From a virus: a stretch of DNA of 64,000 bases. The notes beneath the pieces are model-generated. The model saw nothing but the letters and a program-made list of their open reading frames with translations. It did no database searches and was not told the DNA's origin. Made by a program: the position numbers and the translations under genes. The stretch is from the IMG/VR virus record IMGVR_UViG_3300045988_026316; one strand, 5' to 3'. Shown here one piece after another: positions 1 through 64,000 of the stretch. Each line of letters opens with the position of its first letter. Positions within the stretch are counted from its first letter, which is position 1.

Positions 1-1117
1 AACCAGTAGCGTGACCAGCAGCATCCGTAGCAAACTTATAGAAGCCAGCTGCCTTAACAGCGGCACCAATAGGATTAGAGTGATCGATCGTAACCTTCTT
101 GCCTGCAGCAGTAGAACCAGCTACAGAAATCAGACCAGAACCAGCAAACTCTACAGTATCAGTCTTGCTTGTAGCAGCAAGCGTAGTAGAACCAACCTTA
201 ATGTTAGAATAAGCATCCTGGTTAGCCTCACCACCTGTTGCAACAATACCGTCAACACGCTTAGTTAGTGCAGCAAGGTCAGTCTTGTTGGTATCTGACT
301 GAGACTTTGCGGTATCGATCTTAGTCGTGAGCTCACTGCTAAGCTTAATAGACGCATCTGCGGTCAAACTTGTACCGATTACAAAATTGTCATCGGTTGA
401 AAGCACATTCTTTGTTGTGCTATTGTTCCTACCAGCTCGCAGGGTATGTTCATCCCCCATGCTGAAGCCAATAAAACTCTGATCGATCTTTGTATTAAGT
501 GCATTCGTAATACCAATCGTACGAGTACCATCAGTGTTATTCGTAATCTCAATACCAGTACCAGCCTTATGCTCATTAACGAGATCAGCAACAGCGATAT
601 AAATCTTGTTAGCTGTACTGTTAGCCAGAGTCAACTCAACATACGGAGTAGCATTCTTCTTATCCGTTGCGGGAGTGAACACGCCATCAGCGTAAGAACC
701 CCAAACAACCTTACCAGATTCAACAACCATATCCTTCGGAATGTTGATGGCTTCACCAACATTAGCACCATCCTTCTGGAGGTGATATACGGCAGCATAA
801 TCAGTAGATGTAGACTTGGTGAGCGTATAAGCGGGAACCTTTACAGCACCAACCTTGGTGTCAACATAGTTCGTTGTAGCAAGACCACCAGCATTATCAA
901 CTGAGACATACGCAGTCTTAAGTTTATGATTATCACTTCCGGTGATAATATCTGCGAGAATACCATTCTCAAGATTCTTAATAGGGACAACAGTACCAGT
1001 CTCAATGCTTGAGTAACCGTCTGTAATACCACTATTTGCAAGAGTACCCTTTGTAGCAAACTTGGCCTTAGCAGACGTCCAAAGTTGCTGAAGGCCTAAT
1101 AGATCTAAATATTGCAT
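1..1117 (-). CDS. tail-fibre-like virion protein, 3' end cut by window edge
   Basis: The reverse frame is uninterrupted from ATG 1117..1115 to position 1. It is missing from the ORF track only because no stop lies in the window. The N-terminus MQYLDLLGLQQLWTSAKAKF and the Ser/Thr/Gly/Ala/Asn-rich body resemble phage fibre proteins. There is no in-frame TAG. Confidence 0.55.
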   Translation of the reverse strand, partial: MQYLDLLGLQQLWTSAKAKFATKGTLANSGITDGYSSIETGTVVPIKNLENGILADIITGSDNHKLKTAYVSVDNAGGLATTNYVDTKVGAVKVPAYTLTKSTSTDYAAVYHLQKDGANVGEAINIPKDMVVESGKVVWGSYADGVFTPATDKKNATPYVELTLANSTANKIYIAVADLVNEHKAGTGIEITNNTDGTRTIGITNALNTKIDQSFIGFSMGDEHTLRAGRNNSTTKNVLSTDDNFVIGTSLTADASIKLSSELTTKIDTAKSQSDTNKTDLAALTKRVDGIVATGGEANQDAYSNIKVGSTTLAATSKTDTVEFAGSGLISVAGSTAAGKKVTIDHSNPIGAAVKAAGFYKFATDAAGHATG

Positions 1118-1128
1118 TTATTATTTTA

Positions 1129-1539
1129 TTAAACTGTTATAGTTGTTGTGACAGCAGAGCTCGGTTTAAGAACTGAGATTAGAGCATTGGTTTGATTTAG
1201 TCTACCAATCTCATCGCGTAGTTGCTGAATCGTAGTCTGCTGTTCCAGATTCCAATGATTAGTCAGGGTATCAATGATCTTCTGTGTATTCTGTGTACTT
1301 GTTTCCTTAGCATCACATGCGTTTCGCTCAGCCTGGAAACCTACCTGTGCGAAACCGTTCTGAACAGCATTCTGAAGCGCCTGACTCTGCATCAGAATAG
1401 TATTTGTCTGTTGACAATTGTTCAGTTGATTCTGGTAACCCTGAGACAAAATGGATGTATTAATATTGTTCATACCACCCTGCATCATCGTAGTCATCTG
1501 GTTAACAGCTGACTGTACCTGATCGAATCCGACATTCAA
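1129..1539 (-). CDS. hypothetical Gln/Asn-rich protein
   Basis: Track ORF with a TTG start at 1539 that overlaps the upstream stop (TGA 1538..1536). The same frame is open upstream to 1596, so the start is uncertain. It ends in TAA. Confidence 0.45.
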   Translation of the reverse strand: MNVGFDQVQSAVNQMTTMMQGGMNNINTSILSQGYQNQLNNCQQTNTILMQSQALQNAVQNGFAQVGFQAERNACDAKETSTQNTQKIIDTLTNHWNLEQQTTIQQLRDEIGRLNQTNALISVLKPSSAVTTTITV

Positions 1540-1874
1540 TGTCTGAGATAGTTGTGCAATAGCACCAGGGTTACATTGACAGCCTGCATAGTGAGATCAC
1601 TATTATGGTTGTCTTGAATCTGATTTTGTAAACTCTGGATTTGATCACCAATGCAATTATTTGCGTTATTGCCGAAGCCACCGAACTGACCGGCAAATAT
1701 CAACCATATCAGATATGCAAACGGGTTATTCCACATCTGCTGATTACCACCATTAGCTAACATAGCTGTCAAGGCATCGTTGCGGTCATTATTACCAAGC
1801 ATTGCGCCCATCATAGCACCATTGCTAAAGCTATTAGCCGTGTCACTCGTATAAATTTTGTTAATCTCCTCCAT
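1536..1874 (-). CDS. hypothetical Gly/Asn/Met-rich protein
   Basis: Track ORF starting at ATG 1874. The last ~20 codons look compositionally different, so a frame change into 1129..1539 is possible. Confidence 0.45.
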   Translation of the reverse strand: MEEINKIYTSDTANSFSNGAMMGAMLGNNDRNDALTAMLANGGNQQMWNNPFAYLIWLIFAGQFGGFGNNANNCIGDQIQSLQNQIQDNHNSDLTMQAVNVTLVLLHNYLRH

Positions 1875-1893
1875 AGTTTAAAAATTTAAGTGA

Positions 1894-2385
1894 TTAATTT
1901 AAAATTGATGCGATGTCTTTTGTGTCGATAGAATAATCGTCATTAGAGTCCATAACATCGTTCATCGAGATCTCCATAGAAGATCCGTCAGTCATCTTCA
2001 GACGCAGCACGTTCTGTTTATCACTACCCTTATCGTAAGAACCAGATTCAATTGCAACACCACCCTCTGTTGCAATAGATGACATATCAGCAGATCCAAT
2101 AACAATCCCATCTGGAGAGATTAGTTTTACAGATTTAGTTGCTGGATCATACTCAATCGTCATTTTGTTCACATATGCCTAGAGCATTTTCATATCTACA
2201 CCAGAACCACCACCCTTTCCGATGAGTTCCATTGTGGATTTTGCATCAAGGACATCTCCGAATTGAAACTGAGAGCTATCCACGATTTTCAATTTATCAG
2301 GCTCTTGCATATGTAAAATACGAGGTGTGACAGGAGTACCTGCCGCATTCTGTATATTTGTACGTCTAAGCTTTGAATAAATCAT
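1894..2385 (-). CDS. hypothetical protein; two same-frame ORFs joined across one TAG (2181..2179)
   Basis: The ORF from ATG 2385 ends in TAG. Two codons later the same frame continues into track ORF 1894..2172. An alternative separate start is ATG 2163. Confidence 0.4.
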
Positions 2386-2474
2386 ATTTATATATACGTA
2401 TATACGCAATTACTCCAACCGAAGTTGGAGTAACGCAAATTTAAAAGTCTTTTATGGAAAATATTCTTGTAAAG

Positions 2475-2549
2475 TGGAAGTTGGTGGATTCGAACCATCG
2501 ACCTTCTGCTTGTAAGGCAGACGCTCTAAACCAACTGAGCTAAACTTCC
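2475..2549 (-). tRNA. tRNA-Val(TAC)
   Basis: Cloverleaf with acceptor GGAAGTT/AACTTCC, D arm GCTC-AGTTGGTTTA-GAGC, anticodon arm TCTGC-CTTACAA-GCAGA and T loop TTCGAAT. The T stem has one A.C mismatch. Confidence 0.85.
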
Positions 2550-2577
2550 AAACAACCTTGATGGCTGTTGTTATATA

Positions 2578-3135
2578 TTATTCTGCAGAAGGACCTTGCA
2601 TGTTAGAAGGACCTTGCATCATGATAGGCCTATCCTGTTCTGAAACAACAGGTTCACTGTCGTTAGATGTATCAGCATCAGAATCTACAGCAGTCTGTGC
2701 ATTATCAGAAGATCCGTAACCACCATCAGCTCGATCAGATTCTGAAAGACTATCAGACTCAACAAACTCTACATCAGGAACAGGCAAGATCACCAGCTGA
2801 GCAAATTTATCATCAACCTTGTATACGGCAGGAACAACATCTGTAGTTGCTATAAATTTACCAAGTATTTCACCACGATAACCTGAATCAATCACGCCAC
2901 AACTATTCGTAAGACGTAATGACTTCTTTGCAATAGATGATCTTGGCATCAGCTGAGCAAAGTATCCTTCAGGAATCTCTAATGCAAGATCTGTATGATA
3001 TACGATCACCAACTGACCACACTCATTCAACTCTGTCGTTATACCCGTAGTAGTTAGATCAAAACCAGCATCTGTCTTATGTGCTTTTGAAGGCATTACA
3101 GCCTTATGAGAAAGTTTCTTGAATTTAATTTCCAT
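2578..3135 (-). CDS. dut: dUTP diphosphatase (dUTPase)
   Basis: Carries the motifs AGFDL, PRSS, GVIDSGYRGE and GGYGSS in the order typical of trimeric dUTPases. It has an acidic/Ser-rich C-terminal extension. Confidence 0.9.
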   Translation of the reverse strand: MEIKFKKLSHKAVMPSKAHKTDAGFDLTTTGITTELNECGQLVIVYHTDLALEIPEGYFAQLMPRSSIAKKSLRLTNSCGVIDSGYRGEILGKFIATTDVVPAVYKVDDKFAQLVILPVPDVEFVESDSLSESDRADGGYGSSDNAQTAVDSDADTSNDSEPVVSEQDRPIMMQGPSNMQGPSAE

Positions 3136-3187
3136 CTTATTATATTTTAGTAGCCCTACCAGGAGTCAAACCCGGACCAGGAGGGTT

Positions 3188-4166
3188 CATAAATCGACTG
3201 TTGCATCCAGTCCTAAGACCAGTCTTCTCGTTCAGTCTGTCACGCTGTTTTCACTTGCGCCTCGTCAACATTGTTTTCCGAGTCAATTAGAGAAGATTCT
3301 AATAGCGGATTATTTATTATCCCGCTACCATCCAATATTTTCCAATGACTGTTCAACCAAAAATTATCCTTATTGTACATGATCGTACGAGTACATGTTT
3401 TAATTCGTTTTGTTTTAACTTCGTTGTTGAGAATGAGTTGCTTTGCGGTCTCTATCAAAGAACCATATCGTGCAATTTCGTTCCAGTTCTCATCGTATCG
3501 AATCACATATTTTTGATTAGATTTTTTCAAACCGCTTTCGCTAACAATCCTGTTTACAACATGTCTACGAACACCAAGTGCTGAAGAAACTTGTTTTATA
3601 TTACGACGTTTTTGATACTCAGCTTCAACTAAATTTCTAAGATCGTCTGTAATTTCATATTCAGAATCATTTCTTTGTTGATTTCTACTACCATAAGTAG
3701 TTGTCTGACTATGACAATTCGGACATAGAAACCGAAGATTTTCTATACGATTATCGTTGTTGATTCCGTTTATATGATCAAGTTCTAAACTTAACGTACG
3801 ACCTTGCCATTCAACACATCCGCAAATCGCACATCGATATGGGATTAGATTATTTTTTATGACATATCGTCTTAAAACAGAACGAGTATGTTTACAATTA
3901 GGTTTTAATATATCCGAAGCATTTACTTTGTGTAAAGTACCATATTTCGTAATTGGAGATTTACCTTTAAATATACTTCCGTCTAAATTTAAATCAGACA
4001 TTCTTTGTTTAACTTTAGCAAACCCCCAAGAATTACCTTTTACACTATAACCTAATTTAAATAACACTTCAGATATAGTCGAACTATTCTTGAGCAGCTC
4101 AACAAACTGTTCGTCTGAGAGCTTATATATTTTATTTTCCATATATTCAATTATTCATTGGATAAA
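3188..4166 (-). mobile_element. group-I-like intron with HNH homing-endonuclease ORF inside the tRNA anticodon loop
   Basis: The 979-nt insert begins after an exon U (4167) and ends in G (3188). The R-like box GTGACAGACTGAAC (3243..3230) contains GACTG, which can pair with CAGTC (3200..3196) as P7. I found no convincing P1 guide sequence, and the P3-P6 elements would have to overlap the ORF. Confidence 0.45.
3240..4142 (-). CDS. HNH homing endonuclease
   Basis: The segment CAICGC...LELDHINGINNDNRIENLRFLCPNCH is a classic HNH/zinc-knuckle core. It is flanked by N- and C-terminal helix-turn-helix-like DNA-binding segments. There is no in-frame TAG, and it ends in TGA. Confidence 0.85.
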   Translation of the reverse strand: MENKIYKLSDEQFVELLKNSSTISEVLFKLGYSVKGNSWGFAKVKQRMSDLNLDGSIFKGKSPITKYGTLHKVNASDILKPNCKHTRSVLRRYVIKNNLIPYRCAICGCVEWQGRTLSLELDHINGINNDNRIENLRFLCPNCHSQTTTYGSRNQQRNDSEYEITDDLRNLVEAEYQKRRNIKQVSSALGVRRHVVNRIVSESGLKKSNQKYVIRYDENWNEIARYGSLIETAKQLILNNEVKTKRIKTCTRTIMYNKDNFWLNSHWKILDGSGIINNPLLESSLIDSENNVDEAQVKTA

Positions 4167-4233
4167 AGAGCCTCTTGTGCTAATCGCTACACCATAGGGC
4201 AGTATTAACCTCTTTCTTAAGGAGGTTAATTGA

Positions 4234-4452
4234 TTAAACAAATAATGAAATCACTCCTATTTGAAGTGCTTGTCCGATTAAACCACCTATTTCTGTAGCA
4301 GCTATATCAAGCCGATCGAACTTACCTCCCCATTGTTTATCTTTAAATTCCATCCCAAACGCTAGACCTGTACTGAATAATATCGTACCAACAAAAGCTG
4401 CAGGAATGGCGTACAACAAATGTTTTGGTCTATTAGATTCTTTTAGCCACAT
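4234..4452 (-). CDS. small membrane protein (two hydrophobic helices)
   Basis: The likely start is ATG 4452, because the track start at 4530 runs across the tRNA-like element. The hydrophobic segments are LLYAIPAAFVGTILFSTGLAFG and IGGLIGQALQIGVISLFV. It ends in TAA. Confidence 0.5.
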   Translation of the reverse strand: MWLKESNRPKHLLYAIPAAFVGTILFSTGLAFGMEFKDKQWGGKFDRLDIAATEIGGLIGQALQIGVISLFV

Positions 4453-4466
4453 ATTGTAGTTTTTTG

Positions 4467-4558
4467 CGCTGGGGGCAGGACTCGAACCTGCTTCCATAAG
4501 GATCCCATCTGGTATTATTCCAGACTTCACTTTGCTCTACCTCATAAGCTACTCCCGC
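4467..4558 (-). tRNA. aberrant type-II tRNA-like element (possible pseudo-tRNA)
   Basis: It has T arm GCAGG-TTCGAGT-CCTGC, D arm GCTT-ATGAGGTA-GAGC and a long variable arm. However, the acceptor GCGGGAG/CCCCAGC has 2 mismatches, 9 extra nt precede the anticodon stem, and the loop AATAATA has A33/T37. Confidence 0.35.
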
Positions 4559-4603
4559 ATTGCAGTGTTGTGTGCCACTGCATGGTTTTTAGTAACCAAC
4601 TAT

Positions 4604-4963
4604 TTATTTCTTACGTGTGATCCAGTTCCAGAAACGCTTGAAGATGTTAGGCTTCTTCTCAACCTTCTCTTCCTCTTCCTCTTCTCGCTTTATCACAAGG
4701 TCATCAGGATCTTCCTGATTATCATAAGCACTCTCAATCGTATCAATCAGTGCATCGATATAATCCATTAGAGAAGCACATGACTTGACAATGGTTGAGT
4801 TCATCAGCTCTGTGACGTGCATAGCATAGTTGAACATCTCCTCTTTAGTGATAGGCTCTACACCACACTTAGCCTCTACAAAAGCTGCATATACATCACT
4901 AGGGCTCTCAACGTTTGTAAGATCTACGATTACATATTTCTTAACAGGCTTCATTGACTTCAT
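4604..4963 (-). CDS. hypothetical protein with acidic/Lys-rich C-terminus
   Basis: Track ORF with an ATG start and a TAA stop, packed tightly in the reverse-strand operon. Confidence 0.6.
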   Translation of the reverse strand: MKSMKPVKKYVIVDLTNVESPSDVYAAFVEAKCGVEPITKEEMFNYAMHVTELMNSTIVKSCASLMDYIDALIDTIESAYDNQEDPDDLVIKREEEEEEKVEKKPNIFKRFWNWITRKK

Positions 4964-5270
4964 CGTTAATTGTTTTAAGTTCTTTCATTCGTTTATTATA
5001 GTTATCGAGGTTTTCTTTCCACTCGTCAGATGTTATCTTTATATACTTGTGCGGAAAGTCTGTATCCCAAAAAGCAAGTATAATATCACCAGCTTTAACA
5101 TCGAACTCTTCAACACTCCTGTCGCGATCTATGAACTTGAAATGCATATCTTCAGGAGCCATGTATACTCTGTTGCACGCATTTCTTTGTACATCAAGCG
5201 GTTCGATATTAGCGGTTTCTGTATCGACAATAAGTACATCTGAATTATACGTCGCTGCAATCGTTTTCAT
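4941..5270 (-). CDS. hypothetical protein
   Basis: Track ORF in the operon, overlapping both neighbours. Confidence 0.6.
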   Translation of the reverse strand: MKTIAATYNSDVLIVDTETANIEPLDVQRNACNRVYMAPEDMHFKFIDRDRSVEEFDVKAGDIILAFWDTDFPHKYIKITSDEWKENLDNYNKRMKELKTINDEVNEAC

Positions 5271-5475
5271 GTTTAAATCTTTGTTTTAATTTAAATTTAA
5301 ATAACTTAGCAAACAATATATCTCTTTGATCATTCGGGTCTTTCATAATCGTTGCTGTACAATCAAATACCTGGTGTATAACATCATTGACAATGTTTTT
5401 ATCAATATTGAGTTCTTTAGATATTTGATTGCTCAAACTATTAACATCAATCATGAACCTTTCCGATAATGTCAA
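5245..5475 (-). CDS. hypothetical protein
   Basis: Track ORF in the operon, overlapping its neighbours. Confidence 0.55.
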   Translation of the reverse strand: MTLSERFMIDVNSLSNQISKELNIDKNIVNDVIHQVFDCTATIMKDPNDQRDILFAKLFKFKLKQRFKHENDCSDV

Positions 5476-5863
5476 ATTGTCGTACTAGATGAGAATCTTT
5501 AACAAGATCAAAGTACTCAAAGTGTCTGGCTTTATAGAAAATCGTATCTCCAACATGTATCGGAGGAAGATCATAACTCTTCTCATTCCCCATCCATTTA
5601 GTATATCTGTATGGAACCTTAAGTACAATACCTGTTAAATAGTCTGAATCAACCTCTTTAACTTCTTTCTTTACTTTATCATAATCAGTTGCCTTGATTC
5701 CGTTCTTATCAGCCTTAGGCTTATCTGTCGCAATCGGTGTACTGAATTCCTTCTTGACCTTTACTGGTGTAAGCGGCTTTACTAAAAAGCTGTCAAAGAA
5801 CTCATATTTGATCTTATTACTTACATCCTCAGCTAAAGGTTTCTGATTAATCTTCTCTTGCAT
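5447..5863 (-). CDS. hypothetical protein
   Basis: Track ORF in the operon. Confidence 0.6.
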   Translation of the reverse strand: MQEKINQKPLAEDVSNKIKYEFFDSFLVKPLTPVKVKKEFSTPIATDKPKADKNGIKATDYDKVKKEVKEVDSDYLTGIVLKVPYRYTKWMGNEKSYDLPPIHVGDTIFYKARHFEYFDLVKDSHLVRQFDIIGKVHD

Positions 5864-6267
5864 TACTTCTTAAGACCCTTTAAATAGTTAAGAACTTTGA
5901 TGAGATTAAGCATCACTGTACGTTGTTCAACCTTCATACACTCAGGCATATCCTGTGTATCAACCTTGTTCAGGTCATACGTATACTTCTCGATCAATGA
6001 ATCGATCTCGTCAAACACATTTATAAACGGCTCTGATTTATCAATGAGCTCCTTAAGCATGCCCTCGTCAATAAGCTCTTTTGCATAATCGACAGAGATA
6101 GAGCACTTGGACGAATAGGTAGCCTTTACAGAAGAATCATCATCGTCATTCTCCTTGTATGCAGAATTATACTCTGCAACATAAGACTTTTCGTCATCAG
6201 AGAGATTCATAACATCACCAAGTTCAAGTCCGAAGAACGGTTCAATCACTTCTAATTTCTTTGTCAT
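5863..6267 (-). CDS. hypothetical acidic protein, first gene of reverse operon
   Basis: Track ORF starting at ATG 6267..6265. It is followed upstream by an AT-rich divergent intergenic region. Confidence 0.6.
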   Translation of the reverse strand: MTKKLEVIEPFFGLELGDVMNLSDDEKSYVAEYNSAYKENDDDDSSVKATYSSKCSISVDYAKELIDEGMLKELIDKSEPFINVFDEIDSLIEKYTYDLNKVDTQDMPECMKVEQRTVMLNLIKVLNYLKGLKK

Positions 6268-6325
6268 AGCAATCTGTTGTTTTAAATTACTGGGGCAGTA
6301 ACGTATGAAGTATGCATTTTGGTTG

Positions 6326-6333
6326 CAAAAATA
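6326..6333 (-). promoter_or_regulatory. candidate Bacteroidota -7 promoter box (TATTTTTG = TAnnTTTG)
   Basis: The reverse strand reads TATTTTTG about 60 nt upstream of ATG 6267. This is a single motif match only. Confidence 0.3.
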
Positions 6334-6446
6334 TTAAAAAATTATTTTTTTATAAAAATTTTCACATCTCATGAAACCAAAACGCTTAGTTAATACGTTA
6401 CAGCCACGAGAGCTTCGGGGGAATATTATATTATATATAAACTATA

Positions 6447-6639
6447 TTAGATTATATTAGCTAATATAATAACATGAGTCTAAGTAGAATAGTAAGACTA
6501 ATAATATATATACATGAGTCTCATGATAATAAGTAAGACTATATATAATATAACATGAGTCTCCTTAGGAAAGTAAGACTATATAATATTACTTCTTACG
6601 TCCCTACATAGACTCATGAGACTAATTAGATTATATTAG
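6447..6639. repeat. hairpin-repeat cluster bracketed by 14-bp direct repeats
   Basis: Three direct copies of ACATGAGTCT-N9-13-AGTAAGACTA lie at 6472-6500, 6512-6541 and 6553-6581, and AGTCT/AGACT are self-complementary. An inverted copy TAGACTCATGAGACTA lies at 6609-6624. TTAGATTATATTAG occurs at 6447-6460 and 6626-6639. Confidence 0.65.
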
Positions 6640-6644
6640 ATAAC

Positions 6645-7121
6645 ATGAATAAATTTGAATTAAGTGCTATTTTGTATTATGCGGATTTCTTATCTATGCA
6701 GTAGAAATCAGTTCCTGTAACAGATACATGCAAATATTTCTATATACACAAGATTCCTATGAATATTTCGTATATAGCTGGTGTTGATCCCATGTACGAT
6801 AAACACAATCCTTATGTTGTACAAGCAACAGAGACATATGGAATATTAAAAAAATAGTTTGGAGAAGATGGAATTTTATCTTTTTTAGACAATATTTGCA
6901 ACCTAGGAGTCTCAGGATGCGTTACAGGAGAGTCTATGTTAAAACACATACATCGAGATAGTGATAGATACATACGAAGCAAAGCATATAGAAAATACAA
7001 CGAGTTTAAATAGAATCAATCATATCACTATGTCACACAAGGAGAACACGGACCAGAAACAAAAGAGTGCACAAAATATGTAGCGCACGTCTAGGCTAAA
7101 ATCAACAGCAACAGATCCTGA
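6645..7121 (+). CDS. Panacea/SocA-like (DUF4065-like) protein, 4 in-frame TAG
   Basis: The frame runs from ATG 6645 to TGA 7119-7121. In-frame TAGs lie at 6702, 6855, 7011 and 7092. The N-terminus LSAILYYADFLS...VPVTD resembles Panacea-domain N-termini. Confidence 0.55.
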
Positions 7122-7192
7122 ATATGTAAAATCTGTTGATCGTATGATACAAGCATAGAAGAAGTTATTAAGAATATATAACAACGTTGATT

Positions 7193-7999
7193 ATGAAGAT
7201 GATTAAACCACATGTTGAATTATTTACTCAGCAGTACGACAAACTTGGAATATACGAAATGGTTGAGCTTGCTGGTAGAACTTCGTACAAATCAGAGAAG
7301 AATATGTCTTTTGATGAGAATGGACGTTCTACAACAGCTGAAGCATTCACCAACAAACTCATATCGTATAATCACGGTGCCGCATTAGAACATGCTACGA
7401 TCTATTTGACGGTACCTAAAACCGAGAAGTTGTACAAAGGGATGGTTAAGATGTATCAACAAAACAAGTATTCTAGAGTTATCGAGTTTGATGGAAATGC
7501 ATACATAACAACAAACTATCGAGTGATTATCGAGAATGGTTGGACTTACGATCTCAAATATCTCACAGAGCCTCATAAACTTCATGTAAAACGTTATTCA
7601 TTTAGGATTACGTGCAACAGGATTAACTCTCAATCATTCATGAGACATAGGGTATTTTCATTCCTGCAAGAAAGTACAAGGTATGTTACGTATAACGGAG
7701 ATCTTGAATATATCTATCCATCTGACTGGAATACGTATGATGCTGAAACAAAGAAGCTGTTTAAAGATCATATAACAGCATCTGAATCCGTATATAAGAC
7801 CTTGTTATCTAAAGGTTTGAAAGCTGAACGAGCTAGAGATCTTCTCCCTTGTGGAATTAAGACTGAGTTTGTTATGACAGGATTCATAGATGATTGGGAT
7901 AAAATGTTAAAGTTAAGATTAGCTAAAGGAGCTCATCCAGATGCTCAACTAATAGCACATCAAATATCAGATATACTAAACGATGTTATACAGGATTGA
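7193..7999 (+). CDS. thyX: flavin-dependent thymidylate synthase
   Basis: Carries the ThyX signature RHRVFSFLQESTRY (RHRxxSxxxxSxRY). ATG 7193 is preferred over the track TTG at 7187. It ends in TGA. Confidence 0.9.
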   Translation: MKMIKPHVELFTQQYDKLGIYEMVELAGRTSYKSEKNMSFDENGRSTTAEAFTNKLISYNHGAALEHATIYLTVPKTEKLYKGMVKMYQQNKYSRVIEFDGNAYITTNYRVIIENGWTYDLKYLTEPHKLHVKRYSFRITCNRINSQSFMRHRVFSFLQESTRYVTYNGDLEYIYPSDWNTYDAETKKLFKDHITASESVYKTLLSKGLKAERARDLLPCGIKTEFVMTGFIDDWDKMLKLRLAKGAHPDAQLIAHQISDILNDVIQD

Positions 8000-8423
8000 T
8001 AGTTTTTATGCAGATAAGATAACTATGACACCAACAATTCCTATCAATGGTCTCACCGAGAATGGTCATGAAGATAACAAAACTCCTAGATTATGCTTCA
8101 GTGACTCGTTGATAGGGTGTTTGGCTGCGCAAGGCACACTTCGCTTTAATTATTCATACGTAGTGTATGTGCCAGTTAATTAGAAGATAAAGGTTCATAA
8201 ACCTACGAAAAAACAATGTCCAGATGCTCATATAACAGGCGAGGTTTGGTACACAGGTAAACCGATAGAGTTAGTGCCAATAGGTAAGTTATACACATCA
8301 GATAACCTGTTTGAGGTTGGCAAATATTCGGCTACAGGAAAGAAGAAAAAAATGATCTCATCATATGCGTGCGAATATGCGTTTGTACCATTGAAAAAAT
8401 CTAAAAATAAAAATCATGGATAA
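7983..8423 (+). CDS. hypothetical protein, 1 in-frame TAG (8181-8183)
   Basis: Track ORF 7983..8183 continues in frame past the TAG to TAA 8421-8423. Its end overlaps the next start as ATGGATAA. Confidence 0.5.
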
Positions 8424-8676
8424 TATAGAACATACAAATAACATTGATGTAAATACTTCGTTGTCTAAACAGCTTATGTATATAGCATTTGCATCAATTA
8501 TATCAGCTGATAATGATAAGCTTGATGAAGATACAAAACAAGCTATTATTGCTAAGTACGAGGCTGAGACAAAAGATGAGCCATCTGTGTTGGATTGGGA
8601 TAAGATCTTAGATCCAGTTAAAGATGATGAGTTACGAAACAAATATATAGAACTGTTAAAAGCAACTGAAGTATGA
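8416..8676 (+). CDS. hypothetical acidic protein
   Basis: Track ORF with overlapping start and stop codons on both sides. Confidence 0.6.
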   Translation: MDNIEHTNNIDVNTSLSKQLMYIAFASIISADNDKLDEDTKQAIIAKYEAETKDEPSVLDWDKILDPVKDDELRNKYIELLKATEV

Positions 8677-9320
8677 TAGGATCACATGATAGTTATACGT
8701 TCCATAAAGCTACTAAGGGTATATACAATAAGTCTTTAATACGTAGAACATGGAAAGCTCAAAATATGAGTTTGGACGAACAGTATGAGCATGGAGTTCG
8801 TATGTTTGATGTACGTGTTTGTAGAGACGGATGGAGATGGAGAGTGTGTCATGGAGCGGCTGAGTTCAATGAAACATTTGCAACAATATTATCAATATGT
8901 CACTTCTTTGAGTTACGATATCCAGATGCTATCTATCGTATATGGCTCGAAAAAGGATCAAAAGATGTTGAGAGAAGGTTTATTGCAGAAAGTACAAGTC
9001 AACTCTGTTCGTTATGTGATTTATACCATAATCTATGGAGAGTTGGAATAAAATCGTATAAAGAATGGACGAACGGTATTTGTAACAACAATGATAGTTT
9101 ATACAACAGAGGTTATCTATTTGCTAAAGATGCTCCTTGGAGTGGTAATTGTCACGAGTTACACGGTACAATGTCTTTCAAGAATTACTTCAAAGGATCT
9201 CTTGAGTCTCAAGCTAAAAAGTACAACAGAAAGATTATGAGTACTGTTCCAAAAGATCAGATATACGGAAAAGAACATCTTTATCTGATTGATTTCGTAG
9301 ATCAAATACGCGTTAAATAA
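8673..9320 (+). CDS. PI-PLC X-domain-like phosphodiesterase (putative)
   Basis: GSHDSYT...QYEHGVRMFDVRV matches the N-terminal catalytic signature (G-x-H-D-S ... Q..G.R.FD.R) of PLC-like phosphodiesterases. Confidence 0.5.
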   Translation: MIGSHDSYTFHKATKGIYNKSLIRRTWKAQNMSLDEQYEHGVRMFDVRVCRDGWRWRVCHGAAEFNETFATILSICHFFELRYPDAIYRIWLEKGSKDVERRFIAESTSQLCSLCDLYHNLWRVGIKSYKEWTNGICNNNDSLYNRGYLFAKDAPWSGNCHELHGTMSFKNYFKGSLESQAKKYNRKIMSTVPKDQIYGKEHLYLIDFVDQIRVK

Positions 9321-9384
9321 ACGCGTATTTAAGATCAATTGCGTTGCAATTAAGATCAAATACATACTTAAACAAATTTATTCA

Positions 9385-9412
9385 GGGCCTACGTTAAGTA
9401 GGCTCTTTTTTA
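9385..9412 (+). terminator. rho-independent terminator
   Basis: Stem GCCTAC (9387-9392) pairs with GTAGGC (9398-9403) around loop GTTAA, followed by TCTTTTTTATT. Confidence 0.6.
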
Positions 9413-9414
9413 TT

Positions 9415-11520
9415 ATGCCTAAAATAAGACAAACAAATAGAATGATGAAAGTTGGTAATTAGTGGTTACCAGCTTTCTTAAACAGTGTCAACGGATCTCC
9501 AACATATACGTATATGAATGATTAGGGTCAGTGGGCTGATGCATCTGGTAATACGTACAACGTTGAATATCCATTAGATGAAGTAACTGTTAAATACGAT
9601 CCTAAAACAGGTGGGTATATCAATAAAGCTGCACCAGATTATTGGAGACAATATGGTCAGCGTAGAATGCAATAGACTGCTGGAAATGTTGACAAAGTTA
9701 TAATGGGTACCGTCGGAGCTGCTACAGCACCGCTATGGCTACCTGAGATATACGGAGCTGGGTTGGTACTTGGTGGTAATCCAGCTGTGCGATAGTTTGC
9801 AAGTCAGATATTGTACGGATTAGGTGCCGATGCAGCATTGAAAGCAACAACAGGTTATGATTATTCAGAAGCAGGTTAGAGGTTGTTTAGTCCTGTGATC
9901 CAAAAAATCGGTTTTAGTAAGGGTACATCTGATATTATCGGTCAAATTACAGGCGGTGCGATGAATCCTGGATATTACATGCCTGCAATAAAATTAAACG
10001 CTTAGAATATATTAGACCCTGTTGCGGACTATTTAGTTAAACCGTTTTCGTAGTATAGCAAAAAGCTTCAGATCTTAAATAACGCAGTTTATCCAACAAT
10101 CGGTACTCTGGCTGGAGGTGTTGCTGGAAATTAGCTTTCTAAACAAGACGTACTTCCTGAATATATGAGACCGTATGCTGAACCGGTTGGAATGTTATTG
10201 GGTGGTGGTATAGGTTCGTTGTTGAAGTATGCACCTATACCCAATTCTTATGTTTCAGATATGCTACGATATCCCATAATTGCACCGTATGAAATGGCTA
10301 GAGGAAACTATGTATTTGGGTCAAAAACTAAAGCTATGCTCGAACGTGCGAAACAAGAATCTAAATATTTTAACACGGCATATGATAATCTTGTTGATAA
10401 ATATATTAATAAAAAAGCGTATCCTGGGTTTGGGGATGTGAGGCCTAGGTTTGAAATGGAGATTGCCCCTAAAAACGGTAGTTACAAAGCTTATTATGAT
10501 TATCCAAGTAATACAGTAATAACGCCAATGTTTAATAACAAAAACACCAGAATAGCAATCCCGTTCGATATATATAGAAAAGGCACAATTTCACACGAAG
10601 CCACACATGCATTATACAATAGAGCTGCATAGTATAATTCATTTGATGGCGCGGGAGCTTTTACTAAACGAGGTATTGCGACCAATACTATGACACCGCT
10701 TTCTGTTGCCTTACCAGGAGAATAGTATTGGGAAATGAATCCTGTTTTACGTGATAATCCTGTATACAGAACACACTTGAATAATGTTGAAAACATAAAC
10801 ATCCCTCTATCACATAAACATGACGCTGCTTAGTATAAACAGTGGATGTCTAATCCGGAAGAATGGCATGCTGAATATAATAATATAATGAGTAGAATCA
10901 CCGATGGATCAACAGTTCCAGTGAGTGATCTGACTAGTAATCAAAGAGATATTGTTCTCAACTACTTCATGAATAAATTCGGGGCGAATAGAACCCAATC
11001 CAACCAAGCTCTCGACATGATAAATGCATATCAACGTGATGTCTTAAAAGGAGCTAATGTTAGCGCCAATATCACAAGACCTCATGCAATCAATCTCATG
11101 AATACGATAACGACCCCGCCCCCCAACGCTAAGACGATAAATTATGATCAATTACGTGATAACTTTAAAAAGTTTCGTAAGTATATCGAGAAATTAAATC
11201 ACATGTATGGAAAGGATGTGAAACGCATCGGTTTAGAATACGCAACAGGACAGGGATTAGAACGTATTGGAGATTTTATGATGAAACATACAATTGGTAT
11301 GGATTCAGACCAAGCATCTTACAAGCTATTATCTCCACTCGTGGAACCGTTAGATATCACAGATGGTTAGAAAGAAGGTTTATATAGATTTGGATCTCAA
11401 TATGTGAACCCGGGAAATTGGTTTAATCCATCGAAACGCTTAATTAACGGATATATTATCGATGACATGTATAATTTTGCACGGCTTCCATATGACTGGT
11501 TTACAAATCAGAAGAAGTAA
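9415..11520 (+). CDS. HExxH-motif protein (putative zincin-like metallopeptidase), 12 in-frame TAG
   Basis: The 701-codon frame runs from ATG 9415 to TAA 11518-11520 and joins track ORFs 10165..10632 and 10846..11370. It contains 12 in-frame TAGs and no TAA or TGA. The HEATH motif lies at 10594-10608. Confidence 0.7.
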
Positions 11521-11545
11521 TAGTATTATTAGAATTAATAAGAAG

Positions 11546-11572
11546 TCCAGCCTTCGGGTTGGATTTTTTTTA
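11546..11572 (+). terminator. rho-independent terminator (UUCG loop)
   Basis: TCCAGCC-TTCG-GGTTGGA is followed by a run of 8 T. Confidence 0.7.
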
Positions 11573-11579
11573 TTTTATT

Positions 11580-11690
11580 TTTAAACGAGAAAGTAAAATT
11601 TTTCATATTATGTATATTTAAACGAGAAATAAAAAATATTTTATTTTACATATGTTTAAACTGGAAAGTCCCCTGTTTAAACGGGAAAGT
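11580..11690. repeat. four direct repeats TTTAAAC(G/T)(A/G)GAAA(G/T)
   Basis: Copies lie at 11580-11594, 11617-11631, 11655-11669 and 11676-11690. The last two are extended (GTTTAAACNGGAAAGTCCCC) and start 21 bp apart. Confidence 0.6.
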
Positions 11691-11742
11691 CCCCCAACAG
11701 CCTCCCCCAGCCGATTTGGAAATTGGAACACCCCCTCCCTGA

Positions 11743-11779
11743 TTCGTCAAAGGCGCCTATTCCTACCTATTGGCAACAC
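11743..11779 (+). promoter_or_regulatory. 37-bp promoter-like box, copy 1
   Basis: TTCGTCAAAGGCGCCTATTCCTACCTATTGGCAACAC matches 27 of 37 positions of the copy at 12172-12208. It lies 32 nt upstream of ATG 11811. Confidence 0.35.
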
Positions 11780-11810
11780 AACGTCGTGTTGCTGTAAAAT
11801 TAGATGAATT

Positions 11811-12047
11811 ATGGGATATGTTCTTAAAATCAAGAAGTTAGTCGAGCACGAGTGGAAAACTACCAAGGTTAGAACCTACGTCAACGGTCAGGATGGCAGG
11901 CCTGTTTTGGCCGAAGAACGCGAAGTTCCTGCCACAGTTTGGAGATGGGTTGCTTCTCCCGTCGAGCCTACACTCGAAGCTTTGTTTGAGAAGTACGGGA
12001 AATGGTGCTCCACGCACAAGGACAACTGGTGCATCGCTCCGCAGTAA
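11811..12047 (+). CDS. hypothetical protein (GC-rich island)
   Basis: Track ORF ending in TAA. It is followed by the hairpin GGAATGGGCC-TTCG-GGCCCTTCC (12048-12070). Confidence 0.55.
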   Translation: MGYVLKIKKLVEHEWKTTKVRTYVNGQDGRPVLAEEREVPATVWRWVASPVEPTLEALFEKYGKWCSTHKDNWCIAPQ

Positions 12048-12171
12048 GGAATGGGCCTTCGGGCCCTTCCTTGCTTCTCTTCTTGCTTCCCTTCTTGCTC
12101 TTATTTTGCTTATTTCTTGCTGTTTCGTCAAACAAGACATGGCTCGCTCGTTCCTCGCTCGCCCTTGCTGT

Positions 12172-12208
12172 TTCGTCAAACATGCCTGTTCCTATAGATT
12201 GGCGACGG
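12172..12208 (+). promoter_or_regulatory. 37-bp promoter-like box, copy 2
   Basis: The sequence is TTCGTCAAACATGCCTGTTCCTATAGATTGGCGACGG. The left half CTTGCTGTTTCGTCAAACA is also duplicated at 12116-12134 and 12164-12182. Confidence 0.35.
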
Positions 12209-12403
12209 TATAACATCGTTTATAATCGTTGCGCGTGCTGCGCATAGCACGCTATACCTGCATACGTGTAGGTGCGGGCGGTACAGACATGCGCGTCTGT
12301 ATCGTATAGAGTGGCATGCCGAGATACTCCCAGCAACATTTGTGTTGTCTACACGGGGAACGGCGGTCATGTCCGTGTTAACCCGCTGTTAAGTCAGCTG
12401 GTC

Positions 12404-12468
12404 GGGCATTATGGTACATTCTTGCACAAGTTGCTTGTAATGCACAGGTTCGATTCCTGTGGTGTCCA
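12404..12468 (+). ncRNA. D-arm-less tRNA-like element TLE1
   Basis: Acceptor GGGCATT/GGTGTCC has 4 Watson-Crick and 3 G.U pairs. The T arm is ACAGG-TTCGATT-CCTGT. The box ATGGTAC is shared with TLE2. The internal hairpin ACAAG-TTG-CTTGT is not an anticodon arm. Confidence 0.4.
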
Positions 12469-12547
12469 CTATCCCCCTGTGAAGGACGATTTTAAAATTC
12501 CCATATTCACAATCATGTTTAATATATGGCCCTTCGGGGTCATATTC

Positions 12548-12610
12548 GGGTGCTATGGTACTCTGTCAGATGATAGCGACAGTGCGTAGGTTCGATTCCT
12601 ACGGCATCCA
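12548..12610 (+). ncRNA. D-arm-less tRNA-like element TLE2
   Basis: Acceptor GGGTGCT/GGCATCC, T arm GTAGG-TTCGATT-CCTAC, and internal hairpin CTGTC-(10 nt)-GACAG. It ends 48 nt before ATG 12658. Confidence 0.45.
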
Positions 12611-12657
12611 CAGCGAGAAGGGCAGCGAGGTCGTTGCCCAGCTAAACACACAAAATC

Positions 12658-13347
12658 ATGAGAATGCAAATCGAAAACGTCTACGTGCTCACAGCTCACG
12701 TAGGTACACAGAATGTGGAAACCAAGTACGTCAAGCTCGATCTTATCGACGCAGACGATCCTTGGGGCGAAAGCTGTACTATGACCATCTTCGAGTCTAC
12801 GGACAAGGCTATGGTCAAATACCTCACCAGTATCTATGCTGACGCTCAGGCGGACGGCACAGATCAGTTTGGGCAGGTTAAGTATGCTCCTTCTATCCTC
12901 AAGGATGCCACCAAGGCTCTTCCTGACAATAGAAAGGTCATACCAGGCATCGTGCGAGCTGAGGCTCCTACTCCTGGCGGCGAGCCGTACATTCGTACGA
13001 CTGAAGTCAACGGAGTGCGCGTACCTGCAAAGAACGCTGTCCCAATCAACTCTCTTATGCTCTGGTGCCGCAAGGTCAAGGACAATGAGACTGGTGAGAT
13101 GAGCTGGAAGTCTGGCTGGTCTCCAGCCGAGCGCATGACGAGCATCATCGCACACCTCTACAAGCCTTGTCGCGAGACAGGTTTGCCTGAGACTGGCGAG
13201 ATTGTCAGTGCGCCCGTTCAGGCTCCAGTTGCTCCTCAGATGCCGCAGCAACCTGCTCCGCAGCAGCAAGCTCCTCAGACTCAGCCCCAACAGGCTCAGC
13301 CTCAGCAGCCACAGCAAGCTCCGCAGCAACCTACTGCTACATTCTAA
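12658..13347 (+). CDS. hypothetical protein with Gln/Pro-rich C-terminal tail
   Basis: Track ORF in the GC-rich island. Its composition is protein-like, unlike the Leu/Arg/Ser-rich antisense ORF 12553..13395. Confidence 0.65.
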   Translation: MRMQIENVYVLTAHVGTQNVETKYVKLDLIDADDPWGESCTMTIFESTDKAMVKYLTSIYADAQADGTDQFGQVKYAPSILKDATKALPDNRKVIPGIVRAEAPTPGGEPYIRTTEVNGVRVPAKNAVPINSLMLWCRKVKDNETGEMSWKSGWSPAERMTSIIAHLYKPCRETGLPETGEIVSAPVQAPVAPQMPQQPAPQQQAPQTQPQQAQPQQPQQAPQQPTATF

Positions 13348-13419
13348 CCACTCTTCCACGCCTATCGAGGTCGGGCGTTCTAAATACGACCTCATTCATC
13401 TTCTTAAACACTCACGACA

Positions 13420-13779
13420 ATGAAGAACTCCCTTGCTCTTACAGCAATCATAGCTATTTGCCTATTCGTAGGCTTCGTAGCTGGCCATGCTATTGGCACA
13501 ACTGACGGAAATGCAGCCGCTTACACTCAACAAAAGCGAGCTACTACCGCCGAAGACTCTCTCGCTATCTACCGAGAATTCGCTGACCGAGCACTCACAC
13601 TGCTCGAAGCTCTCGGCATCGATGACGACTCAGTCGATCCCTTCTACGACGGCGACGACGCCAAGGCATACGCAGTCTCAAGCGCATACCGACGCTTCTG
13701 CGACGCCTACAACAAGCTTGCTGGTATCGACAGCTTGCAACAGCTGCCTCCTGCGCAAACGCGCACGGAAGCACGCTGA
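13420..13779 (+). CDS. membrane-anchored protein, paralog of 15124..15462
   Basis: It has an N-terminal hydrophobic anchor. It shares the pattern DP(F/Y)Y(D/N)G...AY..(F/Y)C(D/E).(Y/F)NK with the 15124 product. Confidence 0.65.
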   Translation: MKNSLALTAIIAICLFVGFVAGHAIGTTDGNAAAYTQQKRATTAEDSLAIYREFADRALTLLEALGIDDDSVDPFYDGDDAKAYAVSSAYRRFCDAYNKLAGIDSLQQLPPAQTRTEAR

Positions 13780-13814
13780 CCACCTCGGACACGGGCGCAT
13801 GCTCGTGCCGGTGG
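13780..13814 (+). terminator. nested GC hairpin after stop codon (possible terminator)
   Basis: CCACC..CACG-loop-CGTG..GGTGG follows TGA 13777-13779 directly. There is no T-run. Confidence 0.35.
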
Positions 13815-14063
13815 GGCCTATTCGTATAATATTGCAGATAGTCAAATTCAAAAACCAAGAACCTCGCGATAGTATTAACGGTAAATCGCACAGAACAATG
13901 CAGTACTTCTATATTGTAGGTTACACGCTGATTGGCAACGATCTTACATTCAGACTCGAACCACAATAAATAGTTTATACTCATTCACACCAGGTTTGGG
14001 TTTTATACCCAAGCTTGGTGCTACATAATAAAATCACAAATATTCAATCAAAAAAAGAACAAA

Positions 14064-14222
14064 ATGGATATTGGACAAGTATTGCGGAATGCTATCAACA
14101 ACAAAGTAGCAAAGATCCTGAAAGAAGAGTACGGGATCGAAACTCCAAAAGAGATCACAGACAAGCTGCCTAAAGACGACCAAGATTGCGGAAATTACCA
14201 AAAACAAGCAATTAGTAAATAA
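14064..14222 (+). CDS. small hypothetical protein (52 aa)
   Basis: The frame runs from ATG 14064 to TAA 14220-14222. It is below the track size cut-off, and its composition is charged and protein-like. Confidence 0.35.
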   Translation: MDIGQVLRNAINNKVAKILKEEYGIETPKEITDKLPKDDQDCGNYQKQAISK

Positions 14223-14241
14223 TCTTTTAAAGGAGGTTATC

Positions 14242-15057
14242 GTGTGTTTAGTGACAAGTCAACTTGAGCCATACATAGCTCCTATCGATATTCCGGTTGT
14301 GAAGGTGTTGAAGATAAACGAGTACAATGGGTATGACACTGTATACATGCATACGCCTGTGTTATTAGATCAATTTCTATACGCAAAAGGTACATGGGTA
14401 CTTGACAAAGACCATATCACACAAAACCTTCGTTCAGGCTTGGTGCATGCTTATACAAAGCTCCGTTTCTCTCCATTCGATAAGTATCAAATAGACATGT
14501 TCAATCTGGTGCCAGTAAAAGCATTTATTCCAAAAGGAACAAAATTCTTCATATCAGACGATCATGAGACTATGGCTGCAGAAAAAATGTTTATTTCGAG
14601 CAACGAAGCCTCATATGACTTTGGACTTACGGATGAACAAGTATTCAACCTAACAATTAATCTCAAAATGGAACCGAAACCGAAAAAAGATGATCATGAT
14701 CGGTTAGATCCTAGTCATAAAATAGGACTCTTGATCCTATTATTCATATTCATGCTTTTCGTGACTCGTGCATGTGCTCAAACAGCACAATATGACACAG
14801 CTATCGTGAAGTATCAGAATATCGAACGAATTGTATCTCAAACAACAGACAAAGGTGCAGTTCGTTACTACGCAGTTTACAATGATAAGCAAGAGAATAT
14901 CTCAGAACTAATCCCTGTTTCTAAGACTGTTCTCTCGTACATCAATGCATGTAAACAGAATCAAATTGAACCATCATTGGCTATCCGTCTTAAGAACGGT
15001 ATCATTGTTGGTTTGATACGATACAAAACCAAATACATTGTTAAAAGGAGACGATAA
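14242..15057 (+). CDS. hypothetical protein with internal transmembrane segment
   Basis: The GTG start follows AAAGGAGG (14229-14236) by 5 nt. The hydrophobic stretch is IGLLILLFIFMLFV. Confidence 0.65.
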   Translation: MCLVTSQLEPYIAPIDIPVVKVLKINEYNGYDTVYMHTPVLLDQFLYAKGTWVLDKDHITQNLRSGLVHAYTKLRFSPFDKYQIDMFNLVPVKAFIPKGTKFFISDDHETMAAEKMFISSNEASYDFGLTDEQVFNLTINLKMEPKPKKDDHDRLDPSHKIGLLILLFIFMLFVTRACAQTAQYDTAIVKYQNIERIVSQTTDKGAVRYYAVYNDKQENISELIPVSKTVLSYINACKQNQIEPSLAIRLKNGIIVGLIRYKTKYIVKRRR

Positions 15058-15123
15058 TGATGTACACACCTAAGCAGTCCGGCGTTCTAAATAGGACTGC
15101 ACAACATTTAAACACTCAAAACA

Positions 15124-15462
15124 ATGAACAAAGCGGTTATAGTAATCGTAACAGCCATAATCAGTGTATTTATTGGCTGTTCTGCTGGACAGATGAACAT
15201 GACTGGTGACATGAACCGGGAGATCGCAGAGATGAGCCGTTACTACAAGAGTCAGTACAAAGATACTCTTGATGCATACAAACAGTATGTGGCAGCAACG
15301 GAGAATCTGCTCAGTGAGTCCCAATTCTACGACAACTTCGATCCGTACTACAACGGACCTGATGAGATGAAACGTAGAAAAGGTGTCGCATACAATAAGT
15401 ATTGCGAAACTTTCAACAAGATATCGAAATCTTGTGGAATAACCCCAGTCACTTCATACTAA
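15124..15462 (+). CDS. membrane-anchored/lipoprotein-like protein, paralog of 13420..13779
   Basis: It has an N-terminal anchor with IGCSAG, and a C-terminal half homologous to the 13420 product. Confidence 0.65.
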   Translation: MNKAVIVIVTAIISVFIGCSAGQMNMTGDMNREIAEMSRYYKSQYKDTLDAYKQYVAATENLLSESQFYDNFDPYYNGPDEMKRRKGVAYNKYCETFNKISKSCGITPVTSY

Positions 15463-15482
15463 CAAGTTTTAATCAATAAAAC

Positions 15483-15869
15483 ATGGAAATCGAAAGCAAA
15501 AAGAAGACGTATAACAAGCGTCGTAAGAGCAACAAGCGCAATCGTAAGGTTGCATGTCATCGTAACGGAAATCATGGTGTAATGAACAAACACCAACTAC
15601 GTGAGTTCTTTGGCCATAAGTTTGGTGCCACAGAGGTCAGTGGTTTTATTGCACCCCTGTTACGTTACGAAACTCCCTTTGGTGATGAGATAGATGTGTC
15701 ATTCATCGCAGACAAGAATGACAACATCTGTGATGTGAACGAAGGCTTCATCGTAGAAGCTGGTCTTGACAAAACTCCTTTTGACAAGGAGGATATCGCC
15801 ATAGTAATGAACATCTACAGAGGACAGAATCTGTGCCTTGTAGCAGAATCAGGGAGGGTTGTGCGATGA
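15483..15869 (+). CDS. hypothetical protein, basic N-terminus
   Basis: Track ORF with the N-terminal stretch KKKTYNKRRKSNKRNRK. Confidence 0.6.
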   Translation: MEIESKKKTYNKRRKSNKRNRKVACHRNGNHGVMNKHQLREFFGHKFGATEVSGFIAPLLRYETPFGDEIDVSFIADKNDNICDVNEGFIVEAGLDKTPFDKEDIAIVMNIYRGQNLCLVAESGRVVR

Positions 15870-16186
15870 ACGAGACGCTTGTCGATTTGAAGAAGATGGT
15901 CGATGTCACAAGAGACAAAGACATCAAAGATCCAGGTTTGCTGAGACCTGTGATCGGCGCAATCAACGATGTACTCGTAAAAAACACGAACATCGAGATT
16001 AAGAGTGCAGACAACAATCAAATTGTCATTGAAGTAAGTTATCACACGCGTCAGAAAATGCAGCATGTGATCAATGACAAGGAGATGTGCACTGTACTGG
16101 CTAAGTTGTTGATCGATGTGTATGCGAAATTCAATCGCATAAGCAACATCATAAATGATTACAATAAAACCAAGTGTCATGAGTGA
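15866..16186 (+). CDS. hypothetical protein
   Basis: ATG 15866 overlaps the previous TGA as ATGA. It lies in the frame of track ORF 15833..16186. Confidence 0.55.
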   Translation: MNETLVDLKKMVDVTRDKDIKDPGLLRPVIGAINDVLVKNTNIEIKSADNNQIVIEVSYHTRQKMQHVINDKEMCTVLAKLLIDVYAKFNRISNIINDYNKTKCHE

Positions 16187-16544
16187 TAAAAAAGATCAAG
16201 AACTGTATGAGAGTTCTATAAACTACGATGCGGAAACCGTTATTCATCAAGATAAGTTGTACTGTAAAATAGGACACGGTCTGAATCTGATTAGTGACGC
16301 ATACAGAAAAGAAAACCTTTCCTACTTCATGAATATGCTCATGAAACGTGAAGGTGCTCGTTTCTGGATAACAGACACCAAACTTCATTTTGAGATCCCA
16401 TTGCCTGATAAAGAACTTTCAGTTGTGGAGATTAGTGACATATCAAGTGATGTTGAACACTTAATGTTATCATTACAAGATATCGTGTGTAATTGTGTAA
16501 ATGCAAGCCAAGACATGGACGCAATAATGAGTCAAATGCAATGA
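16179..16544 (+). CDS. hypothetical protein
   Basis: ATG 16179 overlaps the end of the previous gene. It lies in the frame of track ORF 16155..16544. Confidence 0.55.
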   Translation: MSDKKDQELYESSINYDAETVIHQDKLYCKIGHGLNLISDAYRKENLSYFMNMLMKREGARFWITDTKLHFEIPLPDKELSVVEISDISSDVEHLMLSLQDIVCNCVNASQDMDAIMSQMQ

Positions 16545-16729
16545 AAATAGCTAAGACGGACAAGCAGGGCAACCCAACATCAAAACTATTCTTACGAATA
16601 GGTGGTAGCTCTATCCTAATCGCAAGTAAACTAACAGTTGTACAAGCTGTGTTGTTGAAAAAGCAGATTGAGGAATATACGAAGAAAACAGGTTCAAAGA
16701 TTAACGGACATTTATACACGGTCCAATAA
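16541..16729 (+). CDS. hypothetical protein
   Basis: ATG 16541 overlaps the previous TGA as ATGA. It lies in the frame of track ORF 16493..16729. Confidence 0.5.
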   Translation: MKIAKTDKQGNPTSKLFLRIGGSSILIASKLTVVQAVLLKKQIEEYTKKTGSKINGHLYTVQ

Positions 16730-16730
16730 T

Positions 16731-17084
16731 ATGCGAGTACATTATTTAAGCGTAAGTCTGATCACATGTGCAGCAGCAAACAAAGCCGTTGCTGAGCACA
16801 TTGGATCTCAAGAAATTGAGATTCATGTAAATCCTGTGAAAAGTATGCGTGAGTGGTTAGAAAAAGACTTCGTAGAAGATAAAACCATGTTGTTGAAACT
16901 AATAGTTCCATACAACCATGACAGGTCAGAACTTCTCGAAGTACATGCGTATAAAAAGGTCATAGTGGCTGGACAGCCCAAATACAGACTGTATGTACGT
17001 AAAGTAACAAAGAATAGACTTAGAAAACTAACAAATATGTTTGGAGATCTACGTCTTAAACCAACTCAGTTTTTAACTGATTAA
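16731..17084 (+). CDS. hypothetical protein
   Basis: ATG 16731 lies 1 nt after the previous TAA. It is in the frame of track ORF 16668..17084. Confidence 0.55.
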   Translation: MRVHYLSVSLITCAAANKAVAEHIGSQEIEIHVNPVKSMREWLEKDFVEDKTMLLKLIVPYNHDRSELLEVHAYKKVIVAGQPKYRLYVRKVTKNRLRKLTNMFGDLRLKPTQFLTD

Positions 17085-17090
17085 CATTAT

Positions 17091-17120
17091 CCCCTATAGA
17101 GCTTTCCCACTCTATGGGGG
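17091..17120 (+). terminator. 11-bp hairpin after operon end
   Basis: CCCCTATAGAG pairs with CTCTATGGGGG around an 8-nt loop. The T-tract is weak. Confidence 0.45.
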
Positions 17121-17215
17121 ATTTCGTTTAATGTAGCCATCGAAAGATGAGAGTCACAAGCCTCTATAAATACAGAGTGAACGAACATATATGTTTAATT
17201 TAATTCATTATCAAA

Positions 17216-17659
17216 ATGAAACATTTCATCAAAGCATCGCTCATTGTAGCGGTAGTGTGGGCTGTGGTCGTAAGTATGGCGTTGTCAACGTCATCATGCG
17301 AGCATAAGCCCGACGTAACACCGGTTGATACCACAACAGTGGTTTCAAAACCGGCTGAACAGTGGTCCAGAGTGACGGACTTCTTGAGTTGGGTCAACGA
17401 CGAGGTCAACAGCAATTATTGCGACAGTATCATCTTTAAGGCAATGTCGCCTGAAGACTTGTACAATGTTGCAACTGTTGTTTCGTCAAAGAGCGAATCA
17501 TTCACTAAAAAGGATATTGTACGAGAGTTCCTCGATCGTAAGGATGTTTATTCCGCCTTGCGAGGGAAACACACGGCAGATTCTATAGTATGTGATACAA
17601 AAGATACTATCATTGATGGTGTCAAAGTCCAACTTATAAACAATTCTCGCTATGAGTAA
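17216..17659 (+). CDS. putative lipoprotein
   Basis: It has a signal-like N-terminus ending in LSTSSC, and the upstream box CATTATCAAAATG. Confidence 0.6.
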   Translation: MKHFIKASLIVAVVWAVVVSMALSTSSCEHKPDVTPVDTTTVVSKPAEQWSRVTDFLSWVNDEVNSNYCDSIIFKAMSPEDLYNVATVVSSKSESFTKKDIVREFLDRKDVYSALRGKHTADSIVCDTKDTIIDGVKVQLINNSRYE

Positions 17660-18173
17660 AAGAGTAGAGCTCCTCCGCAAACCAGCAAAGTATATTGTCG
17701 TTGTGGAGTACAACGGTAAGATGCCGAGTATTGAAGATCAGCGTAAGATTGTCGAAGCATTCGTCGATCTTTGTGCTGACGGATTGGTGAACTATCCAAA
17801 CGTGTCTGTTCTCAACGCAGATGACATCACGAAGATTGTTGTCAAGCACATTGTTGAGTCTAGTGATCGATTTGAGCAGCCTGAAGTGGCGATAACGCCC
17901 GAAGCGGCTGCCGCAAAGGTCATTGGTACAACTTTTGAGAGCAAACTCGAAAGTGGCAATCCTGCTGTGATCACACTTGCGTTTAACGCAGCACTGGTGA
18001 AGCACTTGAACAGTAACACTGACGTGTCGAGAGCATTACGAAGCGCATTCGTGGTGCTCAGCAGAGACAACGTGTTCATCAAGATACCTCTTGAACTTCG
18101 TGAGAAGTACAACATCACGAAAGAGGTTATCAACATCATCCGTGATCTGGCAAAGATACACCAGCTTCGTTAG
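17652..18173 (+). CDS. hypothetical protein (ends in TAG)
   Basis: Track ORF whose stop is TAG 18171-18173. The next in-frame non-TAG stop is TAA 18201-18203. Confidence 0.6.
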   Translation: MSKRVELLRKPAKYIVVVEYNGKMPSIEDQRKIVEAFVDLCADGLVNYPNVSVLNADDITKIVVKHIVESSDRFEQPEVAITPEAAAAKVIGTTFESKLESGNPAVITLAFNAALVKHLNSNTDVSRALRSAFVVLSRDNVFIKIPLELREKYNITKEVINIIRDLAKIHQLR

Positions 18174-18174
18174 T

Positions 18175-18312
18175 ATGAGTAGATCGTACAAGGACTATCG
18201 TAAAGATAGTCAGCCTGTAAAGGCAAAACGTCATAAACAAATGACGCCGTACAACAGATCCTTCAGACATAGCACAGTGTTTGATGAAGATTTAGACAAA
18301 TATGTGTATTAA
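18175..18312 (+). CDS. small basic protein (45 aa)
   Basis: ATG 18175 lies in the frame of track ORF 18091..18312. Confidence 0.4.
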   Translation: MSRSYKDYRKDSQPVKAKRHKQMTPYNRSFRHSTVFDEDLDKYVY

Positions 18313-18336
18313 TTAACTTTTAAACATTTATCAAAA

Positions 18337-18906
18337 ATGGCAAACAAGAACAGTGTAAAGCCTGCAAAGGCAACAACCCCGGTAGTAATGACCAGCGACA
18401 ACGTGATGGACGTGATCAACGCCAAGAATCTCGGTAGCTCTGAGATGGCCACGAAGATCCAGGAAGAGCTCAAGAATGAGCAGGACGAGCGCATCAAGGA
18501 GATGAAGAAGGTGCGCTTCTCGCGCGCCTCATTCAAGGAGGCAAAGACTCTCATCGATGTTCGTCGTCGCAAGCGCGAGATGGAGATCACCAAGGAGGAG
18601 TTGGTCCGTCGTTCAGACTTCGTGAAGTTCCTGATGGGCTTCGAGGTCACACGTGAGTTCCTCGATCATCACAAGGTCAAGGGCGATGAGATGACTCTCA
18701 AGATGCCTGGCAAGGACAACAAGCTTGAGGACAAGAAGGTCAAGCTTGGTGACAAGTTCGAGCCGTGTATCGACATCACCGACTACGATGTCTGGGAGAG
18801 CAAGATCAACGACGACATCTACGAGCTTCGTCGCAAGTGCGATGATCAGTTCGACAAGGAGATGAACAAGGTGCGCCTCGCGTTTGGCGAGTACTACAAA
18901 TGGTAA
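18337..18906 (+). CDS. hypothetical highly charged protein
   Basis: Track ORF with G/C-ending codon preference and the upstream box CATTTATCAAAAATG. Confidence 0.65.
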   Translation: MANKNSVKPAKATTPVVMTSDNVMDVINAKNLGSSEMATKIQEELKNEQDERIKEMKKVRFSRASFKEAKTLIDVRRRKREMEITKEELVRRSDFVKFLMGFEVTREFLDHHKVKGDEMTLKMPGKDNKLEDKKVKLGDKFEPCIDITDYDVWESKINDDIYELRRKCDDQFDKEMNKVRLAFGEYYKW

Positions 18907-19338
18907 TCTATCATCAGATAGTATCTGTAAATAGAACTACAAAGTCCAACTCAAGAGCCTAAGAACCATGAGCGCTTTTGAAATATTAATAACCCGATGT
19001 ATCACTCAATATGACCGCAGATGGATCATGATTGTTTGGAGCCGTAGAAACGTATTTTAAAAGCATAAGAATCGACTTATCACACAGAGCCATGAGCCAA
19101 TGTGGGACGAAAACACTCTAACAGGGGTGGATAAACTACTGTCGTATCAAATGATCGAACATGCAAGAACTATAAGTCTTTAAGGCCCCTACATATGCGT
19201 GTAGGTTCCGTCTTGAAGTGTGTTTTATCAAAGAGAATATAGTTAGCCCAAACAGAATCTTGAATCAGTTTTGGAATCTCTAACTATCGCAGTATTTCGT
19301 AGCGTGCTGCATCCATAGGGAGTTTGGCCATTCTCTAT

Positions 19339-19399
19339 GGAACTATGTGTGGGGATGAGTTAATCATACAAGACGTGGGTTCGAATCCCACTAGGTCCA
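19339..19399 (+). ncRNA. D-arm-less tRNA-like element TLE3
   Basis: Acceptor GGAACTA/TAGGTCC pairs at 6 of 7 positions. The T arm is GTGGG-TTCGAAT-CCCAC, and there is an internal imperfect hairpin around AGTTAAT. Confidence 0.4.
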
Positions 19400-19626
19400 C
19401 GAATTCCATAAGTTTTTTAATTGATGTTTTTTAATTATTGTTTATTATCGTAACTCATAGGGTAACGGTTCGTGAGAATAGTTACTCATTTTATGGGCCT
19501 AACTGGTTTTGATTGTATGAGGAAGTAAATCCGTTAACTGCGCATTAAACATCAACTGGCGATTATAATATCGTAGATTACACTCACATAGCGTAAGTGC
19601 TAATCAGGTTCGACTACCAAAGTGTC

Positions 19627-19673
19627 ATGGGCGAGTAATAGGACTGTATGGGGTTCGATCCCCCACGCCCAAC
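19627..19673 (+). ncRNA. acceptor/T-arm minihelix TLE4
   Basis: Acceptor ATGGGCG/CGCCCAA pairs at 6 of 7 positions. The T arm is TGGGG-TTCGATC-CCCCA, with only a 15-nt connector. It ends 16 nt before ATG 19689. Confidence 0.4.
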
Positions 19674-19688
19674 TAAAACAGAATCAAT

Positions 19689-20222
19689 ATGAAACACTCA
19701 TCAAAAGGTTTCCGAGGAATGATACGTGACAGATTACCTGTACATGTTGATATTGCTTTACAAATTTGTAAGTGCAAAAATAATTATATTGAGCACATAT
19801 ATAACAAGTTTGTAAAAGATATGCCTGTAGAACAAAGAAGTCTTGCTGTAAAGCAAGCTCTTGGTTTAAAACAGGCTGTGACTGCTGAAGACGTGAGAGT
19901 ATGGTCATGGAAACATGCAAACATACTTAAACAACACAGATACAGTATTCACAACATACCGAAAAGAATGTTTTTCCATACGTTTTGGACAAGTATTAAT
20001 TTTCCAGACTTAGATAAAGATGTCTTTGAAAGATTCAAAATAGCTGATAAATGGGTACAATATCTACAAAGAATGTATCCTGTTTTTCAAAACATATATG
20101 ATATAAATCATAACGTGCTATACAAATCAGAAGAAGATACTATCAAAGAACTGGAATCGAAATACAAGTTAACTCAAGATGTAGTAAAAATAATTCTAAA
20201 GCACATAAAACATGGTACGTAA
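19689..20222 (+). CDS. hypothetical protein
   Basis: Track ORF. Confidence 0.6.
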   Translation: MKHSSKGFRGMIRDRLPVHVDIALQICKCKNNYIEHIYNKFVKDMPVEQRSLAVKQALGLKQAVTAEDVRVWSWKHANILKQHRYSIHNIPKRMFFHTFWTSINFPDLDKDVFERFKIADKWVQYLQRMYPVFQNIYDINHNVLYKSEEDTIKELESKYKLTQDVVKIILKHIKHGT

Positions 20223-20655
20223 TCAATTCCCATTGAGCGCAGGCACATATATGTGTCAACGCGACACGGACCTCATCATAATCGTGGTGAAAGGTCTATT
20301 TCCTACGTTACAATTAGACGGAGGTTTTGACTTGGGGTATTTCCTCAAGAAGCGCAAATTAAGAGAAGCATCAAAAGAGATACTGGCTAATATTGAGCTG
20401 TTCCCTGAGATGTGGACCTTTACACCTATGCGTGGCATGAACTATTCTGTTTTTGCAAAGAACGAATTCCATACAACAGGAAAGCTCGAACTCCCGATGG
20501 ATAGGGAGACCGATATCAAGGAACAGTACTACTTGCTCACTCAGCAGGGAGTGTCTAGTACCAAGATTATTCGAGCTCTTGTACAAGAATTTAAGGTTTC
20601 GGTGGATACCATCTGTGATTTAATAAACGGATTTGATAGGCAAGCTCTATGTTAA
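20212..20655 (+). CDS. hypothetical protein
   Basis: Track ORF overlapping its neighbours. Confidence 0.6.
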   Translation: MVRNQFPLSAGTYMCQRDTDLIIIVVKGLFPTLQLDGGFDLGYFLKKRKLREASKEILANIELFPEMWTFTPMRGMNYSVFAKNEFHTTGKLELPMDRETDIKEQYYLLTQQGVSSTKIIRALVQEFKVSVDTICDLINGFDRQALC

Positions 20656-21032
20656 TAGGTCATACCTTTACTATCAAGGATAAGAACAACTCATTACGAG
20701 ATCGTTACGAACTACTCTTGCCGTTTGTGAAGCAACATTCTCACTTAGTGGCGATAAATCGATATGAGACGTTCGGACCGTATCCACCAACCTTTATTAC
20801 TAATCATATGTTTGCAGAGATGTGGGACTTCAACCAATGGATACTCGGGAATATCCTGTGTGAACTTGGAAGAGCCAGCTATCTCACAATAGGAGTATTA
20901 CTTCGTATAGCAACATCTAAGCTGAATAAGCTTGATTTAACTAAAGAAGAAAAGCTCTTAATTCATACAAACATGACTAGAAATATATGGAATGAATTCT
21001 ACAGAATAGAGAATGAAGAACTTCCATTCTAA
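20649..21032 (+). CDS. hypothetical protein ending in ...ENEELPF
   Basis: Track ORF. Its C-terminal acidic-LPF tail resembles an SSB tail. Confidence 0.6.
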   Translation: MLIGHTFTIKDKNNSLRDRYELLLPFVKQHSHLVAINRYETFGPYPPTFITNHMFAEMWDFNQWILGNILCELGRASYLTIGVLLRIATSKLNKLDLTKEEKLLIHTNMTRNIWNEFYRIENEELPF

Positions 21033-21040
21033 CCCTGAAG

Positions 21041-21074
21041 ACAGGAGGGAGTAGGCAGATTGAGGCCCTCCTGT
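21041..21074 (+). terminator. 9-bp GC hairpin between genes
   Basis: ACAGGAGGG pairs with CCCTCCTGT, followed by TTACAA. The T-tract is weak. Confidence 0.4.
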
Positions 21075-21104
21075 TTACAATGCACACAAAAGTGCAGATT
21101 GTGT

Positions 21105-21659
21105 ATGAACTTACCAGACATTACTCCAGAAGAAATAACTCTGGTTAAGAACGCGAAAGAAGGAAAACCGCATTCCTTCACTGCTCTATTCAAGAGATAT
21201 AAACATTTTGTAGATCATGTGCTTTACGAATATGTAAAAGACATGGACGAGGCACGTGATTTAACAAATGTTGTATTTCTTAAGGTCTACCAGAAACTCC
21301 CAAGCTTCACTGAATATAAATCATTTGGTGGATGGTTGAGAGTTATCTCAAATCGAGTTGCTGTGGATTATTTACGATTACGTTCGAAACACCGATTTAC
21401 AGAAGATGTTGAAAAGGACTGGGTTGTACCGAAACAGAAAGAAGTTAATGAGACCGATCTGATCAATCGGTTGATTTATCAGGAGTCTGTGGACTACTTC
21501 AAAACCCTACCACATTCTCAAGGTCGTATAAACGAACTATATTATTGTAATAGTTACACAGTCGATGAGATTTCAAAAGCCTTATTCGTGCCCCTAGGTA
21601 CTGTAAAATCAGTCCTATTTAGGACACGTAAGGAATTACGTAAACTTTTTAAACATTAA
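21105..21659 (+). CDS. ECF-type sigma-70 family factor
   Basis: Region-2-like FTALFKRYKHFVDHVLYEY...DLTNVVFLKVYQKL...GWLRVISNRVAVDYLR and region-4-like YTVDEISKALFVPLGTVKSVLFRTRKELRK. ATG 21105 is preferred because the track TTG 21060 lies inside the upstream hairpin. Confidence 0.75.
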   Translation: MNLPDITPEEITLVKNAKEGKPHSFTALFKRYKHFVDHVLYEYVKDMDEARDLTNVVFLKVYQKLPSFTEYKSFGGWLRVISNRVAVDYLRLRSKHRFTEDVEKDWVVPKQKEVNETDLINRLIYQESVDYFKTLPHSQGRINELYYCNSYTVDEISKALFVPLGTVKSVLFRTRKELRKLFKH

Positions 21660-21663
21660 CAAA

Positions 21664-22068
21664 ATGAGTCTACTTATTTATTGCATCGTAGCTGTGCTTC
21701 TCGCTTTCGCCATTGGTCGATCAAAGCGTTCAGCAAAGCTTTTTTGGCTGCTCATTACCTGTTTCGGTATTGGTGCCATTGGTGCAGCTATCTTCTCTTC
21801 GTGTGAGAAGATTAAGGGGACTGATGATGTTGAGAAGAAAGCTTTCACGTCGATGAACGCTGGGGTGCAGAAGTCAGCCATTGTTGCAGACATTGCCCCA
21901 GTGTACATTGCTCTCTTTGAGCAGCCTTCGATGAGTCAGAAGCAATCTTATCACTATGACATCATTCCAGTATCTCATGCTGCAAGTAGCTCTGACATTA
22001 CTGTCAGGGGAAATTTCATCAATCTCTTAAACCCAGGATTAGTGTTTAAGTACTTTGACACATCATGA
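21664..22068 (+). CDS. membrane protein directly downstream of sigma factor (anti-sigma candidate)
   Basis: It has two N-terminal hydrophobic helices and starts 5 nt after the sigma stop. Confidence 0.5.
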   Translation: MSLLIYCIVAVLLAFAIGRSKRSAKLFWLLITCFGIGAIGAAIFSSCEKIKGTDDVEKKAFTSMNAGVQKSAIVADIAPVYIALFEQPSMSQKQSYHYDIIPVSHAASSSDITVRGNFINLLNPGLVFKYFDTS

Positions 22069-22143
22069 ACCTAGAGTCTTCCATGCGGATAGATGATAAG
22101 TTCATTCATTAAATTAAGTTTAACAGTTTAAATCATTATCAAA

Positions 22144-23769
22144 ATGAGCAAGAAGAACAAGAAGAACAACAAAGTTGTGACACCTCCCGTAGTTGAGACT
22201 AAGCAGGAGGAGAGTGAGGTTAAGGACACGAATGTCCAGGTGGATAACGAGCAGGATGCTGAGCAGAATGCTGATACCAAGGTGGAGACTCCGATGGTTC
22301 CACCTCAGCTCGATTTGCCGCTCATGCCGAGTACTGATGTGCAGGCAAACGGCCTCGATCCTAACCATCAGGTGGACCTGATCAGGATGACGCACGAGTA
22401 CTTCAAGAACTCTCCTGATCTTATTCAGAAGTTCGACATTTCGCAGGGTGTTGTTGACAACATGAATCATGTCAACATGATTGCCATTGCCGCAGCATGG
22501 GCCAATGAGATGACATTCTCTAAGACCCCGTTCGCAGGAAAGCTGCGTACCGCAGTGCTGCCTGAGATGGCAAGTGCTCTTAAGGAGCTCGGTATCAAGG
22601 CAGATAAGATTCTCGCCTTGCCGTCTTCATCTGACGGTACTACAACCGTCACGTCTAAGGATGTTCAGATTCCTAAGACCGTGAAGGACCAGATGAAGGC
22701 CGAGAACAAGATCCAGCAGGAAAAGATTGAGCTCGACCCCACGAAGATTCACAACAAGACTGAGGTCTTTAAGACCGTCCAGTATCTTCTTACGAACAAG
22801 GGTGCTGTTTACAGCAACATCAAGGCCGCTGTGAACTTCTATCGTTCATGGCTTCTTATCCAAGCTAAGGATGACCAGGCCGAGAAGGACCGCATCAATG
22901 CACGTACTGTCAAGGATATCATCCTCGACATTGCAGACTTCACTAACGCATGTCCTTTCGTTCTGAAGGGTGTTGGTGGTTATCTGCTGCGTCTTACGAT
23001 GACTCACAATAGTATTGTTCCCGCATTCTGTATTATGCGTAATACGGTGCGTAACAAGGTGACCGGAAAGACGACATGTGACGAGCAGGAGATTGCCGAC
23101 ATCTGCTATGCAGTTGTCAATTGGGCAGCTAATGCTCGTATCTCTGAGAAGAAGAAGAACATCGAGGTCCTTAGCGCAGACAAGAAGCGCAACAAGGAGG
23201 CTATCGACGGTGTCAATGCTGACATCAAGGCCATTGAGGACGTTATCTCAATGCTCGATAACCCGAACAGCGACTTTGCTGACAACGTTCTTGACAACCT
23301 CAAGAGCGATGATGCAATCGTTGTTAAGCACGCTCAAGAGGCGTTCGGAATCATCGCTAAGTGCTACTATCCAGGCACTGACCTCCGCAAGCGTTACACC
23401 AACCTTGCGGACAACGTAAAACAACTTGCCGGAATCATCACGAATCTCTTCCGAGATCCGATGAGTCCGCTTAGCAACTTCAACATCGCAAATCTCGACC
23501 AGGAGCTCATTGAGGCTCCGAAGGACGAGGAGAAGCCTGCTGAGACTACTGAGAAGACTGACGAGTCTTCTGAGGAGTCTAAGGAGACTTCCGAGGCAAA
23601 CAATCCTGAGAAGGCTGACGAGTCTTCACAGGATTCCAAGGAGTCTGACGAGACTACTGAGGAGACGCCTGCAGAGGAACCATCTAAGGAAGAAAAAAAA
23701 ATGACTCCGAAGATGTCGCGCAAGATGAAGAAGGCTGCGAAGAAGCTCGGTCTTTCGCGCAAAAAATAA
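22144..23769 (+). CDS. hypothetical 541-aa protein with basic N- and acidic/basic C-termini
   Basis: Track ORF with strong G/C-ending codon preference and the upstream box CATTATCAAAATG. Confidence 0.7.
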   Translation: MSKKNKKNNKVVTPPVVETKQEESEVKDTNVQVDNEQDAEQNADTKVETPMVPPQLDLPLMPSTDVQANGLDPNHQVDLIRMTHEYFKNSPDLIQKFDISQGVVDNMNHVNMIAIAAAWANEMTFSKTPFAGKLRTAVLPEMASALKELGIKADKILALPSSSDGTTTVTSKDVQIPKTVKDQMKAENKIQQEKIELDPTKIHNKTEVFKTVQYLLTNKGAVYSNIKAAVNFYRSWLLIQAKDDQAEKDRINARTVKDIILDIADFTNACPFVLKGVGGYLLRLTMTHNSIVPAFCIMRNTVRNKVTGKTTCDEQEIADICYAVVNWAANARISEKKKNIEVLSADKKRNKEAIDGVNADIKAIEDVISMLDNPNSDFADNVLDNLKSDDAIVVKHAQEAFGIIAKCYYPGTDLRKRYTNLADNVKQLAGIITNLFRDPMSPLSNFNIANLDQELIEAPKDEEKPAETTEKTDESSEESKETSEANNPEKADESSQDSKESDETTEETPAEEPSKEEKKMTPKMSRKMKKAAKKLGLSRKK

Positions 23770-23773
23770 GTAC

Positions 23774-24262
23774 ATGCGCAACGAAGATGGCAGCCGCTTT
23801 CAAAGAGTTGTTTTCGTAAAAAACAAAAAAGCTATCAAAGCTATGGGTAAAATATCAGTTTTGTCGTTCTGCATAATATTCTTATTCTTAGGGATCAAGG
23901 GTATGCGCAGTAACTTGACGATCAGTGGCCCAACTCAGACAGTGTCTGCAAGTCAGCCACGTGCACCTGGTTTTGACATAAACCATTTGCGCACTAACGC
24001 CTTGACTCAACAGCGAGATACTGTACGTGATACAGTATACGTTGAATCAAAGCAAAGTTCAACACCAATGAGCGTAACGGTTGTGGCACCCAAACGCAAA
24101 CAGATTAAGTATCGTACTCGCAACAAGTCTTATCTGTTCATAGCAACACCACGGGATCGTGCAAAGCTCTCCCTCGATTCAGTACTGGCGGACAGTACTA
24201 TGCGCATATCAGAACTGACATGTGTAGGATCGAAAAACGTAAGAAGCTTAGCGAGGGATTGA
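23774..24262 (+). CDS. hypothetical membrane-anchored protein
   Basis: Track ORF with the hydrophobic segment ISVLSFCIIFLFLGI. The start is uncertain. Confidence 0.5.
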   Translation: MRNEDGSRFQRVVFVKNKKAIKAMGKISVLSFCIIFLFLGIKGMRSNLTISGPTQTVSASQPRAPGFDINHLRTNALTQQRDTVRDTVYVESKQSSTPMSVTVVAPKRKQIKYRTRNKSYLFIATPRDRAKLSLDSVLADSTMRISELTCVGSKNVRSLARD

Positions 24263-25900
24263 CAAGGTCTCCCTCGGTCAGTACATTTTAGTTATGTCTC
24301 ATTAGCATAGGTACTATATCGGTAAGACCACAGCTTGTCACTGAATCCGATGAATTAGACACGGTCGAGGATAATCAACCGTTAAACGACAACCAACAAA
24401 CTTGATCCGAGAATATGTTAACCCTCTCAAAGGGTGAGAAACTCAAAAGGTAGGATGAAATGCTATGAATGTGAAAAACTCATAGTAAGTAGGGTCAGCG
24501 TTGTATCAACCCTACTCTGTACATACATGAGAACCGTCTGGCGATGTGTGTATATGAAAAGACGCATAAGTCTCAAGAAGAGCAAAACGAACCGTATCGA
24601 TAAGTACAACAATGATACTAAGTTGTGCATTAACGTACACGAGTTGACATACATACAATTCCAACCTGTATGTAAGTATCAATAGCTTAGTTTAGTGTCA
24701 CACGCCTCCAAAGCGTGCATTGAGGAACGAAGAATTTCACGAAGACTATGAGAGTACTACTCATAGGGTGACCATTAGGATAGCCGTACGGAAGTCCCAC
24801 TGGTTCGATTCCAGTGATCTCAGTTGAATGGGAGACCGGGGATGGGGTGCAATAGTACAGAGTGAGACCGCCAGGCTTTAGTCGTTTATGCGGTATATAA
24901 AAGTAAAATGACCAGACTCTCGATGCAGGAGAGTAGTAGGAGTGAAAGCCTTACCCGACACGAGACCGGGTTCATAAGTCTGATGTTAAGTTTACAACTA
25001 GCCCTTAGCAAGCAATGTTGTATTCAAGCGAAAGCGAGTAGGGTGACGCCGGATAGTCAGCCTGAGCTACAGGATACGTAGCAAACAAAAAACAGAAGAA
25101 CTGATCGATTCGAAAACCAACATGCCAAGTTGGAAGGACCTCCGTCAGTTGTTAATACGAATAAGTTTTAGTAGTGTTAAGTATATATGGTACTTTTTAA
25201 GACTATGATACGAATGGTTTGGAGCCAGTAAAAATGTAGAATAAACGCCTACAAGTCGTAGCAGAATGCTTTTAACTTATCATATCAGTCTCCTTGACAC
25301 GAAATCAACCGACAGTCGTAGACGCATTTATAGAGTTAATTAACATGTTTAACAGTATGTCCTCCGGATGGAAGTAACGCTCACTATATCATACGTTGTA
25401 AGTATGTGAATGAGAATGGATAAGCTATCGTTGTAAGATAGACACTGCCTGTACCTCCCGGAAAGTTACTAATGGAATACACTATGTCGAATAGATAGGT
25501 AAAGCGCATACAGCAAATATGCGTGTATCGAGTCTATAGAACATATATCGTGAACCTAGTAGGCAGCTTCGTAGCCCATGAGACGCAGTGCAAAAGCGTA
25601 TGCAGGTTTGGTTCGGTAACGCGGCCATAATCACACTCCCCTGTCTCGGGATGTTGTGATAAGCAAGAAGTGGGTGATAATTAGTAATAGCGATAGGGTT
25701 GAAGTCCCAAGTAATATTTCATGAAAAAGAAGAACTGACAGCAAAGTCAGGGCAAAAAAGCCGTAGATACGCTTAGTATGTTCGATAATGAAACGCACTC
25801 CTCGCGTACTCTCTACTGGAAGAGAGCAGGGTAGGTTTTCGAGTAAGACGGATGATTTATGTCTCTACTATAATCATCTTGAGGAAACAATAGGCTTTTG
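24263..25900 (+). ncRNA. ~1.6-kb ORF-free, hairpin-dense region (candidate large structured RNA)
   Basis: No credible ORF lies on either strand. Many 5-8 bp stems are present, for example CTATGAG/CTCATAG, GTAGGGT/ACCCTAC, the GNRA hairpin GCGAAAGC, and the T-arm-like ACTGG-TTCGATT-CCAGT at 24799-24815. The box GTTTGGAGCC lies at 25217-25226. Confidence 0.35.
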
Positions 25901-26387
25901 TTGCTTTTAGCCTTTTATGCAAGCAACTCGGATGGAAACACAAAATATATCCGATCTTTCAATTTTCGTTGGTTAAGCCAGATTGAATCGAAATTTTGTC
26001 AACGTATTTATACTATGAGCATTAGTCGAGACGATTTGGTTGTTAGTAAGAATCATAAATACAAAAACTATTGGAGGTCTAGAAGAGTCCCTGAACCAGA
26101 CCTTCAAGAGTTATACGTATACACAGAAGTGTCAAGGATCATTCAAAGCTTTCCTGACGGTGACTATAGAGTAAGGGCTTAGCTAATCCTACCGTTGGAT
26201 TCCCAAATACACTGATTGAGCTTCTTAAAGGAATATAAAGGTGTAGGCTATAGAAAATAAAAGCGGCACACCATGTGTGCATCCTTTGAACGTATGACTT
26301 AAAACAAATAAACCGTTTCAGAGATAAATAACATTGTATAATTCGTATCGTTGGTCAATCACTGACGATCTCAAAGAGGATACGAAC

Positions 26388-27014
26388 ATGGAGAATAAAG
26401 TAAAAATTGACGCAGCAGTTCTGCGGGGTAATCGTATGGAGTTGAGTAACATTGGTGGAACGCTTGGTGGACGGTTCTTCCGCCTTAACAAGCACGCAAT
26501 TGACGATGAGTATGGTAATCTCATCGCACAGATTCGTAACACGGGTAACAAGGAGTTGTGCCTCAACCGAGGCATCAACCGGTACGCAATTCAGGGCTTC
26601 GATATTCATCGCATCGAGTTCAAGAACGCAGGTGACGGCACGCCGTGCGTCTTTATCAACGAGGGTGACAAGAACTCTCGTGGTGAGGACATGAGTGCAG
26701 TATGCCCCGTGGGCAATCGTAACCGACCGTTCACGGAGGCTTCCGAGGAGAGTATTGGCGAGGCTATTGAGTCTCAGCGACGGGATCTTATCTTTGCTGA
26801 TCCCGATGGTGTGGTGGATATCGTAAATCGCTACAACCAGAATGAGATGGCACGAATCGACAGTCTCATTCAGCAGCTCACCAAGGCTAAGAACAACATC
26901 GTTCAGACGATCGAGAACAACAACAAGCGTGCCATGGAGTACAAGAAGGAGTTACGGGACAGTAGTAAGACCGTGACATCCGCATCGATCGTTGGATCCA
27001 TTAGCGTCGAGTAA
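26388..27014 (+). CDS. hypothetical protein
   Basis: ATG 26388 lies in the frame of track ORF 26334..27014. It shows G/C-ending codon preference. Confidence 0.65.
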   Translation: MENKVKIDAAVLRGNRMELSNIGGTLGGRFFRLNKHAIDDEYGNLIAQIRNTGNKELCLNRGINRYAIQGFDIHRIEFKNAGDGTPCVFINEGDKNSRGEDMSAVCPVGNRNRPFTEASEESIGEAIESQRRDLIFADPDGVVDIVNRYNQNEMARIDSLIQQLTKAKNNIVQTIENNNKRAMEYKKELRDSSKTVTSASIVGSISVE

Positions 27015-27016
27015 CT

Positions 27017-27589
27017 ATGAGTGTGACATCCAATTGTATAACCGAAAACAGTAAGCTCCACATTCAGGAGATGCTTCTCACTCCTCAGATCAGTGAGACT
27101 GTGTATTCTGATGTAAAGAAGGGTAAGACCTATAAGCTTACACGGATCCGAAACGACGGATCAATTTATCTCGGTGAGACTTCTTATGAGTGGTGGAACA
27201 ATCTGTTCAACCTTAGTAAGGAGATCTCATTTGAGACGTTCTGTATGCGAGTATACGAGGCTATTGCCCAGATGGCTGGTGCAGAGGGCTCCGATACCCA
27301 AAAGACAATCATGCGTGGTTTGAATAAAGACATTCTTACTGCGCTAATAGCTACGAAAGATGTGAATATCGTGGTGGATCGTTTGTTCGATACACTGCGC
27401 TTCGCAATCGAATCTAGCCCCATGGCGTCTAAGGGGACTCCCTTACGGCGTGAGTCTGCTGAGGATATCCTTAGTAAACTAAAATTCACTGGAGGAGCCG
27501 ATCTTCCTGTATACGACTCCCGAGGCGACATTCTCGTGACACTTTACATGGAACCTACTGGATATAAGGTACGGCATGTGGACGATTAA
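27017..27589 (+). CDS. hypothetical protein
   Basis: Track ORF starting 2 nt after the previous stop. Confidence 0.65.
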   Translation: MSVTSNCITENSKLHIQEMLLTPQISETVYSDVKKGKTYKLTRIRNDGSIYLGETSYEWWNNLFNLSKEISFETFCMRVYEAIAQMAGAEGSDTQKTIMRGLNKDILTALIATKDVNIVVDRLFDTLRFAIESSPMASKGTPLRRESAEDILSKLKFTGGADLPVYDSRGDILVTLYMEPTGYKVRHVDD

Positions 27590-27599
27590 CTTGGGCTAA

Positions 27600-27913
27600 C
27601 CAGATGCTACAGTCATCTGTAGTTGCAGATCAATGCGTATCTGTAACATACCTTTATGTGAGCTCGTAACATATCGTATCATTAAACCAATAGACTTCCT
27701 ACATTATAAGCCAAAATGTTCTATGAACAACTTATGTTCCATATGCTGTAGTCATATGCCGTCTTAAGATCAATGCGTATCTTAAGAGCAAAGTTTGTAT
27801 GTTCAATGAACTAAGAGCTAACTCCAAACAACAACAATCACCCCTAAAGAACTGCGTTTGCGCTCCGTATGCTGTAGTCATACGCCTTTGTAAGATCAAT
27901 GCGTATCTTACAA
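27600..27913 (+). repeat. three copies of a ~49-nt two-hairpin element
   Basis: Copies lie at 27600-27647, 27739-27787 and 27865-27913. Hairpin 1 stems are CAGATG/CATCTG, CATATG/CATATG and CGTATG/CATACG, with loop CT(A/G)(C/T)AGT. Hairpin 2 has 8-bp stems that differ between copies, with the invariant loop CAATGCGT. Confidence 0.75.
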
Positions 27914-27935
27914 GTCAAGCTTACGCAGTTCACAC

Positions 27936-28007
27936 TGTCCCGTGGTGTAAATGGAAACACAACAGATTTTGGTTCTGTCATTCATGGTTCGAACCCATGC
28001 GGGATAA
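27936..28007 (+). tRNA. tRNA-Gln(TTG)
   Basis: Acceptor TGTCCCG/CGGGATA with a U1-A72 pair, D arm GTGT-AAATGGAA-ACAC, anticodon arm ACAGA-TTTTGGT-TCTGT, and T arm CATGG-TTCGAAC-CCATG. Confidence 0.85.
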
Positions 28008-28064
28008 CTAGGTAACTTACGAGGCACTCGAATTCAACTATGTTTTACTTTAAAGATATCAAAT

Positions 28065-28598
28065 ATGAAGAAGAATAAGAAGTTGAATGCCAATGATATT
28101 ATCAGCACTCGTAAGCGTCTCGATAGTGAGATTGCCACCTATTGGTCTTTTATCAAGGCCGAGAACACATTGCGTAATAACGCTCTGAAGTTTCGTACAC
28201 ACAATCTTCTGGAGCTATATAACCAAATTACGCAGAAGATTGAGCACCGAATCCTGATTAAGGGTTTGCTCAATAATCTTAACAACGACAAGCTTAGTTT
28301 TAGTAGTTCTGAGTTTATGAAGACTCATTACTATAACATTTTCCGTCTTCAGGAGTGTCAGGAGCAGATTACGAAGCTTAATGAGATTCGTAAACGCTGT
28401 CTTGCACCTCAATTGAAGGCTCAGAAGGGTAAGAAGGCGCTCGGTTATAACGAGGTGTTTACCCATGAGAAGATTTCATCTATCATCAACAAGCTTGAGT
28501 TGATGGTGGCATCTTGCAAGAGTGCAATTGCCAAGTATAATGACGAGACGCAGATTGAGATAATTGACAACAGTCTCGATGCCGTTCTTGCGGCATAA
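28065..28598 (+). CDS. hypothetical coiled-coil-like protein
   Basis: Track ORF. Confidence 0.65.
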   Translation: MKKNKKLNANDIISTRKRLDSEIATYWSFIKAENTLRNNALKFRTHNLLELYNQITQKIEHRILIKGLLNNLNNDKLSFSSSEFMKTHYYNIFRLQECQEQITKLNEIRKRCLAPQLKAQKGKKALGYNEVFTHEKISSIINKLELMVASCKSAIAKYNDETQIEIIDNSLDAVLAA

Positions 28599-28779
28599 AA
28601 CAAGATAGAGCTTAGTGTTTTGGACTGCCCAGAGGGGATTCTGATCGATGCAGAAAAAGCTCACAGAGAGCGTTTAATCAGCACGGCTTAACAACTAACC
28701 ATGAGACGTGTTAGATGCGCTTAGAAGGCCTGTATGAGGCCTTAAATCGAATGTATCACACACTAAAGACATTATCAAA

Positions 28780-29700
28780 ATGAACACATATAATATCGAC
28801 AAGCAGTTTAAGAAGTTTTGGAAGATTAGTCATACAAAGAGCGCATTGTTGTGGAAAATAATGTGTTTTTTGGAAACCAAAAGAGGTCAATCATTCGTTA
28901 ACAACCTGCACAAATTCTCTTTGAAAGAGCTTGGCATGAGGTACGGTATGAACCTTATGACTATTAACAATAGTAAGGACGTATATACAATCATCGATAA
29001 GGCGATGAATCTGTGTAACATGAAACCTACTCCAGGAGCCCCGTATAAGCCCTGGAATGTACCTGAGAAGCCAAATTATCCCATGTACCTTACAAGTGGA
29101 CGTCAGCCCATTAAAACGATCCATACGGCCGTTTATAGGCGTTTTCCGCACACTAAGAAGGTTGAGGACTATGGTTGGGACATCAAGTATCGTGATATCT
29201 CTGACGTAGGATTGTTGGATAACAAGCGTATTTATTGGCGATATGAGTATTATCGTGATTATACGAAACTTCTTGAGAAACATAAGATGGAGCGTTGGGA
29301 GCGTAAGCACCCACGTCCTACGGATACGATGCTGAAACAAGACCTCTTCCCTGAGATGCTAACAGCAGCATGGAAGAAGCGAGAGGGTGAAGCACATAAC
29401 TACATACGTAATCTTGTGAAAGAAAAGTATGACAAATCATCTGTACCGTGTATCGCACGAGTCAAGAACTATGATGGCACGTACAAGAATGAGATTGTGA
29501 GTTGGATCAGTGATCCGCATAACAATATCGGTCGTATAAACAATGACGACTATGCAAACAACTCGTTAGTTCGTACAGGAGCAAAAGATCTCCTGTCATA
29601 TTCCATGAACAAAAATGTTGTATGCGGGTACATACAGAATCGAACTCAGACGTTAGGTCGTACATTGACGATGGACATGATTCATCAGATTGCTGCCTAA
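28780..29700 (+). CDS. hypothetical protein
   Basis: Track ORF with the upstream box CATTATCAAAATG. Confidence 0.65.
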   Translation: MNTYNIDKQFKKFWKISHTKSALLWKIMCFLETKRGQSFVNNLHKFSLKELGMRYGMNLMTINNSKDVYTIIDKAMNLCNMKPTPGAPYKPWNVPEKPNYPMYLTSGRQPIKTIHTAVYRRFPHTKKVEDYGWDIKYRDISDVGLLDNKRIYWRYEYYRDYTKLLEKHKMERWERKHPRPTDTMLKQDLFPEMLTAAWKKREGEAHNYIRNLVKEKYDKSSVPCIARVKNYDGTYKNEIVSWISDPHNNIGRINNDDYANNSLVRTGAKDLLSYSMNKNVVCGYIQNRTQTLGRTLTMDMIHQIAA

Positions 29701-29705
29701 CGTGA

Positions 29706-29744
29706 GACCTATTTAGCACTATAATGGTGCTAAATAGGTCTTTT
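29706..29744 (+). terminator. strong rho-independent terminator
   Basis: A 14-bp stem GACCTATTTAGCAC/GTGCTAAATAGGTC with loop TATAATG, followed by TTTT. Confidence 0.7.
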
Positions 29745-29825
29745 GCGAATGTGGTGGAACGGTAGACACGTAACACTTAGGATGTTATGCTAAATAGCGT
29801 GCAGGTTCGAGTCCTGTCATTCGCA
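29745..29825 (+). tRNA. tRNA-Leu(TAG), type II
   Basis: Acceptor GCGAATG/CATTCGC, anticodon arm TAACA-CTTAGGA-TGTTA, variable arm GCTA-AA-TAGC, and T loop TTCGAGT. Confidence 0.85.
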
Positions 29826-29936
29826 CAATGCATATTGATTGATTTTAAGTTTTTAGTTATTGGAATTTCTTATAAACAAGTCTGTGTCACAAGCGTGTGA
29901 TGAAAATACTCAGGTGTGTGAACATATGAGTATCTT

Positions 29937-30009
29937 GACTCCGTAGCTCAGAGGTTAGAGCAGGGCATAGTTAATGTCAAGATCACAGGTTCGAGTCCTG
30001 TAGGAGTCG
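29937..30009 (+). tRNA. tRNA, probably Asn(GTT), atypical anticodon loop TAGTTAA (A33)
   Basis: It forms a standard 73-nt cloverleaf with D arm GCTC-AGAGGTTA-GAGC and T arm ACAGG-TTCGAGT-CCTGT. Position 33 is A rather than U, and the 7:66 pair is G.A. Confidence 0.55.
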
Positions 30010-30139
30010 CTTTGGTTAATTGTCTTTTTATTAGCATTTTTTACTTTAAATTAAGGTTCTGCAATGATTTGATGATACCACAAAAACATAGTTGCTGTGA
30101 AACAGCTATGTTTTAGCACTAACAGCGGTTAGTGTATTT

Positions 30140-30212
30140 GCCTCTTTAGCTCAGTTGGTAGAGCACGGGCTTTGTACTCCCGGGGTCGTTGGTTCGAATC
30201 CGACAAGAGGCT
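30140..30212 (+). tRNA. tRNA-Thr(TGT)
   Basis: Acceptor GCCTCTT/AAGAGGC, D arm GCTC-AGTTGGTA-GAGC, anticodon loop TTTGTAC, and T arm GTTGG-TTCGAAT-CCGAC. Confidence 0.85.
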
Positions 30213-30218
30213 CTATAT

Positions 30219-30304
30219 GGCGTGATGGTGAAAATGGTAGACACGATGGATTTAAGATCCATTGGCCAGTAATGGTCGTGTGGGTTCGAACCCCACTCGC
30301 GCTA
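30219..30304 (+). tRNA. tRNA-Leu(TAA), type II
   Basis: Acceptor GGCGTGA/TCGCGCT with 2 G.U pairs, anticodon arm ATGGA-TTTAAGA-TCCAT, long variable arm GGCCA-GTAA-TGGTC, and T arm GTGGG-TTCGAAC-CCCAC. Confidence 0.8.
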
Positions 30305-30390
30305 CGTGTTATTTTGTTTTTCCATTAGTTACAACATGTGGTTTTTTTCCATTTATTTCTCATACGGTCTGTGAAGATAGTATGAGACCC

Positions 30391-30463
30391 GGGCCTTTAG
30401 CTTAGTGGTTAAAGCAGCTGACTCATAATCAGAAGATCACAGGTTCAAGCCCTGTATGGCCCA
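30391..30463 (+). tRNA. tRNA-Met/Ile2(CAT)
   Basis: Acceptor GGGCCTT/ATGGCCC with one mismatch, anticodon loop CTCATAA, and T arm ACAGG-TTCAAGC-CCTGT. Confidence 0.8.
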
Positions 30464-30678
30464 CACAACACGAACAGCTGAAATATGTGCTTTGAATATA
30501 AGCAGTAAGTCGTGGCAAGCTTACTTTAAAGTATTTAGCCTTCATGTACTGATAAATATGATTGTTCGTGACACATAACGGCTATAGACGTATAGATCGT
30601 AAAGCCAAAGCCTCTGATGATTCAAGCAATGGCGCAGAACGTAGGCTGCAGTTAGCAACTCACTATAGTTTAAGTTGC

Positions 30679-30730
30679 AGGGCAGAGTGGTTCGAAAATT
30701 CGAGAAAGGGTTCGACTCCCAACTGCCCTC
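30679..30730 (+). ncRNA. weak tRNA-like minihelix TLE6
   Basis: It has a 7-bp acceptor-like stem AGGGCAG/CTGCCCT, but only a 3-bp T-like hairpin GGG-TTCGACT-CCC. It ends 25 nt before ATG 30755. Confidence 0.25.
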
Positions 30731-30754
30731 TATAACCAAACGAGTCTTAGAACC

Positions 30755-32659
30755 ATGGTAATACATAACAAACCAGTTATCGTCTACGATATTGAGGTGT
30801 TTCCGAATGTGTTTCATTGCACTTGCAAAAACACTGAAACTGGAGAGTATAACAAGTTCGAGATTTCGCAACGTAGAATTGATATTGATAGTTTGGTTGA
30901 GTTCTTCAATAGAGATTATCTCTTTTGTGGATACAACAATAAACGCTACGATGATGTTGTAATCAACTATATTATCATGTATCGAGAACCATTATCCAAA
31001 TCTCCTATATGGAGATGTACGGATAGTATCTACAAGCTGTCTCAAACAGTCGTATTGTCCAAAGACGGAGATACTAAAGCATTTAGACGATGGATGTTCG
31101 CAAATTATTTCGAATCTATGGATTTACTAACTATGCTATTTAGTAGTAAGTTACGTGTAGGTTTGAAAGAAATGCAAATAACGATGTTCTATCATAATGT
31201 CCAAGAGTACGATGGAGATTTCAATGAATTTCTTCCACTTAACCAGATTGACAAAATGATAGAGTATAACATCAACGACGTAGATTCAACTGAACAGTTG
31301 CTGAATACGTTACAAAAGAAAGGAGAGATCGATGTACGGTTATTCATGGAAGATGAGTATAATATTAACGCATTATCCATGGACAGCGTCAAATTCGGAG
31401 AAACGATGCTTCTTAAGGAGTATTGTAAACGTACACACCAAAGGGAGAGTATAGTCAGTGAACAAAGATCTCCAATGGATTACGTACCTCTGAAGGACGT
31501 TATATTACCGTTCATTACATATAAAAATCCGATATTACAAGGTGTTTTGGAAGATATGAAACGACAAGTCGTTCCTACCAGAAAAGAGCTTATTCCAAAA
31601 GGCCAAAAAGCATACGAGAAGTGTTTTGTTATCTCGAAAACGCGCTACTCTGTGGGAGTTGGAGGAATTCATTCTTTAAACAAACCAGAGATCTTCGTTC
31701 CAAGTGAAGGTGAGTACATAGGGCATGCAGATGTCACCTCAATGTACCCATCTTTTATTGTACAATACGAGTGGGTACCCCGTCACTTAGGAAAAGAATT
31801 TTGGGAGCTGTATAAGCATGTATATCATGAACGTATAGCTGCCAAACGTAGTGGAGAATCAGTCAAGTCGACAGCTCTAAAGCTTGTACTGAACTCAGTA
31901 ACAGGGAAAATGCAGCAAGAAACCTCATGGATGTATGATCCATTTTCAGTGTTTAAGATTCGTATCAATGGACAATTGGTACTTCTTATGCTTGTAGATA
32001 GATTGCTCCAGTTGGGCTGTAGGATTGTGCAGGTCAATACAGATGGTGTCATGTATGTTGCTAAGGAAGCAGATAGGAGTGGTGTCCAATCAGCAATCCA
32101 TGAAGTAGAGCAACTTACACGTTTAGGTTTCGAAACTGATGACTACGAAGCGTTTTATCAGTACGCTGTTAACGATTATTTCGGTGTCGTTAAAGGGTAT
32201 TCTCAATCCAAGAATCCAAAATTGATAGAGAAAAAAGGAATGTTTATCACAGATGCCAAACTAGGTAAAGGTCTTGCACCATTGATCATACCTAAAGCTG
32301 TGATTAACTATTTCCTTACAAAACAAGATGTGTCAGAGTTTATCAAAAATGCTAATAACATTGATGATTTTTTAATGACACAACGCGTTGATAAGAAGTT
32401 CAAGGTTGAATACGCAGATAAGTATATTCAGCGAATCAACCGCTTCTATGCATCAACAAATGGACACTACTTGTTTAAGGTCAAATATGAGGATGATGGT
32501 CCTCATTATTCGAACATGCTAACAAAATCCGGCATAACGATCTTGAATAAGTTAGATTCCAAACCAATTGAAGACAGAAAGATCAACTACAGCTATTATA
32601 TATCAGAAGCTCGTAAGATTATAAATGATCTAAAATGTCGACAGTTAGAACTCTTTTAG
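30755..32659 (+). CDS. family B DNA polymerase with 3'-5' exonuclease domain
   Basis: Exo I VYDIEVF, Exo II GYNNKRYDDVV and Exo III EYNINDVDS. Polymerase motif A is DVTSMYPS, motif B is KLVLNSVTGKM and motif C is VNTDGV. The stop is TAG 32657-32659, immediately followed by TAA. Confidence 0.9.
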   Translation: MVIHNKPVIVYDIEVFPNVFHCTCKNTETGEYNKFEISQRRIDIDSLVEFFNRDYLFCGYNNKRYDDVVINYIIMYREPLSKSPIWRCTDSIYKLSQTVVLSKDGDTKAFRRWMFANYFESMDLLTMLFSSKLRVGLKEMQITMFYHNVQEYDGDFNEFLPLNQIDKMIEYNINDVDSTEQLLNTLQKKGEIDVRLFMEDEYNINALSMDSVKFGETMLLKEYCKRTHQRESIVSEQRSPMDYVPLKDVILPFITYKNPILQGVLEDMKRQVVPTRKELIPKGQKAYEKCFVISKTRYSVGVGGIHSLNKPEIFVPSEGEYIGHADVTSMYPSFIVQYEWVPRHLGKEFWELYKHVYHERIAAKRSGESVKSTALKLVLNSVTGKMQQETSWMYDPFSVFKIRINGQLVLLMLVDRLLQLGCRIVQVNTDGVMYVAKEADRSGVQSAIHEVEQLTRLGFETDDYEAFYQYAVNDYFGVVKGYSQSKNPKLIEKKGMFITDAKLGKGLAPLIIPKAVINYFLTKQDVSEFIKNANNIDDFLMTQRVDKKFKVEYADKYIQRINRFYASTNGHYLFKVKYEDDGPHYSNMLTKSGITILNKLDSKPIEDRKINYSYYISEARKIINDLKCRQLELF

Positions 32660-32690
32660 TAACCAACTTGTTAACCTTTGAGTATAAGAG

Positions 32691-33260
32691 ATGATTATTG
32701 AATTAGATACAAAACTTGCGGATTTACCGCAACAACTCAATATGAACCAGTTGGTGTTCCTAAGTATGGTATTAGACGACAATCACAAAAATAATCAAGA
32801 CGTCCAAAAAATTGTCAGCCTAATTACGGACGATGAAATATCATACTTAGTTTCTCAGGGACTTATAACCTCGATAGAGAGAGGCAATTCAATTACGTAT
32901 CAAGCAACTGATCAGCTTAAAAACCATCTAAAACCTGAAAAGGATTGGTTTGATCAGTTTTACGATATGTACCCCGTCTATATTATGCGACCAGATGGTG
33001 TAAAAACCTATCTTAGAGCAAATGTAAACAAATGTAGACGCATGTTTAATTCAAATGTTGGAAAAAGCTCAGCAATGGCCCAACATCTCATTGACTGTCT
33101 TAAGTTTGAACTCGATAAAAAGAGTAGAACAGGAAAGTTGATGTATATGAAGACAATGTGGCGATGGTTAGTTGACCATCAGTGGGAAGAATCTGAGGAA
33201 GAAATGCAAGACCAAGTAAACGAAACAAAACAACAAAGTTATGGAACAGAACTCATCTAA
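32691..33260 (+). CDS. hypothetical replication-module protein
   Basis: Track ORF lying between the polymerase and the helicase. Confidence 0.6.
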   Translation: MIIELDTKLADLPQQLNMNQLVFLSMVLDDNHKNNQDVQKIVSLITDDEISYLVSQGLITSIERGNSITYQATDQLKNHLKPEKDWFDQFYDMYPVYIMRPDGVKTYLRANVNKCRRMFNSNVGKSSAMAQHLIDCLKFELDKKSRTGKLMYMKTMWRWLVDHQWEESEEEMQDQVNETKQQSYGTELI

Positions 33261-34170
33261 TCTTAAGATACGACCAATGTCTATAGTAGCTCAAGAAGCT
33301 ATTGACTATATACGTGGTAGGAAGGAACACAGTGTTGTGTCTTTAAGAACAAGATGGAATAAGCTCAACTCTCAGTGCATGGGAGGTATAGAGCCAAACA
33401 CTGTTTATACGTTTACTGGAATTTCAGGAACAGGTAAGAGCTCTCTTGCAAATCTTATCGCAACGGACATTATTGATCTTAATCCGAGTGAAGACATTGT
33501 GATTCTTAATTTTTCGTTAGAAATGGTTGGCTTTAGGCAGGTCGGAAGGACGCTCTCAAACAAGCTTAAGAGAACGACTTCTGACCTGTATAGTTCTGAA
33601 AAGGACCTGGACGACAAAACCTTCGCTAGTGTCGTATCAGTAGCTTCCAAGCTAAAGAAGTATCCAATCTACTTTGTAGACAATCCTGGTACTTCTACGC
33701 AAGTTAAGAACACAATTATGGCATTCTATGAAAAGTACGTAAAAGATACTGGAAAACATTTCATTATAATGTACGATCACGCACTTCTAACAACGCGTGA
33801 TGGTTCAGTATTGGAGACAATAAGCAACCTGCTTCAAGTCTTCATACAAGCTAAGAAGTTACCTCTTACGAGTGTTATACTTCTTACACAAATGAATAGA
33901 AACATAGAACAGCCAGAAAGGATTAACAACCCATCGGGACATTTCCCGATGAGAAGTGATTTATCATCATCAGATGCTGTATTCCAAGGCAGTGATTATG
34001 TCTTGGCAATGCATCGACCGGAATTGTTGGGAATAAGGGAGTACGGACCCATGAAGTTACCAACAGAGAATAAGGTTTACATGCATATCTTAAAAAACAG
34101 AGATGCAGGTAAGCCGTGCATCATCGAATTCGAGAACGATCTTAAGTTCAACAATCTGATTGAGTGCTAA
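33241..34170 (+). CDS. DnaB-family (RecA-fold) replicative helicase-like ATPase
   Basis: Walker A is GISGTGKSSLA and Walker B-like is FIIMYDHALL. The layout matches a DnaB C-terminal domain. Confidence 0.75.
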   Translation: MEQNSSNLKIRPMSIVAQEAIDYIRGRKEHSVVSLRTRWNKLNSQCMGGIEPNTVYTFTGISGTGKSSLANLIATDIIDLNPSEDIVILNFSLEMVGFRQVGRTLSNKLKRTTSDLYSSEKDLDDKTFASVVSVASKLKKYPIYFVDNPGTSTQVKNTIMAFYEKYVKDTGKHFIIMYDHALLTTRDGSVLETISNLLQVFIQAKKLPLTSVILLTQMNRNIEQPERINNPSGHFPMRSDLSSSDAVFQGSDYVLAMHRPELLGIREYGPMKLPTENKVYMHILKNRDAGKPCIIEFENDLKFNNLIEC

Positions 34171-34212
34171 GCATCTGAGAAGACGTTTAACACATTTTAT
34201 AGGCTGAATATT

Positions 34213-34659
34213 ATGATTAAGAATACTTTTATCGTTGACAAGACTAACACCAATAACAATTACAATACGTATGACAACTATTCTGAGGATCTCACTTCTC
34301 TTATTTTGTCTTCTGTGATTGCAAAGAACTCTTCTATGCAGCAGCAGAAGCCCAAGAAGAAGAGTTTGTTTAGTTTTGTGTTCAACAATAAGCCTGCGAA
34401 GACAACGAAGCCGACCAAGGAGATTGGCTTGTTGGAGGCAATCAACTATCTTGCAAACGACTATCACCCCAACAACTATTGCGGTGATTATACGAAGATT
34501 AAGCTTTCTGACGGTACGATTATTCGTATCTTCGGCGACGATGAGGTTCAGATCAACGATACTCTTTTGAGTCTTGATGATTCTGCAGCCATTCTCAAGT
34601 TGCTGAAGCCGTCAACACAGAAGTTGATAATTGATTTCGTGATCAATTTCAAGTTCTAA
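34213..34659 (+). CDS. hypothetical protein
   Basis: Track ORF. Confidence 0.55.
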   Translation: MIKNTFIVDKTNTNNNYNTYDNYSEDLTSLILSSVIAKNSSMQQQKPKKKSLFSFVFNNKPAKTTKPTKEIGLLEAINYLANDYHPNNYCGDYTKIKLSDGTIIRIFGDDEVQINDTLLSLDDSAAILKLLKPSTQKLIIDFVINFKF

Positions 34660-34682
34660 TATAAAAAATAGACTCAAGAAGC

Positions 34683-36251
34683 ATGATAACACTACCTACA
34701 AGTAAGGTTCCAGCAACATCCACGAATCCCAAATTTTTGATTCTTTATGGGCGCCCTGAAGTTTTGGGGCTTTGTCAGGTGACTGACATCGAAAAAACCT
34801 CTAATTTCTGAAACCACTTTATGTTTTTCAACGTTTTTATATAAAACACGGAAAATTAAAGTAAATCAGAAGCTAAGTTATGGTGACACAAAAAACTATT
34901 GAAAGGTACACAAAATTTGTCGGGCTTGATTTCGGCTGTATTCATGTAGACAGCATCGATTTGTCAAAAATCAAGTCAAACAGAGTTTATTTCAACTGCA
35001 CATGTACTGTGTGCGGAAGAAAATTACACATGCGATCAGACGGCTTGCGTAAAACAAGAGTTGGCTGTAATAAATGTATGGGTATTTGGAGAAAATCCCA
35101 TTTTGAAGAAATCGAATCTAAAAATCCTATTAAAAAAGACATTAGAAACAAATATTCGCATTTTAAAAACAACGCAATTGTGCGTGGAATCAATTTTGAT
35201 TTAACAAAAGAAGACGTTCTAAATATGTGTGAACAAAAATGTTTTTATTGCGGAAAAGAAAGATGTCTTGGAATAGACAGGCTCGATAATTCAAAAGGAT
35301 ATACTGTAAAAAATTGTGTACCATGTTGCGGATGCTGTAATAAAATGAAGATGGATTTAGAACCAAATTTCTTTTTATCACAGATTGAAAAAATTCACAA
35401 CAATATTGAAACCATAAAAAGTTCATCGACTATCTCGAAAGAGAGTACATCTAAAACTATTGTAGATGGAAACGGGGTTCATCTCAAATTTGATAGAGAT
35501 GGTGATATAGTCAAGTCTGCATAGTGATATGCAGCAGTTCATAAGAGAACGCATTCGAAGTAGTGAATCGAATGGAATAAAAACGAAATGCGGAAAAACG
35601 TCCGCTCTTGCCCAATTAGATGATAATCTAATAATCGATCTGGAGGGAGGAAGTACGTTCATTGATGCTATGGCTGTACAAGCCAGAAACGTTAGTGATC
35701 TTGGAGAGATTGCTCAAGCCATTAGAGCTAAGAACACTGAAGTGGGGCATAATTTCTACAGACATATCACTATTGATAATGCCACTCGTTTAGAAGAAAT
35801 CTGCCTAGGTTACGCCGCTACGTTATACAAGAAAACTCCACTTGGTAAGAAGTGGGAAGGAACAGACGTCAAAACTCTTCCGAACGGATCCGGGTATTTA
35901 TATATTCGCCAAGCCGTCCGCAAAGTTATTGATATGTTCCGTGAATTGTGTGATGAGTTCATTCTAGTAGGTCATGTAAAAGACATACAGATTGAACAGA
36001 ATGGTGAAGAACTTAGCCAGATGGCCCTCGATTTAGTGGGAAAACTTGGAACTATCATCTGTGGCGAATCTGATGCTGTTGGACTCGTATATCGTAAAGG
36101 TAACGAAACACATGTCAGTTTTGTTGGAGGTGATGGTACAACAAAGGAAGCACGAGCTCCCCATTTGCGTGGAAAAGACATTATTATTGCAACAGGTAAT
36201 GATGATGGTACGATAACCACGTATTGGGATAAAGTGTACAAGAACGATTAA
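34683..36251 (+). CDS. AAA_24/Sak4-like P-loop ATPase, two exons 34683..34757 + 35586..36251
   Basis: Exon 1 ends ...KFLILYGRP and exon 2 begins KCGKTSALAQLDDNLIIDLEGG. Only the joined product has an intact Walker A motif, G-RPKC-GKT. Confidence 0.7.
34758..35585 (+). mobile_element. group I intron carrying an HNH endonuclease ORF
   Basis: The exon ends GCCCU, which pairs with the guide GGGGC (34766-34770) and puts U.G at the splice site across an 8-nt loop. An R-like box GTCAGGTGACTGACA lies at 34774-34788 and the S box GATATAGTC at 35504-35512. Two 3' hairpins follow, and the terminal G is at 35585. Confidence 0.7.
34880..35524 (+). CDS. HNH homing endonuclease (intron-encoded)
   Basis: It has an N-terminal Cys4 knuckle, and GIDRLDNSKGYTVKNCVPCCGCCNKMK is a typical phage HNH core. 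The stop TAG is followed directly by TGA. Confidence 0.8.
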   Translation: MVTQKTIERYTKFVGLDFGCIHVDSIDLSKIKSNRVYFNCTCTVCGRKLHMRSDGLRKTRVGCNKCMGIWRKSHFEEIESKNPIKKDIRNKYSHFKNNAIVRGINFDLTKEDVLNMCEQKCFYCGKERCLGIDRLDNSKGYTVKNCVPCCGCCNKMKMDLEPNFFLSQIEKIHNNIETIKSSSTISKESTSKTIVDGNGVHLKFDRDGDIVKSA

Positions 36252-36272
36252 GAACTATAAAGTCAAGAAATT

Positions 36273-36872
36273 ATGTTTAATACGAAGAACGCAGTTATTA
36301 CAAATACAGAGAGTAACGGCAACTACATGCCTGCCGGTATCAATGAGAATGTGCATTTGAAGGAGGTTAACGTAAATGTATCTCCTACTGGTCTAGACTT
36401 CCTGGAGATTGTCTTTGAGAACAAAGATGGTCAGACAGTTAGTATGAGTGAGTGGCAGAACAAGAAGGGTTTGTATACAAAGACCGATGAGGATCTTCAG
36501 CGTGCTGATGATCGCCAATTTGGTCGTTTGATTCAGATCATCAATTGTTTCTATCTGACAATCGAGGATGTTGAGCTTAACTCATTCAAGGAGATGATCA
36601 CTTGGGTTAAGAATAAACTTGATCCCATGATCGCTACGCAAAAGGAGCTTCGTCTCAAGGCCGTGTTCGATAAGAACAATTATGTAACAGTCTCAAAGAA
36701 CGGTATCTTTGTAGAGCCGATGACTGTAGACAAGAAAGATTCCCAGATAAAGAAGTTTAGTCGTGACAATTTTGAACGTACAATTGTTGCTGACAAGGAG
36801 ACTTCTAATGACCCGCTTACTGGTAAGAGTACTCCGGATACTGGGAAAGGTGCTGACGACCTTCCATTCTAA
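36273..36872 (+). CDS. single-stranded DNA-binding protein (putative)
   Basis: The C-terminal tail ...GKGADDLPF matches the acidic D-D-(I/L)-P-F tip of SSBs. The gene sits in the replication module. Confidence 0.55.
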   Translation: MFNTKNAVITNTESNGNYMPAGINENVHLKEVNVNVSPTGLDFLEIVFENKDGQTVSMSEWQNKKGLYTKTDEDLQRADDRQFGRLIQIINCFYLTIEDVELNSFKEMITWVKNKLDPMIATQKELRLKAVFDKNNYVTVSKNGIFVEPMTVDKKDSQIKKFSRDNFERTIVADKETSNDPLTGKSTPDTGKGADDLPF

Positions 36873-36939
36873 AATGGTCAGTGGTGGAATGAATCCTAAA
36901 CCCTAAGCTTACCGGATTGTGCTTTAAACAATCCGACAA

Positions 36940-37006
36940 CTCGTGAACGGTTTTCCTTAGTTTGTGTGTTTAATAGGGAAGAGAGGTTCGATTCCTCTCC
37001 ACGAGA
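36940..37006 (+). ncRNA. D-arm-less tRNA-like element TLE7
   Basis: Acceptor CTCGTGA/CCACGAG pairs at 6 of 7 positions. The T arm is AGAGG-TTCGATT-CCTCT, and a 7-bp stem with a 17-nt loop replaces the anticodon arm. It ends 24 nt before ATG 37030. Confidence 0.4.
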
Positions 37007-37029
37007 CTAACATAGAACTTATAAGTCAA

Positions 37030-38031
37030 ATGTATAGCACAAGAACAGCTAAAACAATGAGTTTAAAAGACTTATTGGATAAGTTGGATGATTATGCTAT
37101 TTTCTCGTATTATCTTGGTGATTTTAAGATCAACAAGCTAATGAATAGTCCACTTCGATCTGATGACAAGAATCCATCGTTTGCTGTATTTAGAAGCAGA
37201 ACTGGAGGGTTGTTGTATAAAGATCACGGCACTGGTGATGGAGGTAACGCTATTGATTTTATCAAGCGATATCGAAACATCAACACAAGACCAGAGCTTG
37301 AAAAAGAACTACTTCGCATAATAAGAAGGGTTAATCCTTCTCAATCCTATCATATCTCCACATACGATTACTCTACGTACCATGATATGGATTTCGGAAT
37401 AGTTCGACAACCGTTTACTAGCGTAGATAGAGATTACTGGAAACAGTTTTCGGTATCTATGTCTACGTTAAACTTATATCAAGTGTTTAGCATTAAATAT
37501 TTTCTTTGTAATAGAATCGTCCGTGGAATCTACAAAGAATGTAATCCTATGTATGCGTATAAGGTTGGTAACAAATTTAAAATATATCGACCTTTAGCCT
37601 CTAAGTATACTAAATGGCGTTCTAATCTGACAAATGAGGACGTACAGGGATTATCTGAATTACCCAAGGAGGGTGGGAGTATTCTCATTATCACAAAGTC
37701 TCTTAAAGATGTGATGGTACTACATGAGATGGGATTTAATGCTATTGCCGCAGCAAGTGAGACAACATTCATACCTGAAGATATACTGGCTACTTTGAGT
37801 ACCAAGTGGTCTAAAATACTGATACTGTACGATCGAGATGCAACAGGAATGTTAAATGCTCGTAAGTTAAGTAAGAAGTATGGATATGATGCATTTTTCA
37901 TCCATAAGAGCTTTAAAGCCAAAGATATATCAGATGCTGTTAGAGACAACGGCTTTGATAAAGTAAAACAATGGTTGACCAAAACGTTAAGTAGATATGA
38001 AGATACTATGATACAAAATGTCGAAAGTTAA
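37030..38031 (+). CDS. DNA primase (TOPRIM domain)
   Basis: The N-terminal segment is SPLRSDDKNPSFAVF...YKDHGTGDGGNAIDFI. The TOPRIM region is ILIITKSLKDVMVL...ILILYDRDATG. The track start at 36964 would translate the tRNA-like element. Confidence 0.75.
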   Translation: MYSTRTAKTMSLKDLLDKLDDYAIFSYYLGDFKINKLMNSPLRSDDKNPSFAVFRSRTGGLLYKDHGTGDGGNAIDFIKRYRNINTRPELEKELLRIIRRVNPSQSYHISTYDYSTYHDMDFGIVRQPFTSVDRDYWKQFSVSMSTLNLYQVFSIKYFLCNRIVRGIYKECNPMYAYKVGNKFKIYRPLASKYTKWRSNLTNEDVQGLSELPKEGGSILIITKSLKDVMVLHEMGFNAIAAASETTFIPEDILATLSTKWSKILILYDRDATGMLNARKLSKKYGYDAFFIHKSFKAKDISDAVRDNGFDKVKQWLTKTLSRYEDTMIQNVES

Positions 38032-38428
38032 GGCTAACAAAGCGGTTCCTAAAGGAACTAGGTTAAAACATGTAATTCAAGATGGCTATGAATTTAAAAG
38101 TCCATTAGAGGCTTATACTTGGAACGAATTCAAAAAACATAATATTCCAGTACAGTATGAGCCTCAACATTTTGAACTACAACCAAAGTTCGAATACCTC
38201 GGGAAACGCTATCGCAATATAAAGTATACTCCAGACTTTATTGGAGATGGGTTTGTGTGCGAATGTAAAGGGAGGGTGCAACGAGACTTCCCCCTTCGTT
38301 GGAAGATGTTTTTATACAACTTTAAGCTGAAAGGCTTAGAACGAAAGGCGTACATCGTACATAATCACAAAGAGGTAGATTCAATGATTCAAGAGATTAA
38401 ATCCAGAAACAATGAAAGAATTTGCTAA
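38018..38428 (+). CDS. DUF1064-like PD-(D/E)XK nuclease (putative resolvase)
   Basis: Carries the pattern GYEFKSPLE...YTPDF...ECKG. Confidence 0.5.
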   Translation: MSKVKANKAVPKGTRLKHVIQDGYEFKSPLEAYTWNEFKKHNIPVQYEPQHFELQPKFEYLGKRYRNIKYTPDFIGDGFVCECKGRVQRDFPLRWKMFLYNFKLKGLERKAYIVHNHKEVDSMIQEIKSRNNERIC

Positions 38429-39167
38429 AATGGGTGACCGAATTATTCCGTCACCTCAGGGTATTGATTATGAGCTTAATTGTGATCATGTGTATGAGAT
38501 GCAATATGATCCATATAGTGGTGAAATATATCTTGTAGAACGAGATCCTATTAAGGATCAAGTGCTATATTTTACACAAGATGACAAGAAGTTTATTAAT
38601 TGTGTCCTAAACCATGCATCTCGAAGTGAGAAGACTACTGGTGTACTGCTGTGTGGTCTAAAGGGTTCAGGTAAGACTGCTATGGCTAAACATATAGCTA
38701 AGAAGTCAGGAATGCCTGTACTGATTGGAAATCCCTGTATCAGGATAAATCGTCTGAAAGAGTTTTGTGCAAAGATTCATCAAGCTGTTTGTATAATATT
38801 TGATGAATTTGAGAAGGAGTGGGATTCTTCTGAGGTACTAACTCTTTTGGATGGAGTCCAAGACGGTTGTAAGCGATTAGTGCTTATGACTTGTAATGAC
38901 AAGAAAGGTTTGTCTGATTATTTGTTTGACCGCTGTTCTCGTATACGTTATCAACGAGAATTCTATGGCGTTGGCGAAGACATAGTCAACAAGTTGGTTA
39001 CTAGTGTTTGTGGAAAAGAGGATAAAGAATTAGCTAATTTTATATTCAGCAAGTTCAAAGTGTTGTCTTACGACAATATAATGTCTTTCTTGGACGAGTT
39101 AAATCATTCCAATGATTCGAAAGAAGATATTCTCAAATTCATGAACATAGCACTCAAAAATGAGTAA
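38412..39167 (+). CDS. AAA+ ATPase
   Basis: Walker A is GLKGSGKTAMAKHIA and Walker B is CIIFDEFEK. Confidence 0.7.
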   Translation: MKEFAKMGDRIIPSPQGIDYELNCDHVYEMQYDPYSGEIYLVERDPIKDQVLYFTQDDKKFINCVLNHASRSEKTTGVLLCGLKGSGKTAMAKHIAKKSGMPVLIGNPCIRINRLKEFCAKIHQAVCIIFDEFEKEWDSSEVLTLLDGVQDGCKRLVLMTCNDKKGLSDYLFDRCSRIRYQREFYGVGEDIVNKLVTSVCGKEDKELANFIFSKFKVLSYDNIMSFLDELNHSNDSKEDILKFMNIALKNE

Positions 39168-39291
39168 TAAAGAGTCAGACGAACTGAAAAAGCAATTCGA
39201 GATTGCATTTAAAAACCATGATCCTAAGCTTGCGTTAGAAATAATACGTAGGCATAAGGGTTTGAGACATCGATCCAATGGAAAAGACTAA
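39160..39291 (+). CDS. small hypothetical protein (43 aa)
   Basis: The frame runs from ATG 39160 to TAA 39289-39291 and overlaps both neighbours. It is below the track cut-off. Confidence 0.3.
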   Translation: MSNKESDELKKQFEIAFKNHDPKLALEIIRRHKGLRHRSNGKD

Positions 39292-40258
39292 GATCCCGTA
39301 TTATGAGGATATGACTCGAATAAGCAATAGCAACATAGGCTGGTTCCTAAAGAAGGGGCCAGCCTATTTGCGTAATATGCTTGATGGGAAAGAAGAAGGT
39401 TTGAGCTTACCACAATTAGCTAAGGGTACAATGATACACGAATACCTTCTTCAACCTGAAGAGTTCCAAAAAGACTACGTTGTATGGGATGCTCCGCAAC
39501 CGAAATCCTCACAAGAAACAAAGTTCTGTGAAGAGCTAGCTACAACCACTGAAATAGAGCCTGATAAAGCCGTTCTAAGCGCATATAAAGCCGCATACAG
39601 GACAACTGGCCAGAGTGAGAGTAAAATGCTCTCAGAAGGCCTAAAAAAGGCCTCTACGCTTAATTCGTATATCCAGAGCATCAAGGAGAACGATAAGCGT
39701 ATTAAGATAAGCCCATATACGATGAATAAGCTCATGGAACTGTCTGAAGTATGTAACAAACACAAGAAAGCAAAAGAGCTTCTTGAGAATGTAACTAATT
39801 CGGATGTAAAAACATATCATGAGTTTCACATCAACTGGTATGCATATGGTGTTGCATGTAAATCACTGTTAGATTGTGTCAAATTTGACATCGATCATAA
39901 AACAATAACATTGATGGACATTAAGACAACATCACATCTATACTCATTTGAAGATAGCATGAAGGAGTTTGACTATTTGAGACAATTATGTTTCTATACG
40001 ATGGCTCTTAACTGGTATATTGAGAATGAATTAGATGACGACCCTTGTGACTGGGCTTTCAAGTGGTATATTGTAGGAATTTCTAACGATTGGTCTAATC
40101 AGGTGAGAGTGTTTGAATTCACATCTGATCAGGTCTGTAGTAGGGAAAATACTATAATTAACGCTCTTCAAGAAATCAAATGGCATCAAGAGACAAATCA
40201 GTGGGATTATTATAGATCTTACTATGAGTCCGATGGTGCTGAAAAACTGAACCTATGA
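39278..40258 (+). CDS. PD-(D/E)XK (RecB/YqaJ-like) exonuclease
   Basis: LLDCVKFD...ITLMDIKTT fits a D...(D/E)xK nuclease core. The gene sits in the recombination-gene neighbourhood. Confidence 0.6.
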   Translation: MEKTKIPYYEDMTRISNSNIGWFLKKGPAYLRNMLDGKEEGLSLPQLAKGTMIHEYLLQPEEFQKDYVVWDAPQPKSSQETKFCEELATTTEIEPDKAVLSAYKAAYRTTGQSESKMLSEGLKKASTLNSYIQSIKENDKRIKISPYTMNKLMELSEVCNKHKKAKELLENVTNSDVKTYHEFHINWYAYGVACKSLLDCVKFDIDHKTITLMDIKTTSHLYSFEDSMKEFDYLRQLCFYTMALNWYIENELDDDPCDWAFKWYIVGISNDWSNQVRVFEFTSDQVCSRENTIINALQEIKWHQETNQWDYYRSYYESDGAEKLNL

Positions 40259-40713
40259 GTCAATTGTTAAAATTTGCTGTATCTAATCTAAATACGAATC
40301 TGACTTATTCTGATGTTAGTCCACAAGCAGGCTTTGTTAAAGCCAGTTTTGACGATATCGATAGGCCGTTCTTAGATAATCACTTTTTTCTAATGTATGA
40401 TTGGAGTGTTAAGGATAAGCAAGTAGCTGCTACAGAATATAAACTACGATCGTTTGATAATTTGTATAATGTACGTACAATGTTTGTCAATAAAAAGCCT
40501 TATGTTGTATATGCATTTACATTGCCTGTGAATCTAAAGCGTATGAAGAGTTGTTCGTTTATAGATACGAAGACTAAGAAAAACGCATTAGACTTTTGGT
40601 GGAATTACGATTTCAACTTTAGTTCGGACATACTGAACAATAAGTTGTATACACCATATGTGTATGATCCTATTCCTGCACAAGATTATAGGCCAGACGA
40701 CGAGTCTATGTAA
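40255..40713 (+). CDS. hypothetical protein
   Basis: Track ORF, the last gene of the forward block. Confidence 0.55.
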   Translation: MSQLLKFAVSNLNTNLTYSDVSPQAGFVKASFDDIDRPFLDNHFFLMYDWSVKDKQVAATEYKLRSFDNLYNVRTMFVNKKPYVVYAFTLPVNLKRMKSCSFIDTKTKKNALDFWWNYDFNFSSDILNNKLYTPYVYDPIPAQDYRPDDESM

Positions 40714-40760
40714 CAAAAAAAGGAGATGTTCAGATATACTGAACGTCTCCTTTTATTTTT
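40714..40760. terminator. bidirectional terminator between convergent blocks
   Basis: An A-run precedes the 12-bp stem GGAGATGTTCAG/CTGAACGTCTCC, and a T-run follows it. Confidence 0.7.
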
Positions 40761-40821
40761 TATATTACATATTACATTATTTGTCGTGAGGTTAAACAGA
40801 TAACAACATTACAGATAGTCA

Positions 40822-43800
40822 TCAGAAGTCGTCTGTAAAGCCTTCGTTACCGAAATCATCCGTAAATTCATCATCAGAAACCTTGGATTGATTATTCTCA
40901 ACCCATTGTGTCTTTTTAGGAACGATGAAGTTATTAGGCGATTGTTGTAAATAGAAGTTTGTGGTGGATTTAATACCTTCTACATGTAATCCTTTAATGA
41001 GTGCATCTGCAGAAGTATTTTGGAATATTTTAAAAATATCCTTAGTGAATCTATTAAAACCTTTATATCCACCTTGTTTGACCTCCTCATCTGATCTATC
41101 GTTGATGATATCCATTGGAATATCCATCCATCTATTCAAATTTTCAATATACGATTTTGCAACAGACGGTGTACTAAGTATATCCATAACAACGCCTGGT
41201 GAATACGCAGAAGCTCGCTCTTGAAACAACTTTAACGTAAATGCAAGCATGTGCCAACGAGCTAGATTCTTAGTTGCCTAATCCATATTACTTGTGTCTA
41301 CGTCAATTATAGGTTTTCCATTAAATGGAAGTAAGTCGATAACCCATTCAGGATCTTTATCAGGATCATCTCCATCATGACCATATGTAAACGGAACAAC
41401 AAATCCTAACAACGCTACAACAATACCAGCCAATATAGTCATATCAGCAATCGTTCTACGAACAGCATATCGTTGATTGTCTGTATATTCAAGATTCATA
41501 CCAGATTGTTCAGACTTCTTTTTCCATCCAATAGCTTGACTTAACCAAGTTCTACGTAACCACTTCTGACAGCCACGTATAAAGTCTTTAAACACAGCCC
41601 CATCAAACTATCCTGTTGATAGATTTTCGTAACCCATTTGATCTCCAACATGTCCGTATTCACTAGACCAGCTTATGTTTTCATTCTTATTGTTGAATTT
41701 AACATAATCAATACCGTTGTTTCCAAACATGTCCCAATATCGATTTACGAAGAATCCACGCATCAATAAGAAGAATGAACCCCATATGTTCTAAGATAAG
41801 AATGCTTTTTCAGACTGATGAACAACTCCATTATATACGGATGTGCGATCATGTAATAGTTTAGCCATTCTGTTCTTAAGATCTTCTGTGACGTATTGTT
41901 CATACTCTTTTTTAACAGAGAAGTTACCATCTTTGTCAAACTCATAAGCATCCCACAGTGTTATTTCTGATCTTTTCCAAACACGTTTACCAGCTTTACG
42001 ACCAAGCTTCATATTATTCAGAATATTACGCTCCATATCAATGATTTGATTACGAGACATAAACTTCTTCTCACCAGTTGTTAGATCTTCAACAAGCTTA
42101 AAATGTCTATAAAAAGCAATCAGCGTTGATGTGTTAATCATATAATCAGCTAACGAATATCCAGCCATTCTTCCAAAGAACATGTGTGCAAGTTTATTTA
42201 GCTTACTACGATCTGTTTGTTTAAATATACCATGTATATCTTTATCACCAGCCTGATTATATCGCATAGCTGCTTCGAGCTTGTTATGAGCTTCTCTAGC
42301 TCCTATGTTGAAAAACGATTGCAGCGAATATATCATTGCATGTGTCCATCCGTATATGAAATCTGAAACGGTCATATATTTACCACCAATAGCGTCAACA
42401 AATGAGCTTATCCATGCATCAGCATAACCGACAGTCATTACCGTGATATTGTTACCCAAAAGAGCAACTGTTGCCAAAGAACGTATTGTTTTAGCACGTT
42501 GTTGAATGGTTTTATCTGACTAAGCATCACGTTTGCTTTTAGTTCTAATCTTAGCAGATGTCTCTTGACCAAATACACGAGAATCAAGTATGTTCTTAAG
42601 TTTCTGAGCTTGCTTACCTTGATCTGTACGTAACTATTGGTTACCACCAGGTTCTGTTGTTTCAAGGGCTCTTTGTAAAAGTTCCCACGATGCAACATGC
42701 TTAGATTTGTTGTTAAAGTTAGCAGCCATTTGATAATACATAATAACAGATCCTAATACATCTGTTGTTATCAAAGATGGATCTTCTAATCGTTGTACCC
42801 AACGAACTGGTAGGTTTGTAATAGGAGTACCATCTGGTCTACGAGGAATATCTAAGTTACTAGTTGCATCTGCATGTTGTTCAGAATATTTACCGCTAAA
42901 TGCATCAACACCCATGTATTTAATAGTTTTCCACATATTACCATTAAACATGTTACGATACAACATTTGCATCTTGTCGCCAGTTATTTGTGGTAATAAT
43001 TCTGATCGCTCTGAAGCATGTTGAGGTATATATGAATTAGCCTCATCCATAGTGCTTTTCAATGCGTTTAAGAATTGCATGTATTTACTATTCTTAGCCA
43101 ACTTATCATATTTATCATTATGATAAATATCCTCATGTGGTTGTACGGGATGATTATCGTTTGAATCAAAACCTTTGTGATTTACAAAGTCTGATGCTTC
43201 ATCAAGTTCTTGATAATCACTTATTGGAACTCTTTCAATCAGTTTATACGTCTTACCACCCTCAGATATTGTATCAAGTTTTGGTGCTAAATATGAAAAC
43301 GCACTTAACTATACAGTTCTACCACTTTCGTCGACATACGTAAATAAATCTGCAAACTGTTGATACATTGCAGGATTAGTTGCACCAACTTTATTATACA
43401 CTTGCGATAGATAGTTGAAATACGCAGTACGACTACCATCTGTTGTAACACACTGAATCATATCAGCAAATGTCTTGAAGGGAATTTTAGGTTTTGTTTT
43501 AGAAATCTTACCTTGTTCAATAAGCTCACGTTTAACCTTAGCAATCTCCTAGTCGATTCTCTTAAGCTCCCTCCACATAGATGTGTCAGTTGATAATCCA
43601 GTACCAGCTTTATCTAAGTTAGGTTGATAGAACCCGAGTTTATATTTCATAAGATTTATAAGCTCTTTCTTACGCTTATTTAAAGCGTCTAGTCTTGGAT
43701 CTTTATACTTACGACCTAACTGTGATAAAAGATCATAAAAGTCATCGGTAAGTTGTGTAGAAGTATTATCATTTATGAACCTATTACGTTCGTTAGGATC

Positions 43801-46800
43801 TGTTATTTCTGATAAACGTTTATTATAAACATCATAGTTGATTTTAAACTTAACATGATTTTTTATAAATGCGTACCAATCAGAAAGTTCATCAGCTATA
43901 CGTAATGCATCACCTTCTTTTGCTCGTACATTTGTTATTCCGTCTGAATCAACCCATGATTCATAGTGTGAACTAAGAGCATTCTTCTATCTTCGTAATA
44001 CTTCAAGCTACCTCTTCTCTTGAGGAGACAATAAGTTTGTGTTGATAAATCCATCCTTATCACGTATATTTTTGGTTATAAGATTTATATTACGATTTAT
44101 CTGATTCAGAGCAATAAGTGTGGATCTTGACAAATAACGTCTACGCTGTTTATAATAATCAACAGTATATCGTCTATTCGAATGTGTATCCAACCAATCA
44201 TCTAACTCATCGTAATATTGATTATAAACAGACTTATCTGCAAGTTCGTCATCATCATGAAACTAGACATTACCTTCATCGTCGAATGTTATAGCATGAG
44301 CTCCGTATTTATCAACGTTTGAGTATTTCTCATTTAACTATGCAATGATTTCATCACGATCTTTATAGAACTATCCGTAGTTAATAGGTCGTATAAAGTA
44401 TCCAGTTGGAGCACCTTTTTTATCAAGTTCCATGAACTATTTTTGAAAGTTCAATATACTTAATTGAGAGCCTATAGGTCGTATCTCGTTATACATTCTA
44501 ACGAGTTTGTTGCCAACACTTAATGTTTGACGATGAGTTTCAAGATCTGCATTTTTAATAGCATCATCGATCATACGTATAAGTGAAGACCTACTACGAG
44601 AAGCCATACCTATCCAAAATTCACCAGAATTTAGTTGTCCATACATATATGAACCCTCTAAAAACTCATAAGCTCTTTGTCTAAAAGCTGCTTTATCTTT
44701 AAGATCTAATGTATTTACAGTCTGATCTATATAATATTTAGCATATGGATGAAGCAGATGTGTTTTATATGTATCATATAATGTGTTTAACGCTACATTT
44801 AATTGTTGACAATATGCAGCAAGGTCAACTCTACCATCTGGGTTTAAACTATACCAATATTTGTTATACTGAGAAACAGCCGATGTTGGAGATGAAAATA
44901 GTTGATTTATATATGAGAATAATAGCTGATAATGACCTAACAAATCTCGTTCTAGAGATATCAACATATCTGGGTTCCACTCAGAAGGATTCTTATGAAC
45001 AATAGATTGTATATATTGATATACATGTGCGATATCGCTATCAGCATTACGTAACGAATCAAATAGTGCATCATACAAATCTTCAACCTTGTCACCATCA
45101 TATTGTTCAAATCGTTCAATCTGGTTCTTAAGTCTAACTATTAATTTCTCATTACGATTCTTTTTAGCTTGAGAAGCTTTTAAACGACTTGTTGTACTAG
45201 AATGTAGTTTGTGCAATATATCACGATCTTTTTCATTTAACAACAGAGATGATGAATAATCACCAACAGCTCTATCGTATATAATCTGTACATTCTAATC
45301 GTGATGGAGTTCTGCATTCCACATTTGTGCAGCACGTATAGCGTTAATAACTTCTGCTTTTTGTTGATCAGTAATAGTCTTAACACCAAAAACGCTCTTA
45401 GCTAATTTGGTAAGATTATCCCAGAAGCTAGCTATATAATCAAGTATAGACTTGTTGTTTATACGATCGTTGATGTTTTGATCAGTGACGGCATTTACTA
45501 AAGCTCTTTCAAGATATTCAGACGTCCTAGAACCAGTGTCATTGAATATATCTAAGCCTTTTTGAATAAGATCAGAATTCCAAAATAAACGAATATAATC
45601 ACGAGCAATTGCTTTATCAACAGCTACTATATCACATTCAATGAAAGCTTTATATAAAGCTGTTGTTACATTGTTATAATCACTAACACCAGCTACTTCA
45701 TGATATAGCTCGGAATATTTAGAACGATATTTCTACCATGTATCCTCGTTTAGTTGATTTATAGTATATTCTAAAAAATCATCTGTTTTACGATGTCTTG
45801 TTGCAACGTAGATACCATCGACATACTATAAGTTGTAACGATTAGCCAATAACTATTGTACGGACTTAAGAGAATCTTTCATACGATGACTATCATACTC
45901 GACAATCTTAGCAGCTCTTGTTTGATTATCCCAACCTGTTATAGATTTATTTATCTTACTACTAACACTTACGAAAGCATCTTCTTGAGACTTTAGCCAT
46001 CTATCTTTTTCGGATTTAACCTAATCAAATACATCAGATATACTCTTTAAAAACAGTTGGTTGCTTAATGAAAAACGTTGTTCAAAATCAGAAATTGTTT
46101 TAAGCTCAACAAACTACACATCATCTGATAATATCAGTTCTGTGAGTCTTTTAAAACCAATACCTTCAGCCAAGTTTTCAGCTGTGATTTCATATTTCTG
46201 TATGATAGCATTAAACTTAGGAACGCGCTTTAGATACCCGACAATACCTTTAAACAAATCTAAAACTTTATCTCCGAAATTATATTTAGCTTTAGATTTC
46301 TTTTTATCTGAAAAGCGATGTTTAAACTCATCAAATACGTATCTACTCAACGCCTGAGTAACCAACTCTTCATCTTGGTGTTCTTTATACAAAGCGTTTA
46401 TTTCAAGATTCAATTCTTTAAAATTATCCTTTGCAAACGATAAGAGTCTTTTGAATAATTCAGGATTATCCTGCTTAATATTGTATATAAGAACGTGCAA
46501 CATTTCTTCAGCTAGAATCTAACCGTTAAACCTACCAGCACGCAAGTATATTGTATTACCAGCAATGAACGAATTAGCAGATCTTGCTTCAATACCAGTA
46601 CCTTTTCCAACAGACCAATCTGATAACTTATTCCATGTTTCTTCGCCAGCAACAATTATTTTAAACCTGTTTCCAAATACGTCCTATAGCTTTTGTTTAA
46701 AAGCTCTTAGCATATCGTCTGGATTCCCAGGCTTGAATAAGTCACGGGATATTATATCCTTGCGATCTACTGTCAAAGGCTTTTTAGACTAGCTATATGC

Positions 46801-47517
46801 TTGTATAATAGTATAACCACCTTGGAAAAACCATTCATTACCATGTCTTATATATTGACGTGTTGGGTTAATTCCACGATTATTCAAAAGTTGTCTGGCT
46901 TCCTTAACAGCTCTATATGTATGACCAGTTTGTGTTTTGTTTTCCTCAAACCAGTTGATCATTGATTGTACATCAAGACTGTATCGTAAACCACCCTGTA
47001 ACGGACTTATTGTACCGTCTCTGTTGATAGATCTTATGTTATACTGATCTGCAACGTTGACAACAACGTTGTACGAGTCATCATCAACTATAGATAGTGA
47101 TTTATCTAATGTAGATACGTAACATGGATATACGGAAGAACTTGTATCTGATAACGATATTGCCTTATTTGTAAAGGCTGTAGATGGTTCGTTAGACTCA
47201 TAAAACAAAACCCTCGGTTCTCCGTTAGAATCAACAGATGTACTTTTATAATCAAGACCGGTGAGCCAATCTCCAAACCAATCTTTAAAATATTGTGTGT
47301 ATGTTACAGACTTAGCTTTTATAGCCTATGATCGATCTCCATATAACGATTGGAGATTTGAAAACAAAGTAGAGTCGGCTCCGTTAGGAGCCTTATCTAC
47401 CATGTATCCATTATTAAGTGACCATACAGCATATGCACCTACTTCACCTAAAGTAGACACAAGCTCATTAAACTCTTTAGCTACGTCTGGATTACTTAAA
47501 TTAGGACAAAAATACAT
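40822..47517 (-). CDS. giant virion (polyvalent/ejected-type) protein, ~2230 codons, 23 in-frame TAG
   Basis: Twelve track ORFs from 47326..47517 down to 40822..41250 are all in one frame, separated only by TAG. The start is ATG 47517 and the true stop is TGA 40824..40822, next to the terminator. The FKDWFGDW motif is shared with the upstream giant gene. Confidence 0.75.
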
Positions 47518-47518
47518 A

Positions 47519-50500
47519 TTAATTACCTTTACAATGTTTCATAATATCATCGTTAAACAACGATTGTTGACGAGAATCATCATACTTAACATCAATAGAT
47601 TTGATTATAGGAATTGCAACGTCGTCATATGACTTTTTCTAACAACGCTTCTAAAGCTCAAAACCTATATAGTGTGCGACAAGTCCTCTAGCGTCATCAT
47701 AATTCATATAATCTGCAAGCATTAGTAAAATACTATTTGGCACAGTACCAAAGCTTAAAAGATTAAATAATGCTTCTCGGTCATATGAATACAGTATTCG
47801 TGATATCTTTTCACGTACTACTTTATCAGAAACCTCTAAATAGTTATCAGCATTAAAAATATTAGCAGCTATATTTATCGCATCAATGAGCGATACTCCA
47901 GTTATGAACGTTTCTCCTGTTATAACAGGTGTTATATATTGTTCTTCATTTGGAGAAATAGCTTTTATTTTATCTATAGCGCGCTAGACATCATCAGATA
48001 GTTCGATATCATTATCATGTTCAACAAAACCTGTTATGTGTAGTTTATTCCATAATGGTAAATGCGCATCTGATTCGTTATACGCAACTTCAGCGTTACT
48101 TGTTATGAAATCCCTCAGCGGCATATGATTAAAGTCTTTTAATGTCAGAGTTTCAATGTCTGCATAAGACCAATCAGAGAATGTTTGCTTAAGGCTCTAC
48201 CAGAACTTAAGAATCCAATCCTTAAGCTTGGATATTATATCAGAAGATCCTTGCTTAGCTTCAATCTCTGAAATAAGTTTAGCACCGCCTTCACCAACAA
48301 GCCTTGCATGAACCTCAGAAGCAATCATAAACTCACGCTGTGCATCAGACATATTAGACCACTTCTTACCATAGAACTCACTATTAGCTATTTCATTCCA
48401 AAGCTTACCACCATTGAATTGTTTCATTAACTCAACACCACGTATCCACAAAGATGGGTTTTTCAGAGCCACAACTCTATCCCAAATGTGCGTATATTCA
48501 TGTATAGGATGTTCTGGCTTAATCTTATTTTTATCAAGATGTATAATACCAGCGTCATCAACATATCCATAGACAACACCTTTTGAATCTTTAAAGAAGT
48601 GAATGTTGTTATTAGTTCTTGAGAAAGTTGTATTTTCTCCACCAGCTGATTTAATTTGATTAGGAGATATGAAACTATAAGAAATACCACCTCCTTCTGC
48701 TTTATTTTCATATTTTGTGCCATCGTATCCTAAAGAAAGCATTAACTTTCTTAATTCAGAATTAGATATTCCTCTAAGAGACGAATATCTCTCTCTAGAA
48801 ATAATGCCTTGTTTATATAACTCTGACAACATATAACTTGCAGTTTCATGTACAAAATCATCTGTATACAGTGGGTTTCTTGCGTTGAGGAATAAAGCAA
48901 GTTGATTACCTTTAATCGTATTAGCAGTTTCCTGTGTTCCTACATGGCCAAAAGGTTCTGACATACCTGGAAGAATCCTTGACTCGTGATCCATGTCAAA
49001 TACGCTAAACTTAAAAGGAGTATTGTGGTACACTACCAACGGTTCACCATTCTCATCAATTACTTTCGATGCATTCTTAGGATCATTCTACCAATCACCA
49101 AACCAATCTTTAAACTCTCTAGTTCTTACTTGAGCATATAGACGTTCTGGTAAATTAGATGGTTTACCATTAGGAGCTAACAGTCTACCTTTAGAATCTC
49201 TTGGAGCTTCATCTAAGATAGTCTACAATCTCTGTTCATAATCATCTGTTTCAGTAGAAATAGTATTCGGTCGTTCTATAGCAAACTGATAATCTTCATT
49301 CCTTTCAATATCATTCTTGTCGATACCGTATACAGTAAAACCACTATCTTTAAGGTGTTGAACAAGTTGTTCTGTTACTGATTTTTCAGAGCTATCAGTG
49401 CTAGTAGGTGTACTTGTTTGAGGTTGAGTAGTACTCTGGGATTTACGTAACTCGTCACGAACCTCCATTAATAATCTTGGGAATTCAGTCTTCCATTTAG
49501 ATTCATCTTGGTTATGCGTGAGTGTAGCATTACCAGTGTCGAGAAGCCTTTGAGCTGCTTGAGGATTTTGTTCAAAAGATTCTTTAAGCAGCTGTTTCAT
49601 GACATTATAAGAATTAGCATCCCATTTAGTAACATCCAATTCTTTTATCTTATGCCCAAGATTCCTCAATTTTGATCCAGATGTTGTGTTCATTATATCA
49701 TTAAGGGTGGTACTATTAACACCTTGTTTTGCAAACAATGCTCCTTTAATATAATGAAACGCCTGTTCTACAGATTGGAATGTCTTCTGAGTACTATCTT
49801 CGAATGTATGAACAAACGGTCTTATTGCAAAGTTACTTAATTCAGCATTTTCTTCAGATTTAAAGTATATATTGATAGGTTTATAGTTTGACTAAGTCTG
49901 TTGCTGAGTCTTATTAGCAGTACTTGGTTGATTACCAGTATTGATAGGTTGTGCTTGATCATCATCAGTAATAGCTGCTGCTACACCACCAGTTTGCTCT
50001 GTTCGTAGATCATTCAATATTGCAGTATACTCATCTCCGAAATTCTTTTTTATTGCAGGTAGTTGATTTATAAAATCTGCTGATTCTACAAAGGCTCGTA
50101 ATGCACCTTGGTTTACAACATACTCTGTACTAGATGGAGTTGAATCATTACGACCATATTCTGTAACCATGAATCCTCCAGATACTTTAGTACCCTTAGG
50201 CTGTACGAGCACATATACAGGATACATAATACCACTATCGTGTCTTGCAAATCCATATAGTTGATATACATTATATTGACGCTGTGAATCATAGTGGTTA
50301 TACGAACGTGGTATCTTTATGAACTTTGGTGAGCTTTCAACTGCAATACTAGGTTCATACATACCCTCATCATTCTTTTTAAGAGCTGCTAATATTGTAG
50401 GATAAGCTGATAACGTTTGCTTATTACCATTAACAATATTCATCTTAGCGACACCTATAAAGTTAGAAGACCTCTTACCATTAGCATCTTTTGAATAGAA

Positions 50501-53500
50501 TTGATATGTAGGAACAAGTTTGTTATCATACCAATTATTCAAAAGAACATCATTAAGATCAACAGTAGGAATAGAATTGAGCTATACTAGTTTTCTATTG
50601 ATGAAATCTGCATAACCGCTCTTCTTACGCCAAGATGCTGGTACATACTTAAACATCTTTGTAAAACCTTGAGTATCTCCAGATGTTATGAAAGCGTATA
50701 CAACAAGATCTCTTGCAAAATTACGTATATATTCAGCTACTTGCGGTTGTTTATCATTCTAATATTCCAACAACTCATTCCAAGCGTTGATTATATAGTT
50801 CGTATTAATACCACCATCATCAACAAAGTTTTGAAGCTTGACAAACTTCAGATCATCATACGTATCAGGACGTTCTCCAAGAACAGCATCTTTGGGAGAA
50901 TATTTAACTCGTTTTCCAGGGATAAGCATTTCTAACAATAGATTACCCTGTAAATCAGAATAGTTACTGTTATGATATATCATAGGTTTGAGACGAGATA
51001 ATCTGTCAAAAATAGTATTAGCTCCTCCAAGTAATCTACATACTCCGTTAAAATTACCATTTATAGATATATTCAGCTGAATCTTATCGTCTTTTGCTGT
51101 CAACACCTTTAACGGAAGTGCATTGCCGTTTTTATCACGAGGAATATATTGTTGAGGATTTCCATCTTTATCCTTGTACCAAAGTAGTATAGGTTGTCCA
51201 ACATAACTCTTTAAAGAATGCTTATTGCCAGTAATTGACATACTATTTGTAGAAGCATCATAAGAGAATTCAAGATCTTCAGAACTAGAGTTGACAAGAT
51301 CGTGCATATATCTTGGATTATCAGATATTCTAGAAACATAATCATTGAAGAACTATGACTTAATAGCTGCAGACAATGCCTTTTGTGCTGATTGTGCAAA
51401 TGATACAGATAATGATGTATTACCAGCCATTGTATTCAGCTAACGTAACATTTGTATGAATCCCGTAGTTGATGACATAAATTGTCCTCCGAGTATAACT
51501 TTTGTTAGCGAAATTGCATTTCTAGTCTTCGTACCAACATAACTATGTTCAACCAGATCTAACAATCCAGCAGGTTCGAACAATGCACCAACATCTCCTT
51601 TCTTAATCAATACGCCATCTTCGTCTGTAGCAAATTCAAACAGTTCGTCAAAACCTTCTTTATATACAAGTTGTTCAGCAGCACTCTTACCATGCTTTTT
51701 AGTATCAATCTTACAGTATTTAACAAGGTTTGCTAAAGCATTTGCGTACTTGCTAAATTGAACGTATGCGAGATAAATACCTAGCTGACGAGACTTTAGG
51801 CCTTTTTGATCAGCGACATCATTTCCTTGTGCATAATCCCTAGCGTCTTGTTTAAATTGTTCACTCTCAAACAACTTCTTTATAGCTTCATTTATAGCCT
51901 ATATAGACTCTTTGTCACCAGCATCTATTAAACTTAATGCATCATCAAGAGTGTTACCATCGAATGTTACATCTTTACCAAAATACTGTTCAGCAACATC
52001 TTTAATAGACTACTGTTGTCTGCTATACGTAGATCCGTTCTATTGCATGTATTGAGACGAAGCTTTTACATAAGCATCAGCCATTTGTTTCATAATAGGC
52101 TGAGTTAAGAAGTAGAATGTGTTTCCGCCCCATCCTGTACGTAATAACAGGTTTGTAATATTATACGAGAATGGATTGACATTAAGTCTGGATATCCAAG
52201 GATCTTTAGCGATATCTACGTGGGCATTGATCATAGCTGAAATCCATGACATGATTGAGTTACCATCAACATCAAGTTGCTTATCAAGTCTACTTAATCC
52301 AAGCGTGCTTAAGAGACTTGACTGGGATTCTCTGAATGATATATGATATATCATTGTTAGGATTTGATTATTGTTGTTCAATGCAAACGGTCCAATACCA
52401 ACCTTACCTGTGATATAATCGTTCTTAGATGCTGTTTGACGAGCTAATGAGTAGAATGAATATGGAGATTCTATTTTAGATTTACCAGAACCCTCTATAT
52501 CTTTAAGAACACTCTTAGCTAAGTCAGTATCGTTATCAATAGATCTATGTAATATCTGTACGTTACGAGGTCCGCCATTATCCTTTTTATCGATAAGTAA
52601 CGCCAAATACATGTCGATAATCTTATTCTGAAGTCGATGTTCCTCTGTGAGTTCAGATTCCTTAACAAGACGTTGTTCTACATAACCATATATGTTTTCA
52701 ACACCCTCGGTCTTATAATTAAGACCTGATAAAAATAATTTATCAATATCCATTTATATTAACTTATACTTACGTATAAGATTAGACTATATCTTCACAC
52801 TTACGTGTGTTTCCAATTTCCACATTACTGTGTACATCCAACGAACGTCTTCGTTGGCTCAAATCATAAGTTATTTTATGTATCATAGACGGTACTTGTA
52901 ATACATATGGTTTTACTATATTTATAAATTTAACACCTTCTTTTGTACCACAACACAATGAATACGAATCTTCTTTATGACCTTCATGAAACATATAAAA
53001 TGATATGTCCCATACTTCTTTAAAATAATCAATAAGAATTTGAGTATCATGTTTTGTAGTACAAGTAGATATTTTAATATAGAAACCCATCTGTCTACCA
53101 TCTTTGGTCTTACGTATATTTATATGACCATCGTCCATATACCAAATAGCTATCCCTTTAGCATCTAATCGATTTAGCAATTTACGATTAGCTATTTGTT
53201 TTATTGGTTTATAAAACACTCTACGTAATACTTTAGTAAACGGTATAATGTTTAATTGTGTATATACAACATCAGACCCTTTATTATATCCTGCAACACA
53301 GGTGTATGATTTACAACCATTGTTACGAATACCAGCATTATTTAATTGTTTTATCTACCACTCAAGATAATCTTGTTGTTTATATGAACGAGCTATCTTA
53401 TATACATTATTTTTAGAAATCGTACCATCGCCTATTAGCATTGCGATTAGTAAATTTCTACTATCTTTATTAAATTTAGTTTTCATAACGATAAACGTAT

Positions 53501-56500
53501 GTTATTTATGATTTGACATTAGTCGTTGAACCTTCTTCTATAAACGTATACTATAGAAGCTTGGCTGCTGATTATCCATGTAATATGGACTTCCCAGCAA
53601 TTAAAGAAATTTAATGACTCCAATATTTTAAAGTCAGAACCAGTAATCTTTGTAAACTCTTCTGGTAGAATAACAGTATCGTTAACAACGGGAATTACAT
53701 CGACACATCTTAATGCATGGATTGAAGACTGTGCCTGCGTAGGAATACGATATGCTAATATATTTGCTTTAGCCTCTTCTCCGATTATACCGTTGTTAAT
53801 AAGCCACTAACGAGCCTCTTCAAAAGATAATTGACGTTTTTCTAGTTTTGTTTTATATATGGTGTTGCCATCCTTATCAACCTTAATATTACCGTCTTTA
53901 TCCTTAAGAGGTATTTTTGCTCCATCCTTTGTTAACTCAAACGTTCGTTTTGTTTGTATATCAAAATCTCCAAGAAGCTTCTTAAAGTAGTCTATTGATA
54001 ATACGCAGTCCATAGAACCCTCTTTGTTTATCATCTACAGACGCTTACCGTTGTATAAAGTTACATTATTGTCTCCAACTATACCGCCATCACTACGTTC
54101 AAAAAGCTTAGATCCCTACATTCCCCATACAGATCTTTGAATAAACGCAGCACCAGGAGTTTTCGTATCAATAACTTCTCCATTGATCTTAGCAATAAGT
54201 TTACTCTCTAAGAAGTTAGAAGACTACACAGCATCTACAGGCATTGATAAACGATAACCAGATTTCTCGTCACCTTCAACCTGAAGTGATGATAATAAGT
54301 TTATATTTGGATCATCACTCTTGATCATATCAAGAACAGTTTCAATAAACTTCTTCTAATCTATTACAACCCTTGATAGATTACCATCATCAATAACTTT
54401 TCCGTCTCCATCTATAATCTGTCCGTCTTCATTGGTTTTGAAGAATTGTTTCATTACATTCTACATACCAATGTCTGACAACCTGTTCATAGAATTCATG
54501 ATTGTATCTAAGAGATCTTGTCCTTTTATCTTAGTTCCATCACGTAATACATAATAGTTATTGACATTCAAGTTACTCATTACAATTTTAGTAGCTTGAG
54601 TACCGATGTTCATGTATTTTTTCTCATTCGGATCAGTATTCAACTGCTTACGTAAATACTTAAAACGTTGTTCGTATGAGTTGAATTTAAATGTATCTAA
54701 GAACAATGGCTTTTCATCTCCTTCGACACTGGAGTAATCATCCCATTTAATAGGCTGAGATCCTTGCGAACCAACTTTAATAGCAGAGTTAATCTTTAGT
54801 TGATCAACACCTTGTTTTTTCATTGCATGGAATATGTTGGCTGTACGACCATATGCAATACTTTCAAAAATCGGGAACAATGCATACTTATCGTAATACG
54901 TAATCATTATTCCAGTTTTAGGATCTCTACGACGTCCAAATGCAGTATATTTCTGAGTACCGATGACTGTTGTAACAATTTTGTTATACGCATTCAATTT
55001 AGTACGAACAGTATATATATTACCACTACGTAAAATCTTAAATGCTTCTTCAATATCACTGCTCCAAGAACCAACCATTCTCAGCAAAGCTTCGCACATT
55101 TCATCAGTTATGTACGCACCACCATCAGCAACATCTATACCATCGAGTTTTTCATCCTTAGACAACCTATAACTATCTATAACAGATTTAGCCTTCTTTT
55201 TTATAACAGCAATAATACCTTTGTGCTTTGATTCTAGAAGTTTTTCGATCTCTTCATCACTCATGCGTTCAAGCTGGCTGTCAACTTCATTACGAGCTTT
55301 TTGTTCAAGATTATATTTGCGCCTACTAGCTTGTATATCAGTCTCATCTTTATATTTTTTGAAACCCTCCAACTCTTTTTCAATATACTCATCACATAAC
55401 ATTGAATAAGCAGTCTGTCTAAGCTGACCAGTATATACAAGAGGTCTCATATATTCAACCTGGGGAGACTCAATCATTTCATTATCAACCTCTGCTGATA
55501 CATAAACACCTTTCTGATAACGATCTGGTAACCCAACAAGACCTTCGAAGTTATTTGTTCCAGTGGAAACCATACCACCAAGACGTTTAAGCTCATCGAC
55601 AGTTCTATCAATCAAGTTACCATCATCATCGTATTTCCACTTATAGAAAGCAGGATTTCCAGCAAACAATCGCTCAACCTCATGTCCAGATATCAAAGCT
55701 TTGTTAGAAAGATCGTTGATATAAGCAACTATTGCTTGGTTAAGTATCTTATCACGTTGTACCTGATCTTTTTCTTGTCCCTTCTTGATATTATATTTAG
55801 CACATATAGCACTATAAATACCTTCAATGGCACTATTGTTTAAACCTATATTTTTAATAACATAGTTCTTCTTGTTATCAAGTCCGATGACATCGATAAG
55901 GCCTAAATCTGCAAGATTCTGTATCTCATTTCTGGTATTATGATCAAGATTTCTAGCGATTAGTCTACGTTGTTCAGAAATAGGTTTACTAAAGAAGTGC
56001 TCTTCAGCTGTTTTAATATTATCTTTATATGTATGGCCATCCTTTTTATCATTAAATGACACAAATACCTCATCGCCATTATTATCAAGCTCCCACACAC
56101 CAAGTAGTGATGAGAATCTAGCACCTTGTTCTTTGGTATAATAGTTTGCAACAGCTGTAGATTTAGTGCCGTCTTCATTCATCTAATCAAGAGCTTTTTC
56201 AGCATCTTTAACAGATTGATATTCAGAATAAGCATAGCTCATAAACAGATCTATAACATCTTCTTGTTGCATGATGTTTCCATCAATCATACCTATACTT
56301 TCAGCAATTTCAGGTACAGATAATATTGTTCCGTTTGGAGCATACATCTTGAGATAATCAATTCCAGGAAGTTTTATTCCACTAACGAATGTCCAAGATT
56401 TTTTATCAGACAATGTTGGCATTATAACACCACCTGACTCAAGTATACAAAGTTTTGATATACAGTCTTCAGTATGACTTATGTCAAAATAATCCGAACC

Positions 56501-59500
56501 AATATCATCTTTATTATCCGTTCTAAAACCAATAAAGTTGTGTAATCCAATACGAAGATTCGGGTTGTTTGATAACTGGTCCAATACGTATGATCCGATG
56601 AAATGTTTTCCTCCAAAAGCATCATCCTCAAGCTTTCTATATATGAATGGATCACGACCATCTGTTAACTCTACGAAATCAGAGTTTCGCATGTTTAGAT
56701 CATGCACAACATCAGACATATAGTTATTATCAGACATCAGATAGAATTTGTTCTTACCCGTGCCTAACACTGTCAACTGGTCTGAATTATGTCTATAATT
56801 ATAAACCCACGTTGCCAGATTTTTAGTAAATGCAAATCTGTCATATATAGTCTCCAACATAACCTTGCCAGATCCCCTTAACGAATACGCCATGTTGTCA
56901 TCAACATTAAGCTTTCCGTTTTTACTTATGTCACGTAAGAATTGTAAGAATGACGTCGGTGAGTCTTCGATATTTGTAGAAGACAACATCTAGTTCAGTG
57001 CTTTGTAATTAACAGAACCGTATTTATTAAACAATATCCAATCAAATACAGGCCTTGTTATATTGATTCCAACAGCATTTAAACCACTTACAAGTCTATC
57101 TAACGCCATATCGAAATCATCCTTACGTCCAGGGCTATCCAGATATTTAATTTCATATACAGGCTTTCCGGCTTCTTTACTCTTCTTAGCATTGTACTGA
57201 CGTACAGGGAATAAGTAAATCTCTCCTTTAGGTCTTCCTGTATGAGGCCAAGATGCTCTCCAGGCAACCCATTGTTTTAAACCAACAATGTTTGCAGCCT
57301 AACCGTTCTTAAGCGTAACCTGTTTGTTAGAGTCAATCATATCAGCAATACTAGTAAACATCGTACTAGCATTCCTGTTTCTAGGATTAAGAACACGACG
57401 TCCATACTGGTCTATAGATACTAAATCAGTACCTCCATTTGCTAACTAAGCACTCCATTGTAATGAATATTCACGAGCAGAATACTCTGTTCCTGAAGGA
57501 GTTAATGTCAATTTATAAAGACCGAACGGAGCTTCTGACTTAGCTAATTCTTTATTGTATTGAGAACGTACAATATCAAAATTATATTTATTCGATCTGA
57601 TGTTTGATACTAGCTGTACAAACAATGCTTCTGCGTCTGCGTCACCTTTATCAACCTTCTACTTAAGGGCCTTTAATTTTGTGTAAGCAACGTAAAATAA
57701 TCCATTGGACATGCTTGCATTACGCAACGTATCCAATAATTGCTGTACGTTTTCACAATCATGACATAGGTTAAGTATCATGTTGTACGCAATATTCATA
57801 GGTACATATTGCGGTAGTCCATACTTGTTAAGCTTATTTATAACTTTATATTGAACTAAACCGTCTTTATATACCAATTTACCCTTTTCAGTAAGTGGTT
57901 TTAGCTCACAATCAGCTATTGTTGAAAAGAAGAACTTAACACGAGATGATGATTTATCAAATCTACTGAATTCAAAACTTTGTCTTGTATGTTCTCCAAT
58001 ATCATTTCCAACAGAAGATCCTGCATCAGATGCGTCTCTTGAATCACGTTCAATACGTTCATGAAAATCGGTTGAAATACTTGAAATACGTGATGCCATA
58101 TCTCTTCTTAACTCAACAGCATCAAATTTTTCAAGAATCTCTCCCATACCAAGCTGAGCTGGAGTTTTATATTCACCATGTCCGAGTATATCTAATCCAG
58201 ACTTATATAGACTTTCAACACCTTTTTCGAATGTTTCTTTATTGATATGTTTTCCAATATTTGCAATATTCGAACCATCGTCTTTAACATCGAATCCGTG
58301 CATGATACAGAACTTTGCAGTCTCCATTAGATTGTCAAACATATCATCACTAATGATATTTGAAAACTCAATACCGTGGTTTTTATAATACAAACCGCCA
58401 AATAGATCATTAAATCTCTATACAGACTTCTTGTCAGGTTCTATTCCAGCATATTTACCTCGTATTATAGCTGCATACAAATTATTAAGATTTCTATCAC
58501 TTCTTTGACTAAAGCTTAATATGAAATCTCTTATATTGTTAATAGCACCTTTTATCCGAGTTTTAATACGACCATCACCTTCTTTTTGCTCAACATACCA
58601 TTTAGAATAGTTCATGAACCTATCTGCAAGAAGCTCAGCAACTTCTCTTATAGCATTCTTACGAATAGCATCATCTTTGCTATGGATATCCAAATTGTTA
58701 CGTTTTGCATAGTACTCATATAAGTCATCACGTATTGCTGCAGGAACACATAATTCAAATGCAAAGTGGAACGCCTCGTGAAAATCAACTCTATCTGGAG
58801 CGTATTCGCTAAGTACAATGGCAGATGATTTACAAATACCCAACACAGACGGGTCACGCATTGCATTAGATATAAGGTTCTTTCTGAATTCGATCTTACC
58901 TTCAAATTGCTTACCAAGTATCGTTGTTATACGACGTTGTGCTTTTGCTTTACTTATATGAGTTTTACTAGGCTCTTTCTGCTTATAAAAAACAACACTT
59001 GATTCATCAGTATTATCTATTTGAGATTCGCTAAGTCCTTCATCAGAATCATTATCAGGCATTTGTTCAGCCCAATCTTGATTCGTAGTATAATCATCAG
59101 GATTTATACCAGGATCTGGTTTAGAGTATCCTTCCGGTTTAACTTCAGGGTCTTCTTGAACTTGAACATCTGGTTGTATAGGGCTGTTTGCACCAGTGTT
59201 AGAGGGTGCCTAGTTTGGATCTACAGTTGATATATCTGTAATATACATATTAGGTGGTGCAAAACCAGCACAGTCTGTTAAAAATACACCGTGTTTAACA
59301 TACCACCCAAGGCCACTCAATCCACTATAATCATCAACAGCTTTAAAATCAGACATATCAAATGTCAATGTTTCAGTAACCTTGAACTATTGCTAATCTG
59401 GATGTTGTATAAACCAATCTCTAATTGCTTTTATAGGAAGTGTATTGTCTTTATTAGAACCAAGTCTAGCTAACATGAAACTATGTTGCTCAGGTATGGT

Positions 59501-62500
59501 TAATGTTTTCATCACACTGCGGAAATTTGTTTTTCCAGCATCTGTGTTCAAATCAATCTCACCAGCATATCCAAGTTGATTGTTAGCGGCTAGATCTTGA
59601 CGCATTCGTATGCGTATCACACCAGGTCTTCCAGGAATTAACTCAATTGCTTTTAATCCGACAAGGTTGTCTTGACTTGCTGCTATTGGCATCAACAATG
59701 ATGCAAGTGCTCTATTAGATACTCCATTTGTTTTACCATTGAGTATATCTGTATTGCTCAATACACTGATCAAGAAGTCAATATCATCATCCGCAAATGA
59801 TTTCTTTTGAACAGTAACTGGAATTACAGCAGGCTGCTTATTACCTTCATCACGTGCAATTCTTTTTAAATAAACAAGGGTACCTCGCTCAGGAGCGTGA
59901 TTTGGATTGTTATATCTAAATATTGTTCGTTGTTCACGATCTCCAACAAGTGTGTTGATATTCTCACCATTAGCGAATCCAAAATCGTTTGATGCATTTG
60001 ACATCTCTATTTTATATAGATTTGTACCAGCAAGAAGCTGTGCATCTGGATCTGTCAGTGGTCTTAACACATCTTCTTTAACAACAATACGACCATTTGT
60101 ACGAGCCATATTAGCTATTATTTTCACACCGGGCTGTGCATCTTCAATACTAACAACACGGTTGTACAGATTCTATCCGTTCTGGCTTAGTGTACGTGGT
60201 TTACCTTTAACAAACGCTTGATACAGATTAAGCGGTATGTTGTTATAAGTCTTACCACGGTACGTGATATGTGCAAATAAACTTGGATTTGTATGTCTGG
60301 CACTTTGTGCACCAGCATGTCGTTCAACACTACTTATTTCAACAACAGCATGTGTTATAAAATCAGGAGCATTAAGTAGTTGTGCAAGCTCTTTATTTTG
60401 ATTTTTATAGAAGAACTCGTAATCCAATGATGGAGACGGGTTTGTTTTAAGATCACCTTTGTTTGTAGCAACTCTATATTCTCCAGGAGTATATTGAGGC
60501 TACTCCGGTTTAGGTTGTGCAGTTTGAGGTGTACGATCTTGTACAGGCTACGTTGGCGTATTAAGTATCTTATATATATCAGCATTATTTACTTGGTCAA
60601 ACGGAGTCATTTTGTTTTTGAGACCGTTGTTGATTATATCTGGCCACTGTCTCGCACCGTCATATGCTGATTTCAAATAAGGTACTACATCCTGTCCAAG
60701 TTCATTAACGAGATGTTTTACAAAATCGTTGAACGAATATATACCACGATCAATTATGCCAACAGCATATTTTGCCATCAAGGTTAATAATCTCGGATCT
60801 ACTCCAGAATTTAACTGTCCGGTCTTACCTTTAAGTATATCAAGAATTTCACTACGAAGTTTGCTCATCTCTTCGTCAGAAACTAATCCGAACTAACCTT
60901 CGTTCTAATTAGCATCAACACCAGGACCTTGTTGCTGTGATGGTAGTATTTTAACTTCACCGTCATGCATCTCGCCTATAGACGATTTTGTTCTAACAAT
61001 AGCTGTTGACTCTACAAATTGCCCGTTCTCAGTTTTGCTTATATAAGATCTTACACCAAGTATCGTTATATTAAGTCTTGTGCATTTATCAACAAACTCT
61101 TGATCGAGAGAATATTCTGACGGTAATTCAAGTGTTGCAACACCTCCAATGTATTTACCGTCTTTTGCATTTTTTGCAACAAACTCTGTGGATTGTACAC
61201 CAGCTTTCTCCTCAGTACCGTTGTTTACAAATCCAGTATAATATACACCTTTTTTACCTTCTTTTCTTACAGTAGTACCTTGTACGAATAACTTTTCATT
61301 AGCCGCTTGAGAATCACTAGGATCCTGTTCTCCAGTCAAAGAACCTTCTCTATCAATATTAGCAATGTCTTGTATGTATTGTTGTGAGTTGATATAATTA
61401 TCGTAAGCAGTAGCTGTTTGTGCATACTCGGCTTCAAGATTAGATATGCTGTTACGTACATCATTAAGCATGCTGTAATACTTAACAGCCTTATCAATTC
61501 TAGATTTTAAGTTCTTAGCCTATTCAAGGGCGTTTACAGTAAGTGATTGTTCGTCTATTAACTGCGACTCTTCATTAAATCGATTTATATCATTAACAAG
61601 TTTATCGAGAGCTTTGATGTATTTATCAAGAGATTTAAGCCTTGGATCTGAAATATAATCGTATGTATCTGCAAAACCATCATACGTACTTAGTTCTGAT
61701 AAATATTGATATAGCGTATTATACTGGGTATCGATCTCTAATTTAAGCTGTTGATATTGCTGCCAAGCCTCATTAACAGTGTCAGGTTGCGTTGTATATA
61801 GTCGTTGCATTTCAGTGCTTATAGGCAGCATTAAACGCAACGGAGCACCGTTTACAAAGTTACTAACGCTCAAGTTGTATATGTTATAACCATCATTAGT
61901 TTCATCCCATCCATATTTAACAACATATGGTAAAATTTCAAGAGACTCTACACTTAAACCAAGTTCGGCTTGAATAAGCATCTAATAAACAGTTTGTTGA
62001 TTCGTGTAGTTTTCGAATGGAGATTGTTTTTGTCCATATTTCTGATTTGCTTGATAAAAGAATCCAGAATACTCAGCTATGACAACAATTTCACCATCTA
62101 CAACATCTAATTCAACACCGTATTGATTATTAGCCGCTTTACGAATGCTGTTGAGTACACTGCGTGCAGCATCTGTATTGTTCTTTACATCATCAACTGT
62201 TAACTTATCAAGTTCAGATTTAAAATCTCGTGCAATAGTACTATTTCTACCTCGTGTTTTAGCAAACTAAAGTCTAGATGTTTTAAAATCGATGATATGT
62301 ATTTTACCATCTTGATCGATACCGATCATATCTGTTTCACCAGCGACTCTACCAACTCCAGGAAATTCAGCATGCCACGTATAAGCGTTTGTGTTCAACA
62401 CCCATCCAAGATCCGTAAACTATTTTAGAATACCTGCCAATTCGATAACAAGATCGCGGATTTGTTCATCAGACATCACCTAACTTGCATCAATGTCGTT

Positions 62501-64000
62501 AAGTATAGACTTCACGATGTTAATTGCGTATTTTACATTTTGCTCATACTTATCTTTAGTATCAGAATGCATGGTGATATATTCAAGAGCTTCTACGCCT
62601 TCAAAATGTCCAAACATGAACCTTGAAATCTCATCAACAATGTTTCCTACTACAACACTAGGTCCTGGCGACTTCTGAATAACAATATGTGCAATATCTG
62701 TTATGGCAGCCTACCACTCAGAATTGTTTTCAAGATTATTGAATATAGGATGCTCAGTAATATACGTACGATATACAACAAGGTCGTGTAACATGGATTT
62801 TTTCAGACGTTCATCTTTCAGTTTTTCGTTAATCCATTTAACAACCTCAGCCTTTGTAGTAAGTTTAGATAACTCCTGAACTACGAGTTTACGACTTTGG
62901 ATCAGATCATCACTCTCCTTGTATGCTTCAGGTAAAGTACTATGGACTCTATTGTAACGTAATACAGAACCATCATCTTGTTTTATAAAGTATGACCTGC
63001 TTGTAGTATCATACTTACCATCCATTGCAGATACAACATCGTCTGCATTACGTACACTTAATGGTTGTTTTATTACACGAGCTTCGTCATCTTTTAGTTT
63101 ATTTTCGAGCGCATCGAACGTTTCTTCCTGTGAAGTCTTTGTTTCACTAGAGCTTAGCTGTGTACCACTACCTGCTGGAGTATACTGCTGTTCAGGCTGT
63201 TTCTGAGTAGGCTGTGATTCTGGCTTCTACTGTGGGCTCTGAGCAGGTTGTGATTCTTGACCTTGTCCAGCACCAGCCTGAGATTCTTGTTGTTGTCCCT
63301 CAGTAGGTTTTTGTTTATCATCTGGTTTTTGTTCTCCAGCAGGCTTTTGTTCTCCAGTAGCTTGTTGTTTGCCACCAGTATTGCTTTTATCTTCAGGAGC
63401 TGTTGTGTCAGCTGGCTGTTCCTAACCTTTTTGTAGTTCAGCGTATTTTTTACTATGTTCCTTTTTAGTTCGTGCAAAAGGAGTATCTCCTTCTGGATTA
63501 TAGAATTCATATCCAACATCGACTCCTTCTAACAATGATGCCATACGTTCTGTATACGTATGTCCTGAATTAGAATCCCATTCTCCAAAAATAGGAGTTT
63601 CTTTCACCTCATGTTTATCAGAATAGTCATATAAATAACCATCTTTATCAATAAATGTACCATCTGGGAGTGGGTTTACAGGAACACCGTCTTCGTCAAG
63701 CTTAACTTTAATCTAGTTTCCGTTGCTACCGATAACAGGATTCGGCTTAGATACTATGAGAGGACTCCATCCGTTTTCCTCATCCATCTTTGCTGCAACC
63801 TCTTCGTCAGATTCAAATGCGTCAGATGTAAGTTCATTCCAGAATTCATCATTTGTCTATTGTGTTTTACGAATGTTGTCCATTATCTGAGCACCATTTC
63901 CACCGACAAATTTGATCTTCTTATTATCTTTTTCCTACTTACCAATAAAGTTTGCAACAGCTTCGTTTGCGTTATTAATATTTTGTTCTAATGCAAATCG
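47519..64000 (-). CDS. giant multidomain virion protein with RNA-polymerase catalytic module; 5' partial; >=45 in-frame TAG; intron 52751..53629
   Basis: A single frame runs from the window edge to TAA 47521..47519 when TAG is read as sense. The beta-prime-like segment is YRIPTQAQSSIHAL...GSDF|DIDK. It also carries a PD-(D/E)XK-like motif (about 62276-62341), HEAFH (58783..58769), a NADAR-like region (about 49223-49890) and HEYTH (48502..48488). Confidence 0.75.
52751..53629 (-). mobile_element. group I intron carrying a LAGLIDADG endonuclease ORF
   Basis: The exon ends GACUUU, which pairs with the guide GGAGUC (53621..53616), with U.G at the splice site and an 8-nt loop. The R box GGTTCAACGACTAATG lies at 53532..53517 and the S box AAGATATAGTCT at 52795..52784. 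A GUAA-loop P9 hairpin follows, and the terminal G is at 52751. Confidence 0.8.
52782..53486 (-). CDS. LAGLIDADG homing endonuclease (intron-encoded), 1 in-frame TAG
   Basis: The two motifs are LIAMLIGDGTI and GIAIWYMDDGH. ATG 53486 joins track ORF 52782..53219 across TAG 53357..53355. It ends in TAA. Confidence 0.85.

Follow-up and report, generated by a model that had tools for sequence, protein, structure and literature searches.

A putative intron-split amber-suppressor tRNA gene in a crAss-like phage with TAG-containing giant genes

The DNA stretch analyzed here (the window) comprises 64,000 nucleotides of IMG/VR virus record IMGVR_UViG_3300045988_026316. The recoding that it carries matters mainly for annotation: under the standard code the rightmost third of this DNA breaks up into dozens of spurious ORFs, and the virion RNA polymerase gene goes unrecognised.

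The window makes up approximately two thirds of a genome of ~98–100 kb. Synteny with cr124_1 and cr130_1, together with a gp66-type RNA polymerase in a giant gene, identifies the source as a Crassvirales phage of the Suoliviridae, near Oafivirinae. The order of primase, ATPase and exonuclease genes followed by two convergent giant genes is common to delta-group/Suoliviridae phages and the window. Giant gene A is ~35% identical to the nearest RefSeq record, and no near DNA match to 40000..64000 was found among GenBank phages.

Giant genes interrupted only by TAG

A stop-to-stop scan in which only TAA and TGA served as stops returned three minus-strand open frames, at 53519..64000 (10,482 nt, 31 TAG), 47519..52753 (5,235 nt, 14 TAG) and 40822..47538 (6,717 nt, 23 TAG), none of which contained TAA or TGA. 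In their 7,431 codons, genes A and B, on the minus strand of 40822..64000, thus carried 68 in-frame TAGs but neither TAA nor TGA. The preliminary description of this DNA, made from its letters and ORFs, had claimed two uninterrupted minus-strand frames with 45 and 23 TAGs and no other stop; the scan reproduced both claims (31 + 14 and 23). Across the window, TAA and TGA together account for 3.7–6.4% of the codons in minus-strand frames. At that frequency, the estimated probability that 3,494 consecutive codons include neither is about e^-130, which excludes chance.

Gene A encodes more than 5,200 aa. Its exon 1 (53630..64000, minus strand; 31 in-frame TAGs) ends in ...TGSDF and has its 5' end cut by the window; in relative L008 the frame carries on upstream beyond the point corresponding to the window end. 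Exon 2 (47519..52750, minus strand; 14 in-frame TAGs) ends at TAA and contains a NADAR-like domain in its C-terminal part. Giant gene B (40822..47517, minus strand) encodes 2,231 aa with 23 in-frame TAGs, stops at TGA, and is a homolog of the second Suoliviridae giant gene (cr124_1 gp02, cr130_1 gp80). Its stop had been placed next to a bidirectional terminator, and the convergent blocks are indeed separated by an element that resembles one, a hairpin of 16 bp (40718..40754) with an A-run and a T-run at its sides. Two checks proposed earlier also gave the expected outcome. Greedy ORF selection yielded 57,042 coding nt in 68 ORFs with TAG as sense, whereas the standard code gave 45,099 coding nt spread over 90 ORFs, and Suoliviridae giant proteins aligned by tblastn and blastp across the TAG positions of genes A and B without a break.

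The spliced-core profile of gene A matched the gp66 RNA polymerase of PDB 6VR4 (E = 1.9e-76, 650 positions, TGSDFDIDK aligned), showing that gene A contains a virion-type RNA polymerase whose catalytic core is intact. Group I introns with homing endonucleases occur in conserved protein genes of phages, such as td, nrdB and sunY of T4 and the DNA polymerase gene of SPO1 (I-HmuI). The RNA polymerase gene of the window likewise holds a group I intron at 52751..53629 (minus strand, 879 nt), which splits the catalytic motif as GSDF/DIDK. Rfam RF00028 matched this intron in two pieces, 53636..53511 (E = 3.8e-10, 45.8 bits) and 52797..52765 (E = 5e-4, 25.2 bits), both below the gathering score of 50, with an ORF splitting the match. 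Exactly the intron stretch is absent from relative L007, which represents an intron-less allele, so that a family match, a precise intron-less allele and a homing endonuclease ORF coincide at this site. Because 879 nt is a multiple of 3, both exons lie in one frame, consistent with the frame previously reported to be shared across the LAGLIDADG-containing intron. Like the T4, SPO1 and delta-group crAss introns, the RNA polymerase intron with its LAGLIDADG ORF occupies the most conserved site of its gene. The delta-group introns are located in MCP, PolB and primase genes, and the DFDID-motif site of the virion RNA polymerase gene is absent from the sites listed for that group (PMC7886860). The LAGLIDADG homing endonuclease ORF (52782..53486, minus strand; 234 aa; TAA stop; LAGLIDADG_2 in Pfam, E = 6e-19; phrog_11023) contains one in-frame TAG, and its product would therefore be made only after a code switch. 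A similar endonuclease case has been described in a TGA-recoded phage (Borges et al., 10.1101/2021.08.26.457843).

To assign the TAG codon, the window was compared with three relatives (L007–L009) that are 93–97% identical to it in DNA. At 38 of 51 variable TAG sites the codon exchanged with CAG or CAA, and 11 of these 38 involved CAA, a codon that differs from TAG at two positions; a few sites exchanged with TAT/TAC, GAG or CCG. CAG was also depleted in the giant genes (CAA 226, CAG 91, TAG 68) relative to the TAG-free genes (CAA 163, CAG 176), which fits replacement of CAG by TAG. The exchanges at 38 of 51 sites support the view, already put forward in the preliminary description, that TAG encodes glutamine in the TAG-containing genes.

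The recoding phenomenon is already known, as had been stated for crAss-like phages, because RefSeq relatives show the same recoding. The equivalents of the two giant genes contain 29–74 in-frame TAGs in cr124_1, cr130_1, cr6_1 and cr114_1 (31–74 in cr124_1 and cr130_1) and none in cr118_1 and cr1_1. Late genes of delta crAss-like phages are partly TAG-to-Gln recoded (PMC7886860), and glutamine at TAG was demonstrated by proteomics in two crAss-like phages (PMC9523058). As in these delta-group/Suoliviridae phages, in-frame TAG in the window occurs in late and giant genes, replication genes are TAG-free, and TAG is seldom a stop (PMC7886860; 10.1101/2021.08.26.457843; PMC9523058).

Partition of TAG among the genes

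Three plus-strand genes also contain TAG. Gene C (9415..11520; 701 aa; 12 in-frame TAGs; TAA stop) has an HExxH motif and no family match, and it diverges fast (56–68% at the amino acid level among relatives, for the stretch queried only). Gene D (6555..7121; TGA stop) contains six in-frame TAGs when read from the ATG at 6555, and its TAG positions are kept in three relatives. Gene E (7983..8423; 146 aa; TAA stop) has one conserved in-frame TAG. The TAG counts and stops given earlier for gene C, gene E and the LAGLIDADG ORF were recovered, as were the four TAGs and TGA stop of gene D when its start is taken at 6645.

In contrast, no internal TAG was found in 46 genes comprising 9,376 codons, where 86 would be expected if TAG were as frequent as in the giant genes (P about 5e-38). 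This set includes the DNA polymerase, DnaB helicase, primase, ATPases, nuclease, ThyX, dUTPase, sigma factor and others, in line with the earlier list of polymerase, helicase, primase, thyX, dut and sigma factor. The partition between TAG-containing and TAG-free genes is real. Even as a stop, TAG is rare in the TAG-free genes (3 of 45), and two of the three TAG stops are directly followed by TAA or TGA. The DNA polymerase gene (30755..32662, plus strand; phrog_1252, E = 8e-131) illustrates how a standard-code gene is buffered against read-through, as it ends in the tandem stop TAG-TAA. In some genes that stop at TAG, such as 17652..18173, the next stop lies further downstream.

Genes D, E and C (6555..11520) head the plus-strand block and alternate with the TAG-free thyX gene, an arrangement that differs from the published delta-group recoding, and the minus-strand block is essentially TAG-free over its initial ~6 kb in the window. 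The claim that recoding is restricted to a subset of genes stood, with the refinement that this subset does not simply consist of virion genes, coincide with one strand block or follow a clean early/late split between blocks. In relatives, two further large late-block genes (688 and 828 aa), putatively terminase- and portal-like, also need TAG as sense.

The split tRNA(CUA) gene and its insert

ARAGORN called no CUA tRNA on the raw window, and a collinear relative, scanned over about 31 of the ~34 kb that lie beyond it with a 2.5-kb gap left out, showed no other tRNA. However, a predicted amber-suppressor tRNA(CUA) gene lies on the minus strand at 3151..4201, apparently cut by a group I intron. 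Its 5' exon (4167..4201) extends from the acceptor stem to anticodon positions C34 and U35, and its 3' exon (3151..3187) from A36 to the 3' end. This gene is located outside the coordinates covered by the preliminary description and was missed there. Uninterrupted tRNA(cta) genes occupy the equivalent locus in relatives L021 and L020/L025, and the two halves in the window, 979 nt apart, are identical to the uninterrupted L021 allele. When 4166..3188 was removed in silico, ARAGORN called tRNA(cta). Acceptor pair 6:67 is U-A, U.G or C-G among intron-bearing alleles, a variation that points to selection on the split tRNA gene.

The window also encodes a tRNA-Gln(UUG). The suppressor is not notably similar to it, and its glutamine identity therefore rests on the codon substitutions. 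In the "code change module" of other recoded phages, a suppressor tRNA, with or without an aminoacyl-tRNA synthetase or release factor, is encoded in standard code upstream of the recoded genes (10.1101/2021.08.26.457843). The window resembles these phages in that the suppressor gene lies in a TAG-free stretch opening the long late-gene strand block, and differs from them in that the gene is intron-split and the ORFs tested yielded neither a release factor nor a tRNA synthetase.

The insert (3188..4166, minus strand; 979 nt) interrupts the anticodon as CU/A, between U35 and A36, with the boundaries ...CUCU/UUU... and ...UAUG/AAC; the last nucleotide is U in the 5' exon and G in the insert. A conserved ribozyme-like core (P2–P8) was located at about 3188..3327 on the minus strand. 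Its helices P2, P3, P4, P6, P7 (pseudoknot) and P8 comprise 39 pairs with 98.5% of cells paired, compared with 27–48% when the partners were slid. Compensatory changes were found in 18 core pairs, and none of 500 shuffles reached the observed values. A helix closing the ORF loop is present as well, with sequences that differ between lineages. An invariant guide, UUGGA at 3335..3331, is complementary to the ligated anticodon loop UCUAA and pairs with U33-C34-U35, forming U.G at the splice site, as well as with A36-A37, giving a proposed P1 of 3 base pairs plus 2 for P10. This structural model suggests that the insert is a self-splicing group I intron.

An HNH endonuclease ORF in the P1 loop (3240..4142, minus strand; 300 aa; Pfam HNH) contains no TAG and fills 92% of the insert. 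Because only 24 + 52 nt lie outside the ORF, the core overlaps its last ~35 codons, which cover P2–P6, and the TGA stop falls just upstream of the P7 5' strand. The overlap of core and ORF, the 3-bp P1 and the lack of a P9 hairpin in the subgroup of the window are unusual for group I introns. Rfam RF00028 had no match at E ≤ 1 to the insert in the window and 11 related loci. ORF-less introns sharing the P4–P6 core motif (L251, L273) are called group I by Rfam, and L023 carries an unrelated ORF-less group I intron at the same tRNA site.

Group I introns in bacterial anticodon loops are known from cyanobacterial tRNA-Leu(UAA) and tRNA-fMet, Azoarcus tRNA-Ile and Agrobacterium tRNA-Arg. The window intron shares with them the anticodon-loop site, the U at the end of the 5' exon, the terminal G, a guide that pairs with loop nucleotides and a compact core. 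Unlike them, it resides in a phage amber-suppressor tRNA gene, holds a 300-aa HNH ORF in the P1 loop that overlaps P2–P6, has a P1 of 3 bp with P9 absent in its subgroup, and escapes Rfam.

The same arrangement was found in at least 20 further IMG/VR viral-contig stretches with differing tRNA sequences, and all 23 of 23 homologs of the HNH ORF lie within tRNA(CUA) anticodons. A GenBank Bohxovirus record carries it too, with no tRNA annotated there. Genomes that have the insert are 3–7% diverged and keep 42–50 of the 68 giant-gene TAG positions.

A candidate decoder and its alternatives

The codon pattern and its partition among genes, the substitutions that point to glutamine, the splitting of the tRNA gene and a conserved ribozyme-like structure in its insert were all shown here. 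On these grounds we consider, with a probability of roughly 0.8, that TAG has two readings in this genome and that the decoder is the intron-split phage tRNA(CUA), charged with glutamine after self-splicing. The replication, nucleotide-metabolism and many small genes that avoid TAG would be translatable by the standard machinery of the host, and genes A, B, C, D and E and the LAGLIDADG ORF would require TAG to be read as glutamine by the tRNA encoded at 3151..4201. The mature suppressor would form only after self-excision of the intron and would be charged by a host enzyme, most likely glutaminyl-tRNA synthetase. Early genes would then be expressed under the standard code and late genes once the suppressor accumulates. 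Splicing, charging and timing are all inferred, and counting against the last, the TAG-containing and TAG-free genes do not separate cleanly into early and late blocks, with genes D, E and C beside thyX in the plus block.

The strongest competitor, although an unlikely one, is that the insert killed the tRNA gene and that read-through depends on a host suppressor, a co-infecting phage, a near-cognate tRNA-Gln or a tRNA in the unscanned 2.5 kb. The absence of an Rfam group I match, an ORF that occupies nearly the whole insert and the presence of tRNA-Gln(UUG) would all agree with this, and host-encoded or undetected suppressors have been considered possible (PMC7886860). However, the boundaries of the insert are exact and intron-like, a covarying group I core lies at its 3' end, and the guide fits the anticodon loop of tRNA(CUA). 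Both halves of the tRNA are intact, with a compensatory acceptor-stem change among insert-bearing alleles, and insert-bearing genomes retain most of their TAG positions despite their divergence. The element also splits differing tRNA(cta) genes in at least 20 other stretches, which would be unexpected for dead genes.

It is considerably less probable that code 15 permanently governs the whole genome, as it might in a host that itself reads TAG as sense, with the TAG-free genes reflecting codon bias. The rarity of TAG stops even in TAG-free genes, two of the three being backed by TAA or TGA, would fit such a code. Yet the complete lack of TAG in 9,376 codons is too sharp for bias, read-through would extend some TAG-terminated genes, such as 17652..18173, by a longer stretch, the suppressor is encoded by the phage itself, and the predicted hosts of such phages are standard-code Bacteroidota (10.1101/2021.08.26.457843).

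We regard it as very improbable that TAG specifies pyrrolysine, tyrosine, tryptophan or leucine, or is skipped. Distant homologs show many polar residues opposite TAG, a few sites swap with TAT/TAC, GAG or CCG, and ARAGORN labels any CUA tRNA "tRNA-Pyl", but Gln codons, the two-step CAA among them, account for most of the swaps, genes that use TAG are depleted in CAG, and proteomics of related crAss-like phages found glutamine (PMC9523058). Skipping would not conserve codon positions. Family searches detected no genes for pyrrolysine synthesis or charging (pylS/pylBCD) among the ORFs scanned, small ORFs being covered in part, and pyrrolysine decoding was rejected on this result and the Gln-like substitution spectrum. 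That the frames are decayed or fragmented genes or an assembly artefact, as the dozens of standard-code ORFs might suggest, is already refuted by the TAG, TAA and TGA counts, with TAG the sole interrupter and no frameshift in 7,431 codons, and is further opposed by TAG positions kept in three independent assemblies, homology across the TAGs to the complete giant proteins of standard-code cr118_1 and cr1_1, and the intact RNA polymerase catalytic core.

A TAG suppressor tRNA was detected in only about 40% of TAG-recoded phages in a survey (10.1101/2021.08.26.457843), and for Suoliviridae-like phages the literature has continued up to 2026 to appeal to suppressors of the host or to "undetectable" tRNAs. 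Intron-split suppressors are invisible to ARAGORN, tRNAscan-type tools and Rfam, and would therefore account for part of the suppressor-less cases in Suoliviridae and other gut phages; splitting by an intron may be the reason why some recoded phages seem to lack a suppressor tRNA. The broader proposal, that the code switch depends on a self-splicing mobile intron specialised for the amber anticodon loop and that this explains part of the missing suppressors, has in our view a slightly better than even chance of being correct; that the splicing rate also helps time the switch is less likely. Recoded phages can be re-screened by looking for tRNA halves flanking HNH ORFs. If the proposal is true, an RNA-processing step would be placed between infection and the code switch.

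TAG-open frames and the genes that use them

A six-frame scan of the window was performed under different stop sets. With only TAA and TGA as stops, long minus-strand frames were open at 53519..64000 (10,482 nt, 31 TAG), 47519..52753 (5,235 nt, 14 TAG), and 40822..47538 (6,717 nt, 23 TAG), the first two belonging to giant gene A and the third to giant gene B. Reading TGA or TAA as sense instead gave no comparable gain. Because TAA and TGA together make up 3.7–6.4% of codons across the minus-strand frames, frames of 1,700–3,500 codons lacking both are not due to chance. Re-calling genes by greedy ORF selection with TAG as sense, as the preliminary description had proposed, covered 57,042 nt in 68 ORFs compared with 45,099 nt in 90 ORFs under the standard code. 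The TAG counts of that description (45, 23, 12, 4, 1, and 1) and its true stops were all reproduced by the frame scans.

Internal TAG was absent from 46 genes (9,376 codons), against 86 expected at the rate of the giant genes (P about 5e-38), which demonstrates at the level of sequence that the genes form two sets written in two codes. By family match, the TAG-free set includes DNA polymerase (30755..32659), a DnaB-type helicase (33241..34170), an AAA_24 ATPase (35511..36251), primase (37030..38031), an AAA ATPase (38412..39167), a PD-(D/E)XK nuclease (39278..40258), a sigma factor (21105..21659), ThyX (7193..7999), and dUTPase (2578..3135). Stops in this set were TAA (31), TGA (11), and TAG (3). 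Of the TAG stops, two stand in tandem, as TAG-TAA after the DNA polymerase gene (32657..32662 +) and as TAG-TGA (35522..35527 +) after the HNH gene at 34880..35524; such tandem stops cap read-through at one residue once a suppressor is active.

The smaller plus-strand genes D, E, and C (6555..11520) contain 6, 1, and 12 TAG, respectively. Three relatives keep the TAG positions of D and E, along with roughly half of the sites in C, and the intervening thyX stays TAG-free. In the collinear relative contig IMGVR_UViG_3300045988_015832 (015832), the minus-strand block extends past window position 1. The first genes there are TAG-free; TAG use starts ~3 kb beyond that position and peaks in two large ORFs, one of 688 aa (7 TAG) and one of 828 aa (12 TAG), which read as putative terminase- and portal-like proteins. 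The positions of D, E, and C, the state of thyX, and the pattern in 015832 therefore define a TAG subset that is conserved and not limited to one strand. The proposed subset is thus well defined; it is not simply a set of virion genes. Homologous giant genes carry 29–74 TAG in phages cr124_1, cr130_1, cr6_1, and cr114_1 and none in cr118_1 and cr1_1. The recoding of a gene subset was correctly recognized in the preliminary description, and its interpretation is supported; TAG recoding itself is an already known phenomenon in the crAss-like phage family, and the same pattern has been described for the delta group (Yutin et al. 2021, PMC7886860).

Two TAG-containing ORFs deserve separate mention. 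The 163-codon ORF at 1894..2385 (-), downstream of the suppressor tRNA, contains one in-frame TAG (codon 69), and the stretch around it is otherwise free of TAG; its counterpart of equal length at the matching place in 015832 has none. Gene C (9415..11520 +, 12 TAG), which carries an HExxH motif, has diverged far more rapidly than the neighboring sequence. Its 178-aa C-terminal stretch shows 56–68% identity in relatives whose gene A is 97–98% identical, and the gene had no match in GenBank phages. Gene C may encode a host-interaction or receptor-binding protein.

Gene identities and the intron of the RNA polymerase gene

DNA matches in GenBank phages were few and all belonged to Crassvirales, with no near match to the giant-gene region. 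A tblastn search with a 2,800-aa segment of spliced gene A retrieved 33 phage records, nearly all of them uncultured crAss-like phages, and the best match was cr124_1 (35% identity). The window shares with cr124_1 and cr130_1 (Suoliviridae, Oafivirinae) a layout of primase, ATPase, exonuclease, and two convergent giant genes. With a seven-sequence profile, the core of gene A matched the virion RNA polymerase gp66 of phage phi14:2 (PDB 6VR4; E = 1.9e-76), and the metal-binding motif TGSDFDIDK was aligned. This structure was reached only with the profile; phmmer of gene A against PDB gave a NADAR domain alone. The NADAR-like domain (PDB 8BAU, E = 0.002) is fused to the RNA polymerase on its downstream side, toward the C terminus of giant protein A, within 47519..52750 (-) at residues ~1830–1935 of a 2,600-aa query. 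Gene A exceeds the window, its frame extending at least 2 kb further upstream in the relative L008. In PHROGs and Pfam, genes B, C, and D had no match, and gene E had a single weak PHROG match to a family of unknown function. A G+C island at 12000..14000 (51.5% compared with 38% for the window) holds long overlapping ORFs on both strands, of which 12409..13395 (-) and 12658..13347 (+) had no Pfam or PHROG match.

Gene A is interrupted by an intron. The Rfam group I model matched 53636..53511 (E = 3.8e-10) and 52797..52765 (E = 5e-4), with a LAGLIDADG endonuclease ORF (52782..53486 -, one in-frame TAG) between them. The junctions, with exon 1 ending GGT TCT GAC TTT, the intron ending ATG, and exon 2 beginning GAT ATT GAT AAA, place the intron at 53629..52751 (879 nt), where it divides G-S-D-F from D-I-D-K inside the catalytic DFDID motif. 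The close relative L007 (IMG/VR 3300045988_015620) is collinear and lacks exactly 52751..53629. This intron-less allele independently confirms the splice junction.

The residue encoded by TAG

Homologs at 25–35% identity presented mixed polar residues opposite TAG and gave no decision. The residue was settled as Gln by closer relatives, the IMG/VR contigs L007–L009, which share 93–97% DNA identity with the window over most of the giant-gene region. Across genes A and B, 19 TAG sites of the window differ in one or more of these relatives, with CAG or CAA as the other codon at 15. At 32 further sites TAG occurs in a relative and not in the window, which has CAG or CAA at 23. Altogether, TAG alternates with a Gln codon at 38 of the 51 variable sites; 11 of these involve CAA, which is two changes away from TAG. 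These substitutions between aligned genomes demonstrate the assignment. Codon usage is the pattern expected from replacement of CAG by TAG, with CAA 226, CAG 91, and TAG 68 in giant genes A and B and CAA 163, CAG 176, and TAG 0 in the TAG-free genes. TAG has also been identified as Gln by proteomics in two other crAss-like phages (PMC9523058).

The split suppressor tRNA gene

ARAGORN and Rfam detected seven ordinary tRNAs in the window and none with a CUA anticodon in its raw sequence. Relatives (L021, and L020 and L025, both from a single contig) carry a tRNA(cta) flanked by tRNA-Val(UAC) on one side and an odd tRNA-like sequence on the other. Alignment with L021 revealed 979 additional bases in the window at a point where L021 runs on without interruption, in the middle of the tRNA. 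The 5' half (4201..4167 -, TGCCCTATGGTGTAGCGATTAGCACAAGAGGCTCT) and the 3' half (3187..3151 -, AACCCTCCTGGTCCGGGTTTGACTCCTGGTAGGGCTA) are identical to L021 and are divided between anticodon nucleotides U35 and A36; in-silico removal of 4166..3188 yielded a tRNA(cta) accepted by ARAGORN. The restored suppressor is no closer to phage tRNA-Gln than to other phage tRNAs. At the same CU|A site, L023 (IMGVR_UViG_3300029377_000002) carries an unrelated, ORF-less insert of 186 nt (7744..7929) recognized by Rfam as group I (E = 8.6e-5). Close relatives thus show this locus in three forms: intron-less, with a small intron, or with the HNH intron.

Other tRNA-like sequences were considered as well. A 92-nt sequence at 4467..4558 (-), adjoining the split gene, scored 29.4 bits in Rfam against a threshold of 29 and is kept in relatives, where ARAGORN labels it 'tRNA-??? 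(ggaa)'. It was not convincing as a suppressor or tRNA, having two acceptor-stem mismatches and ~35 extra nucleotides in the anticodon region, and it folded no better than shuffles (z = -1.07). ARAGORN found no further tRNA in ~34 kb beyond the window, walked on 015832 except for a 2.5-kb gap (44257..46785). ARAGORN also called a permuted tmRNA ('tmRNA*') at 19310..19687 (+) with tag peptide GDYNIVDYTHIA, as it did in L016, L017, and L020, and Rfam called none there at gathering score; the call may be spurious or may reflect a tmRNA-like RNA of the phage.

The 979-nt insert had no match to the Rfam group I model, and it is nearly filled by an ORF for a 300-aa HNH endonuclease (3240..4142, no TAG) that leaves only 24 + 52 nt outside. 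Both features would fit an independent HNH gene whose presence had inactivated the tRNA, a reading overturned by a comparison of 23 loci and a covariation test. In IMG/VR, the HNH protein had 23 homologs (54–99% identity), each of them located after ...CTCT in a tRNA-like 5' half, and in-silico excision restores tRNA(cta) at 16 of these loci. Conservation is far higher in the final ~150 nt of the insert than in the ORF, and these nucleotides fold as P2, P3, P4, P6, P7, and P8 with a group I P3/P7 pseudoknot. Among 15 distinct sequences, 98.5% of core cells were paired, compared with 27–48% when partners were slid; 18 of 39 core pairs showed changes on both sides, and none of 500 shuffles matched the observed values. 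The joining regions (AAUUGACUCGGAA; GUGA-CAGACUGAAC; GGAUGCAACAGUC) are similar to the group I consensus. The last nucleotide of the 5' exon is a U, and that of the insert is a G.

No guide sequence was present in the 24-nt leader; it was found after the ORF instead. The sequence UUGGA (3335..3331), which is invariant and lies shortly before P2, complements UCUAA of the ligated anticodon loop; the pairing includes U35.G at the splice site and two base pairs to the 3' exon (P10). Base pairing also joins the 5' leader to a stretch after most of the ORF, through different sequences in different lineages (-10 to -15 kcal/mol compared with -4.5 to -7 for shuffles), which places the HNH ORF in the P1 loop. 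Rfam assigns ORF-less introns that share this P4-P6 motif to group I (L251 491..676; L273 949..1146). Among insert-bearing alleles, acceptor pair 6:67 varies as U-A (window), U.G (L185), and C-G (L186), indicating that the split gene is still under selection as a tRNA. The weak points of the intron reading are a P1 of only 3 bp, a core overlapping about 35 codons, and a P9 that is present in a more distant subgroup and absent from that of the window. Taken as comparative evidence, these results demonstrate an intron-like element with a conserved predicted ribozyme fold that interrupts the CUA tRNA gene.

The core motif occurred in 89 IMG/VR stretches. Of 81 matches in fetched stretches, 20 resolved as ~1-kb introns in tRNA(cta), and the other 61 gave no tRNA of any anticodon after in-silico splicing. 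At least some of these 61 sit in ORF-less group I introns seen by Rfam. The motif thus extends to introns outside tRNA genes, and the 61 presumably mark introns of other genes. One group (L187 and L189–L194, IMG/VR contigs, e.g., 3300045988_076858) has intron-bearing CUA 'tRNAs' with an aberrant 3' half (…GGGGGAGTGGGGGCAGCACCTACATGGGC…) that ARAGORN refuses even when spliced; these may be unusual or degenerate suppressors. Among GenBank phages, the full element was found only in Bohxovirus sp. 'endotrachealis' (Oafivirinae), whose annotation lists the ORF as a 'hypothetical protein' and has no tRNA there.

The pre-tRNA would self-splice, and the host GlnRS would charge the mature tRNA with Gln; amber suppressors are glutaminylated in E. 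coli, as cited in Borges et al. (10.1101/2021.08.26.457843). Accumulation of the suppressor would then allow TAG read-through, and the giant RNA polymerase protein, gene B, and structural proteins would be produced after the standard-code genes. The HNH ORF could be translated before this switch as it has no TAG, and the LAGLIDADG ORF should be translatable only after it because of its in-frame TAG. A full-text literature search found no description of an intron-split suppressor tRNA in recoded phages, which is not proof of novelty. The split gene combines two known kinds of element, a phage suppressor tRNA and a group I intron in a tRNA anticodon loop, and offers a concrete explanation for some 'missing' suppressors.

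Follow-up and report, generated by a model that had tools for sequence, protein, structure and literature searches.

The window analysed here is a 64,000-nt stretch of DNA (IMG/VR record IMGVR_UViG_3300045988_026316) from a gut crAss-like phage whose closest relatives are Suoliviridae (cr124_1, cr131_1). On its minus strand the giant gene for a virion protein with an RNA polymerase is interrupted by an insert that carries an open reading frame of its own, and the features of this locus are as follows.

53630..64000, minus strand: exon 1 of the giant virion-protein/RNA-polymerase gene, running off the window; open with TAG as sense, homologous to gp66 (PDB 6VR4)
52751..53629, minus strand: insert of 879 nt read as a group I intron, from A53629 (first base) to G52751 (last base, omega-G); empty site, RF00028 and covariation
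52782..53486, minus strand: LAGLIDADG homing-endonuclease ORF, 234 aa plus TAA stop, in a frame different from that of the exons
47519..52750, minus strand: exon 2, 1,743 codons plus stop, 14 in-frame TAGs; gp66 residues ~1363-1784 aligned

Within the window exon 1 comprises 3,456 codons or more, 31 of them in-frame TAGs, and ends at 53630 in ACT GGT TCT GAC TTT (GSDF), and exon 2 begins at 52750 with GAT ATT GAT AAA (DIDK). The insertion point is thus between the F codon and the second D codon of DFDID, a catalytic motif that is experimentally essential in gp66 (bioRxiv 10.1101/2020.03.07.982082). The motif is contiguous only once 53629..52751 is removed, and the homology to gp66 of phage phi14:2 then spans the DPBB region: the spliced junction TGSDFDIDKMYV aligns with tgsdfdidklfl of PDB 6VR4 without a gap (whole-sequence E=6e-19), YRIPTQ of the window polymerase aligns with YRIPNQGQSS of gp66, and the predicted junction peptide is ...ITGSDFDIDKLF.... 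The junction segment is matched by 39 Crassvirales records, and intron-less relatives encode the polymerase as a single continuous chain. Moreover, contig L123, which is 98.3% identical in the exon 1 flank and 95.6% in the exon 2 flank, lacks exactly query positions 1502-2380, corresponding to window 53629..52751; its junction joins GGTTCCGACTTC directly to GATATTGACAAG and reads GSDFDIDK uninterrupted. A reading made from the sequence alone had placed an 879-nt insert with a terminal G at 53630/52750 in the catalytic loop of the virion RNA polymerase, had expected the unspliced frame to end in TAA, and had proposed comparison with intron-less homologues. All of this was borne out: L123 is a precise empty site, the gp66 alignment is free of gaps, DFDID is contiguous in both gp66 and L123, G52751 is the final base with all coordinates on the minus strand, and translation of the exon frame runs 36 codons into the insert and then meets TAA. 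The likeness of YRIPTQ to NRAPTLH noted in that reading also agrees with the gp66 alignment.

In the regional scan RF00028 matched the 5' part of the insert at 53636-53511 (45.8 bits, E=4e-10; E=1.9e-8 in the whole-window scan) and its 3' part at 52797-52765 (25.2 bits, E=6e-4). Hence the Infernal run proposed in the sequence-only reading gave a mixed result, with both intron ends matched but neither partial match reaching the gathering score of 50 bits, so that a default Rfam scan stays empty. The model is interrupted by the 705-nt ORF, and the missed threshold is therefore a technical failure of the single-hit cut-off and no argument against membership; homologous introns score 80 bits (the ORF-less intron of phage cr108_1) and 55.6 bits (L167). 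The RF00028 E-values, together with the precise empty site in a near-identical contig, put the intron call beyond chance. The elements of the fold are located as follows.

53615..53636, minus strand: P1/P10 region, with the P1 exon strand UGACUUU at 53636-53630 and the guide GGAGUCA at 53621-53615
53517..53609, minus strand: 5' half of the ribozyme core, RF00028 model positions 5-158 (45.8 bits) and pair counts
53609-53605, minus strand: P3 5' strand UUUCU
53599-53594 with 53571-53566, minus strand: P4
53589-53585 with 53579-53575, minus strand: P5
53564-53531, minus strand: P6/P6a
53532-53517, minus strand: R box GGTTCAACGACTAATG, containing the P7 5' strand ACGACUA (53526-53520)
52751..52814, minus strand: 3' half of the core, RF00028 positions 219-251 (25.2 bits) and pair counts
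52814-52810, minus strand: P3 3' strand GGAAA
52809-52796, minus strand: P8, CACAC-GUAA-GUGUG
52795-52784, minus strand: S box AAGATATAGTCT, containing the P7 3' strand UAGUCU (52789-52784)
52780-52763, minus strand: P9, CUUAUAC-GUAA-GUAUAAG

The P1 pairing places a U53630.G53621 wobble at the 5' splice site, and the directly adjoining guide AAUAUU (53627-53622) pairs with GAUAUU of exon 2 to form P10. The Rfam alignment sets the conserved U.G one base upstream, at U53631, but only U53630 yields an in-frame DFDID and agrees with the empty site. The intron tail ...AAAUG closes with omega-G 52751, no P2 helix was evident in the intron, and the exact R box and the exact S box each occur once in the 64 kb. 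The P1 with U.G at the cut, the R and S boxes and the GUAA-capped P9 were thereby all found where the sequence-only reading had seen them.

The fold was also examined across homologous introns. In all 23, joining the exons gives an in-frame D[FYL]D[IV]D, and the next residue is K in 21 and H in two (L148, L149). Every one of them has U as its last exon base, paired to G in P1, and G as its last intron base. P1 and P10 follow the local exon sequence in each homologous intron, and within the clade a change of the exon from TCT to TCC is matched by a change of the guide from A to G. Among 19 related introns 96.6% of cells at core pairs were paired, compared with 31-46% when partners were slid, a count in which the strands of P3, P4, P5 and P7 were taken from fixed anchors and those of P8 and P9 were chosen by hairpin search, which biases it for these two helices. 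Compensatory changes occurred at 18 of the 31 core pairs (in P7, for example, A-U to G-C and A-U to G.U), and none of 500 shuffles reached the observed covariation score. P3, which bridges the ~700-nt ORF, is fully paired in 23/23 introns with 10 different helix sequences, and all five of its pairs covary. The RNA fold is therefore supported by covariation and, with the empty site and the Rfam matches in agreement, we are highly confident that window 53629..52751 is, to the base, a group I intron in the virion RNA polymerase gene.

Within DxDxD, members of the intron family are inserted at three neighbouring codon boundaries of the quasi-repeated target GAY-NTY-GAT-NTT-GAT (D/x/D/xD). The family occurs in two Crassvirales families, being present also in Steigviridae (cr108_1). 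Three phases in two virus families suggest repeated re-targeting of one catalytic motif and not simple vertical or homing inheritance. The same P4-P6 string is found in at least 120 viral contigs.

The endonuclease carries both motifs, LLIAMLIGDGT and IAIWYMDDGH, in one chain; it matches Pfam PF03161 (LAGLIDADG_2) over residues 12-187 with 68.2 bits (cut-off 25, E=1e-18) and also phrog_11023, and homologues of 60-99% identity are present in 22 other polymerase introns. A location of the ORF in P8 was considered and rejected: it lies between P7 and P3', where subgroup IA introns have P7.1/P7.2. The final 13 sense codons of the ORF (..VEIGNTRKCEDIV, 52823-52785) double as P3', P8 and most of the 3' strand of P7, and the last base of that strand is overlapped by the TAA stop (52784-52782). 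The ORF contains a single in-frame TAG at codon 44 (53357-53355), which had been read as a read-through codon, and in agreement with this the PF03161 match spans it. This TAG could also be a true stop in a decaying endonuclease, leaving a 43-aa stub and a functional ribozyme in a stranded, non-homing intron; it lies early in the ORF, more distant homologues have K and not Q opposite it, and the ORF-less derivative in cr108_1 shows that ORF loss occurs in the intron family. However, a further 190 open codons follow the TAG with both LAGLIDADG motifs intact, four contigs with 94-99% identical endonucleases retain the TAG, there are 68 sense TAGs in the neighbouring late genes, and sister endonucleases contain one to six TAGs each, with Q opposite at least five of these in homologues. 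We consider decay of the endonuclease improbable.

A much less probable reading, to which we give hardly any weight, is that there is no intron, and that two polypeptides (one ending in GSDF plus 36 residues, the other starting as MDIDK from the ATG at 52753-52751) flank a free-standing endonuclease gene. Gene callers do find the ATG-initiated ORF at 52753, and cr131_1 and cr108_1 are annotated with separate 'hypothetical protein' CDSs, implicitly so for cr131_1 in RefSeq. The three-aspartate metal site would then be divided over two chains, however, whereas intron-less relatives encode one continuous chain; moreover, the terminal ATG is not conserved (the intron-final triplet is GCG, AAG, AGG, GTG or TTG in other family members), base pairing connects the guide to both exon ends, and covariation in the core extends across the ORF. 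Recognition of the intron restores one polypeptide with DFDID where the RefSeq records of cr131_1 and cr108_1 list two or three 'hypothetical proteins'. Lastly, although LAGLIDADG-bearing inteins likewise target catalytic motifs and TerL inteins have been reported in Delta-group crAss-like phages (PMC7886860), removal of the insert at the protein level as an intein is refuted by frame analysis, since the exon frame meets TAA 36 codons into the insert and the endonuclease ORF is in a different frame with 143 nt between the splice site and its ATG; in addition, a Pfam search found no Hint domain, and RNA structure signals are present.

Expression of the polymerase also involves the genetic code. 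Three giant late frames on the minus strand hold 68 in-frame TAGs and are open only if TAG is read through. The commonest residue opposite window TAGs in relatives is Q (Q16/*8 and Q19 at two positions), suggesting that UAG is decoded, most likely as Gln. The claim that an active polymerase requires both splicing and TAG suppression needs correction in its reason: suppression is required because in-frame TAGs, no fewer than 45, are present in the polymerase exons themselves (31 in the part of exon 1 inside the window and 14 in exon 2), and not by way of the endonuclease TAG. The latter matters for the polymerase only if the endonuclease also acts as a maturase, a candidate role, and the existence of a homologous intron without the ORF in cr108_1 speaks against an obligatory maturase.

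A split gene for an amber-suppressor tRNA(CUA) lies elsewhere in the window, outside the coordinates of the polymerase intron.

3150..4201, minus strand: split tRNA(CUA) gene, recognised by the intact L184 allele
4201-4167, minus strand: 5' half of the tRNA
4166-3188, minus strand: intervening sequence of 979 nt with a group-I-like core at its 3' end
4142-3240, minus strand: HNH ORF within the insert (HNH Pfam match)
3187-3150, minus strand: 3' half of the tRNA

When joined, the two window halves are identical to an uninterrupted 73-nt allele in L184, and ARAGORN assigned the anticodon cta to the joined halves, which places the split between U35 and A36 of the anticodon (CU/A). At least 23 crAss-like contigs have homologous inserts at the same position in different tRNA bodies, RNAalifold showed covariation in P2, P3, P6, P7 and P8 of these inserts, the 5' exon ends in U, and the insert ends in G. 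A P1 was not identified in this insert, an RF00028 scan of it gave no match, and the split gene was missed by ARAGORN, the Rfam tRNA model and RF00028 alike. These features point to a group-I-like intron whose removal is predicted to mature the tRNA, which would have to decode the at least 45 UAGs of the polymerase. Expression of the virion RNA polymerase might then depend on two nested RNA-splicing events, one in the polymerase intron and one in the suppressor tRNA, a tentative proposal to which we give slightly less than an even chance. The split gene hints that RNA splicing may gate the switch of code itself, and it could explain in a testable way why some recoded crAss-like phages seemingly have no suppressor tRNA, a published puzzle.

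Taken together, the insert is in all probability a mobile group I intron, of a subgroup-IA-like phage type, in a late giant virion polyprotein gene. In the pre-mRNA the guide AAUAUU-GGAGUCA would pair with both exon ends, with GAUAUU of exon 2 in P10 and UGACUUU of exon 1 in P1, and the core P3-P9 would fold round the ~700-nt ORF. A free guanosine would attack after U53630, and the freed end of exon 1 would attack after omega-G 52751, so that ...GSDF is ligated to DIDK... and the metal-binding triad is restored. Full-length polymerase would come from the ligated mRNA only with UAG decoded as an amino acid, presumably Gln, and the single UAG would likewise allow full-length endonuclease only with the suppressor active. 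The endonuclease, assigned by family, presumably cuts intron-less alleles of the L123 type in co-infection and leads to homing. The intron is a clean case of a selfish element within the gene of an essential enzyme, at the codons that are least mutable. Alleles with the intron, without it and with an ORF-less intron occur naturally and are on hand for homing studies, and the three insertion phases illustrate the way in which elements of this kind re-target one motif.

Classical phage group I introns, such as those of T4 td, nrdB and nrdD, of the DNA polymerases of Bacillus SPO1-type phages and of Staphylococcus phage Twort, sit in essential conserved coding sequence, carry an ORF in a peripheral loop and home by their endonucleases, usually of the GIY-YIG or HNH type. 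The present intron resembles them in its conserved essential location, its peripheral-loop ORF, its widespread core sequence class and, probably, its mobility and self-splicing. In contrast, its host gene encodes a virion-packaged, QDE-1-like RNA polymerase, its endonuclease is LAGLIDADG and recoded, and the 3' end of its ORF overlaps P3', P8 and P7'. Group I introns are also found in bacterial tRNA anticodon loops, in cyanobacterial tRNA-Leu(UAA) and tRNA-fMet and in proteobacterial tRNA-Ile and tRNA-Arg. The insert in tRNA(CUA) is similar in its position inside the anticodon loop, the 5' exon U, the terminal G and the covarying core, but it is 979 nt long with an HNH ORF and splits a phage amber suppressor.

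Agate phages contain a group I intron endonuclease with in-frame reassigned stop codons, and Borges et al. (bioRxiv 10.1101/2021.08.26.457843) proposed that recoding holds back its synthesis until suppression is active. In that case the reassigned codon is TGA and the intron lies in an early gene, whereas here the codon is TAG; since the present host gene is late and itself heavily recoded, no separate timing effect on the endonuclease is expected. Yutin et al. (2021, PMC7886860) studied Delta-group (Suoliviridae) and Zeta-group crAss-like phages and described group I introns that carry homing endonucleases in their core genes. These phages belong to the same order as the window phage and share group I introns and TAG-to-Gln recoding of late genes with it; the legend of Figure 3 in that paper places a 'LAGLIDADG intron-encoded endonuclease maturase' in the block of transcription genes. 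They located introns through protein domains only and left disruptions of DxDxD in the Zeta group unexplained, and the present analysis adds base-exact boundaries, the empty-site allele, the RNA fold, the three insertion phases and the presence in Steigviridae (cr108_1). Hence the literature on such phages already covers group I introns, recoding of TAG to Gln, recoded intron endonucleases and the presence of a LAGLIDADG ORF in the transcription block, and what is new here is an intron family at three adjacent DxDxD boundaries in two virus families, together with the split tRNA(CUA).

The polymerase frame on the minus strand reads ...EFTKITGSDF up to 53630 and continues as DIDKLFLSG... from 52750, and the 879-nt insert that lies between (53629..52751) starts with AAAAUAUUGGAGUC and ends in ...UAAAUG.

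Coding features of the interrupted polymerase locus (exon pieces read with TAG as sense)
53630 to beyond 64000, minus strand: exon 1 piece, at least 3,456 codons, 31 TAG
53486..52782, minus strand: LAGLIDADG ORF, 234 codons, in a frame that differs from the exons, one TAG at 53357-53355
52750 to 47519, minus strand: exon 2 piece, 1,743 codons plus stop, 14 TAG

The single PDB match of a 700-aa spliced junction segment was 6VR4 (E=6e-19), gp66 of crAss-like phage phi14:2, a virion RNA polymerase, and the alignment is gap-free over the junction (tgsdfdidklfl in gp66, TGSDFDIDKMYV in the window). The catalytic motif of gp66 is 1361-DFDID-1365, RNA synthesis is lost when Ala is placed at any of its Asp residues, and in some crAss-like phages the polymerase and its neighbours form one huge polyprotein (bioRxiv 10.1101/2020.03.07.982082); the window frame of >5,200 codons is consistent with this published fusion. 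Immediately downstream of polymerase exon 2, and sharing 20 nt with its end, is another giant frame (40822-47538, minus strand; 2,239 codons, 23 in-frame TAGs). Megablast of the locus against GenBank phages gave no match, so a protein-level search was needed. By tblastn the junction segment matched 39 phage records, and all matched records for which annotation was retrieved are Crassvirales; the best matches were the genomes cr124_1 (54.5%) and cr131_1 (49.5%), both Suoliviridae/Oafivirinae (‘Delta’ group). Two-piece matches in cr10_1, cr4_1 and cr1_1 were first taken as possible ORF-less introns; because the pieces lie within continuous CDSs, they are in-frame protein insertions.

The boundaries of the insert can be read from an intron-less allele, L123 (IMG/VR contig 3300045988_015620), in which precisely these 879 nt are missing. 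Its upstream and downstream flanks, 1.5 kb each, are 98.3% and 95.6% identical to those of the window. Its uninterrupted site, ...GGTTCCGACTTC/GATATTGACAAG... (the slash marks the insertion point), encodes GSDFDIDK, and its allele at the candidate endonuclease target is GGTTCCGACTTCGATATTGACAAG. The sequence-only reading had predicted a junction that restores exactly GSDFDIDK and had proposed comparison with intron-less homologues; the empty site of L123, where the motif is continuous, and the gap-free 6VR4 alignment bear this out. Three other contigs carry the intron (L124/L154, L125/L156 and L155), with endonucleases 94–98% identical to that of the window, and over the whole 3.9-kb locus identity to the window is 97.6% for L124 and 95.2% for L125. 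The only differences that sort the four intron-carrying alleles from the intron-less one are GAT/GAC and TTT/TTC at the splice-site U: the F codon is TTC in L123 and TTT in all four carriers, a spelling that provides the U required at a group I 5′ splice site. Over the first 30 nt of exon 2 the window and L123 differ synonymously at seven sites, which had suggested a co-conversion or immunity tract; we dropped this idea since most of the intron-less spelling in that stretch also occurs in the intron-carrying contig behind L124/L154.

The search with RF00028 (the Rfam group I intron model, gathering score 50 bits), named as a check in the sequence-only reading, was silent in the default scan of the window, which reported no intron at the gathering threshold, and gave two partial matches in a regional E-value scan. 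The first (45.8 bits, E=4e-10) covers 53636-53511 and model positions 5-158, the second (25.2 bits) covers 52797-52765 and model positions 219-251, and the ORF separates them. The intron has an internal guide, AAUAUU-GGAGUCA, that forms P10 with GAUAUU of exon 2 and P1 with UGACUUU of exon 1, placing U53630.G53621 at the 5′ cut; the Rfam alignment sets the conserved U.G one base earlier, and only the cut at 53630 gives an in-frame DFDID and agrees with the L123 empty site. Moreover, a synonymous exon change in the window clade, TCT to TCC, is accompanied by A to G in the guide. The helices follow in the order P1, P3, P4, P5, P6/6a, P7 (53520-53526), ORF, P3′, P8, P7′, P9 and a 3′ tail of 12 nt; P8 and P9 are both GUAA-capped hairpins, and P2 is not evident in the window intron. 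The ORF would occupy the P7.1/P7.2 position of subgroup IA introns, the subgroup to which we infer that this intron belongs, and the ORF-less intron of cr108_1 has a 46-nt structured insert in its place. The final 13 sense codons of the ORF (..VEIGNTRKCEDIV) also specify P3′, P8 and the greater part of the P7 3′ strand, whose last base is shared with the TAA stop.

For covariation, pairs were counted over 19 distinct introns with helix strands taken from fixed sequence anchors, which replaced a MAFFT alignment of the ORF-deleted introns that was set aside because P3′ and P8 were misaligned. Standard pairs filled 96.6% of cells, the pairing of P8 and P9 being partly built in since their strands were chosen by hairpin search, and only 31–46% of cells were paired when partners were slid 1–3 columns as a control. 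Compensatory changes occurred in 18/31 pairs, and the observed covariation score was reached in 0/500 shuffles. P3 is the most telling helix of the core: its strands, UUUCU (53609-53605) and GGAAA (52814-52810), flank the ORF 790 nt apart, and it takes ten different sequences over 23 introns and is fully paired in 23/23. The Rfam local alignment, which flagged non-canonical pairs, had put P3′ at AUGUCAAAU just past the R box; this placement was overruled by covariation. The RF00028 matches, the P1/P10 guide pairing and the covariation all support a group I intron, and the original finding is real and was correctly interpreted.

Several other RNA-like elements were seen. A second R-box-like site at 16691 (2 mismatches), within a coding frame, was dismissed because 9/100 shuffles yield as many matches. 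The exact P4-P6 core string, AATTGCTGGGAA...AATCAGCAGCCAAG, is shared by at least 120 viral contigs of 4–280 kb (L003-L122), so this class of ribozyme core is common far outside the crAss-like phages. Between an ORF end at 17084 and an ORF start at 17216, a twister-P1 ribozyme-like match (17125-17183, plus strand) covers the full model length of RF03160 with 56.6 bits (gathering 67.2, E=4.7e-10). ARAGORN called a permuted tmRNA-like element at 19310-19687 (plus strand; tag peptide GDYNIVDYTHIA, then stop), which scores 39.9 bits with RF04321 (gathering score 47) at 19353-19596. A marginal tRNA-like match of 92 nt (4467-4558, minus strand; RF00005, 29.4 bits, right at the cut-off) is tRNA-Ser(gga) in ARAGORN, solely at a lowered threshold.

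The intron ORF matched Pfam LAGLIDADG_2 across the TAG (residues 12-187; 68.2 bits, E=1e-18) as well as phrog_11023, described as ‘homing endonuclease with LAGLIDADG motif’, and both dodecapeptide motifs are intact, as expected for the recoded LAGLIDADG endonuclease originally proposed. Its sister ORFs in Suoliviridae-like contigs hold up to six TAGs, at least 5 of which align with Q in relatives, and copies in Steigviridae-like contigs hold zero; the endonuclease gene has thus drifted into the late-gene code of its host. Across the minus-strand block 40822-64000, three giant frames together hold 68 in-frame TAGs, and the five checked plus-strand ORFs that are open under the standard code hold zero. 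One plus-strand frame of 744 codons (9289-11520) holds 13 TAGs and is open only with TAG as sense, indicating that recoding extends outside the minus-strand late block. Opposite the window TAGs, relatives most often have Q (51 cases), and two conserved TAG positions show Q16/*8 and Q19 in relatives, which agrees with the TAG-to-Gln reassignment published for late genes of Delta-group crAss-like phages (PMC7886860). The earlier proposal that the polymerase requires TAG suppression therefore stands in part: the polymerase frames carry in-frame TAGs of their own and so impose the requirement, and the endonuclease TAG, which had been given as the reason, does not.

With the endonuclease as query, IMG/VR yielded another 22 homologous introns; those of cr131_1 and cr108_1 came from GenBank. 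All 23 introns analysed follow a U and end in G, and their removal leaves an in-frame D[FYL]D[IV]D motif, with K as the next residue in 21 cases and H in the other two (L148 and L149). The cr108_1 intron is an ORF-less copy of 296 nt whose RF00028 score, 80 bits, exceeds the gathering score; in RefSeq the intron-bearing loci of cr131_1 and cr108_1 are annotated only as separate hypothetical proteins. The polymerase introns lie at three adjacent codon boundaries of DxDxD, and P1 and P10 suit the local exons at each position.

Insertion positions in the polymerase motif (slash, intron; L-numbers, loci)
After D1, GSD/FDID: cr131_1 (= L148), L149, L157, L158
After D1, GSD/YDID: L167, L173-175, cr108_1
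After x, GSDF/DID: window, L154-156, L163-165
After D2, DFD/IDK, DFD/VDK, DLD/VDK or DLD/IDK: L159-162, L166, L171, L172

Carriers belong to the Suoliviridae (Oafivirinae and contigs closest to Boorivirinae) and the Steigviridae. The three phases were intermixed in a neighbour-joining endonuclease tree, from which no history was drawn because it is without support values. The motif DNA is a quasi-repeat, GAY NTY GAT NTT GAT, and we speculate that such a repeat could aid shifts of 3 or 6 nt via ectopic reverse splicing or misaligned repair.

For the suppressor itself, ARAGORN (with and without the intron option) and Rfam found no tRNA(CUA) in the window. In cr131_1 a tRNA(CUA) adjoins the tRNA-Val, and its homologue in the window is in two halves, split between anticodon U35 and A36.

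Features of the split tRNA(CUA) gene
4201-4167, minus strand: 5′ half, ...AAGAGGCUCU
4166-3188, minus strand: insert, 979 nt
4142-3240, minus strand: HNH ORF in the insert, 300 aa, no TAG
3187-3150, minus strand: 3′ half, AACCCUCC...GGGCUAC

The contig 3300029717_000007 (L184) carries an intact 73-nt tRNA identical to the joined window halves. Homologous HNH ORFs occur at 23 loci, each at the same CU/A position of a tRNA(CUA), and the tRNAs of these loci have ten different anticodon stems, all still complementary. RF00028 had no match in the inserts, and a guide-sequence search for P1 did not find it; RNAalifold on the last 160–190 nt of 11 inserts gave a P2 hairpin, a 7-bp P3 with 6 compensatory pairs, P6, P8 and a covarying P7 (GACUG/CAGUC versus GACUA/UAGUC). 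We read the insert as a putative divergent group I intron in the suppressor anticodon, with its group-I-like core at the 3′ end. Some recoded crAss-like genomes have no detectable suppressor tRNA (Yutin et al., PMC7886860), and split tRNA(CUA) genes are a candidate explanation for such absences. No report of split suppressor tRNA genes was found in the searchable literature, whose coverage is incomplete.

For this phage order, publications already describe conserved genes interrupted by group I introns that carry homing endonucleases, and a LAGLIDADG ORF is already drawn in the crAss transcription block (PMC7886860). A recoded intron endonuclease was known earlier from Agate phages (bioRxiv 10.1101/2021.08.26.457843); both the TAG recoding of late genes and recoded intron endonucleases are thus previously published. 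The present analysis goes beyond the accessible literature in the base-level proof of the intron, the natural series of intron-plus, intron-minus and ORF-less alleles, the three insertion phases and the split suppressor tRNA.
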